Shown here: positions 1 to 32,000 of the stretch, one piece after another | How the letters are laid out: every line of letters starts with the position of its first letter | Numbering within the stretch: the stretch's first letter is position 1 | Assembly (NCBI RefSeq): GCF_008000775.2 | Contig: NZ_CP042905.2 | Coordinates: forward strand, 2,310,001 to 2,342,000 | Direction of reading: 5' to 3' | Origin: Promethearchaeum syntrophicum | GTDB taxonomy: Archaea > Asgardarchaeota > Lokiarchaeia > Sigyniarchaeales > Promethearchaeaceae | DNA length: 32,000 nucleotides | Notes under the pieces: generated by a model | Databases searched by the model: none | The model's input: the letters and a program-made list of their open reading frames with translations, nothing else | Told to the model about the DNA's origin: nothing | Translations under genes and position numbers: made by a program

Positions 1-375
1 AATTTTTTTTGTAGTATAATCTTCTCCATTTATTTTTCTGGATACTTCAATTAAAGATTCTACAGTTTCTTTTATATCCTTATTAGTAATATCTTGGTTG
101 TTATCTATGGGGTGTAAATAACTTGGAATTTCAAGATATTTGCCGATTTCAACCAAAGTTCGCTCATTATGAAATTCTTGCTTTTTTTGCGTAATTATTC
201 CAGAATCAGTTATTCCGATTTCATTAAAATTGGCAATTAATGATGTATCTAAGAATTTATCACCAATTAGAGCTAAACCTTTAAATTCGGGACCACCCCC
301 ACACGAAGGAGGTCTTATTGCTAATTGAAATAAATCGCTATTTCTATCTAAATTGAAAAATTTTTCTGCTAACAT
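1..375 (-). CDS. RNase III-like domain protein, C-terminus cut off by the window edge
   Basis: Not in the ORF track because it runs off the window. My minus-strand translation from the ATG at 375-373 reads MLAEKFFNLDRNSDLFQLAIRPPSCGGGPEFKGLALIGDKFLDTSLIANFNEIGITDSGIITQKKQEFHNERTLVEIGKYLEIPSYL... 'LALIGDKFLD' resembles the RNase III signature (ERLEFLGDAVL). 'HNERTLVEIGKYLEI' resembles the downstream SNExLA segment. Confidence 0.45.
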   Translation of the reverse strand, partial: MLAEKFFNLDRNSDLFQLAIRPPSCGGGPEFKGLALIGDKFLDTSLIANFNEIGITDSGIITQKKQEFHNERTLVEIGKYLEIPSYLHPIDNNQDITNKDIKETVESLIEVSRKINGEDYTTKKI

Positions 376-625
376 TTGATTTATTACCACTTTTTGTATT
401 GTTTGATATATTTATGTTGTTTATCTTGCAATTTAATTCTTCTATTTTTATGATTGATTAAGATACTTAGGATCTTGATTTTCATAATCGAAATATTCAA
501 TAACACAGTGAATTCATTGAAAACTTTTCTCTCTCCGTATGATTTTTTAAAATTAAACAAAATTAATGCTTTATCCTAAAAATGAAATAAATATATAAAT
601 AAGACAATACAATTTTATTCATAAA

Positions 626-3600
626 ATGCCAAAAAAGAAAGAAAAAAATTCTAATCAATTACCAAATGAAAAATCAGAGAAATGGAAGAATTTTAAAAAA
701 AATGCCGCTAAAGGGCTTAAAACCACATTAAAATGGGCATTAATGATAGGACCTGTATTTATCCCTGCAGCAACCCCTATAAGTGCATGTGTATCTTTTA
801 TTAGTCAATTTCTGTCAAAACAACTTCATATGGAAATTGATGAAAAACAAATTTCTGACAGATTATCCAAAGATACAAATTCCATCTCATCAAAATTGAT
901 TACTTCAGAGATAATTAATCACCTAAAAACTAAAAATAAATCCATAACTAACAAAAAATCTATTGAAATTGAGGATACTCTCATAAAACTCGAAAAATCC
1001 CTTGAATATATCCAAAAAAACCAAGAACGAGATCCTGATTCTTTTAAGGAAGTTTATCAGGGATTTTTAGAAGAGTTAAAAGAGGAAAATATTGAGAATT
1101 ATTCAAAACTACAAAAAGTCATTAGTAAGCAAAATGATTTCTTCGACTCCTTTAATCAAAATATCGTTGGATTTTTAGATGATATAAAACAACCCTTATG
1201 GAATTCAAAATTTCAAAATCAGAAGAAAATTCTGGAGTATACTGATGATGACTTACAATTTTTTTGCCAAAAACAACTCGAAATAGAAGAAATCTCATCT
1301 AGATATGATGAACCATATGATAAGGAGCGTTTTGTCCCAGTACAAAAATTAGAAGACGAGTTTGAACGTTTTTCTAAGAATTTGCAAAATAAAGTCAGTA
1401 AAGAGCGTATTTTCCTAATGTTAGGACATATGGGACTAGGAAAAACATGGAATGCTTCCTATATTGGATATAAATATAATGATCAAATTCCAACCTTTAT
1501 TTTTAATTTAGGAACCGCTTTTGAAACAAAATTTGAAAATTGTTTTGGAGATTTATTTGAAAAGAATCCTTTAGAGAACTATTTCAAACGTAAAACTTCA
1601 AACCAATATGGGGAAAAATTATTACTTATTTTTGATGGTTTTGATGAAATTCTACCAAATGAACGTGAAGATATTTTCAATTCAATTATTAATTTGGTTA
1701 AAACGAATCCCAACAAATTAATTATCTTCCTAACTTCACGTCTTGTAGACTGGATTCATACCCCAGTTGTATATTCAAAAGCACGGTCTTATCGAAATTA
1801 TATTTTTCAAAATCAACAATTTGATTCTTTTGAAGATATTTCTATACCGACTGGGGCAAGTTTTATTCTTTCTGATATAAATGATTCCACTTTCCTTAAA
1901 GAAATTACCTCAAAGTATGAAATTGATTATGATTTGATTCAAAACCCTAAGATAAAAATTCTTTTACATAAACCCTTTATTGTTAAACTAATTTCTTCGC
2001 ATAATCCCGACCTAGCCTATCAAGATTTTAATCCTCAAGATGATAAATGGTTCCAAATTTTTGCAGGTCCTAAAAAATATAACACAATTCTGCATCGAAT
2101 GGGAATCCTTGAAGCTGTCGAAAATACATTTCAAGATTTAATCTGTATGATTGGAGATCCATATACTCCAATTTTGGAACAAGAATTGAGGGAGTTTATT
2201 AAACCAAATCAAATCCATTGGGATATTATATTTTCTAGTGGAATTATTAAGAAACGCCAAAAAAACCTTCAAAATGAATTTTATTTCCCTGACGAATATC
2301 AAGATTTCATCGAAAGATATATAACGGAATTAAAAGGAATATTTCATGAAAATGTCATTTGTAAAGCGGATGTTTATGCGCTCGAATCAATTGAAAAAGA
2401 ATTATCAGGCTTCAAAATACAAAATTATACATTTGTCCCCTATAAAGATTTGAATGTTGGATACAAACTAAATAATAAAGGCAGGGTTATTGAAATGTAT
2501 TTAAAAAAACTACAAAATAAATTAAGTTATTTTCCCGAGGGTTTAACTAATCTTATAGAATTAAAAAGATTAAGTTTGGCTAACAATCAAATAGTTAATA
2601 TCCCTAAATCGATCGAAAAATTAAGATTTTTAGAATTTTTAGAGCTTGATAATAATTATATTACTCAAATCCCTCAAGAAATTCAAAAATTAAAAAACTT
2701 AAATCGCATCAGTATAAAAAATAACAATATTCAATTTTTCAAAGGGTGGTGGAATAACCTAAAAAATCTAAAATATATGAATATCAGCAATAATACTAGT
2801 CATATTGAAGGTCATACAATCAAATCAGTTCCGAAAAATTGCTCAATAATTGATGATGGATTTGAAGAAAATTCAGAAATTGTTCTAAAAGATGCTGCTA
2901 TTATTGATTATCTCAATAATTTAAAAAATGAGAATTTTGAAAAGCGCAGTGCAAACTTTAAAGATTTACATTTAATTTCACTGACTCTTAGAAATGCTGA
3001 ATACGATGAATTTAAGGGACTATTTTGGTCATCTGAGAATTTAGCAAGTTTAGAAATCCAAGGCAAATCAGTAAAATTTATGCATAATTCCTCAATTAAG
3101 AAACTTATTTTCAGACAAGATAAAACTCGAGAATTAATGATTGATGAATCGATTTCTCAATTGGAAAGCTTGGAATCGCTTCAAATTTATGGTTATAATA
3201 CCTTAGAACTTCCAGAATCTTTGAAAAAATGTGAAAAATTAAAACAAATTATTATTCAATGCCCAGAACTACAAGTATTGCCACAAATTTTGCTTGAAAT
3301 TAAAAATTTCCATAATATCTTTGTTTCCACTTCAAATATTCCGCTTAATGATATAGATCTTGGAGAATATCAAGATTCAGAGAAATCCCTGATAATTATT
3401 CAATTAAATAAGCAATATAATTTTGCAGACCTACTAATTCCAGAACACATTCACAATTTTTGCTTAATTTCCAGAATTAATATGCCAAAAAAAGTGATTG
3501 TTAAGGGAAAACTTAGAAAATTCTTCTATTTATCGATTAATAAAATTACTATGGATTTTTATAAAAATCTCTCGTTTGGGCATGATAAAAATATTGGAAA

Positions 3601-3877
3601 TTTTTACTTCATCGATTTACGAAGACGCAGTAATCAAATATTCGATTTAGAATGTGATTTCAATACCTTAGAATATTTTTTAATTTCACACCTTGGTCTA
3701 AATCATCTACCTGATTGGATGTTCTCTTCCCAAAATATAATTAAAGTTAAAATACATCACGGCGATATAGGGAAGTCCTATGATCAAATCTTTCAATCTG
3801 TTGAAAAAGGAGTTTTCCACTTCTTTGTTCAAAACGGATGCAGAATTCCGGAAAATATTGGTAGTTTTGTAAAATAG
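626..3877 (+). CDS. NLR-like STAND NTPase: N-terminal hydrophobic segment + coiled-coil region, NACHT NTPase, C-terminal leucine-rich repeats
   Basis: 1083-aa ORF. Hydrophobic stretch WALMIGPVFIPAATPISACVSFISQFL (aa 37-63). Walker A GHMGLGKT (nt 1424-1447). Walker B LLLIFDGFDE (nt 1619-1648), which has the NACHT-type hhhhDGxDE form. LIIFLTSR motif. LRRs such as LTNLIELKRLSLANNQIVNIPKSIEKLRFLEFLELDNNYITQIPQEIQKLKNL from about aa 635, with further degenerate LRRs toward the C-terminus. TATA-like aaatatataaat lies ~30 nt upstream of the ATG. Confidence 0.85.
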   Translation: MPKKKEKNSNQLPNEKSEKWKNFKKNAAKGLKTTLKWALMIGPVFIPAATPISACVSFISQFLSKQLHMEIDEKQISDRLSKDTNSISSKLITSEIINHLKTKNKSITNKKSIEIEDTLIKLEKSLEYIQKNQERDPDSFKEVYQGFLEELKEENIENYSKLQKVISKQNDFFDSFNQNIVGFLDDIKQPLWNSKFQNQKKILEYTDDDLQFFCQKQLEIEEISSRYDEPYDKERFVPVQKLEDEFERFSKNLQNKVSKERIFLMLGHMGLGKTWNASYIGYKYNDQIPTFIFNLGTAFETKFENCFGDLFEKNPLENYFKRKTSNQYGEKLLLIFDGFDEILPNEREDIFNSIINLVKTNPNKLIIFLTSRLVDWIHTPVVYSKARSYRNYIFQNQQFDSFEDISIPTGASFILSDINDSTFLKEITSKYEIDYDLIQNPKIKILLHKPFIVKLISSHNPDLAYQDFNPQDDKWFQIFAGPKKYNTILHRMGILEAVENTFQDLICMIGDPYTPILEQELREFIKPNQIHWDIIFSSGIIKKRQKNLQNEFYFPDEYQDFIERYITELKGIFHENVICKADVYALESIEKELSGFKIQNYTFVPYKDLNVGYKLNNKGRVIEMYLKKLQNKLSYFPEGLTNLIELKRLSLANNQIVNIPKSIEKLRFLEFLELDNNYITQIPQEIQKLKNLNRISIKNNNIQFFKGWWNNLKNLKYMNISNNTSHIEGHTIKSVPKNCSIIDDGFEENSEIVLKDAAIIDYLNNLKNENFEKRSANFKDLHLISLTLRNAEYDEFKGLFWSSENLASLEIQGKSVKFMHNSSIKKLIFRQDKTRELMIDESISQLESLESLQIYGYNTLELPESLKKCEKLKQIIIQCPELQVLPQILLEIKNFHNIFVSTSNIPLNDIDLGEYQDSEKSLIIIQLNKQYNFADLLIPEHIHNFCLISRINMPKKVIVKGKLRKFFYLSINKITMDFYKNLSFGHDKNIGNFYFIDLRRRSNQIFDLECDFNTLEYFLISHLGLNHLPDWMFSSQNIIKVKIHHGDIGKSYDQIFQSVEKGVFHFFVQNGCRIPENIGSFVK

Positions 3878-4199
3878 TACCCAGACGGAAAAACCAGAGC
3901 TGTAAGGCAACGCCAAACCAGAAGGCGATAAGTAAAGAAGAACTTAAAAAACAAATAACTAAAAATGTTGAAGAAAAAGTCAAAGTCGAATACAGAGAGA
4001 AATTTAAAAAATTCTAAATTTACTGCTTTGGATGCTCTTTTCTAGTTTTGATAATCAAAACACTCACAACTATCCCTGCAACTATCCAAAATTTCCATCC
4101 GAAAGAAATTGATTCGCTTTCTTCAGGATTCTCAAGTTCATCAGTGTCATAAATATTGTAAGTTTCATTGCTGTAGGTATTATTGATGTATTGTTATAT

Positions 4200-4412
4200 C
4201 TAAAAAGGAAGGGAAAGAAAATCACCAAAAAGTCTACTCATACCATCGGTACTTTCGGTTCCACTTTTTGATGTCAGGATTTCCATCCCGATAGTTTGCC
4301 CCAGCGGGGCGTTTCTCTGCCGGATTGTATCCTGATTAAAATTTTCTAATTTCTGATAGGCACCGAATTCAGATAAATCTTCTCCTGTACCAAGGTTTCT
4401 AATACGTAACAT
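4200..4412 (-). CDS. hypothetical small protein (doubtful, possibly a gene remnant)
   Basis: 70-aa ORF in a locally GC-richer stretch with no recognisable motif. The same frame continues past TAG and TAA stops into a hydrophobic C-terminal tail (see findings). Confidence 0.25.
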   Translation of the reverse strand: MLRIRNLGTGEDLSEFGAYQKLENFNQDTIRQRNAPLGQTIGMEILTSKSGTESTDGMSRLFGDFLSLPF

Positions 4413-4465
4413 TATTTTAGATAACCTTTAAGTACCAGTTGATATACAAGTTTATTTTTACCTAA

Positions 4466-4663
4466 TTACTGAAATTTCCAAATATCGATGTTTTTTTCTG
4501 AAAATCGAACTAATACTCCACAATTGGGACATACATCATAATACATTTTAGGTGAACCATAAGTGGTACGTTCAGATATATGATCCCATTCCTTGAATGT
4601 TGATACTTCATTACACACTTTACACTTCATTTTCTGATTTTTATCAATACCCATAACTAACAT
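4466..4663 (-). CDS. small zinc-ribbon protein
   Basis: 65-aa ORF with CxxC...CxxC (KCKVCNEV...VCPNCGV). Divergent from the TIR-LRR gene, 101 nt away. Confidence 0.5.
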   Translation of the reverse strand: MLVMGIDKNQKMKCKVCNEVSTFKEWDHISERTTYGSPKMYYDVCPNCGVLVRFSEKNIDIWKFQ

Positions 4664-4764
4664 TAGATTATAAAAAAATAAAAATTAGAACAATAATAAT
4701 TATTGATAGATTTCAAAAGACAAAAGAGGGAGATTTTATTTCGAGCGGTACCAAACATTCAACT

Positions 4765-5916
4765 ATGAATATTTTTATTAGTTATGCTAGCTCAGATTTA
4801 ACTTCTTTTCGCATCTCGGATATCGCCATTCGTATGGAAAATACTGTGGAAATTGAACGTGTGTTTTACTGGGACCGTGACTCTACCGCTCAGAAATCTA
4901 TCGTCAAATACATGGAAGAATCAATAACGGTTAGCGATGTGATCTTGATTGTCTGCACTGAAGCTTCCAATGAATCTGGACCAGTGCAACAAGAGACGGA
5001 TATGGCAGTATACCTAAATAAACGAATAGTACCAATATTTCAAGATATCAATGATGTTCGCCTAAGTTTACGTCCCAAACGAGGAGTAAAATATTATACT
5101 GATGACTTCGATTCCTTTTTCAAAGAACTTTTCATGGTGGTAACAGAATTATTGCCCGAAATCCCTCAAGAAGAAGAAATTGCCGAATTTCATGGAATTC
5201 CTTTAGCAATAGATGAATATCGGGCTATGAAAAGTTTGGAAGAACAACTAGGGATTATAATTCCACCTATTGAACCCTTTTATAAAAAAAAAAATGTTAG
5301 ATTTTTCACAGATATCGATTATTATCTGAATGAAGATAACTTGAAAAGAGGATTTGGATTCGCTGCAGAAAGAAATCACTTAATCCAACTAAAATTTAAC
5401 CGAGTTCCAGATGAAGATGAGGAAAATCCTCCTATAATAAAATTTTTTCCCGATGCATTAAGTCAGTTATTATATCTCAGAGCTTTGGATCTTAGCTATC
5501 AAAGTATCTCTATAATTCCTAATTTTATCGGAAAATTAACTCAATTGGAGTATTTTAATATAAGAAACAATAAAATCCAAAGATTTCCTAAGATTTTGAC
5601 TCAATTGAAAAACCTCAAATTTTTCTTATTCTCTAATGTTTCTATTGTTGAATATTTAAAAGATGAAATTTTTATAACAAGAAGTAATTATGAAATCTTA
5701 AATTCATTACTAGAAAATCTGTGTAAGTTAGACCTATATATCAATAATATTCCGTATTATTGGTCAAAACTTAAGGCAAAAAATCATTATGCTCATTGTG
5801 TTCATTGTGGTCATAAATTAAATTTCGAATTAAATGATCTTCCCACAAATAATGATAATTTGATGATATGTCCGAAATGTCAAAATGGAGAATTCTATAA
5901 CTTCAGTATAAAGTAA
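4765..5916 (+). CDS. TIR domain - LRR - C-terminal zinc-ribbon protein
   Basis: 383-aa ORF. N-terminus MNIFISYASSD...VFYWDRD...DVILIVCTEASNESGPVQQE has a TIR-like layout, with a candidate catalytic Glu77 at nt 4993-4995. LRRs LRALDLSYQSISIIPNFIGKLTQLEYFNIRNNKIQRFPKILTQLKNLKFF. C-terminal CVHCGH...ICPKCQ ribbon. Confidence 0.8.
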   Translation: MNIFISYASSDLTSFRISDIAIRMENTVEIERVFYWDRDSTAQKSIVKYMEESITVSDVILIVCTEASNESGPVQQETDMAVYLNKRIVPIFQDINDVRLSLRPKRGVKYYTDDFDSFFKELFMVVTELLPEIPQEEEIAEFHGIPLAIDEYRAMKSLEEQLGIIIPPIEPFYKKKNVRFFTDIDYYLNEDNLKRGFGFAAERNHLIQLKFNRVPDEDEENPPIIKFFPDALSQLLYLRALDLSYQSISIIPNFIGKLTQLEYFNIRNNKIQRFPKILTQLKNLKFFLFSNVSIVEYLKDEIFITRSNYEILNSLLENLCKLDLYINNIPYYWSKLKAKNHYAHCVHCGHKLNFELNDLPTNNDNLMICPKCQNGEFYNFSIK

Positions 5917-6334
5917 ACGATTAAATTTGGCTCTTTTTTTATATTTGACTCAATTGGAGTATTTATATTTAAGAAAAAACAAAATCAAGAGGTTTCCAGA
6001 AATACTATCTCAATTCAGAAATCTAAAAATATTCCTATTCTATGATAATTTGCTATCTGATAATCGCAGTCCCGGTTCCATGACACAAAGTAATTATAAT
6101 ACCTTAAAATTTTTACTCAATAACAAATGCAAGATAGATGATGGGTTTAAAACTATGGTTGCTACCGACTACAGAAAAGTCCATGCATTATATAAAACTA
6201 TCTATTGTATTTTCTGTGGACATGGTTTTAATATATACCAAGAAAATCTTCCAATTAATGCATCAAAGAAATGGATATTATGTCCGAATTGTAACAGCGA
6301 AAAACATTATGAATTCAAAAGTATAGTTGAAGAT
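5536..6334 (+). repeat. diverged tandem duplication of the LRR/Zn-ribbon coding segment (copy 1 ~5536-5913, copy 2 ~5945-6334)
   Basis: At the DNA level, 'actcaattggagtattt' opens both copies, followed by colinear codon-level similarity. The protein alignment is described above. Confidence 0.65.
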
Positions 6335-6337
6335 TGA
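5927..6337 (+). CDS. LRR + zinc-ribbon fragment: truncated tandem paralog of the 3' third of the TIR-LRR gene (possibly a pseudogene)
   Basis: 136-aa ORF with a TTG start, 10 nt after the upstream stop. LTQLEYLYLRKNKIKRFPEILSQFRNLKIFLF...CIFCGHGF...LCPNCN aligns colinearly with aa ~258-383 of the upstream protein. It has no TIR domain. Confidence 0.5.
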   Translation: MALFLYLTQLEYLYLRKNKIKRFPEILSQFRNLKIFLFYDNLLSDNRSPGSMTQSNYNTLKFLLNNKCKIDDGFKTMVATDYRKVHALYKTIYCIFCGHGFNIYQENLPINASKKWILCPNCNSEKHYEFKSIVED

Positions 6338-6566
6338 TTATCAAGTTTTATAACTATTTTTTAGTGTAGCAAAACCTTTTTGTGTTCTTATCTCAAACAA
6401 AATAATGAGGAAATCAAAAGACAAACGAATTTGATATTAAAGGTCTAAAGCAAATATTGAAATTGTTTAAAGTTACTCTCTCAAAAGTTAAAACTGAATT
6501 GAATTTTCTCACTTTATATGGACAAACATCTTATTTTGTGAGATTGTAATTCGTTATATGAATTTT

Positions 6567-6827
6567 TCATTTGTAAACATTTCTTCGATGTCCAATCTTA
6601 ATAATATCAATAATTTTGATTTTTTTACTTATTGTGTATAAAATTCGATAATCTCCTGCTCTCCGTTTAAATACTTTATTAGGTAAATATTTTTTAACAT
6701 TTCCATCATTTTCATAAGGATTTAATTGAATTTCATCTAAAACACGAATAACAGCAGTTTGATTTATTTCATCCAAATTTGAAATGAAATTTTCCCATTT
6801 CCTTGGAATTCGAATTTTCCAAGACAT
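6567..6827 (-). CDS. RelE/ParE-family type II toxin (mRNA interferase-like)
   Basis: 86-aa ORF. RAGDYRILYTISKKIKIIDIIKIGHRRNVYK matches the family hallmark (GDYRI.Y...I..IGHR..VY). TATA-like tttatatataa sits ~24 nt upstream of the ATG on the minus strand (plus 6846-6856). Confidence 0.8.
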   Translation of the reverse strand: MSWKIRIPRKWENFISNLDEINQTAVIRVLDEIQLNPYENDGNVKKYLPNKVFKRRAGDYRILYTISKKIKIIDIIKIGHRRNVYK

Positions 6828-7000
6828 ATGTGTAAGAAGGTAAGATTATATATAAAATTTACCAATGAATTACCATTAAATAATTTAAACGAAATAACTT
6901 TAAATATTTAAATTTATTAAAATAACTTGATTAAGAATACTTAAGAAAAAATAAAGGTAATTTTTGAGGTAAAAAATACCAAAAATAAAGTGAAAATGAT

Positions 7001-7450
7001 ATGCAACAACAAATAAATGAAGAGAAAATACAAAAAAAAGATTATACAATAATTTTACTAAAAAATCATCTTTCTTATGGTGAGATCCAAGAAAAATTAA
7101 AAGAAAAATATGGAACAGGAATGAGTAATCGTGATTTGGGTATGTTGCGTAAAGAAATAAAAGAAAAAACACTTCCCAAAAATCTTGAAACATATCAAAA
7201 CGCTTTTATCAATTTTTATGAGAGTGTTCTAAGTTTAAAATCTTCCATTGATGATTCAGAAATATTAGACGATATTAACGAGTACCATGATCTTTACTAT
7301 GAAACTCGCAAAGAACTAATTATTAAAAATCTCCCCAAAGATTTACGTAACTCAAAAGTTGTTAAATCTATTACAGAATCAATAGACGAATTAAAAAATG
7401 GCGATTTTGTCTATCTTGAAGATTTTAAGAAAAAAATTTCAGTAAAATAA
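7001..7450 (+). CDS. hypothetical protein, possible HTH near the N-terminus
   Basis: 149-aa ORF, charged and helical. LSYGEIQEKLKEKYGTGMSNRDLGMLRKE is HTH-like. A T-run follows the stop. Confidence 0.55.
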   Translation: MQQQINEEKIQKKDYTIILLKNHLSYGEIQEKLKEKYGTGMSNRDLGMLRKEIKEKTLPKNLETYQNAFINFYESVLSLKSSIDDSEILDDINEYHDLYYETRKELIIKNLPKDLRNSKVVKSITESIDELKNGDFVYLEDFKKKISVK

Positions 7451-7457
7451 ATCAATA

Positions 7458-7471
7458 TTTTTGTTTTTTTT
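7458..7471 (+). terminator. oligo-T tract (archaeal-type terminator candidate)
   Basis: tttttgtttttttt begins 8 nt after the stop of the 7001-7450 ORF. Confidence 0.3.
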
Positions 7472-7700
7472 ATATATATCTTTCTACTTTTATTCTCGAT
7501 CTATCGGTGATTTTTTAAGACACTCATAAAATCATATATTATAATATAACCGAAAACGTAACGGGATTTCATGGTTCATTCTGTGCATATATGTAAATAT
7601 ATTAGAGAAATTATTTCATTTATTATGAATTCTTTTTCGATCATCAATTAAATCTATAAATCTCGAAAATAATTAAGTTCAATAATGATATATTAAAAAT

Positions 7701-9146
7701 ATGGATAGCAATATAGACAATATACTAAGAAATTTTGTAATTAAATGGAGAGAATCTAAGGAAAAATCAAAAGTTTTTGATGAAGAAATCGGATTTATGA
7801 ATTTTCCCATTCCTACACAGTTCTTTGTATTTGAATTTAAACATAAAGCTATTCCATTTTATATTATTTTAAAAACTCATTTCTCCAATAAAAAAGATTT
7901 AATTATTCAAAAGAAAGGTAATTTCTCATTGAATAATAACCAGAAGTTGAAAAATTTTCAAGAGGAACTTAACTCTATTTTTCAAATATACTTTTCTAAA
8001 AATGAAAAGGACGAGATCCTTGATTTAATTGCCAGATTTTTGAATAACCAATTTGTGGGTAAGGAGATCGAAATATTGAAAGTTGGGTTTAGATCATCAA
8101 CAACACTAATTAACAATATAAGCATTGGGATTTATTTCGGAGATTGGAATAAATTAAATATTGAAGAAGATGTGAAGAAAAATATTAAAATTCAGAAGGA
8201 AATGGAGAATACATTCGTAAATTTCATGAAATCAAGATATGATAGAATTGATTGTATAGGTGCTTATTTATACCCTCCAATATGGATTGGAATATTACCT
8301 GTACTCTCATTTACAGAAAAAATGCAAGAGATTAAATTAAATGAGATTATTGAAAAGAAGATTGTAGAAGTTGACCATAGGAAAGTAATTTATACTTCTG
8401 ATGGTTATTTTGCAGTGGAAATAAAAAACTCAGTAGATGGATTCAATATCGAAGAAAAAGTGGAAAAATCACCAGAAGAGATATCCTCGATATTAGAAAT
8501 GATGAATTTATTAAATTCCATCTTATTACTGAAAGATTTTCCTATTAATGCTATTCAACGAAGTAATATTTCTTCTTTATGTTATTATATTCCTGAAACA
8601 AATTTTCTATATTTTAGTGTCAAATCAAATTCCGATGCTTCAGAATTATTGAATGATCGGCAGAAGCATATCACAAATGTGCATATAGAGAAAAAAATTA
8701 ATATACCCTTAGAAATATTCAAAGAAAGCATAAGAGAAGTAAAGATGTTAGCAGAAAATAACGAATTAAAAGATTTTAAAGAATTGATTATCACTGGATT
8801 AAATTCTTCAACGAATTATTCACATTTTGAATATCCTCAATCATTTATTCTTGGATGGACAATAATTGAGCAGTATATTAACAATTTGTATAATAAAAAA
8901 CTTAGTTTACAAAATATTCCAAAAGGAAAAAACCCTTCAGTCTATAATAAAATCAAAACATTGAAATCAGCATTTCAAATTAATAATAAGGATTATATAT
9001 TGCTAAATAAACTTCGGATTAAAAGAAATGATTATGTTCATGATTTAACGATGATTGATAAAAAAAATGCTCAAACTTGTTTAGATTTTAGTTTAAAATT
9101 ATTAAAAATATCGTATAATGAAAAAATATCTCATGTTTCTCAATAA
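7701..9146 (+). CDS. protein with a C-terminal HEPN-like domain (putative RNase); N-terminal ~380 aa uncharacterised
   Basis: 481-aa ORF. RNDYVH (aa 442-447, nt 9024-9041) fits the HEPN Rx4-6H motif and lies in a helical context (KLRIKRNDYVHDLTMIDKKNAQTCLDFSLKLLK). Confidence 0.65.
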   Translation: MDSNIDNILRNFVIKWRESKEKSKVFDEEIGFMNFPIPTQFFVFEFKHKAIPFYIILKTHFSNKKDLIIQKKGNFSLNNNQKLKNFQEELNSIFQIYFSKNEKDEILDLIARFLNNQFVGKEIEILKVGFRSSTTLINNISIGIYFGDWNKLNIEEDVKKNIKIQKEMENTFVNFMKSRYDRIDCIGAYLYPPIWIGILPVLSFTEKMQEIKLNEIIEKKIVEVDHRKVIYTSDGYFAVEIKNSVDGFNIEEKVEKSPEEISSILEMMNLLNSILLLKDFPINAIQRSNISSLCYYIPETNFLYFSVKSNSDASELLNDRQKHITNVHIEKKINIPLEIFKESIREVKMLAENNELKDFKELIITGLNSSTNYSHFEYPQSFILGWTIIEQYINNLYNKKLSLQNIPKGKNPSVYNKIKTLKSAFQINNKDYILLNKLRIKRNDYVHDLTMIDKKNAQTCLDFSLKLLKISYNEKISHVSQ

Positions 9147-9189
9147 GTAATTGAAAAAAGGAAAAAAGAAAAGAAAAAAGTATTTATTT

Positions 9190-9297
9190 GGAATTTTTTG
9201 ATGCAGCTCTTTGAGCTCGGGCTTTAAATCCTTGATCACCTTTAGATCCTTTTCGATCTTGAGCAGATTGAATTCTTTTTGATGCTTTTTTTGACAT
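9190..9297 (-). CDS. possible small basic protein (35 aa)
   Basis: Below the ORF-track size cutoff. My translation: MSKKASKRIQSAQDRKGSKGDQGFKARAQRAASKNSK. The segment is locally GC-richer. GGAGGTG lies ~25 nt upstream on the minus strand. Confidence 0.3.
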
Positions 9298-9439
9298 AGA
9301 TTGTTTTTTAACCAATTTCTTTCACCTCCAAAATTTTCGTCAAATAAATAGAGTTAATTTTTTATATATTAGTCTAGAAAAAAATGCGTATGCATATTTT
9401 TTTGTAGTTAAATTGCAACATTAATATTAGTTATATAAG

Positions 9440-12400
9440 ATGAAGCCTACAGAGGATGCAGATAAGTTCCTTCAAAAAATACAGCAAGAATATGGTTGTG
9501 ATAGGATTTCCCAAATCGAACATCTTATCAATTTTGATAGGGAAAAAGAAATATTACAAAGACTCTTGCTATTGCAGTGGTGGTTATTAGGTAAAGATGT
9601 TATTGAGTATGATGTTAGTACTATTGCTGATTTAGTTTCCGATTTAAATAATCCCGATTGTTTAGTTCATAAATTTGAATCATCCATCAAATCCTATTCA
9701 TATACGGATAAATTTAACATAATTTCCAATGGAAAAATAAAAGGACATACGAGTCTAAGAGATTTTCCTCGAAAATGGGCAGAAAATGAAGTTATTTTAA
9801 TAAAGAAAGGAAAAAATTATCATTTAACTGAATTAGGTAAGATTTGTGGTAATTACATTTTTTACAAATTATTAATTGCTGAGATATCTAAAAAAGACCT
9901 GATTAATTTTATAAGATTAGAAGGTAATTTACAATCTCAAATTTATGATCATCACGATAATGCTGATTTAATCCGAATGCAAATAATTCAAGATACTAAA
10001 ACGGATTCTAACAAATATGACTATACTCCTAAATTTTCAGAATTAATTACATTCCTTCAAAATTTTCCAGAACTCTATCCAAATGAATTATTAATGATAA
10101 AAAAGAGTTTAATAAATAAAATTTTTCACCGATATGCTGCCAATTTAAACATAAATCATACTCACTTGCTTCAGAATGGAGAAAAAATTACAAATAGCAG
10201 TATTAAAAGAGAAAAAATCAATTGGATTTATAATCTTGAATTAAGATCAAAAGAGAATCAAACATTTGATTTACCAATTACTAATAGAGTAAAAATTAAA
10301 GCGAATCCATTTAAAGTTCGATTCCAGGTACTAAAATCACCAGGAGGATATGGGAAAACAATATTTCTCTATCAATTAGCCTTAAATAATCTATTGGAAA
10401 TACATAATACCAACAGTGCAATTACTGAAATCTCCAAAAAGAAACAATCATGGATTCCAATAATTATAGTATGCAGAAATTTGCATTTATTAAAATCAAA
10501 GGATAAATATACCTTATTTTATAATGCGGAAAAAATTGTTGACTTCAGAACTTTTTTTAAAATCAATACCCCTCCTAAGTTTGAAGAACTTATTGTAACA
10601 CTTCTTTATTCATTTTTAAAAAAATCTTCCTTTACAACTAAAGCAACTTGCCAATTTTTCTTAAAGAGTATTATTAATCATAATATATTGCTAATCTTTG
10701 ATGGATGGGATGAAATTGAAGATAATCTGATGAAGAAATGTATAATGAGTTTAATTGAAGAACTATTTATGAAAATGACGAATATTGTGTGTTTAGTAGC
10801 AACAAGATATCTTGATCAAATTTTAGAACAAAAATTAGAATTAAAGCGAAATAAAAGCATAAAAAAGAAATATGATCCAGTTCATTTAAGTTTATCATCC
10901 CTAACAGATTCCCAAATATCAAACTATCTATCAGATTTTTTCCAAACTGATCAGCAAACAATTAATAAATTTATTCAAGAAACAAACTCTCAATATACTC
11001 CTTTAGAACTATATTTCTTAACACTTTTTCCTAAAATTGATTTACCTAAGTATAAATTTAAGCTTTATGAGAGAAGAATTTTATTTGGAGTCTTATCTGA
11101 ATTCTATCCAATAGCTAAATTACAGAAAATTGATTCAATTACAGAAATATTTTATTTATTGGATAAAAATGTTCAACAATCAGATTCTGATAATTTTTTA
11201 CTTAACAACAACCAAGATAAAACCAGAAATAAAGACTCTATATTAAAAAATGATATATCTACTAATGATCACGGAATTAAAATTCGAGATTTGATTTATG
11301 GTCGTCTTTTCTCACTTATAACATCAAGTTCTAGGAATTATTCCCTTTATTCAATAATGCCATATATATGCTACTCGTCATTGTTTCCACTAAAATTTCC
11401 CCCTCTTGAATATGCTCAATGTATCAGAGTAAATCCAGTACTAAAACGCTTTATTGCTCCAAAAGATGAGCCAACTAATAATTCTTTAATTGCAATTTTA
11501 CTTGATTGGCATTTTATGGATTATTTCTTATCGTATAGGATTTTTCAAGCATTTTGTAATGATGAAACAATTCAACCAATTCCCTATAAATCGGTTGAAA
11601 ATTTTCTTAAAGAACGATTTGAAAACCTAGATGAAAGTAAGGATTTAATCTTTCAGAAATTTCACCAATATGGTATTCAAAATTTTGATGATTTTTTAAG
11701 TATGATTTATTTAGAAGCCAAAATTGAATTCCCTCCTCAAAAATTTCTTAGAGATGATTTTGATCCTGGTGATGGTGGATTTTCTGATCCTGGTATGAAA
11801 ATTACAATGAGTTTGAATATGCCCATTTATGGAAAAGAATTGATTGAAGCATTTAGATTTGAATTTAATAAAGCAAGAAAGAAGAAAGAATATCATTTAG
11901 TTCCTCCAATTCTTCAATTATTCAACATTTTTTATAAAGAACGCCCGAGTATTCAACGTCAAATAAAAATGCCAACTGATAGTGACCCAGAATTTTATGA
12001 TCCAGAAGAGAATCATTCTCCTTTAGATTACTTTGATATTGTTTCTTCTCTTTTCTTTAAAGATCAATATTCTCCTGAAAACATAGAAATTATCAGATAT
12101 GAAGAAAAAGAAAATGAGTATTATTTACAATCTACTGGATTTTATAATGAATCAAGTCTTTCGTTAGAAAAACACGAAGGAAAATTCTGGAAAAGGAGTG
12201 ACATTAGGGAAATTCTGGAAAAGATGCTCTTAATCTCTAATGAGCACCTCATACCGTGGTTAGAGCAGGTTTATTTAAAACTTCCCGATGAATTAAAACC
12301 AAAATTAGATTCTAATCAACTTAAAAACATTCTTTACTCCTCAAAAAATCAAGTTATACAACGATCATCTTTTAATTTACTTCTTCGAATAAATATTGAG

Positions 12401-15358
12401 CAGATATTAGAAAACTACCAAGACTTTATTCAATTAAATAACAAAGAAATCATAGATGATTTTCTTGAATACTATTTACCTCTAATTTCAGATAAAAAAG
12501 TCTCTAATAGAGATTTTAGTGGATTTTTACGAATTTTAGATAGTTCAGTAGTTGATAATGCAGGGAAAACTATTCTTTACAATCACTTTATCCAAGTTGG
12601 TTTAGATAACAAACAACGAGAAGCTATGTTCAGTAGATTCAAGAGAAATTATTATAAAAAACCAGAGAACTGGGATGAGCTAATTATACTACAAATTCTT
12701 TTACTAATTAATCTTGAAGAAGAAGAATTAAATGATGATTTGTATAATTCTCCTAGCTATTATCTAATTAAGGATAGATTAAACAAATTTATTTTACATG
12801 CAATTCAGAAAAAATATGGCTTTTATTTTGACTTTTTAACATCTTTAGAAATTTCCACTGATTTAATCATCTCAAAAATATCTGCTTATTCTTTCAATTT
12901 AGTTGAAAAGCTTCAAATATTATTGTATAAACCAGAATTGTCATTTGAATATCAAATGGAAAATTTGAAAAGAGAAATCGCAGTGCATATCAGACCTAGA
13001 AGATATAAAGAATGTGATACAAGATCAGGATTGGATCTTATAAAACAAATCCAACAGAAAATTCAAGATTCAAAATCAAATTTTTATTCAAAGGAAAGAT
13101 TTTTAGAAGAATTAGAAGAATTAAATGAAAAATTGCTTTTTTTAGATGATATCGATAGATTTTATGTTTCAGATTTAATGGAATGTTATCTTGAATGGAA
13201 ATTATCCTTATATCCTCCCAATCATAAGGATTATTTATCTATTGCTGTTCTAATTTTTGATTTTTTTAAAAAACTAAAGATCCAATCAGAACAAGCAGAA
13301 TATAAATCTCTTTGGAATAAATCAAGGTCGAAAGAATATACTTATAACCGAATTTTTAAAATAATCAATGAACATTTCTATTTAATTGCAATGGATACCA
13401 GAATACAATGGATTCGTTTCTATATTGCGCAAAATTTTGAATTTAACACATATCAAATTTTACTTTATAATATTGATAAAAACTTAGTAGAAAATCTACA
13501 TTCAATTATTTGGGAAAAAGTTAAACAAAATCGAGATTTTGAAAATTTAAACTTTAATTATTTAAGAAAAAGAAGTGTATATCTGCATTCTTCCTATCCT
13601 TTTTCCAATTCGAATCAGGAAGAAGATCAAAAAACTAATGAAATTCTCCAAACATTACCTTTTTCTTTGGAGGGATTACTTCCATTTAAAGAATTTAATA
13701 AAATTATCTTGGAAATACTTCATTATGAAGAAAATATGGAATTTTTTGATTCAAATCCATTTGATCCAGATGACTCATACAAGATACATCCATTTCTTAC
13801 AATTATCAATAATTATTTCTCTCTATTAGCCCAATATAGAAGAGTTGAGGAATATATTGAAATATTTGAATTATATTGGAAGAAATATGCCTTCCATTCA
13901 AGCATGAAAAATCAGAGACATATTACATATTACATAATATATGCATTTTCTGAAGAAATAATGCACAAAATATATCCCTGTTTAAATCCATCTCCATATA
14001 AAATTGCATTTTTACTTTGTTATAAGCAGAAAAGTAAATATCGGACTGAATTACCATATCTCGAAAAAGATTCGTTTTATAAGAAGCAAGATATCAATAT
14101 TTACAAAGAAATTAGTCAATTTTCAAAGGAAATTATATATGATTCTATTCAAGAATTTCATAAGACAGGAAAAAATGCTTTTCTGTATAATGAATTGTTC
14201 CTATTTACAGATCTTAAACACCATTCGATGCAAGACATATGGAATTTCATTGATCAACAATTAACTGGACATAAATTTGGCTATTATTCAGAATCACCAC
14301 ATTATTATTTAATAGATTATGTGACTGTTGGTCAATTGAAACCGGAATTGTTAAAGAGATGGAATATATTTCAACATCTAGCTCGAATTCAGAAAAAGAA
14401 TCGTTTATCGTTGTCGGAGTCAATTTTTAGAGAAAATTTATCTGAATATTCAAAACTAATTGAATTCATTGAAGATTTTGCTCATTATCAATTTTCAGAG
14501 CCATACATTCCTGTATTAGATAGTGAGAAAATTATGAATTTTAATGAGATTCAACAGCAAATAAAGCAAAATTTGGATCATAAAAAACAAGAAATTGGTT
14601 ATATTAAGTTAGATCCAGAAAGTACCTTCTTTCATTATTTTAAAGAATCAGAATACAATATATTAAAACAATTGGAATCAGAGATAACATCAAGAGATGG
14701 TAAAAAATTATATGATCCTTATGCGGATGATAACGATGATAATGAAACTACTGAACATGATCAAATTTATGGAGTTAACAGACAAAAAGATGAAAAATAC
14801 CAAATTTGGAGAGCTTTAACTGAAAAAGAACGAAATAAAGTTAAAATGGCAAGAGAGAAGGTATTTGAAAATGAAAAAGAATTTTGCAATATGTTCTATA
14901 GAGAATTAAACGAGAAACAACGAAAAATTTTCTTTTCTCACCATAGCACTGTTCTTGAGTGGTCTCCAACACCAATAATGTTTTTTCCTACGTTAAAATG
15001 GATTCTAAAACAAATGGTAGATAATCCAATTTATCAAAAGTTTGATATTGAATATATGATGGAAGCTCAAGCACATTTTAAGAATTCAGCAAATGAACTC
15101 AAAATCTTAGATGAAATACTAAACTATGGATTTAAGTATAACAAGTTAAAAGAATGGTATAAGCGATTAATTTCTTCAAAAGAGTTGGAACAAGAGATAT
15201 TCTTTATTTTTGAGAAGTATATAACCAAATATATTTATTCCTTCAATGAATTGGATTTGTTTCCCAAAAATTTAAGAAAACTATGTATTACTCAGTTACT
15301 AAGTCGTTTTTCACTTCAAATTGCCCGAAAGCTATATGAAAATAATAAGTATAAGTAA
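9440..15358 (+). CDS. giant NACHT-type STAND NTPase with a ~290-aa unknown N-terminal region and a ~1400-aa helical C-terminal region
   Basis: 1972-aa ORF. Walker A SPGGYGKT (nt 10337-10360). Walker B ILLIFDGWDE (nt 10685-10714), NACHT-type DGxDE. The VCLVATR motif follows. The remainder is helical with no recognisable repeat family. Acidic patch DPYADDNDDNETTEHD. Confidence 0.85.
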   Translation: MKPTEDADKFLQKIQQEYGCDRISQIEHLINFDREKEILQRLLLLQWWLLGKDVIEYDVSTIADLVSDLNNPDCLVHKFESSIKSYSYTDKFNIISNGKIKGHTSLRDFPRKWAENEVILIKKGKNYHLTELGKICGNYIFYKLLIAEISKKDLINFIRLEGNLQSQIYDHHDNADLIRMQIIQDTKTDSNKYDYTPKFSELITFLQNFPELYPNELLMIKKSLINKIFHRYAANLNINHTHLLQNGEKITNSSIKREKINWIYNLELRSKENQTFDLPITNRVKIKANPFKVRFQVLKSPGGYGKTIFLYQLALNNLLEIHNTNSAITEISKKKQSWIPIIIVCRNLHLLKSKDKYTLFYNAEKIVDFRTFFKINTPPKFEELIVTLLYSFLKKSSFTTKATCQFFLKSIINHNILLIFDGWDEIEDNLMKKCIMSLIEELFMKMTNIVCLVATRYLDQILEQKLELKRNKSIKKKYDPVHLSLSSLTDSQISNYLSDFFQTDQQTINKFIQETNSQYTPLELYFLTLFPKIDLPKYKFKLYERRILFGVLSEFYPIAKLQKIDSITEIFYLLDKNVQQSDSDNFLLNNNQDKTRNKDSILKNDISTNDHGIKIRDLIYGRLFSLITSSSRNYSLYSIMPYICYSSLFPLKFPPLEYAQCIRVNPVLKRFIAPKDEPTNNSLIAILLDWHFMDYFLSYRIFQAFCNDETIQPIPYKSVENFLKERFENLDESKDLIFQKFHQYGIQNFDDFLSMIYLEAKIEFPPQKFLRDDFDPGDGGFSDPGMKITMSLNMPIYGKELIEAFRFEFNKARKKKEYHLVPPILQLFNIFYKERPSIQRQIKMPTDSDPEFYDPEENHSPLDYFDIVSSLFFKDQYSPENIEIIRYEEKENEYYLQSTGFYNESSLSLEKHEGKFWKRSDIREILEKMLLISNEHLIPWLEQVYLKLPDELKPKLDSNQLKNILYSSKNQVIQRSSFNLLLRINIEQILENYQDFIQLNNKEIIDDFLEYYLPLISDKKVSNRDFSGFLRILDSSVVDNAGKTILYNHFIQVGLDNKQREAMFSRFKRNYYKKPENWDELIILQILLLINLEEEELNDDLYNSPSYYLIKDRLNKFILHAIQKKYGFYFDFLTSLEISTDLIISKISAYSFNLVEKLQILLYKPELSFEYQMENLKREIAVHIRPRRYKECDTRSGLDLIKQIQQKIQDSKSNFYSKERFLEELEELNEKLLFLDDIDRFYVSDLMECYLEWKLSLYPPNHKDYLSIAVLIFDFFKKLKIQSEQAEYKSLWNKSRSKEYTYNRIFKIINEHFYLIAMDTRIQWIRFYIAQNFEFNTYQILLYNIDKNLVENLHSIIWEKVKQNRDFENLNFNYLRKRSVYLHSSYPFSNSNQEEDQKTNEILQTLPFSLEGLLPFKEFNKIILEILHYEENMEFFDSNPFDPDDSYKIHPFLTIINNYFSLLAQYRRVEEYIEIFELYWKKYAFHSSMKNQRHITYYIIYAFSEEIMHKIYPCLNPSPYKIAFLLCYKQKSKYRTELPYLEKDSFYKKQDINIYKEISQFSKEIIYDSIQEFHKTGKNAFLYNELFLFTDLKHHSMQDIWNFIDQQLTGHKFGYYSESPHYYLIDYVTVGQLKPELLKRWNIFQHLARIQKKNRLSLSESIFRENLSEYSKLIEFIEDFAHYQFSEPYIPVLDSEKIMNFNEIQQQIKQNLDHKKQEIGYIKLDPESTFFHYFKESEYNILKQLESEITSRDGKKLYDPYADDNDDNETTEHDQIYGVNRQKDEKYQIWRALTEKERNKVKMAREKVFENEKEFCNMFYRELNEKQRKIFFSHHSTVLEWSPTPIMFFPTLKWILKQMVDNPIYQKFDIEYMMEAQAHFKNSANELKILDEILNYGFKYNKLKEWYKRLISSKELEQEIFFIFEKYITKYIYSFNELDLFPKNLRKLCITQLLSRFSLQIARKLYENNKYK

Positions 15359-15385
15359 TTAAATATAAAAAATGCAGAAATTCCA

Positions 15386-15763
15386 TTAATATATTAAATC
15401 TTGAATATTTATTCTTTTTTTCTTCTTTAATTTTCTCAATTTCTCCATAATAATATCAACATTTGCCTCCTCACTTTTATTATACTGTGAGATCATGTGG
15501 TTTATGTATTCAATTTTAAAAATTGATACTCCTGGATTATTCTTATTTTGCTTTTTTGTATTTATTTTCTTTAAAAAAAATCCTTCATCTTCCATATCTT
15601 TGATAAATCTTGATGATTCAATGTAATCCTTAAGAATATGGCCATGATAACCGTGAATAATACTTATTTTACTAATTTTCTTTTTCCAGCATGTTCTGAG
15701 GTAAATTAAAACCTTTTCAATTGCTTCTTTGAAGCGGTTGTTATGCAAATCACATTTGAGCAT
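15386..15763 (-). CDS. Smr (small MutS-related) domain protein, putative nicking endonuclease
   Basis: 125-aa ORF. CDLHNNRFKEAIEKVLIYL...ISIIHGYHGHILKDYI matches the Smr LDLHG...IIHGkG layout. Confidence 0.7.
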   Translation of the reverse strand: MLKCDLHNNRFKEAIEKVLIYLRTCWKKKISKISIIHGYHGHILKDYIESSRFIKDMEDEGFFLKKINTKKQNKNNPGVSIFKIEYINHMISQYNKSEEANVDIIMEKLRKLKKKKRINIQDLIY

Positions 15764-15879
15764 AGATAAATAGTGGAAAAATGACTATTTATTCAACAAA
15801 AAAAATGCATTAGCTTATTTCTTTATAAGAAAAAAATTGAATTATTTTTTTTTAGGATTCGTAATAATAGATTTAGATA

Positions 15880-15920
15880 CTTTGTCATATTTGTCAGACA
15901 AAGTAGACAAAGTTACAAAG
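15880..15920. promoter_or_regulatory. operator-like cluster of TTTGTC/GACAAA half-sites in the divergent Smr/RHH promoter region
   Basis: cTTTGTCat at 15880-15888. Perfect palindrome TTTGTCaGACAAA at 15890-15902. GACAAAG at 15906-15912 and tACAAAG at 15914-15920. The cluster sits immediately upstream of the TATA-like ttttttaatatatttt (15921-15936) and of GAGGGTG (15951-15957), which precede the ATG at 15961. Confidence 0.5.
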
Positions 15921-15960
15921 TTTTTTAATATATTTTCCAATGATTAAACTGAGGGTGTAA

Positions 15961-17058
15961 ATGAAAGATAAATCACGAATTACTGTAAGAGTTCCTTCTT
16001 GGGTTAAGGAAGAAATGGATAAGAAAAATGAAATAAACTGGTCTCAGATTATCAGGAATATTCTAATCGAATATATAAAAATTGAAGATTTTCCTTTACA
16101 TTTCCGAAGGATCGTTAAAAAACATAAATTATCAGAGAATTGGGATTTATTAAAAGCCTTTTACTTATTTTCAGCAAATGATGACAAAAAATCGTTGAGA
16201 TCCAACTTATACACAGTATTCGATGAAAGGGCTGATGAAATCGAAAATGATCTAAAAAAAACATTAATTGATCTCGGTATTCAATATAAGGTCGAAATTC
16301 CCAAAGAACAGAACATTAAAGAGAATATTTTAAATATTTTATTCGAAGAAGGAGTAATTTCCGATTTAGAGGGAGAAATAGATAGATTGTTTGAGCATGT
16401 TGAAATCAAATCTAAGATAAATGAAGCTATTTGGTATTTAGGGCTCTACCTAAAAGATGAATCCGACTTTGAACCTAATAGTGTCTCATTTGCAGGCGAT
16501 GGTTTAAACATCTACTTTTCGCATTTATTCGACGATCCTGAGAAAATTATCAATGAACTTATAAAAATTGGAGTTTTAAGCCAATCCAATTACAGAAGTA
16601 ATGCATACTCATACACAATATACAGATTGTTAGATCAATCAATAAAATTAGTTAAAGAAATACAACTTAATCCAGAGAAATATTCACTCACCCATCTTGA
16701 TTTATCACAGAATATTGAAGATCTTCTTCATCATGAGAGAAATCGATTTTTAATAAAATCATTAGATCAAGGACTTGATGTCCATAATAGGTATAATAAT
16801 ACAATTCAAGATTTTGAAGAGAAATTCGGTGAGGGGTCATTTAATGATACATTAGATGAACTGGTCAAGAAAGGTATCATTATATGTAATTACTCTCCCA
16901 GTCGTAAACGATCCGGAAAGAGAGGTGCAATGCGATCAAGTTTATATTATAAGTTATCCAAAACGGGTGAAGAGAAACTTAAAGAATATATTTTAAACCG
17001 ACATCTACAGAATAAAGAAGGAAAAGTGCAAAGTATTATTGAATTGTATGAACTTTAA
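15961..17058 (+). CDS. ribbon-helix-helix (CopG-like) DNA-binding protein with C-terminal winged-helix-like segments
   Basis: 365-aa ORF. N-terminus RITVRVPSWVKEEMDKKNEINWSQIIRNILIEYI has an RHH pattern. LDELVKKGIIICNY...LYYKLSKTGEEKL is wHTH-like. Confidence 0.65.
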   Translation: MKDKSRITVRVPSWVKEEMDKKNEINWSQIIRNILIEYIKIEDFPLHFRRIVKKHKLSENWDLLKAFYLFSANDDKKSLRSNLYTVFDERADEIENDLKKTLIDLGIQYKVEIPKEQNIKENILNILFEEGVISDLEGEIDRLFEHVEIKSKINEAIWYLGLYLKDESDFEPNSVSFAGDGLNIYFSHLFDDPEKIINELIKIGVLSQSNYRSNAYSYTIYRLLDQSIKLVKEIQLNPEKYSLTHLDLSQNIEDLLHHERNRFLIKSLDQGLDVHNRYNNTIQDFEEKFGEGSFNDTLDELVKKGIIICNYSPSRKRSGKRGAMRSSLYYKLSKTGEEKLKEYILNRHLQNKEGKVQSIIELYEL

Positions 17059-17403
17059 GAAAAATTACTTTGGATAGAATCAATTTACAGTTTCAAATAT
17101 CCTAATTCAGTCTGGAAAATGTCGTAAATAAAGGTCATTTCCGATAATAATTCAAAGTGAAAAGGAAAATGAATGAACTTGAAGATTGGTGTTAAAAAAC
17201 AACTTGATCTACTTCAAGGGGGTAATGATTATTATTTTAAACTTTTAATTCTAATTCTTTGTAATCTATATCCAGATTCCTATGAGTGTAATGCTACTTG
17301 ATTTCTGATTTTTATTTTTGTGCTTGGAAAATTGTCTAAAAAGCCTTATAATCAATAAAATATAACAATAAAATATTATTTTCAATAAGGTTTTGGTTAA
17401 AAT

Positions 17404-18666
17404 ATGGAAAAAATAAACAGAAAAGATATCGAATCTACCTTTAATAATTTAATATCACCAAAATTGAAAGATTTAAATCTCGTTTTCGATTTTGAAAAGA
17501 AATTGACGGAAATAAAAAAAAAAGCAGATATTATAATTTACAAGAATCCACCCATCATCTTAGAAATAAAAATTTCTACCTCGTTCTCTATATTACAGTT
17601 TTTAAAATTTGATCTTATTCAATGGAAAAAATATAACAATGGATATTGCAAAATAATGTACATATTCCTTAATAATATTGATCTCAAGAAATCATACCTA
17701 AGTGAACAAAGATTTAAGAAATATATAACTGAACATCCCGAAATATCACATTTCATTGATGAATACATATTTTTAGAATATGACGAAAATGCAAATCTAT
17801 TAGAAAATATTGATTTGCAGGAAATAACTGATAAAATAAAAAAATTATTGGAATCAGATTTAGTAATCACCCCAATTATCGATAAAATGAATTCTTATAA
17901 TATTGGTTTTGATTCACAAAAAAATCTCCCTTCAATTGAATATTTTGATGAGAACTCAATCGGATTATTTGAAATTTTATTAACATTCTTATATAGTAAG
18001 GCATCTCAAGAGAATCAAGAAAATATCAAGAGTAAATTTATTCGTTTAGAAAATGAAAATCCAAGCAATCAGCTCTTTTTGAATTCTTTTGAATACTTTT
18101 TTGAGAATGGTTTTAATAAAATGGATGAGACTCTCTTCATTTCGCTTTTTGATAAATTTCCAAGTAATTATTTTCAGAAATTTAGTAAAAATACGCAAGA
18201 TCCTGTATGTAATTTCTTTGCGAATTTAAAATCCACTTTAGAACCACTTTTTCCAAAAACACAAATCTGTACTAAAAAGTATAATTTAGTCGAAAAAAAA
18301 ATTGAATTAATAAAACATATATTGTCTCATACTAATTTTAATATTTTTTCTGATCAAATCAAACTAAAGGAACAAGATTCGATACTTTTATTAGATGATG
18401 GCAATTCAATAGTTATTTTCTGTATTTATCAAAGATTTGCAAATTTTGACTTCTATAGTAATTACTTATTTGCACGTTATGCAATTAAGTCGAAAAAATT
18501 CTATCCAATTATTTTTTATTGTGAATCCAGTGTCCTACATACAAAAAGGTATTATCGATTAAAAAATTCGAAATTAATTTCAATCAAAATAACAGAGTTT
18601 AAAAAAACAATAGACAATGTAAATAGAATTTTCAAACAAATTGGAGGATTAAATGTCGATGGTTGA
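17404..18666 (+). CDS. hypothetical protein with a possible N-terminal PD-(D/E)xK nuclease motif
   Basis: 420-aa ORF. KKADIIIYKNPPIILEIKIS fits a D...ExK nuclease core. No NTPase motif. The 3' end overlaps the next gene by 14 nt. Confidence 0.5.
   Translation: MEKINRKDIESTFNNLISPKLKDLNLVFDFEKKLTEIKKKADIIIYKNPPIILEIKISTSFSILQFLKFDLIQWKKYNNGYCKIMYIFLNNIDLKKSYLSEQRFKKYITEHPEISHFIDEYIFLEYDENANLLENIDLQEITDKIKKLLESDLVITPIIDKMNSYNIGFDSQKNLPSIEYFDENSIGLFEILLTFLYSKASQENQENIKSKFIRLENENPSNQLFLNSFEYFFENGFNKMDETLFISLFDKFPSNYFQKFSKNTQDPVCNFFANLKSTLEPLFPKTQICTKKYNLVEKKIELIKHILSHTNFNIFSDQIKLKEQDSILLLDDGNSIVIFCIYQRFANFDFYSNYLFARYAIKSKKFYPIIFYCESSVLHTKRYYRLKNSKLISIKITEFKKTIDNVNRIFKQIGGLNVDG
18643..18647 (+). 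promoter_or_regulatory. Shine-Dalgarno-like GGAGG for the coupled downstream gene
   Basis: ggagg lies 5 nt upstream of the ATG at 18653, inside the 3' end of the upstream ORF. Confidence 0.5.
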
Positions 18667-19606
18667 AGAAAATTTAACTCAAAATCAGAATGAAGGTTCA
18701 GAAATTGATGATGTTTCTAATGAACAATTAAACGACACAATTTTATCCGAATTAGATGAGGAACAAGAAGAGTATCAAGAATTAATTTTGGAACGAGAAA
18801 AAGAACAAGAAGAATTTGAGAAATCTGTTGAAGAGTTGAAAGAGGAATTAAAACCTTTAATAAATAATTTTTGCGAAATTTGTTCAAAGACAGATAAAAT
18901 TACATTTGAACAAGAAATCAAGCAAATTTACAAAGAATACGAAGCTAATCATTATAGTGCATTAGCATTATATTGTGGAAGGGTTTATGAATATATTATT
19001 TATCAGCTAGGTTGGAAAGTTTTACAAAATGCTATGTATTCAACAATGTTTGTTAATTCCGAACCAGAAAGAAAAAGAAGACATACTATAATAAATGAAA
19101 TCGAAGGCTATTTAACTATTAAAGCCTATGGTCATTCTAAAACAGATTATTCTCAATATTTTCGAATCTACGATGATAAAATTTATAGTATCCGAAATAA
19201 AGCAGCCCATCCAAAATATGATGGAAGTTTTAGTCTGATTTCTAAACGAGAAGCAGAAGAGGCAATTAAAACTTTGATTGAGGCGATATCATTTTTAAAT
19301 GAGAAATTTTATCAAGTTAAACAAATAGAAAAAGGAATAGAATTTGAAATTCGAGCAATTTTTGATAGGATAATGCCTTTTTTTAGTGGAACAATAGAGA
19401 TACAAGAAGAAATTTTGCATTTTAAAGAAAATGAAGATATAATAAAGGCATTTATTGAATTCTTTAAATTGATCATAATTGAAAAAAGTTGGAAATATCA
19501 GGCTGAATTTAATAAATTATTAAAAGAAAATGTAGATATTAGAGAATCATTAAAGATTTTAAAAAAAATATACAAGGATTTAAATTTAAAAAGTCTAGAT
19601 AATTAA
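18653..19606 (+). CDS. HEPN-like domain protein with an acidic coiled-coil N-terminus
   Basis: 317-aa ORF. RNKAAH (aa 181-186, nt 19193-19210) fits the HEPN Rx4-6H motif, in the context IYSIRNKAAHPKYDG...EAEEAIKTLIEAISFL. The N-terminal ~70 aa are E/Q-rich. Confidence 0.65.
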   Translation: MSMVEENLTQNQNEGSEIDDVSNEQLNDTILSELDEEQEEYQELILEREKEQEEFEKSVEELKEELKPLINNFCEICSKTDKITFEQEIKQIYKEYEANHYSALALYCGRVYEYIIYQLGWKVLQNAMYSTMFVNSEPERKRRHTIINEIEGYLTIKAYGHSKTDYSQYFRIYDDKIYSIRNKAAHPKYDGSFSLISKREAEEAIKTLIEAISFLNEKFYQVKQIEKGIEFEIRAIFDRIMPFFSGTIEIQEEILHFKENEDIIKAFIEFFKLIIIEKSWKYQAEFNKLLKENVDIRESLKILKKIYKDLNLKSLDN

Positions 19607-19785
19607 AAAATCTCAAACTATTATGGAAAAAACTTATCATACAATTCCAACCTTTCTTCCTCCGGAATCTTCCTGTATTACTTTAATAGATGGAGAAATA
19701 TATGAAAAAATCCTATTATCTTTAATTTCTTTTTGCATACTTGGTAGATAACAATTTCATTTGTTTAGATTTGTTTAGGGTTTTT

Positions 19786-21507
19786 TTATATATCTAAAAT
19801 TTTCTGAAATTGTTCTTTTATTAATTTTTCTCGCTCTCCGATAAAATTCTGAAAATTTGAAAAAGATAAATCTACATTAGGGATAAAATTTTGATTTTTA
19901 TAAATTATAATTTGCTCATTATCAAATGTATTATTAAGCCATGATAAGAAATCCTTATTAGATTTTTCTTCGTTCAATTTTCCAGACATTAGCTGCAGAT
20001 TACCGATTTTATCACATATTTTACGAAATATGTCAATATTTTCTTCCGAAATACCTAATTCTCTAAGTTTCTTCTTTTTAAAATAACTTTTAGGAAAAAT
20101 ATGATCTTGATGAAAATGATTTCTAAAATCTAAAGAGGGATAGAGAAGAGACAAAATAGTAAAAGTAAATCTTTGACCATATTTATTAGATAATAATTCA
20201 TCAATTTCATCATTAGTAAAAATTAAAGATTTAGGGGTTCCTCGAAAATGTTCAATCATTTCGTTAATTGGAAAATACTTAGGATTTTGTTGAATTATTG
20301 TTCTCATCGGTAGTAATACATTATCAGGCTGTCCACTAAACATTCTTTTTAAAAGCACAATAGCTAACCATTTCTGTATTATTTTTCGATCATTTTTGTA
20401 TAAATCAGATGAAAGGAAGGAACTAGAAAAATCATTAGTATAAATAAAATATGCTATTGGGATTATTGAATTATTTGAAGACAAGGTTTGAAAACTATAA
20501 CCTAAATTCGCAATTAGATTTATTGTGATTCTCAAAGTTTTTTTTATTTTATTCCAATTTTCTTCAATGGTTAACATATTATTTTTATTAAAATTATCAA
20601 CTTTAAACGCAATCTTGGGAAAATTACATAGCACCAAACACGTTTTTAAAATAAAATCTTTACTAAATTTAAAGCCATCCGGAATTTTATTGATTTCATC
20701 ATTAAAAGCTGATATCTGTTCACGAGCATCCAATTTTTCCCATTGAGCAGTCGCAATGGACAGTAATAAATCTGAATAGCTCAATATTGTCCCACCACTG
20801 TTAATTCTAATAAAAATATTTAATACTTTATCTAATTCTTGACTTTTCTCCATAAAATAATTAATATTTTCTTCAAAATTAATTCCTTCAAAAAGAGCAG
20901 ATAAGCGTTTATGAATTTTTTTATTTTCAAATAATCCATGAGATACTAAGTATGAAAAAACATCACCTAAATCTCCCATATCTAAAATTTTTCCCACCTT
21001 GAACCATCGTTCTTGTTCAGATTGAATTGATGCTTCTTTGGGAGTTAAAAATTGAAAATCATATTTCATATCGCTTTCTTGGGAATCTCTCATTAGATTA
21101 ATGTATAATATTTTTTTGGGAAAAGCTGTATCGTTAAACCAACGTTTTCTGGGTATTTTTTCTGCATAACTACCTTTTAATCCTAAATACAATGCTGTTA
21201 ATCTTTGTTGACCATCAAGAATAGCAATTAAATCATTATCTCCATAAATAGATGCTTTTTGATTATGTTTATTATCCCGTTCATGAAAGTTCCGTATAAA
21301 TTCATAAAATTGAAAATTATTTTTCTTTTCATTCGCGACTTCCCATAAAAGGAAAGAACCAATTGGATATTTTTGCATTATTGAATCAAATAATCTACAT
21401 ATTTGTTTTTTATTCCATACAAATTCCCTTTGAATTGCAGGAAGAATATAATTTTTCTTCTGTATTTTATTAATTACTTCTTTTATTGTAATTTTTGCAT
21501 GTGGCAT
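19786..21507 (-). CDS. DUF262 + DUF1524 (GmrSD-like) putative type IV modification-dependent restriction endonuclease
   Basis: 573-aa ORF. N-terminal ILPAIQREFVWNKKQ and LDGQQRLTALYLG are DUF262/ParB-like hallmarks. C-terminal HQDHIFPKS...GNLQLMSGKLNEEKSNK has a DUF1524 His-Me finger pattern. Confidence 0.85.
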   Translation of the reverse strand: MPHAKITIKEVINKIQKKNYILPAIQREFVWNKKQICRLFDSIMQKYPIGSFLLWEVANEKKNNFQFYEFIRNFHERDNKHNQKASIYGDNDLIAILDGQQRLTALYLGLKGSYAEKIPRKRWFNDTAFPKKILYINLMRDSQESDMKYDFQFLTPKEASIQSEQERWFKVGKILDMGDLGDVFSYLVSHGLFENKKIHKRLSALFEGINFEENINYFMEKSQELDKVLNIFIRINSGGTILSYSDLLLSIATAQWEKLDAREQISAFNDEINKIPDGFKFSKDFILKTCLVLCNFPKIAFKVDNFNKNNMLTIEENWNKIKKTLRITINLIANLGYSFQTLSSNNSIIPIAYFIYTNDFSSSFLSSDLYKNDRKIIQKWLAIVLLKRMFSGQPDNVLLPMRTIIQQNPKYFPINEMIEHFRGTPKSLIFTNDEIDELLSNKYGQRFTFTILSLLYPSLDFRNHFHQDHIFPKSYFKKKKLRELGISEENIDIFRKICDKIGNLQLMSGKLNEEKSNKDFLSWLNNTFDNEQIIIYKNQNFIPNVDLSFSNFQNFIGEREKLIKEQFQKILDI

Positions 21508-22303
21508 TATACTAAATTACTAATTTTAGACATTTATATGTTTTTTTCATATTAAAGCAATAAAAAATCTGATCTTTAGACATAACCTTTGATTTTTTTT
21601 CTTTTAAATTTCTAAGTTGTAAAGGTTTATAACTAAGCTATTCTGTTAGAAATACATTCTTTATCTATCTTTTTATCCCAATCAATTGCTTTTTCACAAA
21701 ATCAAACATTCTTTTCCAATACGAGAAAATTGCAATTCAATAGCAAGATATTTATTCATAAAAAGGGATGTAAAAAAATTTGTATCTTTAATTAATTCTG
21801 AATTTCTTCTTTTTGATTGCCCCCCCAATAAAATGCTTACAGATAGAAGGATATATCAATACATGGCAAGTCCTGAAAGACCAATTTTTTAGGTTTTTCA
21901 AATGAAAAATAATATCTGCAATTCAAAAAAAGGGTTTGGAACGAAATTGAAGTTTGAAAAATCAGAGTTAGAAACTAAATTTGAATTTAAAATTTCATGA
22001 TATAGGGGATTAGCTGAATTATTGAAAGGTTGTTAAGTCAGAGAAACTAAAATGCATGCAATCAAAGTTATAATTAATGAATTGCAGAAAAAAGAACAAG
22101 AAGAATTAGAAAGAATAAAAAACAAAAAAGCCTATTAAGATTTTTTTCTTGATTTTGTGCGAATTTTTCAATATTTAACAAAGAATATGTGGGACTTTTC
22201 ATTTTTTTTCAAAAAAACTTATAGGTATTTTCAACCCATAGAAAAGTAGTGAAAATTAAAGAAAAAGCTATAAATTTCGTCACTAAAAGTTGGTATTATA
22301 CTA

Positions 22304-23476
22304 ATGGTATATTTAGGTACCAAGAAGGAAGAGTTACCACCCTACATTTCAAACCTTATCTTTTTTAAATTGGAACCAGAGAAGAAAGCTTTTCAAAAAT
22401 CGATTTTAAAAATGATTTTTAATTTTGCAAGAATCACTAAAAGAAACATTTTTATTGATTATAGTTTGGAGGAGTTAGAGAGCTATATTAACGATTTCTT
22501 TGACAAATACATGAAATTTTTCAAAAAATATCAATCAATAGATAAACTAAGAAAGAATATGTATGCAAAAGTAAATAAAAAATTGAGCGAATTTATGTAC
22601 TTTAGAGAAATATTACTTATAAAAAGTGAAGCAGCAGCTTTACAAAAAATTGAAAAATCACAATCTATTGAATTTATTTCAGGAGATGAGTGTAAATTCT
22701 ATACAAATCATTTTAAGTCTTCAAAAGTAGGATATGTCACAACAATATCGATATGTAAAACTGATTCATTACCTAAGGAATTATTAAAATTTAAAAAACT
22801 TAATGAACTAATCCTTCCAGATTATAATTCTGAATCATTTCCTGATTGGATCGGGGAATTATCAACTTTAAAGCACTTAATTTCTCAGGATTGCAAAATT
22901 AAACATTTACCTCCTTCACTTGTTAATCTGAAAAAACTTGAAACTTTAAATTTAACACATAGTTCTATGGAAAATTTGCCTGATTTCATTGGTAAATTAG
23001 AAAATTTGAAATATATTAATTTTTCACATAGTAAAATCACATCTATCCCCCAAAGTTTTCAAGATTTAAAAAATTTAGAAAAGTTATATTTTGCATGTAC
23101 GGATATTAAGATTCTCCCTGAATTGATTGGAAATTTAGAAAACTTGGTTGAATTATCTGGGAATTTTGAAATTTTACCAGAATCTATTGGTAATTTAACA
23201 AATTTGAAAAAATTCCACTCTTCAAATATAAAAAATATCCCAAAATCCTTTTTAAATTTAAAGAATTTAAAAGAAGGCTTAATATTTATATCCCTTGATA
23301 CAGATTTATCACCAGAAATGATTGAGTTTCTAGAAAAATTAAAAATTAAAGATTGTATTGTATTATATTCAGAAAAATGCTATGATGATTTTTATAATAA
23401 TACTTGGGTGAGTAAGAATGGTGGAAAAACAAAAGAAAAATTATCTAGTGTTGCAAAATTTATCAAAGAAAAATAG
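22304..23476 (+). CDS. leucine-rich repeat protein with an unknown ~105-aa N-terminal region
   Basis: 390-aa ORF. LRRs include FPDWIGELSTLKHLISQDCKIKHLPPSLVNLKKLETLNLTHSSMENLPDFIGKLENLKYINFSHSKITSIPQSFQDLKNLEKL. Confidence 0.85.
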   Translation: MVYLGTKKEELPPYISNLIFFKLEPEKKAFQKSILKMIFNFARITKRNIFIDYSLEELESYINDFFDKYMKFFKKYQSIDKLRKNMYAKVNKKLSEFMYFREILLIKSEAAALQKIEKSQSIEFISGDECKFYTNHFKSSKVGYVTTISICKTDSLPKELLKFKKLNELILPDYNSESFPDWIGELSTLKHLISQDCKIKHLPPSLVNLKKLETLNLTHSSMENLPDFIGKLENLKYINFSHSKITSIPQSFQDLKNLEKLYFACTDIKILPELIGNLENLVELSGNFEILPESIGNLTNLKKFHSSNIKNIPKSFLNLKNLKEGLIFISLDTDLSPEMIEFLEKLKIKDCIVLYSEKCYDDFYNNTWVSKNGGKTKEKLSSVAKFIKEK

Positions 23477-23733
23477 AATCTATAACTGGGATTAAGATTG
23501 ATAAAGTTTACCTTGATCGTACAATTAAAAGAAATAATGTACTAATCCAAGAAATTAAGAGAAAAAATTCCTTGTGAATGAAGATCACATTCACTTCTAA
23601 CCCCCAATCTTTTTTCCAATCGCTTTATCTAATTCTTCAGCCAAAATTAATACATCCTTGCCTAATAATCCCAAATTCTTCAGATATCCTACCCGTCGAA
23701 GAAGATTTCTTGTACGTCGTAAATCTTTGAGTT

Positions 23734-25035
23734 CTAAAACATTGAATCCGATTTCAGACATATACTTGGATAAGGAGCTTCTGGGGCGAATGATGTCTTA
23801 TCTCGTAGAGATGCGTAGGTAATTTTTGCAATCTTGCCTGCTATAATACAATATGCAAGTTTTTTAGATCGATCTCCTTTTCGGGCGAGAATGCGGTTTG
23901 TATACGCTTTTAGATCGGATTCATGTTTTAGAAAATTACAAACCACTACTGCCGCATTATAAAAGAGTGTGCGTAAGAATTTGTTAGAATGTCGATTTGT
24001 GTGCGCATGATAGATCTTTCCTGCTGAACTTACTACATTTGGGCAACATCCACAATACGAACGAAAATGTCGCCAAGATGGAAAATAGGATATTGAACCA
24101 ATCTCGGCTAAAATCCAAACTGCCGAAAATGAGGAGATACCTGGGATTGTAGATAATTGATGTGCTTGTTGCCTAAGACCTGGACAATCTAAAAGTAGTT
24201 TATCTACTTCCAAAGCAAGAATGGTTTTACGGCTGGTTTTAAAATCTAAATCAATCAAATGTTGTCGAATTAGTGCTCGTTGTACAGAAGTAAGGGATAA
24301 TTCGTAAAATGACTCAAATTTGGCTTCATTTTTAACCAAACTATTTCGATGTTTTAATAAAACATTAGGATTTTGCATAAAATCTTGAGTGAATTGTCCT
24401 AATGTCTTTGATTGCTGAATAAACCCATAAAGGAAATATTTGGTCCATTCATGATTCAAATTTAATCCGCGAGGACGAATGCCTGCACGATCCAACGTTT
24501 TTCGAATTCGATTCTTTAGCATTGTACGATCTTTTTCTAGTTTTATGGCCATTCGGAAGATTGCTTTGAGATCTTCAAGAATAAAAATAATTTTCTTACC
24601 ATTTTTAAGGAGGCCATTAGCGACGTACTTTGCAAGTTTGATGGCATCAATCTTATCGTGTTTTGCAGTACCTGGAATTCCCGCAGCGTCTGCTGGATTT
24701 GAAACAACTATGTCATAAGACCAACTCGAATCAAGCCGTTTTCTTTCTAAAAATTGAACAACGGCATGATGATAGATTCCTGTAGATTCCATCGCAAATG
24801 CTACAGGGCGATATTTTTTTACAAATCCAAAAAGTTGTCTTAATCCATCTTGATCCGTTTGAAAAATACTGGTTTTTATAAAATCTCTGTTAGTTCGGTC
24901 TCTTGCATAGATACAAGCAGTAATTTCATGTTTATGCACATCCATCCCACAATAATAAATCACTCTTGTGAGATCTTCCGAAAATTTAAACGGTTTCTTT
25001 TCCATAATATACTCACCCTTCAAGGGACCAAACAC
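23734..25035 (-). CDS. IS110-family (DEDD) transposase
   Basis: 433-aa ORF. N-terminal CGMDVHKHE...ESTGIYHH is RuvC-like DEDD. C-terminal PGISSFSAVWILAEIGSISYF...FRSYCGCCPNVVSSAGK...NKFLRTLFYNAA is Transposase_20-like. The true start may be the second Met (ATG at 25005-25003). Confidence 0.9.
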   Translation of the reverse strand: MFGPLKGEYIMEKKPFKFSEDLTRVIYYCGMDVHKHEITACIYARDRTNRDFIKTSIFQTDQDGLRQLFGFVKKYRPVAFAMESTGIYHHAVVQFLERKRLDSSWSYDIVVSNPADAAGIPGTAKHDKIDAIKLAKYVANGLLKNGKKIIFILEDLKAIFRMAIKLEKDRTMLKNRIRKTLDRAGIRPRGLNLNHEWTKYFLYGFIQQSKTLGQFTQDFMQNPNVLLKHRNSLVKNEAKFESFYELSLTSVQRALIRQHLIDLDFKTSRKTILALEVDKLLLDCPGLRQQAHQLSTIPGISSFSAVWILAEIGSISYFPSWRHFRSYCGCCPNVVSSAGKIYHAHTNRHSNKFLRTLFYNAAVVVCNFLKHESDLKAYTNRILARKGDRSKKLAYCIIAGKIAKITYASLRDKTSFAPEAPYPSICLKSDSMF

Positions 25036-25348
25036 GATAGCCTCCGCTGATTAAGGATTTTCAGGCTGTAACTGATATTCTTCCTCCTCATGACGAGACT
25101 CTTCAGAGACCATTGTGTTTGGGTTACTCCATGATGCATGGAGGGTATATTCCAAACATACAGACGACATATCTGGGCCTTTCTCAAGTTTTATCTAGAG
25201 GTTTGCTCATATTGAGCCTCCTAGGGGTTTCTAAGCTGGAAGAGTTTCAACTCAGTCGTCGTCCAACTAATTTTTTCTCAAGATTTCAACTTTTGATAAG
25301 TTGTACCAAAAATGATACCTAGCTTGAGTATGATGGAATATGTCTAAG
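25036..25348 (-). ncRNA. candidate IS110 bridge/seek RNA in the 5' non-coding arm
   Basis: A ~310-nt GC-richer non-coding arm lies upstream of the transposase. It contains a perfect hairpin ctccatg-atg-catggag (25127-25143) and other imperfect stems. The location matches where IS110-group elements encode their guide RNA. No covariance model was run. Confidence 0.3.
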
Positions 25349-25489
25349 AAGATCCACATTGATTCTCTTGGATTTTACGGTACAATAAAGGAACTCGGAA
25401 AAAAAGATAAAAATAAAATATGAAAGATATCAGAATTCTTTTATAATCCTAATAATAATTCTTGAATGGAAAGTTATCATCTAAATATC

Positions 25490-25984
25490 TTATTTATATA
25501 AATTAGAATTTATTAGATTTCTTTTTGTATTTCCAAAAATTCGGACAATTGAATCCATCCATCCCATTGTAATACATTCTTTAATTGAAATTGTTTTAAA
25601 TTCCTCTTTATTTTTTTTATTTATCTTTGTTGGCATTCTATCTATTTCATGAACTGATACCCAATACCATGTATAATACCCGCTTTCTTTAGTAGTTATT
25701 GCAAGCCATACTTCTAAATCATATGATTTAGCAAATTTTAATAATTTCTGAAATTCGTTGATTCCAATAGTAAAATTTCCATATTTCGTATAAATTCGTT
25801 TTAATTTAACATCAACATAAATATCTCTCTGATAAGGAAGCTGAATAACAAAATCTGGGCGTTTAATTATCATAGAAAAGGATTCTGCAAACGTTTCTGG
25901 ACTTTGATCAATAAAATACCATGAAGTTTTTTGATGATTTAACCAATTTTTAAATTTTTCCTCGCTAAGAGTCAAGTTTTGCAT
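25490..25984 (-). CDS. PD-(D/E)xK-like nuclease fold protein
   Basis: 164-aa ORF. KRPDFVIQLPYQRDIYVDVKLK fits a PD...(D/E)xK core. The start is 4 nt after the upstream stop. GGAGG (minus strand, plus 25996-26000) lies 11 nt upstream of the ATG. Confidence 0.55.
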   Translation of the reverse strand: MQNLTLSEEKFKNWLNHQKTSWYFIDQSPETFAESFSMIIKRPDFVIQLPYQRDIYVDVKLKRIYTKYGNFTIGINEFQKLLKFAKSYDLEVWLAITTKESGYYTWYWVSVHEIDRMPTKINKKNKEEFKTISIKECITMGWMDSIVRIFGNTKRNLINSNLYK

Positions 25985-25988
25985 TTTA

Positions 25989-27032
25989 TTATTTTCCTCC
26001 TTTTTTTATACATTCAGGATGATATCTAAATCCTAGATCATCTTCAATGACTTTTTCAGACAAAACATAATAAATATCTCCTGAAATCTTTACTTCTCCA
26101 ATTGTTCCCCAAATTAAAGAATTTAAATCACCATATAATTCCATTATTAAATCTTTTGACATACTTTTATAGAATCTATAAGTCTTTTTTTCAATAGTTT
26201 CAAAATTAGTCCTATCGAGAAGTGAAATTGATTGATTAAATTCAGAACATAATTGAAAAATATTAAGTGGTAAACCGCAATATTCACAAGATTCACTAAG
26301 GTTCGATTTAAAACCAGAATAATTATCCCAAGTAAAAAAATGTTTAATTTTATCAAAAATATTTGTACTTAGACTAATTTTCTGTCGATAATAAACTGCA
26401 TGAGCACATTTCAAATGAGTTTTCAATTCATATGCAATTACTTCCGAAATGCTATCTATTAAAATAAGTTTTATATGAACTTTTGTTGATTCTACTTTTT
26501 GATAACAAATTGGACAGACATTTAATAATCGTGCAGCACGATAACTAAGTGTTATCATATTATCTTCATCAGGATGTCGGTATATTAACTCGTATCTTAA
26601 TAAAAGGTCTTTATTTTCAGATAATTGTTTCATCAGATCTTGATTATTTTGATCAAGTTTTTTCTCGGATCTAATATTTTTCTTTTCTAAATATATATAT
26701 ATCCGCTGTTTCGATAAATATTGAAAAAGCGACAAATATTTCTCGATATTTTTTTTGCCTTCATCCCAATTACTTGATATAAAATAACCTTTACCTGCAC
26801 TAAATTGAATTATCTCTTCTTTAATCAAATGTTTAGCATGATCATATATTGTGGTTTTTCCAACAGGTTGTTGTTTCTTTTTATCTCGATATTCATTTAT
26901 TTCTTTAAATAATTCTGCTAATGTTAATGTGTTTGAAGTAGCTTGCTGCAATGCAGAAATTATTTCATCATCACTTAATTTTTTCTTTTCTATTACATCT
27001 TCACTTATTTTTTTTGTCATAATTTTCATCAT
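25989..27032 (-). CDS. putative DNA-binding protein: N-terminal wHTH plus two Cys/His zinc-binding clusters
   Basis: 347-aa ORF. GKTTIYDHAKHLIKEEIIQFSAGKGYFIS is wHTH-like. Zinc-binding candidates are CPICYQ...HLKCAH and CEYCG...HPEC. Confidence 0.5.
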   Translation of the reverse strand: MMKIMTKKISEDVIEKKKLSDDEIISALQQATSNTLTLAELFKEINEYRDKKKQQPVGKTTIYDHAKHLIKEEIIQFSAGKGYFISSNWDEGKKNIEKYLSLFQYLSKQRIYIYLEKKNIRSEKKLDQNNQDLMKQLSENKDLLLRYELIYRHPDEDNMITLSYRAARLLNVCPICYQKVESTKVHIKLILIDSISEVIAYELKTHLKCAHAVYYRQKISLSTNIFDKIKHFFTWDNYSGFKSNLSESCEYCGLPLNIFQLCSEFNQSISLLDRTNFETIEKKTYRFYKSMSKDLIMELYGDLNSLIWGTIGEVKISGDIYYVLSEKVIEDDLGFRYHPECIKKGGK

Positions 27033-27345
27033 TTTAATTTTTTATTATAAAAGATGACTATTTTCCAATTAAAATTAAAGAAACACGAATATTTAATTGT
27101 TATTTCCGAATAAAAAATTTAAGTCTTCGAATATATATAAATAATTTTTAAAATTTTACTCATTTTTATTCTGATCAAATTCGGATTATATTCTTAATTG
27201 TTCGAAACCAATTCGAAAGGAACAATAAGAAGGGGTATTTTAAGTTAAAAATATTCAAACCTGCTTAACTAACATTTAAGGCGTAATTATTAATAAAATT
27301 ACTAACATCCAACCTTTTAATTGAATTTTTTTTGTAATTGAAAGT

Positions 27346-27594
27346 ATGAATAGAAGAAAAAATAAAACCTACATTGATAAAGCAGGTTATAAACGATTTA
27401 GGGATTCTGGAACTCTTTTTCACCGATACGTTGCTGAAAGAAAATTAAGAAGAAAACTGCGCAGCGGTGAAGTAGTGCATCATAAGAACAGAGATAAAAG
27501 GGATAATCGGCGTTCAAATTTGTGGGTATTTAGTTCGCAAAAGAAACACTATATGGCTCATAAAGAAGATAAAAGAAGGTTTGGATATTGGTAA
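27346..27594 (+). CDS. small HNH endonuclease
   Basis: 82-aa ORF. VVHHKNRDKRDNRRSNLWVF...KKHYMAH is a classic HNH (HHxNxDxxDNxxxNL...H) pattern. Confidence 0.8.
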   Translation: MNRRKNKTYIDKAGYKRFRDSGTLFHRYVAERKLRRKLRSGEVVHHKNRDKRDNRRSNLWVFSSQKKHYMAHKEDKRRFGYW

Positions 27595-27750
27595 AAATAA
27601 GTTTTATAAATGACATGAAGGCTTTTTATTCCTTAAGAGGCTTTTGATTAGAATTTTTCTTTAATCTAAGCTTATTAACTTCAATAATTCATAAATCCAC
27701 TTAATCTCCAATCTCATAACTAATCTACCATGAAATAATAAAAAAATTAA

Positions 27751-30645
27751 CTATTTATTCTCAATATCTTTAAAACTTTCTTCGATTTCTTGATATAATG
27801 AATCAATTAATCCAATAGGTATATTTAATGCTCTAAACCACGCTTCATCTAATTTTCTTAGACTATTCTCTTTATTCCTACGGGCTCCTTTAACCAGTTC
27901 TACTATATTAGGTCTTTCTTTCAGAGTTTTTCTTGTATTATGAATATTGGATGTTCTAATAATTTCGTTGAAATTTACTTCATCTTTTACAATTTTGGGA
28001 AAATCTGGAAAACGAAATTTTAAAAACAGATCGATTTGATATACTAAAACAAATTCAGCTCGTCTTTTTCGTGATTTTTCAACAACATCTAAAATAAAAA
28101 GTGAACTTGTTAAATAACTAAAAAATAAATCATCCATTTGACTATTACATCCCCTAAAACCTATTCGTATCATCATGGTGCCATTTTTTGGAGGTACAAA
28201 CTTTAAAGCAATAGATTTTGTGCTTTTAAAGTCAATTTTTTTGACAATCCCAATAGAAACCTTTGCTGGAGAGTGCATTGAATGCGAAGGTCCGAATAAT
28301 TTTGCCAAATGCGCTTTTTGACCCCAAGAAAAGTATTTTTTCATCTTTGGATGCTTTTCATGAAATAAAAAGAAATTCACCAATTCATTTGTATTAACTA
28401 CAGGAAAATATTCTCGGTAATTTTTTAAAGTTCGAGAAATTGCTGGTTTATAAACTTCAATAGGTAAATGTAAAAACTGAGGTGTATTTCCATCTGTGCT
28501 GATTACGGTATTTTTTGACGTAGCTTTTATAGTTATTTTGTCCTCTGTAATTTGAGAAATATCCCAATATTTATTTGGTAAAAACCAATAATCAACAGGT
28601 CTTGAAGCATTTTCAGTCACAACCGTAATACTCTGGCTTAAATCATTTTTATAATTCTCTTTATCAAGCGGATTTAATTTCTTTAAATTTAATGGAATGA
28701 AATTAGAATACAAAAGAAGCATCATCTTACTTGGTTGAAGATTCCACATTATACAAGATACACTTTTTACTTTTTCTTGTGGTATGTTCTGGATTAGAAA
28801 ATCTTTGGTTCTTAATAACGGCGCATCAGTTGCATCCCATGAATTTACCAAGCCATTTATATCTTTCTTACTTAGGATTCCAAATAATTTTATGAATCTA
28901 GCACATTTATCGTAATTTTTTTGTAAGATTATAATAATTTCATGGTCATCTGAATCTGAAAAGGATTCGTCTAAGTCCGAAGCTTCAATTAAATATTTAA
29001 TCCCAAATTCATTTTCTAAGATTGTTTTCCAAACATCCACCATATTAACAGTATTTATGGCACCAACTGGTAAAATGAATGCAAGTATACCATTTTCTTT
29101 TTTTACAAATTGAGGTAAAATTAAGATGAAGAAGGCATACAAATTTATGCTTGAAAAATTCAATTTTAAATTATTATTTTTTACTACATCTAAATTCAAT
29201 AGTTTTTTTCTGTAATTGGGTGTTAACCTCGAACCTCTTGTAAAAGGCGGGTTAGCTATTAGCACATCAATGCTATGGTTTAATTTTTTATAAACAGGTT
29301 TAACTAATTTTCGCTCATTTGCAGTTATTTTCACGATTGGAAAGAAACGTTCTATTCCTGAAACCAATGAGAAAACATCATGAGGATAAATGTAAACTTT
29401 ATTTGTCCATTTTGAAGGGTTTTGAATTGCTAGATTTACCGTCGTCATCATAGCAGCGATATCAGAGATATCCGAACCCCTAATATCATCTAAAAGTTTT
29501 TTGTGTTGTTTTAATTTCAATTCTTTTTTTCTATGATAAGCCTTTACTAGTAAGGTTCCAGATCCACAAGCAGGATCGTAAATTTTACTGCCTTTATCAT
29601 TTATTGCAAGCCTACATAATAATTCGGCAGCTTCATTTCTTGTATAGTAAGCTGCAAATTTCTTTCGTGTTTCAAATGGCATCAAACGTTGAAAAATTTG
29701 TCCAATTAAGTCATTTTCAATTACATATTTGCTTGAAATTCCTTCTAAATCAAAGATAATTTTTTGAAGTACATCTGAAGCATCATCCTCAAGGTAAGAA
29801 AAAACTTCTCGACTTTTTCCAAAGATTGAAGTGAAATTTAAATTATTATTTGGAATATCTTCAATAATTTCTTGGATTTGGGAGGGTATTCCATTTGATG
29901 TACTCAAAGGTCTCAAACGGGGTATTTTAAGACCGTTTTCAATACGGTACATCCGCAATACAATATAAAAAAGGAGTTGTGTTATTGCAATATAAGCTGC
30001 TGTTCTTTGAAAAAATGAATACCTATCTTTTAATTCTTGCTCGGTTAATTCTTTCTTTTTTGCAATTTTCTCTTGTTCATCATTCAGCCGTAAATGTTTT
30101 TCCCATTCTTCCCCGGGTATTTTTACAGTAAAACGAATTAACGAATCAATATAATTTTCAAGATCTTTTAAGATCTCTTCAGGTTCCTTCAATAATATTA
30201 AACCAGTGTAGTTCTCTATCTTTTTGGAGATAAATTCTGCCATTTTATGAAATGAATTGAATAAATGAACTTCAGAATTCTTAACGGTATATGTTGGCGT
30301 ATATTCATAAAAAATAAGATCTTCATAGTTAGTAACAAATCCGATTTTACAATTCAGTTCCTTACAATATTTCTTTAGTTGTAACTCGTCTTGTTCTAAA
30401 TTGCCCTTTCCTTTAATTTTTGTTTCAATTATTGCTGAAACCGCGTCTTTATTATCCCAAACTATCCTATTTTTGTCTAGCTCAATTTGGATCAGTTCAG
30501 TTTTGAATATAACAATATCTTCCTGAAAATGTTTTTTTTGAAATATTAACTCTTGAAAGACTCTAAATTGAATGCCTAATCTACTTTTCAAGAAATCTAT
30601 TAGCTCAGGGCGGTCTGTATGTTCTGACATTTTCAGATTTGGCAT
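27751..30645 (-). CDS. type IIG-like restriction-modification fusion: N-terminal PD-ExK nuclease motif + gamma-class N6-adenine DNA methyltransferase + C-terminal specificity region
   Basis: 964-aa ORF. D64...AIIETK76 is a nuclease-like motif. FAAYYTRNEAAELL. Motif I YDPACGSGT (plus 29557-29577). Motif IV NPPF (plus 29242-29253). About 490 aa follow the motifs as a putative target recognition region. Confidence 0.85.
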   Translation of the reverse strand: MPNLKMSEHTDRPELIDFLKSRLGIQFRVFQELIFQKKHFQEDIVIFKTELIQIELDKNRIVWDNKDAVSAIIETKIKGKGNLEQDELQLKKYCKELNCKIGFVTNYEDLIFYEYTPTYTVKNSEVHLFNSFHKMAEFISKKIENYTGLILLKEPEEILKDLENYIDSLIRFTVKIPGEEWEKHLRLNDEQEKIAKKKELTEQELKDRYSFFQRTAAYIAITQLLFYIVLRMYRIENGLKIPRLRPLSTSNGIPSQIQEIIEDIPNNNLNFTSIFGKSREVFSYLEDDASDVLQKIIFDLEGISSKYVIENDLIGQIFQRLMPFETRKKFAAYYTRNEAAELLCRLAINDKGSKIYDPACGSGTLLVKAYHRKKELKLKQHKKLLDDIRGSDISDIAAMMTTVNLAIQNPSKWTNKVYIYPHDVFSLVSGIERFFPIVKITANERKLVKPVYKKLNHSIDVLIANPPFTRGSRLTPNYRKKLLNLDVVKNNNLKLNFSSINLYAFFILILPQFVKKENGILAFILPVGAINTVNMVDVWKTILENEFGIKYLIEASDLDESFSDSDDHEIIIILQKNYDKCARFIKLFGILSKKDINGLVNSWDATDAPLLRTKDFLIQNIPQEKVKSVSCIMWNLQPSKMMLLLYSNFIPLNLKKLNPLDKENYKNDLSQSITVVTENASRPVDYWFLPNKYWDISQITEDKITIKATSKNTVISTDGNTPQFLHLPIEVYKPAISRTLKNYREYFPVVNTNELVNFFLFHEKHPKMKKYFSWGQKAHLAKLFGPSHSMHSPAKVSIGIVKKIDFKSTKSIALKFVPPKNGTMMIRIGFRGCNSQMDDLFFSYLTSSLFILDVVEKSRKRRAEFVLVYQIDLFLKFRFPDFPKIVKDEVNFNEIIRTSNIHNTRKTLKERPNIVELVKGARRNKENSLRKLDEAWFRALNIPIGLIDSLYQEIEESFKDIENK

Positions 30646-31114
30646 GTTTTTAAACCACTATAATGAAGTTTTTTGTATAAATCAGAAGTAATTAATGAAT
30701 CTTCTTTTTTAATACTTTAATTATCTCTTTGTTATCAATCTTTTCCAAAAAATCTTAAGTTTCATGATGTGAACTTTGGTTATCTATTAACTCGAGGTTA
30801 TACCAAAGTAAACTATATTACTCAGTTAAAGAATGAAAACATTGAAATAGATAAATTAGAACTTTCAACTTTGTAATGACTAAAACCTAATCGCTAACCA
30901 AATCATTATGTTATGACTCTCGAAAACCAAAATGATTGGAATTAAACCTATAGATCAGATTAATAATTAGATTCTAATATTCAAAAGTAAGTAATTAATT
31001 TATAATGACATTCTTTGAAGTTTTGACTGTAGTCGGGTTTTTATTGATTTAATTGGATTTATTTATTTAATTATCACTATTTTAAGAAAAACAAAGCAAA
31101 TTGAAGATAGAATC

Positions 31115-31318
31115 TTGAAATTGGAAGAAATAAGATTAGACTATGAAAAATCCATAGAAAGAATAAAAGCAGATGTAGAAAAATCGAAACATTCAGATAA
31201 TATAGACCTACAAAAAGTTTTTGCGAGGAAATTTGCAGAAATATCAATTCCAGATTTAATTAAATTGATTAAAGATGAAGATGTGCGAACCTTCCTTGAG
31301 AAAAGTAAGAAAAAATAA
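31115..31318 (+). CDS. hypothetical small coiled-coil protein (TTG start, doubtful)
   Basis: 67-aa charged helical ORF. The upstream in-frame sequence encodes a hydrophobic stretch but has no canonical start codon. Confidence 0.25.
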   Translation: MKLEEIRLDYEKSIERIKADVEKSKHSDNIDLQKVFARKFAEISIPDLIKLIKDEDVRTFLEKSKKK

Positions 31319-31439
31319 TATTCTATTGGAATATCTATAAACTGGTGGTCCTATTCGCGATTACCTTTCCCATGTTATCTTATTGATTTATTTGATTATT
31401 TTTTTCAATTTCATCTCTTTTATTAAAAGAAAATATAAA

Positions 31440-31919
31440 TCACCTTCCAACATCACGTGCGGCTTCTTCAATCCAAGATCCAATATTATATTTTCCCTTA
31501 TCATCAAACCAATCATAAATTGGAACATGATCTGATAAAGGTTGATTATAATCATCATAAACATATTCAAAAGGATTATTTCCCTTTGTATCCCTTTTTC
31601 TATATTTATTTCGCAATTTGTGGATATAAATGCCCAACAATGCATTATTTTTGAGATAACTTTGTTTAATTTCATATTTAATCCATCTTCTATAAGACGT
31701 TTCTTGCCCAATTAAAACTACGGTCACTGAAGTTCCATGAAGAGTTTGATTTATTAGTTTTTTTATTTCTTGATCATTAAAAGTAGGATGATTTTCTTCG
31801 ATCGAACCATCCCAAAAACCAGCAGCTTCTCTTGTTTCAGCATAGTACCAAGAACTTTTGATATATCTTGCTCTCCAAATATCTCTTTGATAATGAAAAC
31901 TAAAAAAAACTACCCTCAT
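31440..31919 (-). CDS. ThsB-like TIR-like domain protein (DUF1863/MTH538 TIR-like family)
   Basis: 159-aa ORF. MRVVFFSFHYQRDIWRARYIKSSW...AAGFWDGSIEE...LINQTLHGTSVTVVLIGQETSYRRWIKYEIKQS...LLGIYIH...KGNNPFEY follows the conserved ThsB/DUF1863 pattern (FFSFHYq.D..R...v...W, TSVTVVLIG..T..RrW..YEI, G.NPF). Confidence 0.8.
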   Translation of the reverse strand: MRVVFFSFHYQRDIWRARYIKSSWYYAETREAAGFWDGSIEENHPTFNDQEIKKLINQTLHGTSVTVVLIGQETSYRRWIKYEIKQSYLKNNALLGIYIHKLRNKYRKRDTKGNNPFEYVYDDYNQPLSDHVPIYDWFDDKGKYNIGSWIEEAARDVGR

Positions 31920-32000
31920 AATGTTGAATCATTCCATTTTTTTGATTTTTTGTCTGTTTGATTTAGTTAATTTAAGTTAAAAAATCTAAAAGAAAATAAC

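Follow-up and report, generated by a model that had tools for sequence, protein, structure and literature searches.

A candidate defence island with NACHT-LRR and TIR proteins in an AT-rich Asgard archaeon

Does a run of restriction, TIR and NACHT-type genes in an archaeal chromosome form a defence island, and do its parts belong to one system? The question is raised by the 32-kb stretch of DNA analysed here, which we call the window (G+C ~27%; Table 1). We put at about 0.8 the probability that the window forms the central part of a chromosomal defence island at least 43 kb long, that this island holds independent modules rather than a single system, and that the host is an Asgard archaeon with an AT-rich genome (Ca. 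Prometheoarchaeum syntrophicum MK-D1 most probably). Searches establish the domain content of the window, its gene order and the family relationships of its NACHT-LRR protein, and point indirectly to the host. An earlier sequence-only reading had proposed such an island; most of its domain calls are upheld by profile searches (Pfam, PADLOC), and the window contains, wholly or in part, three recognised defence systems or candidate systems, namely HEC-05/GmrSD, a type IIG restriction-modification (RM) fusion and PDC-M50.

Table 1. Features of the 32-kb window, with position, strand and the basis of each assignment.
Feature	Position	Strand	Basis
RNase III-like protein, first 125 codons of 367 aa	1..375	-	two dsRBD stretches; only housekeeping candidate
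NACHT-clade STAND NTPase with C-terminal LRRs, 1083 aa	626..3877	+	Pfam, motifs, family
Zinc-ribbon protein, 65 aa	4466..4663	-	CxxC...CxxC in translation; weak match to PHROG of unknown function
TIR-LRR protein with C-terminal zinc ribbon, 383 aa	4765..5916	+	TIR_2, LRR_8
LRR and zinc-ribbon paralogue of the TIR-LRR C-terminus	5927..6337	+	TTG start, without TIR
ParE/RelE-superfamily toxin	6567..6827	-	ParE_toxin 30 bits vs GA 23
Orphan ORF upstream of DUF4145 protein, 149 aa	7001..7450	+	
Protein with C-terminal DUF4145 (HEPN-type) domain, 481 aa	7701..9146	+	RNDYVH at residue 442
Orphan P-loop protein, NACHT-like STAND NTPase (sub-threshold), 1972 aa	9440..15358	+	motifs GGYGKT, ILLIFDGWDE
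Small Smr-domain protein, 125 aa	15386..15763	-	Smr 30.7 bits vs GA 25.7
Orphan with ribbon-helix-helix-like (VapB/CopG-like) N-terminus, 365 aa	15961..17058	+	sub-cut-off NCBIfam match
Orphan, 420 aa	17404..18666	+	
Orphan with RNKAAH motif only, 317 aa	18653..19606	+	overlaps 420-aa gene by 14 nt
GmrSD-family type IV restriction enzyme (DUF262 + DUF1524), PADLOC HEC-05	19786..21507	-	Pfam and PADLOC
Stand-alone LRR protein, 390 aa	22304..23476	+	LRR_14 84 bits
IS110-family insertion sequence, transposase ORF 23734-25035	23590..25400	-	DEDD_Tnp_IS110 72 bits, Transposase_20 62 bits
Two-gene orphan cassette: 347-aa Cys-rich-motif protein, then 164-aa protein, 4-nt gap	25490..27032	-	
Small HNH endonuclease, 82 aa	27346..27594	+	HNH_3 35.7 bits; PHROG HNH families 9e-11
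Type IIG RM fusion, 964 aa	27751..30645	-	PADLOC REase_MTase_IIG 9e-18
ThsB-type TIR protein, PADLOC PDC-M50B	31440..31919	-	ThsB_TIR 81 bits; PDC-M50B 4e-59

Extent and host of the island

The island runs on beyond both ends of the window into the flanks, of which 10.8 kb were read. The left flank encodes an SNase and, 2 kb from the window, a fourth recognised system, a type IV DUF3427 restriction enzyme (PADLOC 2e-211); the right flank encodes another TIR and the membrane protein that partners the ThsB-like TIR in the candidate system PDC-M50. Window and flanks gave no housekeeping-family match apart from the possible RNase III-like gene at the left edge, which the sequence-only reading of the window had also singled out. 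The edge gene is complete in the flanking sequence (L002:8647-9750), where dsrm scores 25.9 bits against a GA of 23 and Ribonuclease_3 reaches just E=0.017 (Pfam), and phmmer returned no PDB match. Neither tRNA nor Rfam genes were found in the window, and about 12 ORFs of window and flanks are without any family match. Like the defence islands of Makarova et al. (2011), the block groups a transposase and toxins with defence systems unrelated to one another.

The genome had been taken for archaeal, and this call is supported by the NACHT-LRR protein, whose closest genomic relative is encoded in a Promethearchaeota MAG. Additionally, the Logan assembly of an RNA-seq run of the MK-D1 culture (DRR199588) contains the window proteins letter for letter, and the longest contig that carries them measures 4,324,194 bp.

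The block could instead belong to an integrated mobile element (a genomic island, provirus remnant or aloposon-like element) that carries the defence genes along, rather than to a stable chromosomal hotspot. The IS110 element, of which only one copy is on record, has a foreign G+C (34-45% vs about 27% around it), the NACHT gene (25-26%) is more AT-rich than the housekeeping CDC48 region of a related MAG (31-34%), and most genes are orphans or patchily distributed. However, the window and its 10.8 kb of flanks are devoid of integrase, tRNA gene and att-like long direct repeat as well as of capsid, terminase and conjugation genes, and the HNH gene is the only PHROGs match. We therefore consider mobile cargo unlikely and favour a chromosomal island.

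Restriction enzymes, TIR proteins and toxins

The calls of GmrSD, type IIG fusion, Smr, HNH, RelE toxin and IS110 all lie at or above curated cut-offs. The GmrSD enzyme (GmrSD_N 110 bits, GmrSD_C 29 bits; HEC-05 E=1.4e-223) has the DUF262 and DUF1524 domains of GmrSD/BrxU type IV enzymes in one 573-aa polypeptide, with the HEC-05 model aligned end to end, and differs notably from them only in its archaeal host. The type IIG fusion shares with MmeI/Eco57I-like enzymes a single ~960-aa polypeptide, a gamma-class N6-adenine methyltransferase core (N6_Mtase 53.5 bits, MmeI_Mtase 32.9, Eco57I 26.9) and an N-terminal region resembling HSDR_N nucleases, but here the nuclease domain falls below the Pfam cut-off (HSDR_N_2 22.1 bits vs GA 25). 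By sequence, its PDB matches were weak and confined to methyltransferases.

Both proposed TIR proteins were recovered, one with TIR_2 and one with ThsB_TIR. The latter is a clear homologue of Thoeris ThsB: it matches the B. cereus protein (PDB 6LHY/9B7D) at E=3e-28, and the catalytic Glu of WxxYE is aligned (WIKYEI to WVRYEI). In contrast to Thoeris, its partner is a 149-aa membrane protein just beyond the right end, and ThsA (SIR2-SLOG or Macro) is absent from the window and from the 1.4 kb read past that end. The two genes match the PADLOC candidate system PDC-M50, the TIR as M50B and its neighbour as M50A (5.6e-43). To our knowledge, PDC-M50 has never been tested experimentally. The second TIR beyond the right end (2e-12) flanks the PDC-M50 pair; the TIRs are 22% identical.

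The TIR-LRR protein exceeds both cut-offs (TIR_2 40 bits vs GA 28; LRR_8 28 vs 27), its repeats match SHOC-2/LIC-type LRRs in the PDB, and PADLOC gave no match. With the NACHT-LRR and stand-alone LRR proteins it makes up the three LRR proteins originally claimed, each of which reaches its curated cut-off. Just downstream of the TIR-LRR gene lies one more LRR ORF, the fourth, whose LRR matches stay below threshold. It is partly paralogous to the C-terminus of the TIR-LRR protein (BLASTP E=4e-23, 38% identity over 125 aa; DNA repeat D1); because it lacks a TIR domain and starts with TTG, it may be a fragment or pseudogene.

This ORF bears on a broader reading, that much of the block is decaying, with the LRR fragment that has no TIR, the NACHT-LRR protein that lacks CHAT, the ParE toxin without an antitoxin and the orphan ORFs as functionless remnants of former systems. 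The fragment and its start codon fit such decay, as do the toxin, beside which the small-ORF listing contains no recognisable antitoxin, the possible pseudogene pieces at 4000-4412 and the IS insertion. Yet long ORFs (1083, 1972, 964 and 573 codons) have stayed open despite a G+C of 27%, at which stops arise easily, and the catalytic motifs are intact; several NACHT-LRR relatives likewise lack CHAT and have a hydrophobic N-terminus, and reads of the RNA-seq run cover the whole region. General decay is thus improbable, and we read the block as a set of independent modules.

The NACHT-LRR protein and its relatives

Of the two NACHT NTPases originally proposed, the 1083-aa protein qualifies, by its sequence, only at family level. 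Pfam NACHT scores just 14 bits and NPHP3_N 24.1-25.7 bits around a cut-off of 24.8, while Walker A (GHMGLGKT) and Walker B (LLLIFDGFDE) motifs are present and LRR_14 (56 bits) is above the curated cut-off. Its family, with 86 representatives among 1.84 billion, also matches annotated NACHT proteins and has invariant GxGKTW, DGxDE, R372 and W376; Pfam recognises NPHP3_N in 28 of 48 relatives, NACHT in 20 and LRR in 16. The second protein, of 1972 aa, stays below the NACHT threshold (21.7 bits vs GA 26.7). Alignment with the A2 family (hhalign) gave 77% probability over Walker B and the sensor region only, among 5.8 billion proteins a word-filtered search returned only the protein itself, and neither PDB nor PADLOC gave a match.

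The MAG relative of the 1083-aa protein is a CHAT-NACHT-LRR protein, 36% identical over 1093 aa. Among relatives the N-terminal effector is swapped between CHAT and a hydrophobic hairpin; the protein studied here has the hairpin (residues 38-59) after a basic stretch. All close relatives are rich in K, N and I; only one could be placed, and it comes from the Promethearchaeota MAG. Relatives of the gene lie in unrelated neighbourhoods, at most an indirect hint that the region varies between strains. The family profile found no solved NLR structure by sequence.

The closest known counterparts are bNACHT proteins (e.g., the LRR-bearing bNACHT16) and Avs. They share with the 1083-aa protein the tripartite layout of N-terminal effector, central P-loop and C-terminal repeats, the motifs GxxGxGKT and hhhhDGxDE, LRRs as presumed sensor, and a location among restriction systems. 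Unlike them, it matches no PADLOC model, bNACHT and Avs included, and stays below the Pfam NACHT cut-off; in place of an N-terminal nuclease, TIR or protease domain it has a short hydrophobic hairpin, and its family appears lineage-restricted. Between the NACHT-LRR and TIR-LRR genes lie 890 bp with two ORFs on the opposite strand, and the two genes seem to be neighbours and not members of one operon.

Lokiarchaeia generally have an expanded set of LRR proteins, which could function in signalling and not in immunity. The NACHT, LRR and TIR proteins might act in eukaryote-like cellular signalling, like Roco/STAND regulators, beside restriction genes that are there by coincidence. The LRRs most resemble those of the SHOC-2/LRRD1 scaffold type, PADLOC defence models match neither the NACHT proteins nor the TIR-LRR protein, and a NACHT-LRR homologue in MAG 33X4 adjoins CDC48 and ferredoxin genes. 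Against this, four recognised restriction or TIR systems surround the proteins, and relatives of the NACHT-LRR protein bear death-type effectors (CHAT) and lie near SLFN/AlbA_2, DUF4365 and DUF4062 genes. The rarity and patchiness of the family are typical of defence genes, and NACHT proteins of identical tripartite layout protect bacteria against phage. A purely signalling role is accordingly improbable beside a defensive one.

Orphan ORFs and the proposed working of the modules

The remainder of the island consists of about seven orphan ORFs and the IS110 element. Seven ORFs have no homologue, so guilt by association is the sole basis for a defence role. The 149-aa and 420-aa orphans match nothing in Pfam, PADLOC, NCBIfam or PHROGs; for the latter, tblastn against plasmids and a metagenome scan also found nothing, and its AF2 model has pLDDT 34. 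Overlap of its gene with that of the 317-aa orphan suggests that the two are probably co-translated. The 317-aa protein has no profile match and an all-helical AF2 model (pLDDT 48). The 365-aa orphan is a possible regulator (VapB-family antitoxin of NCBIfam, E=1.2e-5 over residues 7-43, below cut-off). For the 25490-27032 cassette, Pfam, PADLOC, PHROGs and a viral scan gave nothing, and its only hint is a sub-threshold NCBIfam HYExAFE match in the 164-aa protein (23.5 bits vs 60).

Motif-based calls fared less well. Two HEPN proteins had been claimed: the 481-aa protein is kept as a borderline DUF4145 member (23.8 bits vs GA 23.1), and the call on the 317-aa protein is not supported, its motif standing alone against a chance expectation of 0.17 occurrences. 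Three PD-(D/E)xK calls (the 420-aa protein at 17404, the 164-aa protein and the type IIG N-terminus) are not supported, as none reaches a profile threshold; a shuffling test found both Rx4H and PD...(D/E)xK in these K/E/D-rich proteins as often as chance predicts.

By analogy with the same families elsewhere, we infer activities, triggers and any defence role of the orphan ORFs as follows. The type IIG fusion would methylate self DNA and cut unmodified DNA, while GmrSD/HEC-05 and the DUF3427 type IV enzyme outside the window would cut modified viral DNA. Sensor-effector proteins, among which we tentatively place the 1972-aa NACHT-like orphan, would kill or arrest the infected cell. LRRs of the NACHT-LRR protein may bind a viral protein, leading to NTP-dependent oligomerisation and action of the N-terminal hairpin, whose position is taken in relatives by a CHAT caspase-like protease. 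The TIR-LRR-zinc-ribbon protein may degrade NAD+, and in PDC-M50 the ThsB-type TIR would make a nucleotide signal, with the small three-helix membrane protein as putative effector. ParE/RelE, DUF4145/HEPN, Smr and HNH would act as loose toxin or nuclease domains.

Each recognisable part belongs to an already known kind of system. Earlier work has described and tested prokaryotic NACHT-LRR proteins, and a survey of Asgard NLRs is published. Leao et al. (2024) included the MK-D1 genome in the data set of their Asgard defence survey, and the texts searched contain no description of this particular island. Its NACHT and TIR-LRR genes escape PADLOC models, so that a model-based survey may have left them uncounted. 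With prokaryotic NACHT-LRR proteins and Asgard defence repertoires already published, the island proteins add members to known kinds. The suggested bearing on the prokaryotic ancestry of NLR/TIR immunity is modest for the same reason. The leads are the roughly seven orphan ORFs and the two STAND proteins undetected by PADLOC, in an island whose NACHT-LRR and TIR proteins are built like eukaryotic immune receptors.

Composition and extent of the defense island

The window holds 21 credible ORFs at about 27% G+C throughout its 32 kb, one richer patch excepted, and forms part of a dense defense island. Several unrelated known systems lie within about 43 kb, namely a HEC-05 enzyme, a type IIG restriction-modification enzyme, the PDC-M50 candidate and a type IV DUF3427 enzyme. 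Toxin and STAND genes accompany them, and such clustering within a few tens of kilobases characterizes defense islands. Every window ORF was scanned with Pfam and PADLOC profiles under curated cut-offs, which most of the domain calls of the sequence-only reading reach or exceed; its interpretation is supported with caveats, and the observation behind it is partly confirmed. The island extends beyond the window at both ends, and its left flank (9.4 kb) encodes several orphans, a protein with an SNase domain, and a type IV restriction enzyme with DUF3427, PLD and helicase parts (PADLOC, 2e-211). Neither tRNA genes, Rfam families, CRISPR-like repeats nor long terminal repeats were found in the window, and the sole clear match in PHROGs was the HNH protein, two other ORFs having weak matches of unknown function.

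Features of the locus, in window positions, with lengths and profile support (strand in brackets where recorded)
Feature	Position	Length	Profile support
Left-edge RNase III-like gene	1-375 (-); in full, left-flank sequence L002:8647-9750 (-)	367 aa	Pfam dsrm above cut-off
NACHT-LRR protein	626-3877 (+)	1083 aa	LRR at or above Pfam cut-off
G+C-richer patch	3880-4460 (-)		
TIR-LRR protein	4765-5916 (+)	383 aa	LRR at or above Pfam cut-off; TIR_2 above cut-off
Fourth LRR ORF	5927-6337		LRR matches below threshold only
ParE/RelE toxin	6567-6827 (-)		At or above Pfam cut-off
Orphan ORF	7001-7450	149 aa	
481-aa protein	7701-9146	481 aa	DUF4145, borderline
Orphan P-loop ORF	9440-15358 (+)	1972 aa	NACHT below cut-off
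Smr protein	15386-15763		At or above Pfam cut-off
Orphan ORF	17404-18666	420 aa	
Orphan ORF	18653-19606	317 aa	
GmrSD enzyme	19786-21507		PADLOC HEC-05 end to end, E=1.4e-223, residues 4-571
LRR protein	22304-23476		LRR at or above Pfam cut-off
IS110 element	~23590-25400		
IS110 transposase	23734-25035		At or above Pfam cut-off
Orphan ORF pair	25490-27032	347 aa and 164 aa	
HNH protein	27346-27594		At or above Pfam cut-off
Type IIG methyltransferase-nuclease fusion	27751-30645		PADLOC REase_MTase_IIG, 9e-18
ThsB-like TIR	31440-31919 (-)	159 aa	ThsB-type TIR above cut-off
TIR/PDC-M50A/TIR trio	31440 to ~33030 (-); right-flank sequence L001:312-1906		

The Smr, HNH, GmrSD-like, RelE and IS110 calls were all confirmed by Pfam or PADLOC, and the GmrSD enzyme joins DUF262 (GmrSD_N, 110 bits) and DUF1524 (GmrSD_C, 29 bits) in one protein, both above their cut-offs. 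The proposed type IIG fusion stood in its methyltransferase half, which is clear (N6_Mtase 53.5 bits, MmeI_Mtase 32.9 bits); its nuclease half stayed below the cut-off (HSDR_N_2, 22.1 bits vs 25). All three LRR proteins read from the translations were borne out by profiles, and the fourth LRR ORF is a partial copy of the TIR-LRR C-terminus (38% identity) that lacks the TIR. No plausible antitoxin ORF lies on either side of the ParE/RelE toxin. The 97-aa ORF upstream of the toxin gene is hydrophobic and of low complexity, and overlaps the start of the 149-aa orphan gene on the other strand.

Judged from its gene content, the island most likely works as independent modules. Restriction enzymes would act on unmodified and modified DNA, the STAND and TIR sensor-effectors would sacrifice the infected cell, and the loose toxin domains would form a further class of module.

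Read data from the culture also bear on the locus. In the Logan assembly of run DRR199588, which Imachi et al. 2020 list as expression data for the culture of Ca. Prometheoarchaeum syntrophicum MK-D1, two contigs contain, residue for residue, the three proteins of the window that were searched for. The 37-kb contig DRR199588_96 covers window positions ~1-27645 and the 5.7-kb contig DRR199588_15 positions 27677-32000; they span genes of both orientations, with a single break, which falls where the HNH and type IIG genes converge. Such coverage means that all of the island is transcribed in culture, or else that genomic DNA was present in the library.

The edges and the inserted element add further observations. 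The left-edge gene, noted from the sequence as a possible RNase III-like housekeeping fragment, encodes in full a protein in which an RNase III-like signature (GLALIGDKFLD...KETVESLIE) precedes two stretches resembling dsRBDs, with GFGKSKSQSKKNAGLQ in the second. Its double-stranded-RNA-binding part was upheld by Pfam dsrm, the Ribonuclease_3 match was weak (E=0.017), and no PDB entry matched; the gene could be either housekeeping or dsRNA-directed defense. Against a background of 27% G+C the IS110 element stands out at 34-45%; this, with a single recorded copy, suggests that it arrived recently. A bridge-RNA-like structured element in the 455-nt non-coding region upstream of its transposase was considered and found no support (fold z=-0.94). 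Downstream of the NACHT-LRR gene, a patch of 33.5% G+C encodes a 70-aa ORF followed by two closely spaced in-frame stops, and the piece past the stops ends in a C-terminal segment resembling a membrane anchor, FGWKFWIVAGIVVSVLIIKTRK; the patch may be what is left of a disrupted gene for a surface protein.

The NACHT-LRR family and the 1972-aa protein

The sequence-only reading named two NACHT NTPases, one of which stood at family level. The 1083-aa NACHT-LRR protein has a Walker A motif, GHMGLGKT, and a Walker B motif, LLLIFDGFDE, in agreement with the patterns GxxGxGK[ST] and hhhhDGxDE, and G270, G272, K273, D337 and E341, along with one Arg and one Trp, do not vary across 48 aligned relatives. 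Its own profile scores straddle the threshold: NPHP3_N gives 24.1 bits with the whole protein and 25.7 with its first 620 aa (cut-off 24.8), and Pfam NACHT gives 14 bits vs 26.7. HMMER, run exhaustively on 1.84 billion cluster representatives, returned a small family of 86 proteins, and among the 48 aligned members NPHP3_N was matched in 28, NACHT in 20 and LRR in 16, others carrying HEAT, TPR or MORN repeats. A family profile built on the NTPase module also matched, at 6e-11, a protein annotated as "predicted NACHT family NTPase". Because of the motifs, the family-wide NPHP3_N and NACHT matches and this profile match, we accept the protein as a predicted NACHT-clade STAND NTPase at family level. 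Searched against PDB sequences, the module profile matched no solved NLR, and LRR matches overwhelmed the full-length profile; in a set of 5.8 billion proteins the module profile returned three proteins. The C-terminal repeats, a presumed sensor, are supported by profile and PDB matches (LRR_14, 56 bits; PDB LRR proteins up to 2e-36).

Eight of the 86 members, 1263-1701 aa long, are 38-45% identical and likewise rich in K, N and I. When species-representative genomes were scanned with the NACHT module, the one close match, at 45% identity, came from a MAG labelled Promethearchaeota archaeon, and the remaining kept matches were NACHT genes of about 26% identity, mainly cyanobacterial. On this Promethearchaeota affinity of the NACHT-LRR gene and the 27% G+C, the idea that the sequence is a contaminant from the bacterial or methanogen partner in the co-culture was rejected; the archaeal origin proposed by the sequence-only reading is supported and narrows to Asgard. 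The homologue in MAG 33X4 (1626 aa) shares 36% identity across 1093 aa, LRR region included, and carries an additional N-terminal CHAT (caspase-like) domain. It is preceded by a DUF4062 protein (33X4 sequence L004:7187-13765), and its gene has 25-26% G+C vs 31-34% in the adjacent CDC48 region, a pattern consistent with an accessory gene having entered a stretch of core genes. In a relative from an ENA metagenome, a CHAT-NTPase protein is followed by a separate LRR gene, with SLFN/AlbA_2 and DUF4365 genes in the same 22-kb stretch. The neighborhoods of the relatives have nothing in common with the window, which argues weakly against a conserved syntenic block.

The N-terminus is where the family may vary in its effector. 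No effector domain was matched at the N-terminus of the window protein, where a conserved hydrophobic hairpin occupies residues 38-59 and relatives have CHAT; the CHAT-less members, including this one, share a basic stretch followed by a Gly/Ala/Pro-rich hydrophobic hairpin. We infer an effector swap within the family between a protease and a putative membrane-active peptide.

The second proposed NACHT NTPase, the 1972-aa protein, did not reach the same standing. It carries GGYGKT and ILLIFDGWDE as Walker A and B motifs, and its NACHT score of 21.7 bits lies below the cut-off of 26.7. Aligned with the NACHT-LRR family by hhalign, it gave 77% probability over only 53 columns around Walker B. 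A word-filtered search of 5.8 billion proteins yielded no homologue, and no PDB entry matched. By its motifs the protein is NACHT-like, at most a candidate member of the NACHT clade.

TIR proteins and the PDC-M50 locus

Both TIR-type proteins seen in the translations exceed their profile cut-offs. In the TIR-LRR protein, TIR_2 scores 40 bits vs 28, and a Glu that may be the catalytic one was spotted within SGPVQQETDMAV by eye rather than by residue-level alignment to a characterized TIR; a metagenome scan with this protein gave no match. Neither this TIR-LRR-zinc-ribbon protein nor the 1972-aa orphan STAND is matched by any PADLOC model. The ThsB-like TIR aligns with Bacillus cereus ThsB (6LHY/9B7D) at E=3e-28, with the catalytic Glu aligned and WIKYEI falling on WVRYEI.

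The locus of the ThsB-like TIR is best described as the PADLOC candidate PDC-M50. The TIR itself matches PDC-M50B (4e-59), and directly upstream on the same strand, in the right flank, lies a 149-aa protein with three hydrophobic helices that matches PDC-M50A (5.6e-43), giving the adjacent A and B genes of that candidate. The 1.4 kb of right flank holds this PDC-M50A gene and a second TIR (22% identity) in the orientation of the ThsB-like gene. Membership of Thoeris was considered and rejected: a ThsB-type TIR with its catalytic Glu is shared with that system, but the ThsA partner is missing, as no ThsA model (SIR2/SLOG or Macro-TM) matched in the window or the 1.4 kb beyond, and the neighbors are instead PDC-M50A and the second TIR. 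The absence of ThsA therefore assigns the locus to PDC-M50, not Thoeris. The PDC-M50 candidate consists of two genes, whereas the trio here has one TIR more. The arrangement is operon-like, TIR (160 aa), PDC-M50A and ThsB-like TIR, and both divergent TIRs keep the YE catalytic motif.

Orphan neighbors and meaning of the locus

Shuffling placed the HEPN and PD-(D/E)xK motifs at chance frequency in these K/E/D-rich proteins. Of the two HEPN-motif proteins proposed, the 481-aa protein, which carries RNDYVH, is a borderline call on its profile match (DUF4145, 23.8 bits vs 23.1); the 317-aa ORF has no profile match and only an Rx4-6H motif at chance level. The PD-(D/E)xK calls at 17404 and 25490 were not supported: no profile matched at threshold, and the motif was no more frequent than in shuffled sequences. 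AlphaFold models computed from the single sequences of the 317-aa and 420-aa ORFs (pLDDT 48 and 34) were both unusable. No match was found for the 420-aa and 317-aa ORFs by tblastn against plasmids, for the 420-aa ORF in a metagenome scan, or for the 347-aa ORF in a viral scan. Four of the seven orphan ORFs are tightly packed in pairs and probably co-transcribed (420-aa/317-aa, 14-nt overlap; 347-aa/164-aa, 4-nt gap). Position is what makes all seven candidates for a defense role.

The locus is of an ordinary kind, correctly read, in an unusually interesting organism, MK-D1 being described by Imachi et al. 2020 as the closest cultured archaeal relative of eukaryotes. It is ordinary because bacterial NACHT proteins, a STAND catalogue and an Asgard defense survey already exist. 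NACHT proteins of the same tripartite layout as the window NACHT-LRR protein protect bacteria against phage, and the LRR-bearing bNACHT16 behaved like an NLR in that activating mutations of the NLR type stopped bacteria from growing normally (Kibby et al. preprint, whose NACHT tree has 25 clades). A large-scale catalogue of prokaryotic STANDs exists, with a tree of 589 clades (Nature 2026 study), and Asgard defense systems including NLRs have been surveyed with MK-D1 in the data set (Leao et al. 2024). Since the architectures, the concept of defense islands and a census of Asgard defenses were published before, the advance is incremental. What is new is limited to a rare NACHT-LRR family, whose placed relative and close relatives point to Promethearchaeota; the TIR-LRR-zinc-ribbon protein and giant orphan STAND, invisible to PADLOC; and the set of orphan neighbors. 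A far-reaching possibility is that an Asgard-restricted NACHT-LRR family, with CHAT swapped for a membrane-inserting hairpin, the TIR-LRR-zinc-ribbon protein and the 1972-aa STAND would be archaeal pattern-recognition receptors absent from current defense catalogues, at least one working as an antiviral receptor with a NACHT module that branches nearer eukaryotic NLRs than bacterial clades do; we consider this unlikely, at perhaps one chance in five.

The practical value lies mainly in a list of candidates: STAND and TIR genes that PADLOC overlooks, and the seven orphan neighbors. An intact locus that has RNA-seq read coverage and includes NACHT-LRR, TIR-LRR and ThsB-type genes offers experimentalists defined genes, and these genes bear on the question of whether Asgard archaea used NLR- and TIR-style immunity.

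Follow-up and report, generated by a model that had tools for sequence, protein, structure and literature searches.

A possible membrane-attacking N-terminal hairpin on an NLR-like STAND NTPase (NACHT-type Walker B, LRR sensor) from a defence island of Promethearchaeum syntrophicum

The window analysed here is a 32,000-nucleotide stretch of Promethearchaeum syntrophicum MK-D1 (contig NZ_CP042905.2, positions 2,310,001 to 2,342,000). Near its start lies one uninterrupted frame of 1083 amino acids, whose identical P. syntrophicum protein carries the NCBI name 'leucine-rich repeat domain-containing protein' (Table 1). The start codon is conserved, with the window protein and its 72%-identical ortholog (P0002) both opening MPKK. 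The AT-rich string atatataaat sits 26-35 nt upstream of the ATG; as a possible archaeal promoter it constitutes weak evidence, because the local DNA is only 27% GC. Upstream of the ATG, tblastn detects no remnant of a CHAT or nuclease domain in either the window or the ortholog locus.

The gene is embedded in a defence island comprising GmrSD/HEC-05, ThsB, a type IIG RM enzyme, a TIR-LRR protein and ParE. HEC-05 (E 1e-223), ThsB (8e-53) and the type IIG RM enzyme (9e-18) match PADLOC v2, while the protein studied here matches 0 of its families at E <= 1 and none of its Avs models. The ortholog also resides among SLFN, DarTG and JetD genes. The island is in flux, as a nearby IS110 transposase and duplicated fragments of genes show; at some homolog loci, a defence island is not obvious. 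Neighbours differ across all four loci examined, where no conserved partner gene is found; the adjacent TIR-LRR protein is accordingly rejected as an effector acting in trans. Pfam detects in the window protein no other effector domain and no DNA-binding or other regulatory output domain.

Table 1 Features of the gene and its surroundings (positions in the window).
Feature	Position	Strand	Evidence or remark
TATA-like AT-rich string atatataaat, possible archaeal promoter	591..600	+	read from sequence
Whole gene, NLR-like STAND NTPase, 1083 aa	626..3877	+	100% identity to a P. syntrophicum protein
Lys-rich basic leader, aa 1-36	626..733	+	12 K+R vs 3 D+E; family motif
Hydrophobic Pro-rich hairpin, aa 37-66 (37-63 uncharged)	734..823	+	hydropathy, model, family alignment
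Charged all-helical bundle, aa 67-235	824..1330	+	no Pfam family; no structural match
NOD module (NBD, helical domain, winged helix), aa 236-600	1331..2425	+	Pfam, alignment, model
Walker A GHMGLGKT, aa 267-274	1424..1447	+	sequence, alignment
Walker B LLLIFDGFDE with NACHT-type acidic pair, aa 332-341	1619..1648	+	sequence, alignment
Sensor-1 motif LTSR, aa 369-372	1730..1741	+	sequence, alignment
Canonical LRR block 1, about aa 611-740, 23-residue period	2456..2845	+	Pfam, model
LRR block 2, irregular LRR-like solenoid, about aa 770-1070	2933..3835	+	weak Pfam, model
Homology breakpoint vs ortholog P0002, at stop codon	3872..3880	+	comparison with P0002
Gap without long ORF, higher GC, 888 bp	3878..4764		unrelated to missing C-terminus; no Rfam match

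Sequence and structural model together indicate that the gene, placed in a defence setting, encodes a real NLR-like STAND NTPase whose Walker B is of NACHT type and whose sensor consists of LRRs, in agreement with the preliminary description, which had proposed an NLR-like receptor. The three NACHT motifs named there, GHMGLGKT, LLLIFDGFDE and LTSR, are present and invariant or near-invariant across 22 homologs. Within Walker A, G267, G270, G272, K273 and T274 are invariant in these homologs; across 68 wider relatives, G272, D337 and G338 are invariant and K273/T274 at least 90% conserved. D340, E341 and the LTSR arginine R372 are at least 90% conserved. A Walker B of the form hhhhD-[GAS]-x-D-E combined with a sensor-1 Arg (hhhTSR) is said to be diagnostic of NACHT, a rule attributed to Koonin and Aravind in 2000, and the window protein carries both elements. 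It also contains the P-loop GxxxxGK[ST] and the succession expected of a STAND/NLR protein, in which a repeat sensor comes after an NBD, a helical domain and a winged helix. In the full-length AF2 model (pLDDT 83), the NBD spans residues 262-415, the helices 421-509 and the winged helix 518-592, after which the LRR begins. Foldseek returns NLRs as the top matches of this model (E 2.5e-13 to 4e-7), the best being CC-NLR resistosomes and NLRP3/NOD2.

In Pfam, the window protein scores 13 bits for NACHT against a threshold of 26.7, and 24.1 for NPHP3_N against 24.8. Within the family, NPHP3_N is matched by 21 of 22 members and NACHT (PF05729) by 15 (best E 3.7e-5), with nSTAND3 and nSTAND5 competing with NACHT. 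Cut-offs are passed by NACHT (32.4 bits) and NPHP3_N in a distant relative (P0030) and by nSTAND5 and NPHP3_N in P0074; NACHT reaches 26.6 bits, just under threshold, in P0085. The STAND families matched by the window protein and its relatives are only NACHT, NPHP3_N and nSTAND5, and NB-ARC (PF00931) matches neither the window protein, even at E <= 10, nor the family. Searched against PDB sequences, a wide-family profile was swamped by LRR proteins; the search was redone with an NTPase-only profile, and the only STANDs recovered, both weakly, are NLRC4 (E 0.003-0.02) and NLRP2 (0.15).

Of the two LRR blocks described at the outset, one is clear and one irregular. Block 1 matches LRR_14 (E 2.8e-15 over residues 627-723) and shows a 23-residue strand period in the model. 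Block 2 matches LRR_R13L1-DRL21 weakly (E 6e-4); in the AF2 model its strand/helix pattern recurs periodically, and it is the least constrained part of the protein (dN/dS 0.34). The pairing of NACHT with LRRs, which had been called uncommon in prokaryotes, is indeed unusual, but it was already known: bNACHT16 is a prokaryotic NACHT protein with C-terminal LRRs (10.1101/2022.07.19.500537), and NLR systems have been reported in Asgard archaea (PMC11291487).

The window protein lacks ~357 aa of C-terminal repeats that are present in its closest relative, P0002; the ligand range or activity of this copy may therefore be altered. Homology stops at the stop codon, and no remnant of the missing repeats is found downstream. 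Repeat number differs widely among relatives, with C-terminal extensions of 37-423 aa. Neither the 888-bp gap nor the rest of the window yields Rfam or tRNA matches, the sole RNA-like feature of the gap being a weak 16-nt inverted repeat.

The N-terminal region opens, as first described, with a Lys-rich leader followed by a 27-residue hydrophobic segment. The family motif of the leader is W-x-K-h-K-x-x-L-K-K-x-G-K, and its residues 18-36 are 84% identical to P0002. The uncharged residues 37-63 (WALMIGPVFIPAATPISACVSFISQFL) form the hydropathy maximum of the protein (Kyte-Doolittle, KD, 19-mer mean 1.76; classical cut-off 1.6). Instead of the single hydrophobic helix first envisaged, the model contains a helix (29-41), a Pro-rich loop (42-51) and a second helix (52-67). 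The resulting hairpin, residues 37-66, is 90% identical to that of P0002 (dN/dS 0.16), and Ala48 occupies the position of the family's conserved central Gly. As a membrane segment the stretch is borderline in this protein: residues 37-63 score -6.0 on the Wimley-White octanol scale, but they include 3 prolines and sum to +5.7 kcal/mol on the Hessa scale. A soluble methyltransferase encoded in the same window reaches a KD of 1.74, the local baseline for the value of 1.76, and hydropathy alone is on this basis rejected as proof of a transmembrane segment.

The stretch after the hairpin is charged as noted earlier (residues 67-235, ~170 aa, 36% charged), but the heptad-like coiled coil gives way in AlphaFold to a compact, all-helical bundle (pLDDT about 85-95; pTM 0.78), with the hairpin confidently packed into it. 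This bundle is not the effector itself, because it is retained in CHAT- and nuclease-bearing relatives. In comparison with P0002, leader and hairpin together emerge as the most constrained region (dN/dS 0.09, the lowest value), followed by the NOD (0.14) and the repeats (0.25-0.34).

The suggested likeness of the N-terminus to plant CC, HeLo and MLKL domains found no support, either by fold or by sequence. While the full-length model leads Foldseek to NLRs, the N-terminal model finds no match in the PDB (best E 0.42), and Rx_N does not match the window protein in Pfam even at E <= 10. HeLo, SesA, Rx_N, RPW8 and MLKL homology is rejected; the lone SesA match (P0028, E 0.018) is attributed to chance because it does not recur in 30 modules. 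Recurrent sub-threshold matches (Baculo_PEP_C, DUF1664, DUF948, phasin, apolipoprotein) belong to generic amphipathic or coiled-coil families. Judged by these sequence searches, the module of leader, hairpin and helical bundle appears to be previously undescribed.

The family is rare, with 86 matches among 1.84 billion representatives. Its named members come from Asgard archaea and, as at least six intron-bearing paralogs, from the eukaryote Kipferlia bialata, where three carry the UniRef name 'NACHT domain-containing'. Contamination is rejected for the Kipferlia matches because their contig has 52% GC and more than 10 exons. Of 68 relatives, about 45 carry the leader and hairpin, spaced constantly at 213-274 aa before Walker A, with a KD of up to 2.17 and a leader charge of about +4; the pair also occurs in independent Thor-, Prometh- and Njord-archaeota genomes, and values of KD 1.8-2.17 are reached among relatives. 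The basic leader and the Gly/Ala/Pro-rich hydrophobic composition are common to Loki/Prometh-, Thor- and Njord-archaeota and Kipferlia.

Sister clades carry an upstream CHAT protease or Cap4 nuclease; their counterpart of the segment is polar, and their leader has lost its charge. Each of the 19 proteins whose upstream part exceeds 140 aa (CHAT, Cap4, FHA) has a KD below 1.5 and a leader charge of about -1, a correlation between hydrophobicity and fusion that represents perhaps 3-4 independent evolutionary events. In a family-internal neighbour-joining tree, drawn without support values, hairpin-bearing proteins fall outside and beside the CHAT clade, and the hairpin is for this reason probably the ancestral state. 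A profile search, insensitive in that its own input sequences were not recovered, did not find the module outside the family; its one match was a frameshift-split full-length gene, and a portable or stand-alone domain is rejected.

The best explanation is a stand-alone NLR-type immune sensor with its hairpin as the output, and a membrane-attacking role of the N-terminal module is plausible, if short of probable. The earlier proposal that the N-terminus is the output is strengthened because the module is conserved, is the most constrained part of the protein and gives up its hydrophobic character as well as its charge precisely in those proteins that have an enzymatic effector (CHAT or Cap4) fused upstream; the transmembrane call itself stays borderline. 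The layout is tripartite, with the C-terminal LRR solenoid as the fast-evolving sensor, the NACHT-like STAND NTPase in the centre as the switch, and the conserved N-terminal module. In the proposed mechanism, a viral or foreign ligand bound to the repeats would release autoinhibition, and nucleotide exchange and oligomerisation of the NOD would cluster the N-terminal modules. The basic leaders would dock on anionic membrane lipids, and the hairpins, packed on the helical bundle at rest, would enter the cytoplasmic membrane, leaving it permeabilised or depolarised. This damage would stop the infected cell, resulting in abortive infection. In the sister clades, an N-terminal CHAT protease or Cap4-type nuclease would have replaced the hairpin output, the hairpin having decayed to ordinary amphipathic helices. 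However, the AlphaFold packing of the hairpin would suit a purely structural hydrophobic core equally well, the segment of the window protein itself is only borderline, and neither fold nor sequence resembles any known pore-forming or executioner domain.

A constitutive monotopic (re-entrant) anchor would make different use of the same elements: leader and hairpin would hold the sensor at the inner membrane face, meeting entering viruses for instance, and the output would lie elsewhere, in ligand sequestration or in an unlinked partner recruited by the helical bundle, as examples. A basic stretch followed by a hydrophobic one is the classical layout of membrane-targeting sequences, and the segments of relatives are clearly hydrophobic. 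The conserved central Gly...Pro would suit a hairpin with both ends cytoplasmic, as a cytosolic ATPase needs, and the strong constraint on leader and hairpin is consistent with such an anchor. However, a plain anchor need not vanish upon addition of a protease or nuclease, and hydrophobicity and charge are gone in every such protein; it would also leave the hairpin-bearing members without an output domain or conserved partner. These points, and the placement of the hairpin inside a globular bundle by AlphaFold, make the anchor rather unlikely. That confident packing favours a soluble adaptor or a decaying gene, in which the hydrophobic stretch would be the buried core of a soluble helical domain (for oligomer contacts or helper recruitment) and this copy a degenerate or regulatory remnant. 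The homologous helices of the CHAT clade are ordinary amphipathic ones, a soluble enzyme equals the KD score and the conserved Gly has become Ala. The gene is truncated at its stop codon with unrelated DNA downstream, a third of the sensor and the enzymatic effector are absent, and the transposase and duplicated fragments speak of an island in flux. We nevertheless regard this as fairly improbable: the frame is intact over 1083 codons, leader and hairpin evolve at a dN/dS of 0.09 between lineages 28% diverged, and their composition, kept from the Asgard lineages to Kipferlia, exceeds the needs of a generic buried helix. Wide variation in repeat number among relatives also weighs against decay.

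Both the window and the ortholog locus are rich in bona fide defence genes, sister proteins bear typical abortive-infection effectors (CHAT protease, Cap4 nuclease), the sensor repeats are the fastest-evolving part, and no DNA-binding or other regulatory output domain is present. A function outside immunity, as a STAND signalling ATPase for a partner organism or an environmental ligand, for example, that merely lies among defence genes, is thus very unlikely, even though MalT-type proteins and other regulators also belong to the STAND NTPases, PADLOC finds nothing in the window protein and not every homolog locus is an obvious defence island.

Plants, fungi and animals have NLR-type sensors that kill the cell by inserting their N-terminus into the membrane; prokaryotes, and above all the archaeal relatives of eukaryotes, may follow the same logic. 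The source of the locus is the one Asgard archaeon in long-standing culture, and its family is rare and unannotated. Hairpin, CHAT protease and Cap4 nuclease are naturally swapped on one chassis, and the membrane-effector hypothesis is therefore directly testable with a handful of constructs. The family is a new candidate for tracing the movement of NLR immunity between archaea and eukaryotes, and even with an only structural hairpin it would still be an NLR-like defence family, new and Asgard-specific, whose effectors are modular. A bolder proposition is distinctly doubtful: that the family arose in Asgard archaea, that its ancestral output was a polybasic leader with a Gly/Ala/Pro-rich hairpin, of unrelated fold and entering the membrane on oligomerisation, and that the family, with its hairpin, was shared with or passed to Kipferlia bialata. 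If true, it would amount to an archaeal 'resistosome' whose mechanism parallels those of the plant CC-NLR, fungal HeLo and animal MLKL executioners, and would tie archaea directly to eukaryotes in NLR-controlled cell death.

The LRR, HEAT, MORN, FHA and TM elements of bNACHT architectures (Kibby et al., 10.1101/2022.07.19.500537) all occur in the Asgard family too. Both have a single tripartite gene (N-terminal output, NACHT-type NOD, C-terminal repeat sensor), a D-G-x-D-E Walker B and a place in a defence island. Unlike bNACHT proteins, the window protein has no PADLOC match and a sub-threshold Pfam NACHT score, and the family, confined to Asgard archaea and Kipferlia, has an N-terminal module that matches no described domain; the published NACHT clades number 25.

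Plant CC-NLR resistosomes (ZAR1, Sr35, NRC2/3) are the structures that the full-length model matches best, in an alignment that stays co-linear for about 1000 columns. They share a helical N-terminus, a NOD without an HD2 domain and then LRR, together with the proposed logic of a hydrophobic N-terminal element that becomes exposed on oligomerisation and attacks the membrane. The resemblance is architectural only, because TM-scores are low (about 0.2). Their NTPase is NB-ARC, whereas here PF00931 is not matched and the Walker B reads DGFDE. The N-terminal domain does not match the CC/Rx_N four-helix bundle, and its hydrophobic element begins at residue 37, after the Lys-rich leader, instead of residue 1.

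HeLo, HeLo-like, SesA, Bell and MLKL 4HB domains likewise place a bundle of helices that has a hydrophobic element at its N-terminus before a NACHT/NB-ARC NOD, and cell death at the membrane has been proposed or shown for them (Dyrka et al., 10.1101/2020.01.06.895854), but they show no sequence or fold relation to the module (SesA in 1 of 30 members, E 0.018; Foldseek none). These domains measure about 120-140 aa and carry an acidic residue at position 2-3, whereas the module here measures ~235 aa, its leader being polybasic and its hairpin rich in Gly/Ala/Pro. Among archaea, Bell domains are reported only in Methanosarcinales (Dyrka et al., 10.1101/2020.01.06.895854). With Avs, the family shares one NTPase-plus-sensor chassis bearing alternative N-terminal effectors, here the CHAT protease, the Cap4 nuclease and the hairpin module. 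What Avs sensors, in most cases TPR-like, recognise are phage proteins, among them terminase and portal.

The window gene encodes a 1083-aa protein 100% identical to one from the cultured Asgard archaeon Promethearchaeum syntrophicum MK-D1 (4.32-Mb contig), which NCBI names merely 'leucine-rich repeat domain-containing protein'. The elements listed in the preliminary description are all found where it placed them. The protein consists of a Lys-rich leader (aa 1-36, with 12 K+R against 3 D+E), an uncharged segment (aa 37-63) that forms its hydropathy maximum, a charged region reaching to about aa 235, an NTPase core with the motifs GHMGLGKT, LLLIFDGFDE and LTSR, and two LRR blocks, a canonical one (aa 627-723; Pfam LRR_14, E 2.8e-15) and, after it, a second LRR-like solenoid of irregular form. 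The charged region is indeed helical and 36% charged, but the coiled coil ascribed to it is not confirmed, AlphaFold giving a compact helical bundle.

The NTPase motifs are invariant in 22 close homologs and largely so in 68 wider relatives. Among 22 members, the Pfam STAND families matched are NPHP3_N (21/22), NACHT (15/22), nSTAND3 and nSTAND5, with zero matches to NB-ARC. The window protein itself scores 13 bits against Pfam NACHT, far below the threshold of 26.7, and falls short of NPHP3_N by 0.7 bit; distant relatives pass the cut-offs for NACHT, NPHP3_N and nSTAND5, and three family members carry the UniRef label 'NACHT domain-containing'. An NTPase-only profile searched against PDB sequences returns NLRC4 and NLRP2 as its sole STAND matches, both weak. 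Since the protein has the NACHT motifs and a sub-threshold Pfam NACHT score, it is best called a NACHT-like STAND NTPase. In the full-length AlphaFold model (mean pLDDT 83), the NBD, helical domain and winged helix lead directly into the LRRs. The best whole-model matches are the plant CC-NLR resistosomes NRC3 and Sr35 (E down to 2.5e-13, ~1000 aligned columns), a likeness of architecture that does not imply membership of their clade, with NLRP3/NOD2 next.

The first search gave 21 homologs, all Promethearchaeota-type and for the most part 1300-1700 aa in length; 18 of them carry an N-terminal extension of 145-242 aa. This extension is mostly CHAT/caspase-like (Pfam CHAT in 7 members, HFxGHG and FNxCxS conserved); family member P0020 instead has a Cap4 dsDNA nuclease there (E 5e-11). 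In this set, the basic leader and hydrophobic stretch stand at the very N-terminus only in the window protein, its 72%-identical ortholog P0002 and the member P0013. The hairpin-homologous columns of the enzyme-bearing proteins mostly hold 4-7 charged residues (11 in P0021), with Kyte-Doolittle (KD, 19-residue mean) values of 0.45-1.49. When aa 1-620 were searched sensitively against 1.84 billion representatives, only 86 matches resulted, and the distant ones (17-24% identity) also open with a basic leader, then a 25-30-aa Gly/Ala/Pro-rich hydrophobic stretch (for example KKLIPIAAGWAAGMFFPPAGNILYSFLK and GLVIASASVLAGAVLGPVAATAVGGFISKKL), their C-terminal sensors differing between LRR, HEAT, MORN or none. 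Hydrophobicity peaks 213-274 aa upstream of Walker A. The leader aligns as W-x-K-h-K-x-x-L-K-K-x-G-K and the hairpin as h-P-h-A-h-x-h-h-x-G-x-x-x-x-P, followed by an amphipathic helix with a terminal Lys; the central Gly alone reaches at least 90% conservation, and the window protein has Ala48 at that site.

Across 67 proteins, the 48 segments lying no more than 140 aa from the N-terminus have a median KD of 1.6-1.8 and a leader net charge of +4, whereas for the 19 preceded by over 140 aa the median is 0.86, none reaches 1.5, and the leader charge is -1. The Mann-Whitney p of 1e-7 overstates the significance, since the proteins share ancestry and perhaps only 3-4 independent events lie behind the contrast. 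In a rough NJ tree without support values, P0013 and the window/P0002 pair form successive branches beside the CHAT clade, with further hairpin clades outside, a branching order which argues that the hairpin is ancestral and the enzyme fusions derived.

Against P0002, the leader and hairpin (aa 18-66) are 88% identical with a dN/dS of 0.09, a noisy estimate because the element comprises only 49 codons; the NOD (NBD, helical domain and winged helix) is 80% identical with 0.14, and values rise to 0.20 in the helical bundle and to 0.25 and 0.34 in the repeat blocks. These values fit the pattern expected of an NLR, the switch conserved and the sensor diversifying; the lowest, though noisy, argues for the functional importance of the N-terminal element.

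As a membrane element, the segment is borderline: KD is 1.76 and Wimley-White -6.0, but the summed Hessa scale gives +5.7 kcal/mol and there are three prolines. A soluble methyltransferase in the window has a KD of 1.74. In the AlphaFold N-terminal model (pLDDT 82, pTM 0.78), helix 29-41, loop 42-51 and helix 52-67 are seen, and the hydrophobic stretch is packed into the compact bundle with high confidence. The bundle has no structural match in PDB or BFVD (best E 0.42), no Pfam family fits it, and a lone SesA match does not recur and was rejected; therefore, there is no evidence for homology with CC, HeLo or MLKL domains. A single-pass N-in helix would place the ATPase outside the cell, and the polybasic leader is not likely to cross the membrane, which would leave two topological options, a re-entrant hairpin and a latent element that activation releases.

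The gene sits in a defence island; the window as a whole has ~27% GC. P0002 lies in another island, with SLFN/AlbA, DarT-Macro and JetD genes, and neighbours differ among all four loci examined, which argues for a stand-alone, mobile, single-gene system. Within the window, the second STAND NTPase has weak Pfam NACHT and nSTAND5 matches, no PADLOC match and no BLAST similarity to the window protein. The three consecutive ORFs, possibly an operon within the island, have zero Pfam matches and only a marginal PADLOC Cas8f match (E 9e-4). The LRR-only protein, aligning with the winged-helix end and first LRR block of the window protein, may represent a paralog reduced to the sensor, a decoy, or what remains of another family member. 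No ThsA is seen in the window beside the ThsB-type protein.

Features of the window gene and its surroundings
Feature	Position	Strand	Remarks
NACHT-like STAND NTPase with LRRs, 1083 aa	626-3877	+	window protein
Gap downstream of window gene	3878-4764		888 bp, GC ~33%
Imperfect 16-nt inverted repeat	4451-4466 / 4667-4682		
CxxC...CxxC ORF, 65 aa	4466-4663	-	within gap
TIR_2 + LRR + C-terminal CxxC...CxxC zinc-ribbon protein, 383 aa	4765-5916	+	no PADLOC match
Partial tandem duplicate of the TIR-LRR protein's LRR + zinc-ribbon tail, 136 aa	5927-6337	+	immediately after it; E 9e-22, TTG start
ParE toxin	6567-6827	-	
DUF4145 protein	7701-9146	+	
Second NACHT-like STAND NTPase, 1972 aa	9440-15358	+	PGGYGKT, ILLIFDGWDE, LVATR
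Small Smr-domain protein	15386-15763	-	
Three consecutive ORFs, 365, 420, 317 aa	15961-19606	+	last two share 14 nt
GmrSD	19786-21507	-	PADLOC HEC-05, E 1e-223
LRR-only protein, 390 aa	22304-23476	+	28% identity to window protein aa 538-738, E 1e-12
IS110 transposase	23734-25035	-	adjoins LRR-only protein
Type IIG restriction-modification enzyme, MmeI-like	27751-30645	-	
ThsB-type TIR protein	31440-31919	-	E 8e-53

The window protein ends ~357 aa short of P0002, whose sensor is complete. DNA homology with P0002 stops at the stop codon, the sequence beyond being unrelated and GC-richer, and a search downstream finds no trace of the missing repeats. Because family members differ widely in how many repeats they have, the shortened allele may still work. 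The gap that follows has a raised GC content and contains ORFs of at most 78 aa and no Rfam match; the inverted repeat flanks its small CxxC...CxxC ORF. It may be the footprint of a rearrangement that took the 3' end of the gene.

Tentatively, and a little short of even confidence, the window protein is read as a stand-alone NLR-like antiviral sensor. Oligomerisation would cluster the N-terminal modules, the basic leaders would dock on the membrane, and the hydrophobic hairpins, released from the bundle, would be driven into it, the membrane damage leading to abortive infection. CHAT and Cap4 would be alternative outputs of the same chassis. The architecture, the defence setting, the conserved and constrained module and the exchange of hairpin for enzyme are observed, whereas oligomerisation, release of the hairpin and damage to the membrane are inferred. 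That the hairpin is instead a constitutive monotopic tether is unlikely; basic leaders beside hydrophobic segments are compatible with it, but the model buries the stretch in the bundle.

That packing, together with the methyltransferase's similar KD, suits a purely structural core of an adaptor that is soluble, perhaps one encoded by an allele in decay given the lost 3' end; the strong constraint on leader and hairpin and the recurrence of both in distant relatives speak for more than a core, and this reading too is improbable. Non-immune signalling is the most doubtful alternative for a gene within a defence island. The preferred reading, a sensor with a membrane-inserting output, accommodates the exchange of hairpin for enzyme.

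Asgard NLR systems are known from DefenseFinder surveys, and shared ancestry with some eukaryotic NACHTs has been hinted at (PMC11291487). LRR, HEAT, MORN, FHA and TM elements occur on bacterial NACHT proteins (10.1101/2022.07.19.500537); Bell and HeLo-type N-terminal domains occur on prokaryotic and fungal NLRs, LRRs being typically absent from the prokaryotic ones (10.1101/2020.01.06.895854). A search of the accessible literature turned up no account of this Asgard NLR-like family or its N-terminal module. Named members come from Lokiarchaeota, Promethearchaeota, Thorarchaeota and Odinarchaeota. A scan of 185,579 prokaryotic species (one genome each; family-specific seed pattern) confirms 26 loci, not one of them bacterial: all are Asgard (Heimdall- and Njord-archaeota and Asgardarchaeum included) or come from unnamed archaeal MAGs. 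About 15 have a hydrophobic segment with the expected spacing, with KD of at least 1.5 in 13 of these.

Unexpectedly, the metamonad eukaryote Kipferlia bialata has at least 6 members of this otherwise Asgard-restricted family (P0042, P0071, P0047, P0069, P0072 and P0092), several with a hydrophobic N-terminal segment. Contamination was rejected for P0042 (locus L031, contig BDIP01001591.1, gene 2650-7928): its contig has 52% GC and the gene is divided into more than 10 exons, which marks it as genuinely eukaryotic. In the rough NJ tree, the Kipferlia proteins group in a single clade within the Asgard lineages, pointing to archaeon-to-eukaryote transfer or shared ancestry.

Long N-terminal extensions are also seen in P0036 (Odinarchaeota) and at locus L008 (Asgardarchaeum abyssi). 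NCBI annotates P0036 as FHA-domain-containing, and its Gly-rich hydrophobic stretch lies ~130 aa upstream of Walker A, against ~234 aa; the family therefore includes additional variants of the architecture. On a marine-sediment contig (L030, 177-3018), a member is spread over three overlapping ORFs of 83, 236 and 648 aa; the split reflects either a frameshift or faulty assembly, and a stand-alone N-terminal module was rejected here.

Follow-up and report, generated by a model that had tools for sequence, protein, structure and literature searches.

A 383-residue TIR–LRR–zinc-ribbon protein of Promethearchaeum syntrophicum, a candidate single-chain sensor and NADase effector

SEFIR, DSR1 and DSR2 are single proteins that carry an N-terminal NADase and a C-terminal sensor, contain no NTPase, and deplete NAD+ upon phage detection (10.1101/2024.02.11.579819). 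The protein of Promethearchaeum syntrophicum described here resembles them in its single polypeptide, N-terminal effector, C-terminal sensor and lack of an NTPase, whereas its putative sensor is an LRR solenoid with a zinc ribbon, its host is an archaeon, and the DSR proteins use a SIR2 rather than a TIR domain. A SEFIR system is defined by an N-terminal SEFIR match that is stronger than the TIR match (10.1101/2022.05.11.491447). For the present protein, Pfam SEFIR scores 18.1 bits against a cut-off of 23 and TIR_2 scores 40 bits, with no PADLOC match; the best PDB sequence-profile match of its TIR subfamily is a bacterial SEFIR domain (5y8e, E=2e-5). With AbTir, TcpB/BtpA, PdTIR and SARM1 it shares the TIR fold and a catalytic-type glutamate in the alpha-C region, and a dependence on TIR self-association, as in the AbTir-type TIR_2 NADases and SARM1, may be expected here. 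It differs from the AbTir-type NADases and SARM1 in that the tryptophan of the WxxxE motif is replaced by Pro73, and in that their partner domains are coiled-coil or ARM/SAM and not LRRs.

Plant TNLs and the Avs, bNACHT and TIR-NLR proteins also join a TIR effector to a repeat-type, fast-evolving sensor, TNLs specifically combining TIR and LRRs, but the oligomerising NB-ARC/NACHT NTPase of these proteins is missing here, and 383 residues amount to a third to a tenth of the size of TNL, STAND and NLR-like proteins. Animal Toll-like receptors have the same pair of LRRs and TIR, possibly also the approximation of TIRs by ligand, but the domain order is reversed, the archaeal protein has no signal peptide or membrane segment, and its TIR is of the prokaryotic TIR_2 type. 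Since the family to which it belongs contains both domain orders, the Toll-like resemblance would most simply reflect convergent domain shuffling, and the 'domain-inverted Toll-like' layout suggested in the initial annotation of this DNA carries no special meaning. TIR and LRRs in one protein without an NB domain were noted earlier in two bacteria, Chloroherpeton thalassium and Rhodopirellula baltica (PMC7145615), which are likened to the present protein by this mention of their architecture alone and for which no zinc ribbon is reported. Judged by sequence, the TIR→LRR arrangement without an NTPase is already known as a kind, and the zinc-ribbon tail is what sets the small orthologue group described here apart.

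Domain architecture and the candidate active site

The gene lies at 4765..5916 on the plus strand (ATG to TAA) of the window, by which we mean the whole 32,000-nucleotide stretch of DNA analysed. The encoded 383-aa protein is identical to P0001 and is annotated by NCBI as 'TIR domain-containing protein'. A stop-free run of equal length has a chance of about 2e-15 at the local base composition, and gene calling on an independent assembly also recovered the ORF; it is a real gene for a small cytosolic protein. No transmembrane segment was found in the protein (maximum 19-residue hydropathy 1.3) and no extension precedes TIR strand A, in line with its earlier description as soluble. The search for an NTPase module, which the initial annotation had also judged missing, returned neither a Walker A motif (P-loop) nor an NTPase Pfam match. 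The motifs quoted in that annotation are in place (FISYASSD at residues 4-11, DVILIVCTE at 58-66 and PVQQE at 73-77), and its order of TIR, linker, LRRs and ribbon is confirmed. The computed pI is acidic for the TIR (4.5) and basic for the LRRs (9.1) and the ribbon (8.4). The AlphaFold2 model of the protein has a pTM of 0.60, with an uncertain placement of the TIR relative to the LRRs. PADLOC, NCBIfam and PHROGs yielded no informative family for the protein and generic LRR matches only.

The TIR domain comprises residues 1-127 (4765..5145, plus strand), as delimited by Pfam TIR_2, the AlphaFold2 model and Foldseek. Of the two Pfam profiles proposed for checking it, PF13676 (TIR_2) matched residues 3-112 well above threshold (E=6.5e-10, 40 bits versus a cut-off of 28), whereas the eukaryote-centred PF01582 gave no match in the Pfam scan of the 383-aa protein. 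The domain was modelled with pLDDT above 90 across the TIR fold and 79-96 over residues 1-127, and Foldseek aligned this flavodoxin-like fold at probability 1.0 with the solved TIRs of MAL, Hydra TRR-2, MyD88, SPARTA TIR-APAZ, AbTir, SARM1 and RPS4, and likewise with a bacterial SEFIR domain. The TM-scores were about 0.71-0.78 for MAL, TRR-2 and MyD88, and 0.72 for AbTir. The alignments to SPARTA chains extend over 144-174 columns, about the length of the TIR domain, and no Piwi/Argonaute Pfam match occurs in any window ORF scanned.

Glu77 (GAG codon, 4993-4995, plus strand), the candidate catalytic residue singled out in the initial annotation, keeps this status: in the profile alignment it coincides with the Glu of VHKEL ('WVHKEL') in SARM1 and TIR-1, with family position 73 opposite the Trp. 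We take its position to be that of SARM1 E642 and AbTir E208. Glu77 is invariant in an alignment of 23 TIR-LRR proteins, and across the subfamily 63 of 66 TIR domains have Glu at this position, domains of tandem arrays among them. Pro73 (4981-4983, plus strand) stands four residues before it; at this family position Pro (30), Ala (12) and Ser (11) account for 53 of the 66 domains, and an aromatic residue (Phe) occurs in two of the 66. The corresponding residue of the SARM1 WxxxE motif is W638 (Manik et al., 10.1101/2022.05.07.491051), and in SARM1 and AbTir the WxxxE Trp takes part in binding NAD+ (10.1101/2022.05.07.491051). An aromatic residue four positions before the Glu is reported for all TIRs that make cyclic ADPR, and ADPR remained the sole product when position -4 was mutated in ADPR-only enzymes (Manik et al., 10.1101/2022.05.07.491051). 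The TIR of the 383-aa protein is probably NAD+-cleaving, and the prediction favours plain NAD+ hydrolysis over cyclic-ADPR signalling because a Pro, not an aromatic residue, occupies position -4; since the WxxxE Trp is missing, NADase activity could be weak or different. More than 70% of all TIRs, the non-enzymatic TLR1/2/6/10 included, have a conserved Glu, which by itself is insufficient evidence of TIR activity (PMC7075850).

The segment between the TIR and the repeats, a linker in the initial annotation, is no spacer: it caps the LRR solenoid at its N-terminal end and is conserved (residues 139-232; 5179..5460, plus strand), as identified by a conserved family motif and the secondary structure of the model. 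It consists in order of a beta-hairpin, a helix, a low-confidence loop (170-190), a second beta-hairpin and a first partial repeat, and its motif F-x-G…E…L…LE…IP…GF…H-x-x-x-L is conserved across the TIR-LRR family. By eye, the same motif is apparently present in other LRR proteins of the window. Three canonical 23-residue LRRs follow (residues about 233-304; 5461..5676, plus strand), assigned from matches to LRR_8, LRR_14 and LRR_4, from PDB LRR matches and from the repeat register. The presence of LRRs, as first annotated, is borne out by the LRR_8 profile (28 bits versus a cut-off of 27), with LRR_14 below its cut-off (33 versus 40), and phmmer against the PDB matched LRR proteins of Leptospira as well as SHOC2, with values from 1e-25 to 1e-19. 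The model strands at 240-242, 263-265 and 286-288 show the 23-residue spacing, and the solenoid has three to four LRRs in total. A C-terminal cap (residues 305-325, NYEILNSLLENLCKLDL; 5677..5739, plus strand), assigned from family alignments and the model, closes the solenoid with a helix (306-317) and a strand (321-323), and is the counterpart of the '…L.K.GC.I' ending of most family members.

The tail (residues 341-383; 5785..5913, plus strand) was delimited by invariant columns in homologues and by model strands, and its two knuckles, C345-x2-C348-G-H and C369-P-x-C372, hold four of the six Cys of the protein. All five homologues compared keep CxxCGH…CP, the invariant columns being C, C, G, H, N, C, P and F; four of them also have the fourth Cys, which the orthologue P0002 lacks. 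Beta strands appear in the models of both the full-length protein and the tail alone, with pLDDT values of 61-82 for the tail and 62.5 when it was modelled alone. No curated zinc-ribbon family covers the tail, the best Pfam match being DZR at a non-significant E=0.11, and Foldseek on the isolated tail found nothing significant (best E=0.18), its neighbours at E above 0.1 being just generic zinc-ribbon modules such as those of TFIIE, the Sir2 Zn module, rubredoxin and ribosomal proteins. From the Cys pattern alone, we infer that the tail is a putative zinc-binding ribbon.

The TIR-LRR family and the turnover of its C-terminal module

An exhaustive representative search identified, among clusters at 50% identity carrying the same TIR, at least 21 with the order TIR→LRR and 5 with the order LRR→TIR, and no recognised NTPase was found in any of them. 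No PADLOC defence model matches the protein, whose domain order the initial annotation did not recognise from named defence systems. Its architecture is shared by many relatives: in the Promethearchaeota TIR subfamily no other arrangement is as common as TIR→LRR without an NTPase, and the zinc-ribbon tail is specific to the small orthologue group of the 383-aa protein, which is among the smallest subfamily members. The subfamily is a large paralogous expansion in which the TIR is combined with LRRs (in either order), TM segments, TPRs, coiled coils, zinc ribbons or NUDIX, and which also holds TIR-only proteins and tandem TIRs; four of its loci come from one MAG. One fusion (P0094) joins the TIR to a NUDIX domain scoring above its cut-off, and another (P0105) to an isochorismatase-like domain just under it (24.7 bits versus 27). 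These fusions point to a link between the subfamily and NAD+ breakdown products. All named family members are from Promethearchaeota or Lokiarchaeota, the viral contig collection yielded no relative, and the TIR–LRR family has so far been seen only in Promethearchaeota, to which it is apparently restricted. A word-indexed homologue search with the TIR alone gave only three close fragments. The locus scan used an 8-sequence TIR alignment, in effect a single peptide pattern of low recall, and retrieved 7 genome and 4 metagenome loci, from which neighbourhood statistics are anecdotal.

Conservation is unevenly distributed along the protein. Orthologues share 85-91% identity in the TIR and 75-82% over the N-terminal two thirds, and 39-51% in the last ~126 residues save for one pair at 67%; the homology of one orthologue ends after residue 172. 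Just downstream of the gene lies an orphan C-terminal module (5927..6337, plus strand), recognised by its sequence identity to the main protein, which comprises the last two LRRs, the C-cap and the zinc ribbon. It is 38% identical to residues 258-380 (E=4e-23), retains all zinc-ribbon invariants in an intact open frame (chance 6e-6), and has neither a TIR nor an ATG start close to its 5' end. Inside it, the NCBI annotation places a hypothetical protein of 95 aa, DSAG12_02642 (P0191). The homology between the gene and the orphan begins abruptly at a 102-nt direct repeat (left copy 5536..5637, plus strand; partner 5945-6046, 409 nt on) with the common 17-mer ACTCAATTGGAGTATTT. The module was not found at the five orthologous loci examined (L001-L003, L005 and L007), and a profile search with the C-terminal module returned only the orphan's own annotation and no copy attached to other effectors. 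The rapid C-terminal divergence together with the orphan copy just downstream points to a fast-evolving module, in which the sensor may have been replaced repeatedly on a constant effector.

Genomic setting and possible modes of action

The 32-kb window looks like a defence island. It encodes ParE, a DUF4145 protein, two NACHT-like giant proteins, a type IIG R-M-like enzyme, an IS110 transposase and GmrSD/HEC-05 (1e-223), as well as a bona fide ThsB-like gene at 31440-31919, and contains no tRNA gene or obvious integration boundary. One orthologue is flanked by an HpaII R-M system and a transposase, and another lies 2 kb from a RES-domain protein; against the defence reading, the relatives at L008, L009 and L011 are situated amid membrane and housekeeping genes and not defence genes. 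The gene has no conserved neighbour, and gene order is not kept across the few relatives sampled. The 65-aa zinc-ribbon ORF (4466-4663, minus strand), once proposed as a partner, is called as a gene and is real, but it has no counterpart beside any orthologue; neither this ORF nor a 70-aa upstream ORF gave a tblastn match in any related locus, and the small upstream gene in L005 is unrelated. The 1083-aa NACHT-like P-loop NTPase–LRR protein (626-3877, plus strand), encoded 0.9 kb upstream of the TIR gene, was also considered as a conserved partner and set aside.

The best explanation, to which we give about an even chance, is a cytosolic single-chain protein of the prokaryotic antiviral-defence kind, sensor and NADase effector in one. 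The LRR/zinc-ribbon module would be the specificity-determining sensor, and its ligand most likely a viral or mobile-element protein, or possibly nucleic acid bound through the basic ribbon. Ligand binding would gather several copies of the protein, so that their TIRs could build an active site from two subunits, as other TIR enzymes do; the assembled TIRs would then hydrolyse NAD+ to ADP-ribose and nicotinamide, and the infected cell would stop growing. Since none of its neighbours is conserved, the protein may act alone. The one-protein logic of sensor and effector first put forward in the initial annotation agrees with the variable C-terminus, with the location in a defence island and with the missing conserved partner.

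It is unlikely that the TIR is instead non-enzymatic and serves for assembly only, as in animal TLR, MAL and MyD88, with the receptor nucleating hetero-oligomers in which other TIR proteins of the same genome (TIR-only, TM-TIR, TIR-NUDIX and tandem TIRs) are the responders. Such a role is consistent with the retention of the Glu in non-enzymatic TLRs (PMC7075850), with the absence of the NAD-stacking Trp, with filament-forming MAL and MyD88 as the best Foldseek TIR matches, and with a large paralogous expansion that has many partner domains and four loci in one MAG. However, animal and bacterial TIRs are not told apart by their Foldseek scores (0.71-0.78 versus 0.72 for AbTir), 63 of 66 domains retain the Glu even in tandem arrays, and the NUDIX and isochorismatase-like fusions point to NAD+ chemistry. 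To our knowledge, the prokaryotic TIRs characterised in defence have proved to be enzymes. A signal synthase like Thoeris ThsB, itself a small TIR protein in which sensing is presumably linked to NAD+ chemistry, would sense infection and produce an NAD+-derived messenger for an effector encoded elsewhere in the genome. Several variable ThsB sensors are possible per Thoeris locus, the same island holds the ThsB-like gene, and the protein and its relatives give weak ThsB_TIR Pfam matches; but the score stays below threshold (18.1 versus 21.2) with no match to the PADLOC ThsB model, no ThsA-type effector (SIR2, Macro or SLOG) occurs in the window or beside any orthologue, and the aromatic residue of cyclic product formation is replaced by Pro, Ala or Ser, which leaves this reading quite improbable.

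We consider it very improbable that the upstream NTPase–LRR protein senses, oligomerises and recruits the TIR-LRR protein as the effector of a two-part, NLR-like system. The proximity of the two genes on the same strand suggests it, as does the neighbour at L001, an operon of a P-loop protein (weak AAA_16, nSTAND5) and a separate LRR protein; the NTPases of the window and of L001 share no significant similarity, however (E=0.52), and the orientation differs, being the same strand with two opposite-strand ORFs between in the window and divergent in L001. Moreover, no P-loop–LRR neighbour is present in L004, L005, L007 and L008, the similarity between the LRRs of the two window proteins is ordinary (36-40%), and LRR proteins are abundant in these genomes, which makes chance adjacency plausible. 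There is also a small chance that the protein has no defence role and instead regulates the normal physiology of this syntrophic archaeon through NAD+ or protein interactions, for instance in signalling or in cell-surface or cytoskeletal processes. Several relatives lie outside defence contexts, and repeat domains such as LRRs are both common and promiscuous in archaea, bacteria and eukaryotes (10.1101/2020.10.19.343400), but the island-like window, the rapid C-terminal turnover with its orphan module, the unconserved gene order among the few relatives sampled, and the orthologues beside R-M systems, transposases and a RES-domain toxin argue against such a role.

Implications for Asgard immunity

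The 383-aa protein adds a candidate defence family to the Asgard archaea, in whose defence survey TIR-LRR proteins are not mentioned (PMC11291487). The Asgard defence repertoire has been catalogued with bacterial models, and such models miss this protein, as seen from the lack of a PADLOC match. TIR and LRR are building blocks common to animal and plant innate immune receptors, and the Promethearchaeota are among the closest prokaryotic relatives of eukaryotes; because the TIR is of the prokaryotic type, the protein by itself has no bearing on the ancestry of the eukaryotic receptors.

We know of no prokaryotic protein for which the switching-on of a TIR by a repeat sensor without an NTPase motor has been worked out. 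With 383 residues and three to four LRRs, the protein is a tractable in-vitro model for LRR-driven TIR activation. A further-reaching reading, which we consider distinctly unlikely, is that the Promethearchaeota have evolved a large immune-receptor family of their own, built from LRRs and TIRs and independent of an NTPase. In it, ligand would drive TIR assembly, and specificity would be renewed as recombination replaces the C-terminal sensor cassette; the intact orphan module, with its 17-nt junction in common with the expressed gene, would be a sensor that was displaced or is kept on stand-by, or else a small regulator of the full-length protein. If this is true, a TLR-like logic would be contained in a 45-kDa cytosolic protein, with a short LRR/zinc-ribbon module driving TIR assembly directly.

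Domain architecture of the window protein

The open reading frame at 4765-5916 (+) runs from an ATG start to a TAA stop and encodes a product of 383 aa; at the 27% G+C content of the window, the chance of so long an open frame is about 2e-15. NCBI holds the identical protein as 'TIR domain-containing protein [Promethearchaeum syntrophicum]' (P0001), and the same gene is called in unchanged order in an independent assembly (locus L006). The product belongs to both the TIR_2 and the LRR family. The TIR N-terminus read in the initial annotation was confirmed by Pfam, with TIR_2 matching residues 3-112 (E=6.5e-10, 40 bits against a cut-off of 28), and the LRRs were located at residues ~228-291, where LRR_8 lies barely over its cut-off and LRR_14 and LRR_4 barely under theirs.

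AlphaFold2, given 23 family members as input, produced a model (mean pLDDT 84.5) that comprises the TIR domain (residues 1-127), a unit of beta-hairpin, helix and beta-hairpin (139-212), three solenoid strands (240-242, 263-265, 286-288) spaced by exactly 23 residues, a capping helix (306-317), and short strands around both Cys pairs. Foldseek matched the N-terminal domain to the solved TIRs of MAL, Hydra TRR-2, MyD88, SPARTA TIR-APAZ, AbTir, SARM1 and RPS4, as well as to a bacterial SEFIR domain. The middle part matches LRRC8, Leptospira LIC proteins and SHOC2, and LRR matches were found at the sequence level too. What had been taken for a linker caps the solenoid at its N-terminal side, and its motif F-x-G…E…L…LE…IP…GF…H…L is kept across the family and was seen by eye in the other LRR proteins of the window as well. 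The CxxC...CPxC ribbon was upheld, its knuckles C345-x2-C348 and C369-x2-C372 using four of the six cysteines; the Pfam zinc-ribbon matches are weak. The protein lacks a Walker A motif, in agreement with the proposed absence of an NTPase module. Nor is any segment hydrophobic, the 19-residue hydropathy peaking at 1.3. It is a cytosolic TIR–LRR–zinc-ribbon protein.

The TIR subfamily and its predicted chemistry

A word-indexed search returned three full-length orthologues (P0002-P0004, ~64% identity, all from Promethearchaeota MAGs), a truncated orthologue (P0005) and a longer TIR–LRR relative (P0006). An exhaustive search covered 50%-identity representatives, and its best 150 matches together with the other relatives gathered formed the family census. 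At least 54 proteins carry this TIR subfamily: the TIR precedes the LRRs in 21 of 54 and follows them in 5 of 54, and the remaining members consist of a TIR alone or combine it with TM segments, TPR, coiled coils, zinc ribbons, further TIRs or the enzyme domains described below. No NTPase domain was found among the 54 members, 11 by Pfam scan and the others by eye. All source-named members come from Lokiarchaeota or Promethearchaeota, and four family loci come from one MAG. Members with the TIR first mostly run to 5-14 repeats closed by a '…L.K.GC.I' cap. In the window protein the repeats number only three to four, LLENLCKLDL serves as the corresponding cap, and an extra zinc ribbon follows. 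Because the TIR–LRR order is frequent without an NTPase and the ribbon tail is common only to the orthologues of the window protein and the downstream fragment, the layout is considered a family trait and the tail a peculiarity of this gene.

Zinc ribbons also recur around the TIR family, fused or adjacent (L008, P0082, P0136, P0181). At the L008 locus, the TIR–LRR protein P0049 is directly preceded by a coiled-coil protein of 177 aa (5435-5968 (+)) whose C-terminus is a double CxxC zinc ribbon. Another locus, L009, encodes a coiled-coil–TIR protein of 200 aa (1911-2513 (+)) and a capped LRR protein of 264 aa (3621-4415 (+)) 1.1 kb apart, possibly the TIR–LRR architecture divided between two genes.

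F4, S6, Y7, E77 and P90 are invariant in 23 aligned TIR–LRR proteins. The proposal of Glu77 as the candidate catalytic residue was borne out when the subfamily profile was scored on all relatives gathered, with Glu kept in 63 of the 66 TIR domains of 54 proteins. When this profile was compared with PDB sequences, the 'WVHKEL' stretch of the SARM1/TIR-1 TIR placed its Glu opposite Glu77 and its Trp opposite position 73. The window protein therefore has a catalytic-type Glu. At position 73 the window protein has Pro; of the 66 family domains, 53 have P, A or S there and only two an aromatic residue. According to Manik et al. (10.1101/2022.05.07.491051), cyclic ADPR isomers come only from TIRs with an aromatic residue at the equivalent position, and ADPR-only enzymes mutated there still gave ADPR as sole product. 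Plain NAD+ hydrolysis is thus favored on sequence grounds if the TIR is an enzyme.

Two metagenomic members carry the same TIR subfamily fused to other enzymes, a NUDIX hydrolase domain in P0094 (above cut-off) and an isochorismatase/nicotinamidase-like domain in P0105 (just below cut-off). These fusions are circumstantially consistent with a chemistry yielding ADPR and nicotinamide, which are substrates for phage NAD+ rebuilding (NARP1). It is tempting to speculate that the fused enzymes could destroy the ADPR and nicotinamide needed by phages.

A variable C-terminus and its downstream copy

Among the four full-length orthologues compared, identity is 85-91% in the TIR and 75-82% over the N-terminal two thirds. 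It drops to 39-51% in the final ~126 residues, which comprise two LRRs, the C-cap and the ribbon; one pair reaches 67% there. In the truncated orthologue P0005 (L007 2650-3309 (+)), 83% identity over residues 1-172 gives way to unrelated sequence and a stop at 219 aa; its half with the LRRs and zinc ribbon was thus lost or replaced. The C-terminus is therefore variable, and a constant effector whose C-terminus changes fast and can be exchanged is the pattern expected of an arms-race receptor.

An ORF at 5927-6337 (+), starting ten bases past the stop codon of the main gene, copies exactly its C-terminal module (38% identity, E=4e-23) and keeps all invariant ribbon residues. At the DNA level the two share a 17-mer with which their homology abruptly sets in; it lies at 5536 in the main gene and, 409 nt further on, at 5945 in the copy. 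This orphan module is open for 136 codons (chance probability 6e-6) and lacks an ATG close to its 5' end; its start differs by gene caller, NCBI giving 95 aa and another caller 127 aa. Such a fragment is absent at the orthologous loci L001-L003, L005 and L007. The module may be a cassette that was displaced or is kept in reserve, or else it may act as a small regulator.

Genomic setting and proposed mode of action

The window reads as a defense island, a reading supported by a GmrSD-type restriction enzyme (19786-21507 (-), PADLOC HEC-05, E=1e-223), a type IIG R-M-like methyltransferase fusion of 964 aa (27751-30645 (-)) and, between them, an IS110 transposase (23734-25035 (-)). Besides the NTPase–LRR protein and the ThsB-like gene treated below, it also encodes a ParE-family toxin (6567-6827 (-), E=8e-7; antitoxin not identified), a protein of 481 aa whose C-terminal domain is DUF4145 (7701-9146 (+)), an uncharacterized STAND-like protein of 1972 aa (9440-15358 (+)) with weak NACHT (E=7e-4) and nSTAND_NTPase5 matches, an Smr protein and a further LRR protein. 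Five ORFs of 164-420 aa (15961-17058, 17404-18666 and 18653-19606 (+); 25490-25984 and 25989-27032 (-)) have no Pfam, PADLOC or PHROGs family, except for a weakly VapB-like N-terminus at 15961-17058 and a marginal Cas8f match (PADLOC, E=9e-4) at 18653-19606.

The window protein most likely acts alone as sensor and effector in one. The LRR and zinc-ribbon module would bind a foreign protein or nucleic acid, its engagement would gather the TIR domains into a two-subunit active site, as described for SARM1 and AbTir (10.1101/2022.05.07.491051), and the assembled TIRs would hydrolyze NAD+ to ADPR and nicotinamide. SEFIR, DSR1 and DSR2 are precedents for joining an NADase at the N-terminus to a sensor at the C-terminus without an NTPase (10.1101/2024.02.11.579819). 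In one rival reading, the window protein supplies the effector for a two-part system whose other half is the neighboring NTPase–LRR protein of 1083 aa (626-3877 (+)), itself an Asgard example of an NLR-like protein. That neighbor has a Walker A (GHMGLGKTW) and a Walker B (LLLIFDGFDE) motif, weak Pfam matches to NACHT, NPHP3_N and AAA, and LRRs above cut-off, and no recognized domain was found in its N-terminal ~230 residues. Among the relatives' loci examined, the main gene has no conserved neighbor and hence no conserved partner. The 65-aa zinc-ribbon gene once suggested for this role has no homologue near any relative. The upstream NTPase–LRR protein was also tried as a conserved neighbor and rejected, having no significant similarity to the P-loop protein beside the L001 orthologue.

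The other rivals concern the TIR and its purpose. A non-enzymatic scaffold could feed into other TIR paralogues; the conserved Glu has to be read with the caveat that it occurs in >70% of all TIRs, non-enzymatic TLRs included (PMC7075850). A ThsB-like signal synthase is another rival, set against the rarely aromatic position 73. A ThsB-like TIR gene itself (159 aa, PADLOC ThsB 8e-53, PDC-M50B 4e-59) lies at the window edge (31440-31919 (-)), with no ThsA-type gene visible in 30646-31440, the upstream side falling outside the window. For a role outside defense, the loci speak both ways. One orthologue adjoins an HpaII R-M system and a transposase, and another, P0003 at L001, lies near a RES-domain protein, which is encoded 2 kb downstream (13149-14003 (-)). 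Also at L001, an operon divergent from the P0003 gene (5592-9785 (-)) encodes 187-aa, 829-aa P-loop (weak AAA_16 and nSTAND5 matches) and 358-aa LRR proteins. The contexts of more distant relatives are mixed, part defense-like and part not, and no relatives were found on viral contigs.

The domain order had not been recognized from named defense systems, and no PADLOC model matches the window protein. It lacks the defining features of Thoeris, SEFIR, SPARTA, NLR/STAND and TLR, and single-chain NADase-sensor defense proteins are nearest in predicted function. TIR–LRR proteins without an NB domain are mentioned for two bacteria (PMC7145615). We found no description of the family in the Asgard defense survey (PMC11291487), the Asgard genome comparison (10.1101/2020.10.19.343400), or through full-text searches on TIR with Lokiarchaeota or Prometheoarchaeum. 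The prokaryotic TIR_2 character of the TIR speaks against an ancestor of Toll-like receptors, as does the presence of the two domain orders in the family. The protein would gain in interest if NTPase-independent activation from LRR to TIR, or cassette exchange, were demonstrated.

Follow-up and report, generated by a model that had tools for sequence, protein, structure and literature searches.

A giant NACHT-clade STAND protein of Asgard archaea with a predicted winged-helix head and a palindromic element at the promoters of its gene module

Organization of the locus

The window, by which is meant the whole 32-kb stretch of Asgard DNA analysed here, contains a giant gene that an earlier sequence-only reading had described as an uninterrupted frame for a 1972-aa NACHT protein, and both its extent and its ATG start were confirmed. 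A stand-alone Smr-domain gene is convergent with it and lies 27 nt beyond its stop codon; its position and identity, as proposed in that reading, held good with a Pfam Smr match above the cutoff. The convergent arrangement makes co-transcription of the two genes impossible. Divergent from the NACHT gene, in the gap at 9147-9439, is a 43-aa basic ORF with a TTG start 7 nt after a GGAGGTG sequence, and between the two divergent starts is a palindromic promoter element; neither had been noted before. Scanning the window for Rfam families and tRNAs gave no hits. The features of the locus are listed in Table 1. The general interpretation put forward in the sequence-only reading, a STAND receptor that may have no effector of its own and may signal to its neighbours, was upheld in part: the STAND assignment, the lack of an enzymatic effector and the Smr link stood, and the link to the upstream HEPN protein did not.

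Table 1 Features of the giant NACHT gene and its surroundings, in window coordinates
Feature	Position	Strand	Basis or remark
43-aa basic ORF (MVKKQSMSKKASKRIQSAQDRKGSKGDQGFKARAQRAASKNSK)	9184..9315	-	ORF, Shine-Dalgarno-like sequence, homologues
TATA-like box TAATATATAAAA, small-ORF promoter	9360..9371	-	12 nt after palindrome, minus strand
Palindrome ATGCGTATGCAT (ATGC-N4-GCAT)	9384..9395		Centre of divergent intergenic region, T-runs flanking on both strands
TATA-like box TTAAAT, NACHT gene promoter	9408..9413	+	12 nt after palindrome, 26 nt before ATG
Giant NACHT-clade STAND NTPase gene	9440..15358	+	Intact ORF, ATG start, 1972 aa
N-terminal helical region, aa 1-99, about six helices	9440..9736	+	AF2, family conservation
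Predicted winged-helix unit 1, aa 100-150	9737..9889	+	AF2 pLDDT 86-94
Predicted winged-helix unit 2, aa 151-210	9890..10069	+	AF2, weak Sso10a profile match
Nucleotide-binding domain (NBD), aa 290-470	10307..10849	+	Walker A, Walker B, sensor-1-like motif; family-level Pfam matches
Walker A, aa 300-307	10337-10360	+	SPGGYGKT
Walker B DGWDE, aa 421-425	within 10685-10714	+	NACHT-type
Sensor-1-like ATR456	10793-10816	+	Motif in NBD
Helical and winged-helix part of NOD, aa 471-720	10850..11599	+	AF2, Foldseek, alignment
C-terminal region, aa 721-1972	11600..15355	+	All-alpha, non-repetitive; presumed sensor
Stand-alone Smr-domain gene, 125 aa	15386..15763	-	Pfam Smr 30.7 bits vs 25.7 cutoff
Degenerate element AAGCTAATGCAT, one mismatch	15805..15816	-	53 nt upstream of Smr start

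NACHT identity of the giant protein

The giant protein is a NACHT-clade STAND NTPase, an assignment based on its DGWDE signature together with family-level Pfam matches and structural matches. In the Kibby et al. preprint NACHT proteins are defined by the pattern D[GAS]hDE. The Walker motifs were found where the sequence-only reading had placed them (SPGGYGKT, and ILLIFDGWDE at aa 416-425), and K306, its proposed Walker A lysine, falls within the former. P301, G303, G305 and K306 are invariant in a 4-sequence alignment (window, L002, P0004 and P0006), the G-x-GK[ST] core is present in all family members covering the P-loop region, and DGWDE is kept by every member covering Walker B except P0009, which has DEWEQ. 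On the giant protein itself Pfam NACHT (PF05729) reaches 20-22.6 bits, below its cutoff of 26.7, and aligns only with aa 412-502; within the family it is matched by 7 of 15 sequences (best E 1.2e-7), nSTAND5 by 11 of 15 and NPHP3_N by 6 of 15. None of the PADLOC families and no NCBIfam model was matched by the giant protein.

An AF2 model of aa 1-760 (pLDDT 77.6, pTM 0.74) was compared with the PDB using Foldseek, and the best match was NLRP3 (E 1.3e-5, probability 1.0), followed by NLRC4 and NLRP5, with alignments spanning about 490-620 columns; Avs4 (E 3.9e-3) and SAMD9 appeared further down the list, and MalT or AfsR chains were absent from the top 50 matches. The TM-scores of the structural matches (0.24-0.31) are low, as expected with multi-domain chains. 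The NOD module extends to about aa 720, and in the model aa 580-610 form a disordered insert within its helical and winged-helix part. The family alignment places a conserved His motif, DWHFMDYFLS (aa 689-698), in the NOD winged helix, where it is preceded in the model by a beta-hairpin (aa 672-687) and helices.

N-terminal head

The first 99 residues form a helical region that is specific to the family and conserved across its members in the alignment; its AF2 pLDDT is about 83-94 between aa 11 and 80 and drops to about 67 between aa 81 and 100. The segment described earlier as winged-helix-like does resemble a winged helix in the AF2 model, which predicts two such units, both modelled at pLDDT 74-94 from an alignment of 12 sequences. 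In the model, unit 1 consists of helices at 103-116, a wing hairpin at 120-129 and a helix at 131-149, with the segment KGKNYHLTELG (aa 123-133) in its wing region, and unit 2 consists of helices at 151-159 and 174-179, a hairpin at 183-195 and a helix at 197-208. Profile matches to known winged-helix or helix-turn-helix proteins were weak: the family profile gave a non-significant match to the winged-helix protein Sso10a (E=0.055), and HTH_45 matched one family member only (E=0.18). The sole family-wide invariant columns, R107, T130 and G133, all lie in unit 1, and the net charge across aa 95-150 is +5; the presence of an invariant Arg in the most conserved part of the protein suggests nucleic-acid binding.

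No enzyme family was matched by aa 1-290 in Pfam, NCBIfam, PADLOC and PDB profile searches, and no conserved acidic or His columns of catalytic type occur there in the family alignment, so the suggestion that the effector might be absent proved sound as far as recognizable enzyme domains are concerned. The N-terminal 290 aa are best described as a non-enzymatic head made up of a family-specific helical region and two predicted winged-helix units. In a survey of NACHT proteins, wHTH 'adaptors' are one of the N-terminal classes and may trigger transcription. A match of the N-terminus to the PEA-15 death-effector domain was non-significant (E=0.17) and was rejected, and an amyloid-type short-motif N-terminus signalling to a neighbour was considered, with no similarity seen by eye.

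C-terminal region

The C-terminal region contains about 55 predicted helices and one hairpin near aa 883-898, and no internal repeats were found when the giant protein was compared with itself by BLASTP. The earlier description of about 1400 aa of non-repetitive helical sequence therefore stands in character and is shortened to about 1250 aa, as the NOD reaches about aa 720; the acidic patch mentioned with it is present (YDPYADDNDDNETTEHD, aa 1758-1774) and modest, with at most 9 D/E per 25-residue window. No Pfam, PADLOC or NCBIfam match was obtained in this region. An AF2 model built from a 5-sequence alignment was of low confidence (pLDDT 43.5), and its Foldseek matches were weak, generic HEAT/TPR-like solenoids (E>=2.7e-3, none at E<=1e-3); on such a model and such generic matches, membership of the TPR or HEAT families is not claimed. 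In these searches the region has no match to known domains, as had been anticipated. A large C-terminal region is the sensor in characterised STANDs, and it is possible that this one is a new sensor.

Some of the same features could be read the other way round, with the winged-helix head itself as sensor or effector, binding invader nucleic acid, or coating or occluding DNA once it has oligomerised, the C-terminus serving as a scaffold or regulatory part, and the palindrome being autoregulatory or the site of another factor. The predicted DNA-binding-type domains are indeed the best-conserved region, and no enzymatic domain was found anywhere in the giant protein. This reading is nonetheless improbable, given that characterised STANDs sense through the large C-terminal region and that the element also occurs at partner-gene promoters, where a regulon would be expected rather than autoregulation alone.

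Family, distribution and genomic context

The giant protein belongs to a small family of about 12 loci in Lokiarchaeia and Helarchaeota that has no existing annotation. A word-indexed search of 5.8 billion proteins with the whole giant protein returned only itself, and with the family alignment three proteins only; the word index saturates on the low-complexity, AT-rich composition of the protein, and it was exhaustive HMMER, with aa 1-1200 as the query, that revealed the family as 13 relatives including the query. Of two profile scans of genome contigs, the first gave none and the second one Helarchaeota locus; the metagenome scan used a 4-sequence alignment. No match was found in a plasmid collection, and IMG/VR, scanned with the NACHT protein and with the small ORF, showed no Asgard virus relatives. 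Split or truncated members occur at L002, L010, L015, L020 and L023, and with so many of them the function in any single genome is uncertain. At L015 the small ORF belongs to a decayed NACHT-Smr remnant, and a giant kinase at the same locus, considered as a relative sharing the C-terminus, was rejected (BLASTP E=0.41).

Genes around family members include RM, GmrSD, TIR, Thoeris-TIR, STAND-LRR, AbiE, SIR2, SMODS, deaminase-TPR, PLD and transposase genes, and the family sits in variable defence islands. The first proposal of a giant NACHT-clade STAND is supported by motifs, family-level matches and structural matches, and the neighbouring genes place it in a defence island.

A regulator with no role in defence, for instance a metabolic or stress switch like MalT, might also come to lie in variable genome regions by chance. 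STAND transcription factors are mostly non-immune, the copies at L011 and L020 adjoin metabolic genes, and the small ORF shows some similarity, below threshold only, to stress or seed-maturation peptides. However, the L011 and L020 copies, with a transposase alongside or an FGGY kinase gene disrupted, and with one of the two truncated, resemble island insertions, whereas the remaining loci are dense with defence genes. The partners presumed to be regulated are nucleases, and defence genes typically show the kind of patchy, decaying and fast-diverging distribution seen here; together these points make a non-defence role quite improbable.

Partner genes

The Smr protein of the window carries the motifs CDLHN and IHGYHG, and in three aligned Smr copies L6, H7, H37, G38, H40 and G41 are invariant, with D5 kept in the window and L002 and replaced by N in L011; the conserved DxH and HG residues are presumably catalytic. 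Its sequence profile gave no match in the PDB, and a Lys-rich tail is present in the window and L002 proteins. The proposed link between the Smr gene and the giant gene was substantiated by adjoining homologues in five loci and two subfamilies (42-55 % identity), those outside the window being at L002 (55 %), L011 (44 %), L010 (frameshifted) and L015 (remnant). At other loci the neighbour is of a different kind: in L005 the giant gene is preceded, at a distance of 31 nt, by an NYN RNase gene, and in L008 and L014 it is followed by a conserved gene for a PIN-like protein of 147-159 aa, whose PIN assignment is a motif-level suggestion (Pfam PIN E=0.12, no PDB sequence match). A small nuclease gene of varying fold adjoins the giant gene in 8 of the 12 loci, and the orientation of the partner gene varies among them. 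No recognizable adjacent nuclease is found at L003, L020 and L023, and the L013 contig ends before any downstream gene. The HEPN gene upstream (7701-9146), which matches Pfam DUF4145 just above the cutoff, had been suggested as a signalling partner; in tblastn searches against all loci it matched only the window's own sequence. It was rejected as a partner together with the RHH-domain gene at 15961-17058, neither being present at any other locus.

At 7 of the 12 loci the giant gene has as its immediate neighbour a homologue of the 43-aa ORF (53-79 % identity), which differs from locus to locus in position and orientation; the Met encoded at 9297 is invariant across six aligned homologues. The window ORF matches no Pfam family, and its homologue at L006 has a sub-threshold Pfam match to SMP only. 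The small-ORF family, with at least 782 clusters that are mostly from Asgard archaea and all annotated as hypothetical, greatly exceeds the NACHT family in size and also occurs in other contexts, so it is not a dedicated NACHT partner.

In the main rival explanation, which goes back to the sequence-only reading, the giant protein is a classical Avs/bNACHT receptor with its effector in trans. Its C-terminal region would bind a viral protein, the NACHT module would oligomerise, and the N-terminus would then serve as a protein adaptor that recruits and directly activates the Smr, NYN or PIN-like nuclease, the promoter element reflecting ordinary co-regulation only. The tripartite layout around a NACHT core, the NLRs and Avs4 as best structural matches, the defence-island context and the recurrence of a small nuclease of varying fold beside the giant gene all agree with such a receptor, and a non-enzymatic 'adaptor' that brings in other effectors is among the N-terminal classes listed for NACHT proteins. 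On the other hand, no sign of a Smr interface was found, nor any obvious short motif common to the N-terminus, Smr and small ORF by eye; conservation is highest in the winged-helix unit with the invariant Arg, suggesting nucleic-acid binding; three loci lack a recognizable adjacent nuclease; and a family-specific palindrome at the module promoters is unexplained by a purely protein-level output. We consider this explanation unlikely, though a serious contender.

Palindromic promoter element

The element has a fixed order of palindrome, T-run and TATA-like box and is found upstream of the NACHT gene and its partner genes. ATGC-N4-GCAT has one exact match in the window against 0.16 expected, and in 243 kb of non-redundant DNA all 7 exact matches lie no more than 95 nt upstream of a family or partner gene. 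The spacing from palindrome to TATA-like box is 12-13 nt in 11 aligned promoters from 7 loci, and the intergenic region is 84 % identical between the window and L002, the proteins being about 60 % identical. On the Smr side of the window the degenerate copy is followed by a T-run and, 12 nt later, by ATAAATA, a layout matched by the region upstream of the L002 Smr gene. Subfamily B has a diverged element (type 2), ACAT[AT]TGT[GT]T plus a T-run, whose matches in the same 243 kb all precede a NACHT or Smr gene (6/6), including at L020, a locus added afterwards as a test.

At 11 of the 12 loci a type-1 or type-2 element precedes the giant gene and partner genes, the truncated locus L023 having no clear element. 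It is absent at L016, L017 and L019, where the small ORF is present without a NACHT gene, and present at L014, where no small ORF adjoins, so the giant gene is its sole constant companion. The position of the element upstream of BRE/TATA suggests activation. There is no simple covariation between recognition-helix residues and operator type, as L013 has the subfamily-B 'ART' residues with a type-1 site.

The palindromes might also be boundary or recombination sites of a mobile cassette carrying the giant gene, and not operators, a view to which some colour is lent by the frequent transposases nearby and by the copies that bracket the giant gene or gene pair in L003, L005, L008, L014 and the window. 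This view is highly improbable: every copy is spaced 12 nt from a TATA-like box and 42-83 nt before a start codon, the one palindrome between the divergent genes of the window serves a symmetric promoter, and neither extended terminal repeats nor target duplications were found.

Proposed function

The combination of a predicted winged-helix head, the 43-aa ORF and a shared palindrome makes a transcriptional output of MalT/AfsR type at least as likely as protein-level signalling. The reading preferred here, to which a probability of about 0.4 is given, is that of a STAND sensor whose winged-helix head would bind the palindromic operators and control the nuclease and small-protein genes. The pairing of head and palindrome is a candidate one, suggested by their co-occurrence. 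The approximately 1250-aa all-alpha C-terminal region would recognize a trigger, probably an invader-derived molecule, upon which the NACHT module would bind ATP and then oligomerise; the clustered winged-helix heads would bind the palindromes and alter transcription of the module's own genes, and the resulting burst of Smr nuclease and small basic protein could halt the infected cell or the invader. The fuller statement, that an Asgard NACHT protein is a direct, sequence-specific transcription factor with a new helical sensor and switches on the Smr, NYN or PIN-like nuclease and a 40-aa basic protein, is a tentative one and is somewhat doubtful.

A palindrome fits a dimer better than it fits two tandem, non-identical winged helices per chain, which is a point against direct operator binding by the head.

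NLR and STAND receptors are usually described as activating a fused enzyme or a protein cascade, and control of promoters by the receptor itself would, if true, be a third output for a NACHT protein. It would define a 'sense-and-transcribe' immune module, an archaeal counterpart to the CIITA/NLRC5 branch in the closest prokaryotic relatives of eukaryotes, and would provide the first functional lead for the small Asgard protein family of at least 782 clusters. Independently of mechanism, an unannotated family of 40-aa basic proteins and stand-alone Smr nucleases are now linked to defence-type modules, and the STAND repertoire gains an uncharacterised, presumed sensor region of about 1250 aa. 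The proposal is directly testable with the candidate operator at 9384-9395, the three candidate promoters of the window, the compact head (aa 1-290) and K306. Should the transcriptional model be wrong, the locus would still stand as a clear case of a NACHT receptor that relies on an effector encoded in trans.

Comparison with known systems

With the bNACHT proteins (Kibby et al.) and with NLRP3 and NLRC4 the giant protein shares a NACHT-type NOD, a D[GAS]hDE Walker B and a His-bearing winged-helix extension, as well as the tripartite order of N-terminal output, NACHT and long C-terminal region. It differs in being archaeal, in having a family-specific N-terminal domain, and in a C-terminus without LRR, TPR or WD repeats; the separate nuclease gene, small ORF and shared palindrome were not found described for bNACHTs in the NACHT literature consulted. 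It resembles Avs1-4 and the later Avs families in being a very large STAND protein whose gene lies in defence islands and whose presumed sensor is a long helical C-terminal region. Avs proteins have an N-terminal enzymatic effector, mutation of which abolishes cell death, whereas no enzymatic domain was found in the Asgard protein, and its NOD is nearer to NACHT than to Avs modules.

The STAND transcription factors MalT, GutR and AfsR form a recognized class, in which ligand-driven oligomerisation activates target promoters. The Asgard protein follows the logic of MalT, AfsR/SARP, GutR and LAL regulators in combining a putative DNA-binding HTH, a NOD ATPase and a large presumed sensor in one protein, and may work as they do, by analogy, though it lies outside their clades: its NOD is of NACHT type by Walker B, Pfam and structure, and not of the MalT or AP-ATPase/AfsR clade, and its predicted winged-helix domains have no sequence similarity to OmpR, SARP or LuxR domains. 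In AfsR-type proteins the winged helix is likewise at the N-terminus. The presumed targets also differ, with defence-island genes for a nuclease and a very small basic protein in place of metabolic or antibiotic operons, and the Asgard system is archaeal, with TATA-type promoters.

The stand-alone partner shares with Smr endonucleases (the MutS2 C-terminus, SmrA/SmrB and Cue2/NONU-1) a Pfam Smr score above cutoff and DLH and HG(x)HG-like motifs, and differs from them in its length of 80-125 aa and in having no MutS, CUE or other domains. CIITA and NLRC5, which drive MHC transcription in vertebrates, offer the parallel of a NACHT protein with transcription as its output. Neither is known to bind DNA on its own, both acting through an enhanceosome, whereas the Asgard protein is proposed to bind DNA directly through a fused winged-helix head; no homology between them is claimed outside the NACHT module.

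Domain organization of the giant protein

The giant gene is an intact open reading frame with an ATG start, and its 1972-aa product is accepted as a member of the NACHT clade on the basis of its motifs and predicted fold. The Walker A motif with K306, recognized in the sequence-only reading, was confirmed together with a DGWDE Walker B motif, which conforms to the D[GAS]hDE signature that sets NACHT apart from other STANDs (Kibby et al., preprint). The Pfam NACHT model scored below threshold on the window protein alone (20-22.6 bits vs 26.7) and matched 7 of 15 family sequences (best E 1.2e-7), with nSTAND5 matching 11 of 15 and NPHP3_N 6 of 15. Segment-wise structure prediction followed by Foldseek, the check proposed in the earlier reading, succeeded for aa 1-760, where an AF2 model built from a 12-sequence alignment (pLDDT 77.6, pTM 0.74) had its best PDB matches in NLRP3 (E 1.3e-5), NLRC4 and NLRP5/NLRP2, with ORC/Cdc6, Avs4 and SAMD9 ranking below these NLRs. 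It gave less for the C-terminal part, for which Foldseek returned weak generic solenoid matches (karyopherins, Ctr9), none at E<=1e-3.

The N-terminal 290 aa are kept across the whole family and were modelled with confidence by AF2 as about six helices, two similar helix-helix-hairpin-helix units and a linker helix. The segment previously noted as wHTH-like is modelled as the wing hairpin of unit 1, and the only invariant columns of the family alignment, R107, T130 and G133, all lie within this unit; over unit 2, the family profile weakly matched the archaeal winged-helix protein Sso10a (E=0.055). Since no enzyme family matched these residues in Pfam, NCBIfam, PADLOC and PDB profile searches, and the family alignment has no conserved catalytic-type columns in them, the 'effector' position is predicted to be occupied by tandem winged helices. 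An effector that was either new or absent had been proposed, and absence is the better option.

The unassigned C-terminal region spans about 1250 aa, not the 1400 first estimated, because the NTPase module reaches approximately aa 720. The region is predicted to be all-alpha, as expected earlier, with about 55 helices and one hairpin in an AF2 model of low confidence (five usable sequences only, pLDDT 43.5), a model that offers a weak test for a hidden enzymatic domain, of which none was detected. The description of this region as non-repetitive held, with no internal repeats found by self-BLAST of the protein, and its acidic patch is present but modest.

Family members and genomic setting

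A word-indexed search across 5.8 billion proteins gave the query itself as the sole match, and an exhaustive HMMER search with aa 1-1200 returned 13 proteins, query included. Further loci were added via metagenome, genome and exact-protein look-ups, and the family comprises 12 independent loci in this analysis, with relatives in Lokiarchaeia and Helarchaeota, 18-29% identity between subfamilies and no annotation on any member. The closest relative, on contig L002 (60-65% identity), has a split gene (604 + 1328 aa). Other members measure 1955 aa (L003), 1825 aa (L005), 2088 aa (L008), 2091 aa (L014, a Helarchaeota MAG) and 1718 aa (L011); L010 carries a split gene, L013 a fragment, and L015, L020 and L023 decayed or truncated copies. 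The break in L002 follows a poly-Lys (A-run) stretch within a region disordered in the model (aa 580-610). Homopolymer assembly error, pseudogenisation or slippage could have caused the broken members; the window copy is intact.

Neighbours vary by locus; most are genes of defence systems or mobile elements, among them AbiEii, ADP-ribosylglycohydrolase, radical SAM, SIR2, SNF2 helicase, DUF1156 methylase, DpnII-type REase, deaminase-TPR, PLD, LRR proteins, a type ISP enzyme and transposases. Two copies (L011, L020) adjoin metabolic genes; one of these lies beside a MULE transposase, and the other, a truncated copy, disrupts an FGGY kinase gene. That the protein is a regulator outside defence is, in this setting, rather improbable. 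The window itself (GC ~27%) is a defence island, with genes for a STAND-LRR protein, a TIR-LRR protein, ParE, DUF4145, GmrSD, an LRR protein, IS110, a type IIG methylase-type protein and a ThsB-like TIR.

The exact giant protein is also encoded on a 37-kb Logan contig (L001) that covers most of the window and derives from run DRR199588, listed by Imachi et al. as the gene-expression data set for Ca. Prometheoarchaeum syntrophicum MK-D1. Assembly across the locus from an RNA-seq run hints at transcription without proving it, and the contig reflects either pervasive island transcription or DNA carry-over.

Several other genes of the window were recorded. Eukaryote-like NLR building blocks occur as separate genes, namely a 1083-aa P-loop (NPHP3_N-like) protein with LRRs, a TIR-LRR gene with a 136-aa LRR fragment 10 nt beyond it (the two may be one split gene) and an LRR protein of 390 aa encoded on its own; family members in L008, L017 and L020 have LRR genes as neighbours too. 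Between the module and GmrSD lies an overlapping pair encoding 420 and 317 aa, a possible candidate for an uncharacterised defence system of two genes; neither protein has a Pfam or NCBIfam match, and the second gives weak PADLOC matches only, to BrxB and Cas8f (E about 1e-3). The IS110-family transposase (NCBIfam 172 bits) coincides with a local GC of 0.36 vs ~0.27, consistent with recent insertion. An 82-aa HNH_3 ORF of the window has a counterpart of equal length and Pfam family in L015.

Positions of the features described (residues refer to the giant protein, nucleotides to the window unless another contig is named)
Feature	Locus	Position	Strand	Remark
Giant gene	window	9440-15358	+	
Helices, ~six	window	aa 5-86		AF2
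Helix-helix-hairpin-helix unit 1	window	aa 103-149		AF2, pLDDT 86-94
Wing of unit 1, KGKNYHLTELG	window	aa 123-133		
Second unit	window	aa 151-208		AF2
Long linker helix	window	aa 214-243		AF2
P-loop SPGGYGKT	window	aa 300-307		K306
Walker B ILLIFDGWDE	window	aa 416-425		
Sensor-1-like ATR456	window	after Walker B		
Conserved His motif DWHFMDYFLS	window	aa 689-698		modelled as NTPase-module winged helix (AF2)
DUF4145 ('HEPN') gene	window	7701-9146		
Small basic ORF	window	9184-9315	-	
Palindrome ATGCGTATGCAT	window	9384-9395		
Smr gene	window	15386-15763	-	
Smr promoter element	window	15805-15816	-	one mismatch
Smr/RHH-gene intergenic repeats	window	15764-15960		
Counterpart repeats	L002	16281-16430		
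RHH-domain gene	window	15961-17058	+	
NLR-type building blocks	window	626-3877, 4765-5916, 5927-6337, 22304-23476	+	
Overlapping pair	window	17404-18666, 18653-19606	+	
IS110-family transposase	window	23734-25035	-	
HNH_3 ORF	window	27346-27594		
HNH_3-type gene	L015	11411-11659		
PIN-like gene	L008	16626-17069	+	
PIN-like gene	L014	16399-16878	+	
Small basic ORF copies	L002	9748-9894		
	L003	16057-16194		
	L005	8474-8593		
	L008	16312-16431		
	L010	6054-6191		
	L015	7001-7129		
Second small-ORF family	L011	13371-13499	+	
	L016	~6840-6960	+	
Split giant gene	L002	10001-11815, 11917-15903		
Split giant gene	L010	624-4127, 4211-5677		
Truncated or remnant giant genes	L015	5895-6614		
	L020	9001-10494		
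	L023	6601-8841		

Adjacent nuclease and small-protein genes

The Smr gene, convergent with the giant gene at a distance of 27 nt as already noted from the sequence, scores above the Pfam cutoff, and its association with the giant gene is borne out by copies in L002 (convergent, 15 nt downstream, 55% identical), L011 (co-directional, 82 nt downstream), L010 (frameshifted) and L015 (a remnant beside the C-terminal remnant of an L010-type giant gene). Other subfamilies have a different small nuclease-type gene in its place. This is an NYN RNase gene 31 nt upstream of the giant gene in L005, and a PIN-like gene downstream of it in L008 and L014, the product of which (147-159 aa, 48% identity between the two) contains the PIN-like motifs MDTSTLI ... 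IITDNVxxF and has no significant Pfam or PDB sequence match. The upstream gene labelled HEPN, also put forward as a system partner, encodes a DUF4145 protein with no counterpart at any other family locus. The same is true of a gene divergent from Smr, the 365-aa product of which matches a VapB/RHH antitoxin model over its first ~40 residues (NCBIfam E 1.2e-5; Pfam RHH_12 weak) and is otherwise unassigned. The region between Smr and this gene contains short direct and inverted repeats (ACTTTGTCT twice, GACAAAGT), and its counterpart in L002 has about three tandem copies of the 24-nt unit TTGTCTTGAACATACTTTCAGTGA; these repeats may serve nearby regulators as operators.

A 43-aa basic ORF with a TTG start preceded by GGAGGTG was found, unexpectedly, in the 293-nt gap before the giant gene. 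In 7 of the 12 loci a homologue (53-79% identity) is an immediate neighbour of the giant gene, placed upstream-divergent, downstream-codirectional or downstream-convergent, and further copies are present in L016, L017 and L019. Members are basic, ~37-45 aa long, follow the pattern M[ST]KKAARRIQSxxDKTGKNQxFKARAQRAAxK and have strong GGAGGTG ribosome-binding sites; they form at least 782 clusters, mostly from Asgard archaea and Methanosarcina, all annotated as hypothetical, with a sub-threshold Pfam SMP match for one homologue. Where the giant gene is missing, the small ORF lies beside LRR, SPASM, SMODS, SLFN-NACHT-TPR or integrase genes. The large family and these occurrences therefore make it a frequent companion and not a dedicated subunit.

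The small-ORF family recurs in defence-type islands, and in Methanosarcina its sequence is found in addition as the C-terminal tail of a protein of 237 aa. A second small-ORF family (NPNNxAY / DNRSDQLNPNH-type motif), also with a GGAGGTG site, adjoins Smr in L011 and immediately precedes the basic small ORF in Methanosarcina L016.

A shared promoter element

The DNA that separates the small ORF from the giant gene shows 84% identity between the window and L002, vs ~60% for the proteins, and has at its centre a palindrome of the form ATGC-N4-GCAT with T-runs on both strands and TATA-like boxes 12 nt off each side. These boxes lie at 9408 on the plus strand and 9371 on the minus strand, and that of the Smr promoter at about 15792 on the minus strand. 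The element occurs once in the window (0.16 expected) and has seven exact matches in 243 kb of non-redundant DNA from the loci examined, with a start codon 42-83 nt beyond it in all seven. Exact copies are found in the giant gene promoters of the window, L003, L013 and L014, at the head of the NYN-NACHT pair and in the small-ORF promoter of L005, and 54 nt upstream of the PIN-like gene of L014; the window small ORF shares the site of the giant gene. Copies with one mismatch and the same spacing lie in the intergenic region of L002 and in the promoters of the L008 small ORF and the window Smr gene; the Smr gene of L002 is preceded by a copy with two mismatches in an identical layout.

At the corresponding position, subfamily B (L010, L011) carries a diverged version that consists of ACAT[AT]TGT[GT]T, a T-run and a TATA-like box and precedes the giant gene as well as the Smr gene. 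Each of the six matches to this version in the DNA examined lies at such a promoter, including those of L015 and L020, the latter locus added afterwards to test the prediction. The truncated locus L023 has no clear element. The element is absent from loci with the small ORF and no giant gene, and is present twice in L014, which has no adjacent small ORF; thus the giant gene is its only constant companion. That the palindromes are cassette boundaries is very unlikely because their spacing to TATA-like boxes and start codons is fixed.

Proposed mechanism

The domain identity, the family, the gene associations and the cis-element statistics are shown by the present analysis; which protein binds the element, in which direction it regulates, what triggers it and its role in defence are inferred. 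On the most economical reading the predicted winged-helix head would bind the palindrome, and the protein would be a STAND-type transcription factor that acts on its own promoter and governs the adjoining nuclease and small-protein genes. A trigger would be sensed by the C-terminal region, the heads would be clustered through ATP-dependent NACHT oligomerisation, and operators just upstream of BRE/TATA, a position typical of archaeal activators, would then be occupied by the heads. Smr and the basic protein would be made, and the cell or invader arrested. Collided ribosomes are targets of Smr nucleases such as SmrB, and Smr and a highly expressed basic peptide could therefore, speculatively, be a translation-arrest pair.

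The transcription-factor reading is built on shallow alignments, and three points count against it: a palindrome would be a more natural site for a dimer than for a single chain with two unlike winged helices, recognition residues showed no covariation with operator type, and L023 has no clear element. The view taken from the sequence at the outset, in which an Avs/bNACHT-like receptor switches on Smr through protein contact, fits all other evidence and gives no account of the family-specific operator or of the invariant Arg in the winged helix; we regard it as possible, though doubtful. It is unlikely that the winged-helix head itself senses or occludes nucleic acid.

Comparison with known systems

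In the literature searched, no description was found of this NACHT family or its operator, or of a partnership of STAND proteins with Smr or the small ORF. Published surveys distinguish 25 NACHT clades and 589 STAND clades. A survey of bacterial NACHT proteins had listed wHTH 'adaptor' N-termini as possible triggers of a transcriptional response, and the architecture class was therefore anticipated, though uncharacterised. The giant protein is not an Avs, because neither an enzymatic effector nor a match to known Avs models was found. The family is of interest for its link to Asgard archaea and eukaryotic immunity, and the proposed mechanism can be tested directly in the cultured strain. Its proposed logic resembles that of the STAND transcription factors MalT, GutR and AfsR; the giant protein is not a member of the MalT/AfsR clades and may work like them.

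Follow-up and report, generated by a model that had tools for sequence, protein, structure and literature searches.

A rare, overlapping gene pair in Promethearchaeum syntrophicum encodes a divergent HEPN protein and a partner from a family of its own

Within 32,000 nucleotides of contig NZ_CP042905.2 from Promethearchaeum syntrophicum MK-D1 (positions 2,310,001 to 2,342,000; hereafter the window), two overlapping genes, A (DSAG12_02650) and B (DSAG12_02651), form an extremely rare module that is conserved as a pair but has no conserved flanks (Table 1). Our best explanation, which we hold at about even confidence, is that A–B is an autonomous, co-transcribed and translationally coupled conflict module of a toxin–antitoxin-like or abortive-infection-like kind, in which B is the RNase effector and A serves as antitoxin, regulator or sensor. 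By analogy with HEPN enzymes already characterised, B would form dimers and cut RNA independently of metal through R181, N182, H186 and E113, and either the cell or the invader would be arrested in this way. A would be the cognate regulator, made in fixed proportion with B and keeping it inactive; upon a trigger it would release or activate B, and it may itself be the sensor.

Table 1. Coordinates of the A–B cassette, its parts and selected neighbours (positions in the window)
Feature	Position	Strand	Remarks
DUF4145 HEPN protein in the same island	7701-9146		
Protein with VapB-like RHH N-terminus	15961..17058		NCBIfam NF050799, E 1.2e-5, residues 7-43, below cut-off
Gene A, DSAG12_02650	17404..18666	+	ATG start, 420 aa; predicted fold: none assigned; upstream partner of the HEPN gene
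Best-conserved N-terminal part of A, residues 17-90	17452..17673	+	From alignments with P0006 and P0007
Motif codons of A, inside the residues 17-90 region	D42 17527-17529; E54 17563-17565; K56 17569-17571	+	
Shine-Dalgarno site GGAGG for B	18643..18647	+	Within the 3' end of A; 5 nt before the ATG at 18653
A/B overlap, 14 nt	18653..18666	+	End of A (stop TGA 18664-18666) and start of B
Gene B, DSAG12_02651, WP_147663750.1	18653..19606	+	ATG start, 317 aa; divergent HEPN protein, predicted RNase effector
Acidic low-confidence N-terminal tail of B, residues 1-70	18653..18862	+	pLDDT <50 for residues 1-54
HEPN core of B, ~residues 80-225	18890..19327	+	AF2 with 4-sequence alignment; block pLDDT 67-89, mostly >72
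Core helices of B			Residues: helix 1 82-97; helix 2 101-123; insert 126-157; helix 3 163-185; helix 4 from 198
Rx4H motif R181-N182-K183-A184-A185-H186	19193..19210	+	End of helix 163-185 / start of loop
Helical C-terminal extension of B, residues 226-317	19328..19603	+	pLDDT 54-72; no family match
GmrSD	19786..21507	-	Pfam GmrSD_N 2.3e-31, GmrSD_C 9.3e-7; PADLOC HEC-05 1.4e-223

Both open reading frames are real genes, since each has homologs elsewhere and an open frame of 420 codons would arise by chance with a probability of ~1e-17 (our own calculation, at a random-codon stop frequency of ~8.8% for 25% GC). The start of A is unambiguous because its ATG is the second codon after an upstream in-frame stop (the frame is open from 17401). 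For B, the NCBI gene call gives 317 aa; an alternative in-frame ATG at 18659, used by one public call (P0002, 315 aa), would shorten the overlap to 8 nt. GGAGG occurs 23 times in the 64,000 strand positions of the window, so one would fall by chance in the 8 nt ahead of a particular start with a probability of ~0.003. Of these 23, three sit 5–12 nt before the start of an open reading frame of at least 100 aa, namely B, a distal gene at 25490-25984 and the IS110 transposase. Strong Shine-Dalgarno sites in the window mark distal genes of operons, and the first genes of transcription units have none. Scans for sigma-70 promoters and intrinsic terminators returned 56 sites against 49 expected and are uninformative on archaeal DNA of 25% GC.

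The same layout recurs elsewhere. At each of the three loci the frame of B is +1 with respect to that of A, with an overlap of 14 nt in the locus labelled L001 and of 8 nt in L002/L003, and the B homolog is preceded by GAGGAG 7 nt before its ATG in L003 and by a weak GAAGAG 10 nt before its GTG in L001. The shared +1 frame raised the idea of an A–B fusion made by programmed frameshifting, which we rejected as unnecessary because every B has its own start codon and Shine-Dalgarno-like site and no slippery sequence is evident. A preliminary description of this DNA, made from its letters alone, had given the coordinates, the 14-nt overlap and the GGAGG 5 nt before the ATG of B, and had proposed a tightly coupled two-gene unit; the positions are correct, and the overlap, the ribosome-binding site and the same overlapping layout in two further lineages bear the proposal out; absence of the pair outside this genome, named there as counting against it, is not what we see.

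An exhaustive phmmer search with B over 1.84e9 representative proteins returned only three relatives: P0003 (E 1.5e-15), P0004 (8.1e-15) and P0005 (2.6e-4). Both P0003 and P0004 have immediately upstream, and overlapping, a gene for a protein of 454 or 460 aa that lacks a Pfam domain and is distantly homologous to A. Three lineages thus carry the pair: MK-D1, a sediment contig from Loki's Castle (K1060, SDBT01000354.1, which an ENA assembly labelled SAMN10404973 also contains) and the environmental data set SRR14865924. In the independent genomes the homologs of A and B are adjacent, in the same order and overlapping, between different flanking genes. Identity across the family is ~25% for A and ~34–37% for B, and this faster divergence of A is what one expects when an antitoxin or sensor works together with an effector. 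Word-indexed searches with A and with B found only the query itself, as did a search with an alignment of the fused A+B family among the matches listed. Scans of a JGI metagenome collection found only SDBT01000354.1, already known, and the locus tags and accessions of the pair are mentioned in no paper that we found.

This distribution bears on whether the pair works outside conflict altogether, with B as an RNA-processing enzyme and A as its accessory factor. The HEPN proteins Las1 and Swt1 act in RNA maturation (PMC3710099), and the B consensus weakly matches HEPN_Swt1. However, a housekeeping role is incompatible with a pair confined to three lineages among 1.84e9 representatives and with GTDB scans of 185,579 species genomes that found no new locus or relative; the gene, moreover, sits in low-GC defence and toxin–antitoxin neighbourhoods. 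We regard this reading as extremely improbable.

Judged by its sequence and modelled secondary structure, B is a divergent member of the HEPN superfamily, an assignment that holds at the superfamily level. In an HEPN domain as defined by Anantharaman et al. (2013, PMC3710099), an insert separates helices 2 and 3 of a four-helix core, and the third helix ends in an Rx4-6H motif whose arginine is directly followed by N, D or H, all polar. The sole Rx4-6H motif of B is R181-N-K-A-A-H186. Such a motif is expected ~0.5 times by chance in 317 aa (our own calculation), so it proved nothing alone, and it is the homologs that give it meaning: no change at R181, N182, A185 or H186 occurs among B, P0003, P0004 and P0005. 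Also invariant in the family are the helix-2 residues G109, R110 and E113, the last corresponding, by its place in helix 2, to the second acidic residue that HEPN domains conserve near the active site. The helix layout of B, whose insert contains helices 126-134 and 139-157, agrees with the HEPN definition at the level of AF2 secondary structure. The preliminary description had called B a HEPN protein with an acidic N-terminus, and both points stand, the first through the R-N-x-x-A-H site kept across four family members and the second through a net charge of -19 in the first 60 residues. The tail is just as acidic in P0003 (-23) and P0004 (-20), and its sequence is unconserved. The C-terminal extension belongs to the MK-D1 protein only and is missing from P0003, P0004 and P0005.

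Profile comparisons place B near several HEPN groups. Six Pfam HEPN families match the B family, all below their gathering thresholds. The family consensus matches HEPN_MAE_28990 (E 1.2e-3), HEPN_Swt1, DUF4145 (0.027), HEPN_Apea and HEPN; P0005, which has a Schlafen(AlbA_2)+HEPN architecture, matches HEPN_Cthe2314 (2e-4), HEPN_MAE_28990 (3.9e-4) and DUF4145 (0.01); and the core of B alone matches HEPN_RiboL-PSP (1.5e-3). P0003 matches the PADLOC CARF_HEPN model at 3e-3. From these scores the HEPN domain of B is probably closest to the MAE_28990/MAE_18760-like and DUF4145 clade. Foldseek found nothing significant for the full-length B model in PDB or BFVD.

A is the less familiar half of the pair. 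Its only homologs are P0007 (454 aa; BLASTP E 4e-7, residues 25-213) and P0006 (460 aa; E 8e-5), each encoded immediately upstream of a B homolog and 42% identical to one another (E 5e-108). With an HMM built from these two, A reaches 19.6 bits, whereas 2000 shuffles and ~300 open reading frames of the window stay at or below 4.2 bits. No family match for A was found in Pfam, NCBIfam, PADLOC, PHROGs or PDB, and relatives outside this 420–460-aa family were undetectable among 1.84 billion representative proteins. We found no recognisable DNA-binding, NTase or ATPase domain in A and no NTase family match for A, P0006 or P0007. Walker A and GxGxxG motifs are absent from the A-family proteins and from B, as the preliminary description had said of NTPase motifs in the pair. 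Internal duplication between the N- and C-terminal halves of A is not significant (a weak repeat joins residues 8-39 and 150-180, E 0.03). A is a family-specific protein with no fold assigned to it.

The preliminary description had instead assigned A to the PD-(D/E)xK nucleases from the residues A41-D-I-I-I-Y46 and I51-I-L-E54-I-K56. Were that correct, the pair could be a dual-nuclease effector in which A, an active DNase, and B, an RNase, attack the DNA and RNA of an invader. The D ... (D/E)xK pattern is indeed present (D42, E54-I-K56) within a hydrophobic-strand pattern typical of restriction endonuclease (REase) cores, the low-confidence AF2 model of A has short strands at 42-45 and 53-56, and fusions or links between HEPN domains and REase modules have precedents, DUF4145 proteins among them (PMC3710099). 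D42 and E54 are, with S58, K75, N78 and G80, invariant in A, P0006 and P0007. However, two acidic residues among 57 invariant columns of a three-sequence alignment are weak evidence, and K56 is substituted in both homologs: the counterparts of E54-x-K56 are E-I-I-R in P0007 and E-V-V-S in P0006, with R or S at the lysine position in a gapped alignment and I or V in an ungapped one. Neither A, P0006 and P0007 nor their consensus and profiles show a link to any nuclease family in Pfam, NCBIfam, PADLOC, PHROGs or PDB. Nor did hhalign find significant similarity between A and the HSDR_N_2 domain of the type IIG enzyme in the same window, a bona fide REase-type domain (E 0.32 over 18 columns), and the single-sequence AF2 model of A, at pLDDT 34, is unusable.

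With its lysine replaced in both homologs and no nuclease match in profile or PDB searches, the PD-(D/E)xK assignment of A is not supported; of the two motifs first pointed out, that of B is kept in the homologs and that of A has lost its lysine. An enzymatic role for A is still conceivable, given the invariant D42 and E54. The dual-nuclease reading is unlikely, and of the two options offered at the outset, a toxin–antitoxin-like pair fits better than a DNase/RNase two-component system, which is weakened by the loss of the nuclease call.

A always holds the upstream slot, which in other HEPN dyads is occupied by MNT or ParA-like antitoxins. Gene order by itself does not tell toxin from partner, and in some toxin–antitoxin families the toxin gene comes first. 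The roles could accordingly be reversed, with A toxic, B neutralising it through an acidic tail that mimics nucleic acid, and the HEPN domain secondary or regulatory. The 60-aa tail is strongly acidic in every paired HEPN protein (net -19 to -23), and A has a basic patch near its C-terminus (+9 in residues 361-420) that recurs in P0007 (+6 in residues 391-420) but is weak in P0006. A recognisable toxic domain is absent from A, however, and the strict conservation of a full catalytic HEPN signature argues that B is an enzyme rather than a mere inhibitor, which makes this reversal very unlikely. In the arrangement we favour, B would be the toxic RNase and A would act on it.

The surroundings of the pair are those of conflict genes at all three loci, the only independent ones found, which are too few for a statistic on its apparent association with defence islands (n=3). 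Besides GmrSD/HEC-05, the window holds a type IIG restriction–modification (RM) enzyme, a TIR-LRR protein, STAND proteins, the DUF4145 HEPN protein and an IS110 element, at a GC content of 25%. The L003 neighbourhood contains VapB-PIN, MazE-PIN and ARPP-1; the pair there is flanked by wHTH and ARPP-1 genes upstream and by a 106-aa gene without an assigned family, then an amidase gene, downstream. A YgjP-like peptidase gene flanks it in L001. The papers retrieved for ARPP-1 were all unrelated. The preliminary description had correctly identified the RHH and GmrSD neighbours, but they do not belong to the unit, since the flanking genes differ in the other loci. We also rejected a conserved third gene, as the RHH protein upstream in MK-D1 does not correspond to the wHTH or ARPP-1 protein of L003, and a type III arrangement with an RNA antitoxin, because the window contains no Rfam family and no meaningful flanking, tandem or inverted repeats were found around the cassette, only AT-rich chance matches.

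Such neighbourhoods could also suit a plain addiction module, which would stabilise a genomic island, mobile or variable, and have no direct antiviral function. The tight bicistronic architecture, the classical toxin–antitoxin pairs next to the L003 locus, the IS110 element and low GC of the window, and the patchy, very rare distribution all speak for it. Yet no integrase or plasmid genes are directly linked to the pair, tblastn against plasmid and phage collections and scans of IMG/VR viral contigs found no relatives, and most of the neighbours in MK-D1 are genes dedicated to defence (GmrSD, RM, TIR, STAND). We find a plain addiction role doubtful, and toxin–antitoxin and abortive-infection roles are in any case not mutually exclusive. 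The conflict module that we prefer may include antiviral action.

An HEPN RNase under a controlling partner is a recurrent design in prokaryotic immunity and toxin–antitoxin biology, and the novelty here lies in the partner, A. P. syntrophicum MK-D1 is the first cultured Asgard archaeon, and its immune repertoire bears on the origin of eukaryotic immunity. Should A prove to be a sensor or antitoxin of new fold, the pair would offer a new way to control an HEPN effector and a tractable two-gene test system. A bolder and doubtful version is that A–B is an undescribed abortive-infection system, possibly Asgard-only, in which A is a new-fold sensor (perhaps with a degenerate, catalytically dead REase-like domain that binds nucleic acid) that unleashes a new family of HEPN RNases on an invader cue, and the acidic tail of B is a built-in nucleic-acid-mimic inhibitor. 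The activity of the pair is predicted only, and because the module is confined to three lineages it says little about general biology, which limits the ceiling of the finding.

The preliminary description did not recognise the pair as a named system, and our comparisons agree: nothing in PADLOC, Pfam, NCBIfam, PHROGs or PDB matches it at threshold. Among the named and candidate systems of PADLOC-DB 2.0, A, P0006 and P0007 have no match, and B has only spurious coiled-coil matches of its acidic tail to Cas8f and BrxB (E ~1e-3, residues 14-105). The nearest named relative of B is the MAE_28990/MAE_18760-like family (Pfam PF18737), which includes Schlafen–HEPN fusions and a predicted toxin–antitoxin dyad of ParA/Soj and HEPN genes, the upstream ParA/Soj gene being the proposed antitoxin (Anantharaman et al. 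2013, PMC3710099). It is the best-scoring named HEPN family for both the B consensus and P0005, at 19.5–21.1 bits against a Pfam gathering cut-off of 26.8. The Schlafen+HEPN architecture described there is that of P0005, and in its dyad, as in A–B, the HEPN gene comes after a larger one. Unlike the upstream protein of the MAE_18760 dyad, A is not a ParA/Soj (SIMIBI) ATPase, having no Walker A motif and no Pfam match, and B differs by its acidic N-terminal tail and, in MK-D1, by a C-terminal extension of 90 aa as well.

HEPN–MNT pairs, common in archaea (PMC3710099; PMC12988326), resemble A–B in their adjacent genes, with the HEPN RNase toxin downstream and its neutraliser upstream (type VII; PDC-M05-like NTase+HEPN in PADLOC). 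A has no nucleotidyltransferase domain or motif, however, so neutralisation of B by AMPylation is not expected, and B falls in another HEPN clade than DUF86/HEPN-T. A known precedent for the REase-plus-HEPN idea of the preliminary description is given by DUF4145 HEPN proteins, which are fused or linked to modules of restriction-endonuclease fold and helicases in R-M contexts (PMC3710099). The B consensus and P0005 match DUF4145 weakly, and the B family aligns with the DUF4145 domain of its neighbour at an hhalign E of only 0.03, though the RN..H motifs align. In contrast to that precedent, A and B are separate genes rather than fused, and the REase fold of A is unproven and its lysine unconserved.

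Known HEPN antitoxins differ from A, which is the larger partner and shows no recognisable domain of the DNA-binding, NTase or ATPase kind. In RnlAB the toxin gene comes first and the antitoxin is small, whereas in A–B the non-HEPN partner comes first and exceeds the HEPN protein in size. Neither A nor B has a sequence match to RnlAB or the HEPN effector families comparable to it, but the design is alike: in these families an HEPN RNase is the suicide or arrest effector under a variable sensing or neutralising moiety, and A–B can be read as a split version of such an 'NTD + HEPN' protein.

In the Asgard archaeon Promethearchaeum syntrophicum MK-D1 (Lokiarchaeia), the upstream gene A (DSAG12_02650) and the HEPN gene B (DSAG12_02651 / WP_147663750.1) form an autonomous, translationally coupled two-gene module. 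As the preliminary description had reported, the two frames overlap by 14 nt and a GGAGG stands 5 nt ahead of the B ATG. These features exceed chance: a 420-codon open frame at 25% GC has a calculated probability of ~1e-17, and GGAGG occurs 23 times in the 64,000 strand positions of the window. GGAGG sits before distal genes of units (B and the 164-aa ORF) and before the IS110 transposase. By contrast, no SD-like stretch occurs in the 25 nt ahead of first genes of units (counting window ORFs of 100 aa or longer), so B would come second on a shared A-B mRNA. First cistrons in archaea are usually leaderless and internal cistrons SD-led, and the window-wide distribution fits this arrangement in P. 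syntrophicum. One public gene call starts B at a second ATG (18659), which shortens the overlap to 8 nt and leaves the coupling picture unchanged. A 13-nt near-duplicate, TATAATCAATAAAA / TATAACAATAAAA, lies 28-57 nt 5' of the A ATG; it could mark a TATA-box or operator region of a leaderless A-B transcript, or may be a chance product of 25%-GC DNA.

Coordinates of the A-B pair and of other features in the window
Feature	Position	Strand	Description
A	17404-18666	+	420 aa
B	18653-19606	+	317 aa
GGAGG ahead of B	18643-18647		
Near-duplicate	17347-17376		13 nt
A repeat, first copy	17425-17520		residues 8-39
A repeat, second copy	17851-17943		residues 150-180
LRR cluster, first part	626-6337		includes STAND/AAA + LRR (1083 aa) and TIR + LRR (383 aa)
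LRR-only ORF	5927-6337		TTG start
LRR cluster, second part	22304-23476		further LRR protein
DUF4145 HEPN protein	7701-9146	+	481 aa
Giant ORF	9440-15358	+	1972 aa
Smr-domain protein	15386-15763	opposite to giant ORF	125 aa
RHH protein	15961-17058	+	365 aa
IS110-family transposase	23734-25035	-	GTG start
Distal ORF of second pair	25490-25984	-	164 aa
First ORF of second pair	25989-27032	-	347 aa
Type IIG RM enzyme	27751-30645		contains HSDR_N_2

Word-indexed homolog searches with A and with B returned only the queries themselves. Run exhaustively against 1.84 billion representative proteins, phmmer with A joined to B residues 71-317 as query gave no A homolog at E <= 1e-3 and three relatives of the B core: P0003 (215 aa, E 1.5e-15), on a 2.3-kb contig of SRR14865924; P0004 (220 aa, E 8.1e-15), on SDBT01000354.1 from K1060, a sediment metagenome of Loki's Castle, with a near-identical contig in an ENA assembly that bears the label SAMN10404973; and P0005 (335 aa, E 2.6e-4). 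Directly 5' of P0003 and P0004, on the same strand, lies an overlapping gene of 454 or 460 aa (overlap 14 or 8 nt). The products, P0007 and P0006, carry no Pfam domains, share 42% identity with one another (E 5e-108) and match A in BLASTP (P0007, E 4e-7 over A residues 25-213; P0006, E 8e-5 over residues 17-88); judged by these alignments, they are distant A homologs. Because A-family proteins are rich in I, K, N and F, we controlled for composition: an HMM of P0006 and P0007 gives A 19.6 bits (residues 20-217), against a best score of 4.2 bits among 2000 A shuffles and ~300 other window ORFs. The proposed cassette therefore recurs outside MK-D1, and the pair is conserved in three independent lineages, which share gene order, overlap and a B gene in the +1 frame. 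The Loki's Castle B homolog has an SD-like GAGGAG 7 nt ahead of its ATG, and that of SRR14865924 a weak SD-like GAAGAG ahead of a GTG start.

The flanks differ among the three loci, so the unit is the A and B genes alone. In MK-D1 the gene before the pair encodes an RHH protein and the one after it, convergent with it, GmrSD; in the Loki's Castle locus (L003) a wHTH gene and an ARPP-1 gene (Pfam PF20208, E 4.8e-49), together at 4872-6340, precede it, and a 106-aa gene of unknown function and an amidase follow; in the SRR14865924 locus (L001) a YgjP-like metallopeptidase gene (2-190) stops 24 nt short of the A homolog. Two scans of GTDB species genomes, three of IMG/VR and others of JGI metagenomes and of plasmid and phage collections returned no further members, which makes the family extremely rare. 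The GTDB species-representative scans did not return MK-D1 itself, although its B sequence fits the search pattern; MK-D1 appears to be absent or masked in that set, where 'no relatives' excludes self.

B is a HEPN protein, as first proposed. It has a single Rx4H motif, R181-NKAA-H186, in which R181, N182, A185 and H186 are invariant across the four-member alignment, as are E95, Y96, H100, G109, R110 and E113. The catalytic signature of the HEPN partner is intact. An AlphaFold2 model from this alignment (block pLDDT 67-89 over the core) places helices at 82-97 and 101-123, a helical insert at 126-157, a helix at 163-185 whose end falls exactly on the RNKAAH motif, then a loop and a long helix from 198. 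The superfamily is defined by four features, including Rx4-6H with a polar residue after R, an acidic residue conserved in helix 2 and an insert between helices 2 and 3 (PMC3710099), and the alignment and model secondary structure of B contain all four. No Pfam family claims B at threshold; HEPN models recur below it, for the B-family consensus (HEPN_MAE_28990, 1.2e-3; HEPN_Swt1, 2.7e-3; also DUF4145, HEPN_Apea and HEPN), the B core alone (HEPN_RiboL-PSP, 1.5e-3), P0005 (HEPN_Cthe2314, 2e-4; HEPN_MAE_28990, 4e-4; DUF4145, 0.01) and P0003 (PADLOC CARF_HEPN, 3e-3). Foldseek matches of the full-length model are dominated by long helices. We take B as the founder of a new HEPN family, one that is very divergent and has the MAE_28990/MAE_18760-like and DUF4145 clade as its closest neighbour. 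The acidic B N-terminus (net charge -19 over the first 60 residues) keeps its composition (net -19 to -23) and not its sequence in the three paired proteins; P0005 has a Schlafen AlbA_2 domain (5.6e-12) in its place, and an extra helical extension of ~90 aa (residues 226-317) is specific to MK-D1 B.

A was initially described as PD-(D/E)xK-like, and that assignment is not supported. The motifs are there (ADIIIY, residues 41-46; IILEIK, residues 51-56), D42 and E54 are invariant in the family and an invariant K75-x2-N78-x-G80 follows, but the lysine of ExK is lost (E-I-I-R in P0007, E-V-V-S in P0006). Single sequences, the family consensus, profiles against PDB and the N-terminal profile alone matched no nuclease family, and hhalign found no link to the genuine REase-type HSDR_N_2 domain of the neighbouring type IIG enzyme. 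Read by eye, the N-terminal hydrophobic pattern (helix, strands 24-30, 41-47 and 51-58, helix 60-77, strand 82-90) is compatible with an alpha-beta-beta-beta-alpha-beta core; the single-sequence structure model has pLDDT 34. We regard an REase-like fold for A as possible, if the less favoured outcome, and DNase activity maintained throughout the family as unlikely. A dual nuclease, in which A would cut alongside B, draws on the invariant acidic residues and is improbable given the lost lysine. A weak internal repeat in A (hhalign E 0.03; a helix, then N-x-x-F-D, then K-L-P-x-I), whose second copy cross-matches the P0006 and P0007 N-termini (BLASTP E 0.3-0.5), may be the trace of an old duplication within A that copied the N-terminal module.

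By analogy with established HEPN enzymes, B would cleave RNA metal-free and be harmful when unrestrained (PMC3710099). A fills the upstream slot held by antitoxins in HEPN-MNT and MAE_18760-ParA dyads, and its family has diverged faster (identity ~25%, against 34-37% for B). Upstream slot, faster divergence and a B harmful unless restrained together suggest that A is the neutralising or sensing partner; speculatively, a basic patch near the A-family C-terminus may pair electrostatically with the acidic B tail. We give about even credence to this overall model of a coupled module with B as RNase effector and A as its neutralising or sensing partner. Exchanged toxin and antitoxin roles sit poorly with the catalytic signature of B, and we consider them very unlikely. 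All three loci lie among conflict genes: GmrSD/HEC-05, type IIG RM, TIR-LRR, STAND, DUF4145 HEPN and IS110 in the MK-D1 window (25% GC), and VapB-PIN, MazE-PIN and ARPP-1 in L003, whose VapB-PIN and MazE-PIN pairs lie near the A-B homologs, as does a SWIM-domain protein. A pure addiction module, with no antiviral role, would suit the tight two-gene architecture and the toxin-antitoxin neighbours in L003, and is a lesser prospect; housekeeping RNA processing, for genes so rare and in such company, is the least credible reading.

The MK-D1 island holds further uncharacterised genes. Another coupled pair, with a 4-nt gap and a GGAGG ahead of its distal ORF, has IS110 on one side and the type IIG RM gene on the other, and neither ORF has a Pfam or PADLOC match. 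A second HEPN protein carries a C-terminal DUF4145 domain (E 4.7e-5; motif KRNDYVHD) behind a ~400-aa region without family match; in hhalign this motif lines up with the B-family one, at E 0.03 only. The giant ORF, followed by the Smr-domain gene, gives sub-threshold NACHT (E 7e-4) and novel-STAND NTPase (3e-3) signals and no NCBIfam or PADLOC match. None of the LRR proteins matches a PADLOC model; the LRR-only ORF, 10 nt after the TIR-LRR gene, is possibly part of a split gene. The RHH protein joins a VapB-like N-terminus (residues 7-43, sub-threshold) to 320 aa of unknown sequence, has an SD-like GAGGGTG ahead of its ATG and is not conserved beside A-B in the other loci. The IS110 transposase (GGAGG 5 nt upstream) has a local GC of 36% against ~25% around it, which suggests recent insertion.

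Neither protein has a significant match at curated thresholds in Pfam, NCBIfam, PADLOC, PHROGs or PDB sequences, and their locus tags are absent from the searchable literature; with PADLOC 2.0, Pfam and NCBIfam models silent, the pair is, as suspected, not a named system. Weak PADLOC matches of B to Cas8f and BrxB fall inside its acidic coiled-coil tail (residues 14-105) and were set aside as compositional. Pairing a HEPN effector with a partner that controls it is an already known design; the A and B families are both undescribed. What stands out is A, a true unknown from an Asgard archaeon in culture; the pair itself is very rare and its activity a predicted one. Motif scans find no NTPase motif in either protein, in agreement with the preliminary description, and no Walker A, NTase signature, CxxC pairs or long hydrophobic segment in A, which thus differs from MNT and ParA/Soj, the partners in known or predicted HEPN dyads. 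Another view of the pair is as a split version of the Abi-like design that joins a variable N-terminal domain to HEPN, with the Schlafen-HEPN protein P0005 as its fused cousin.
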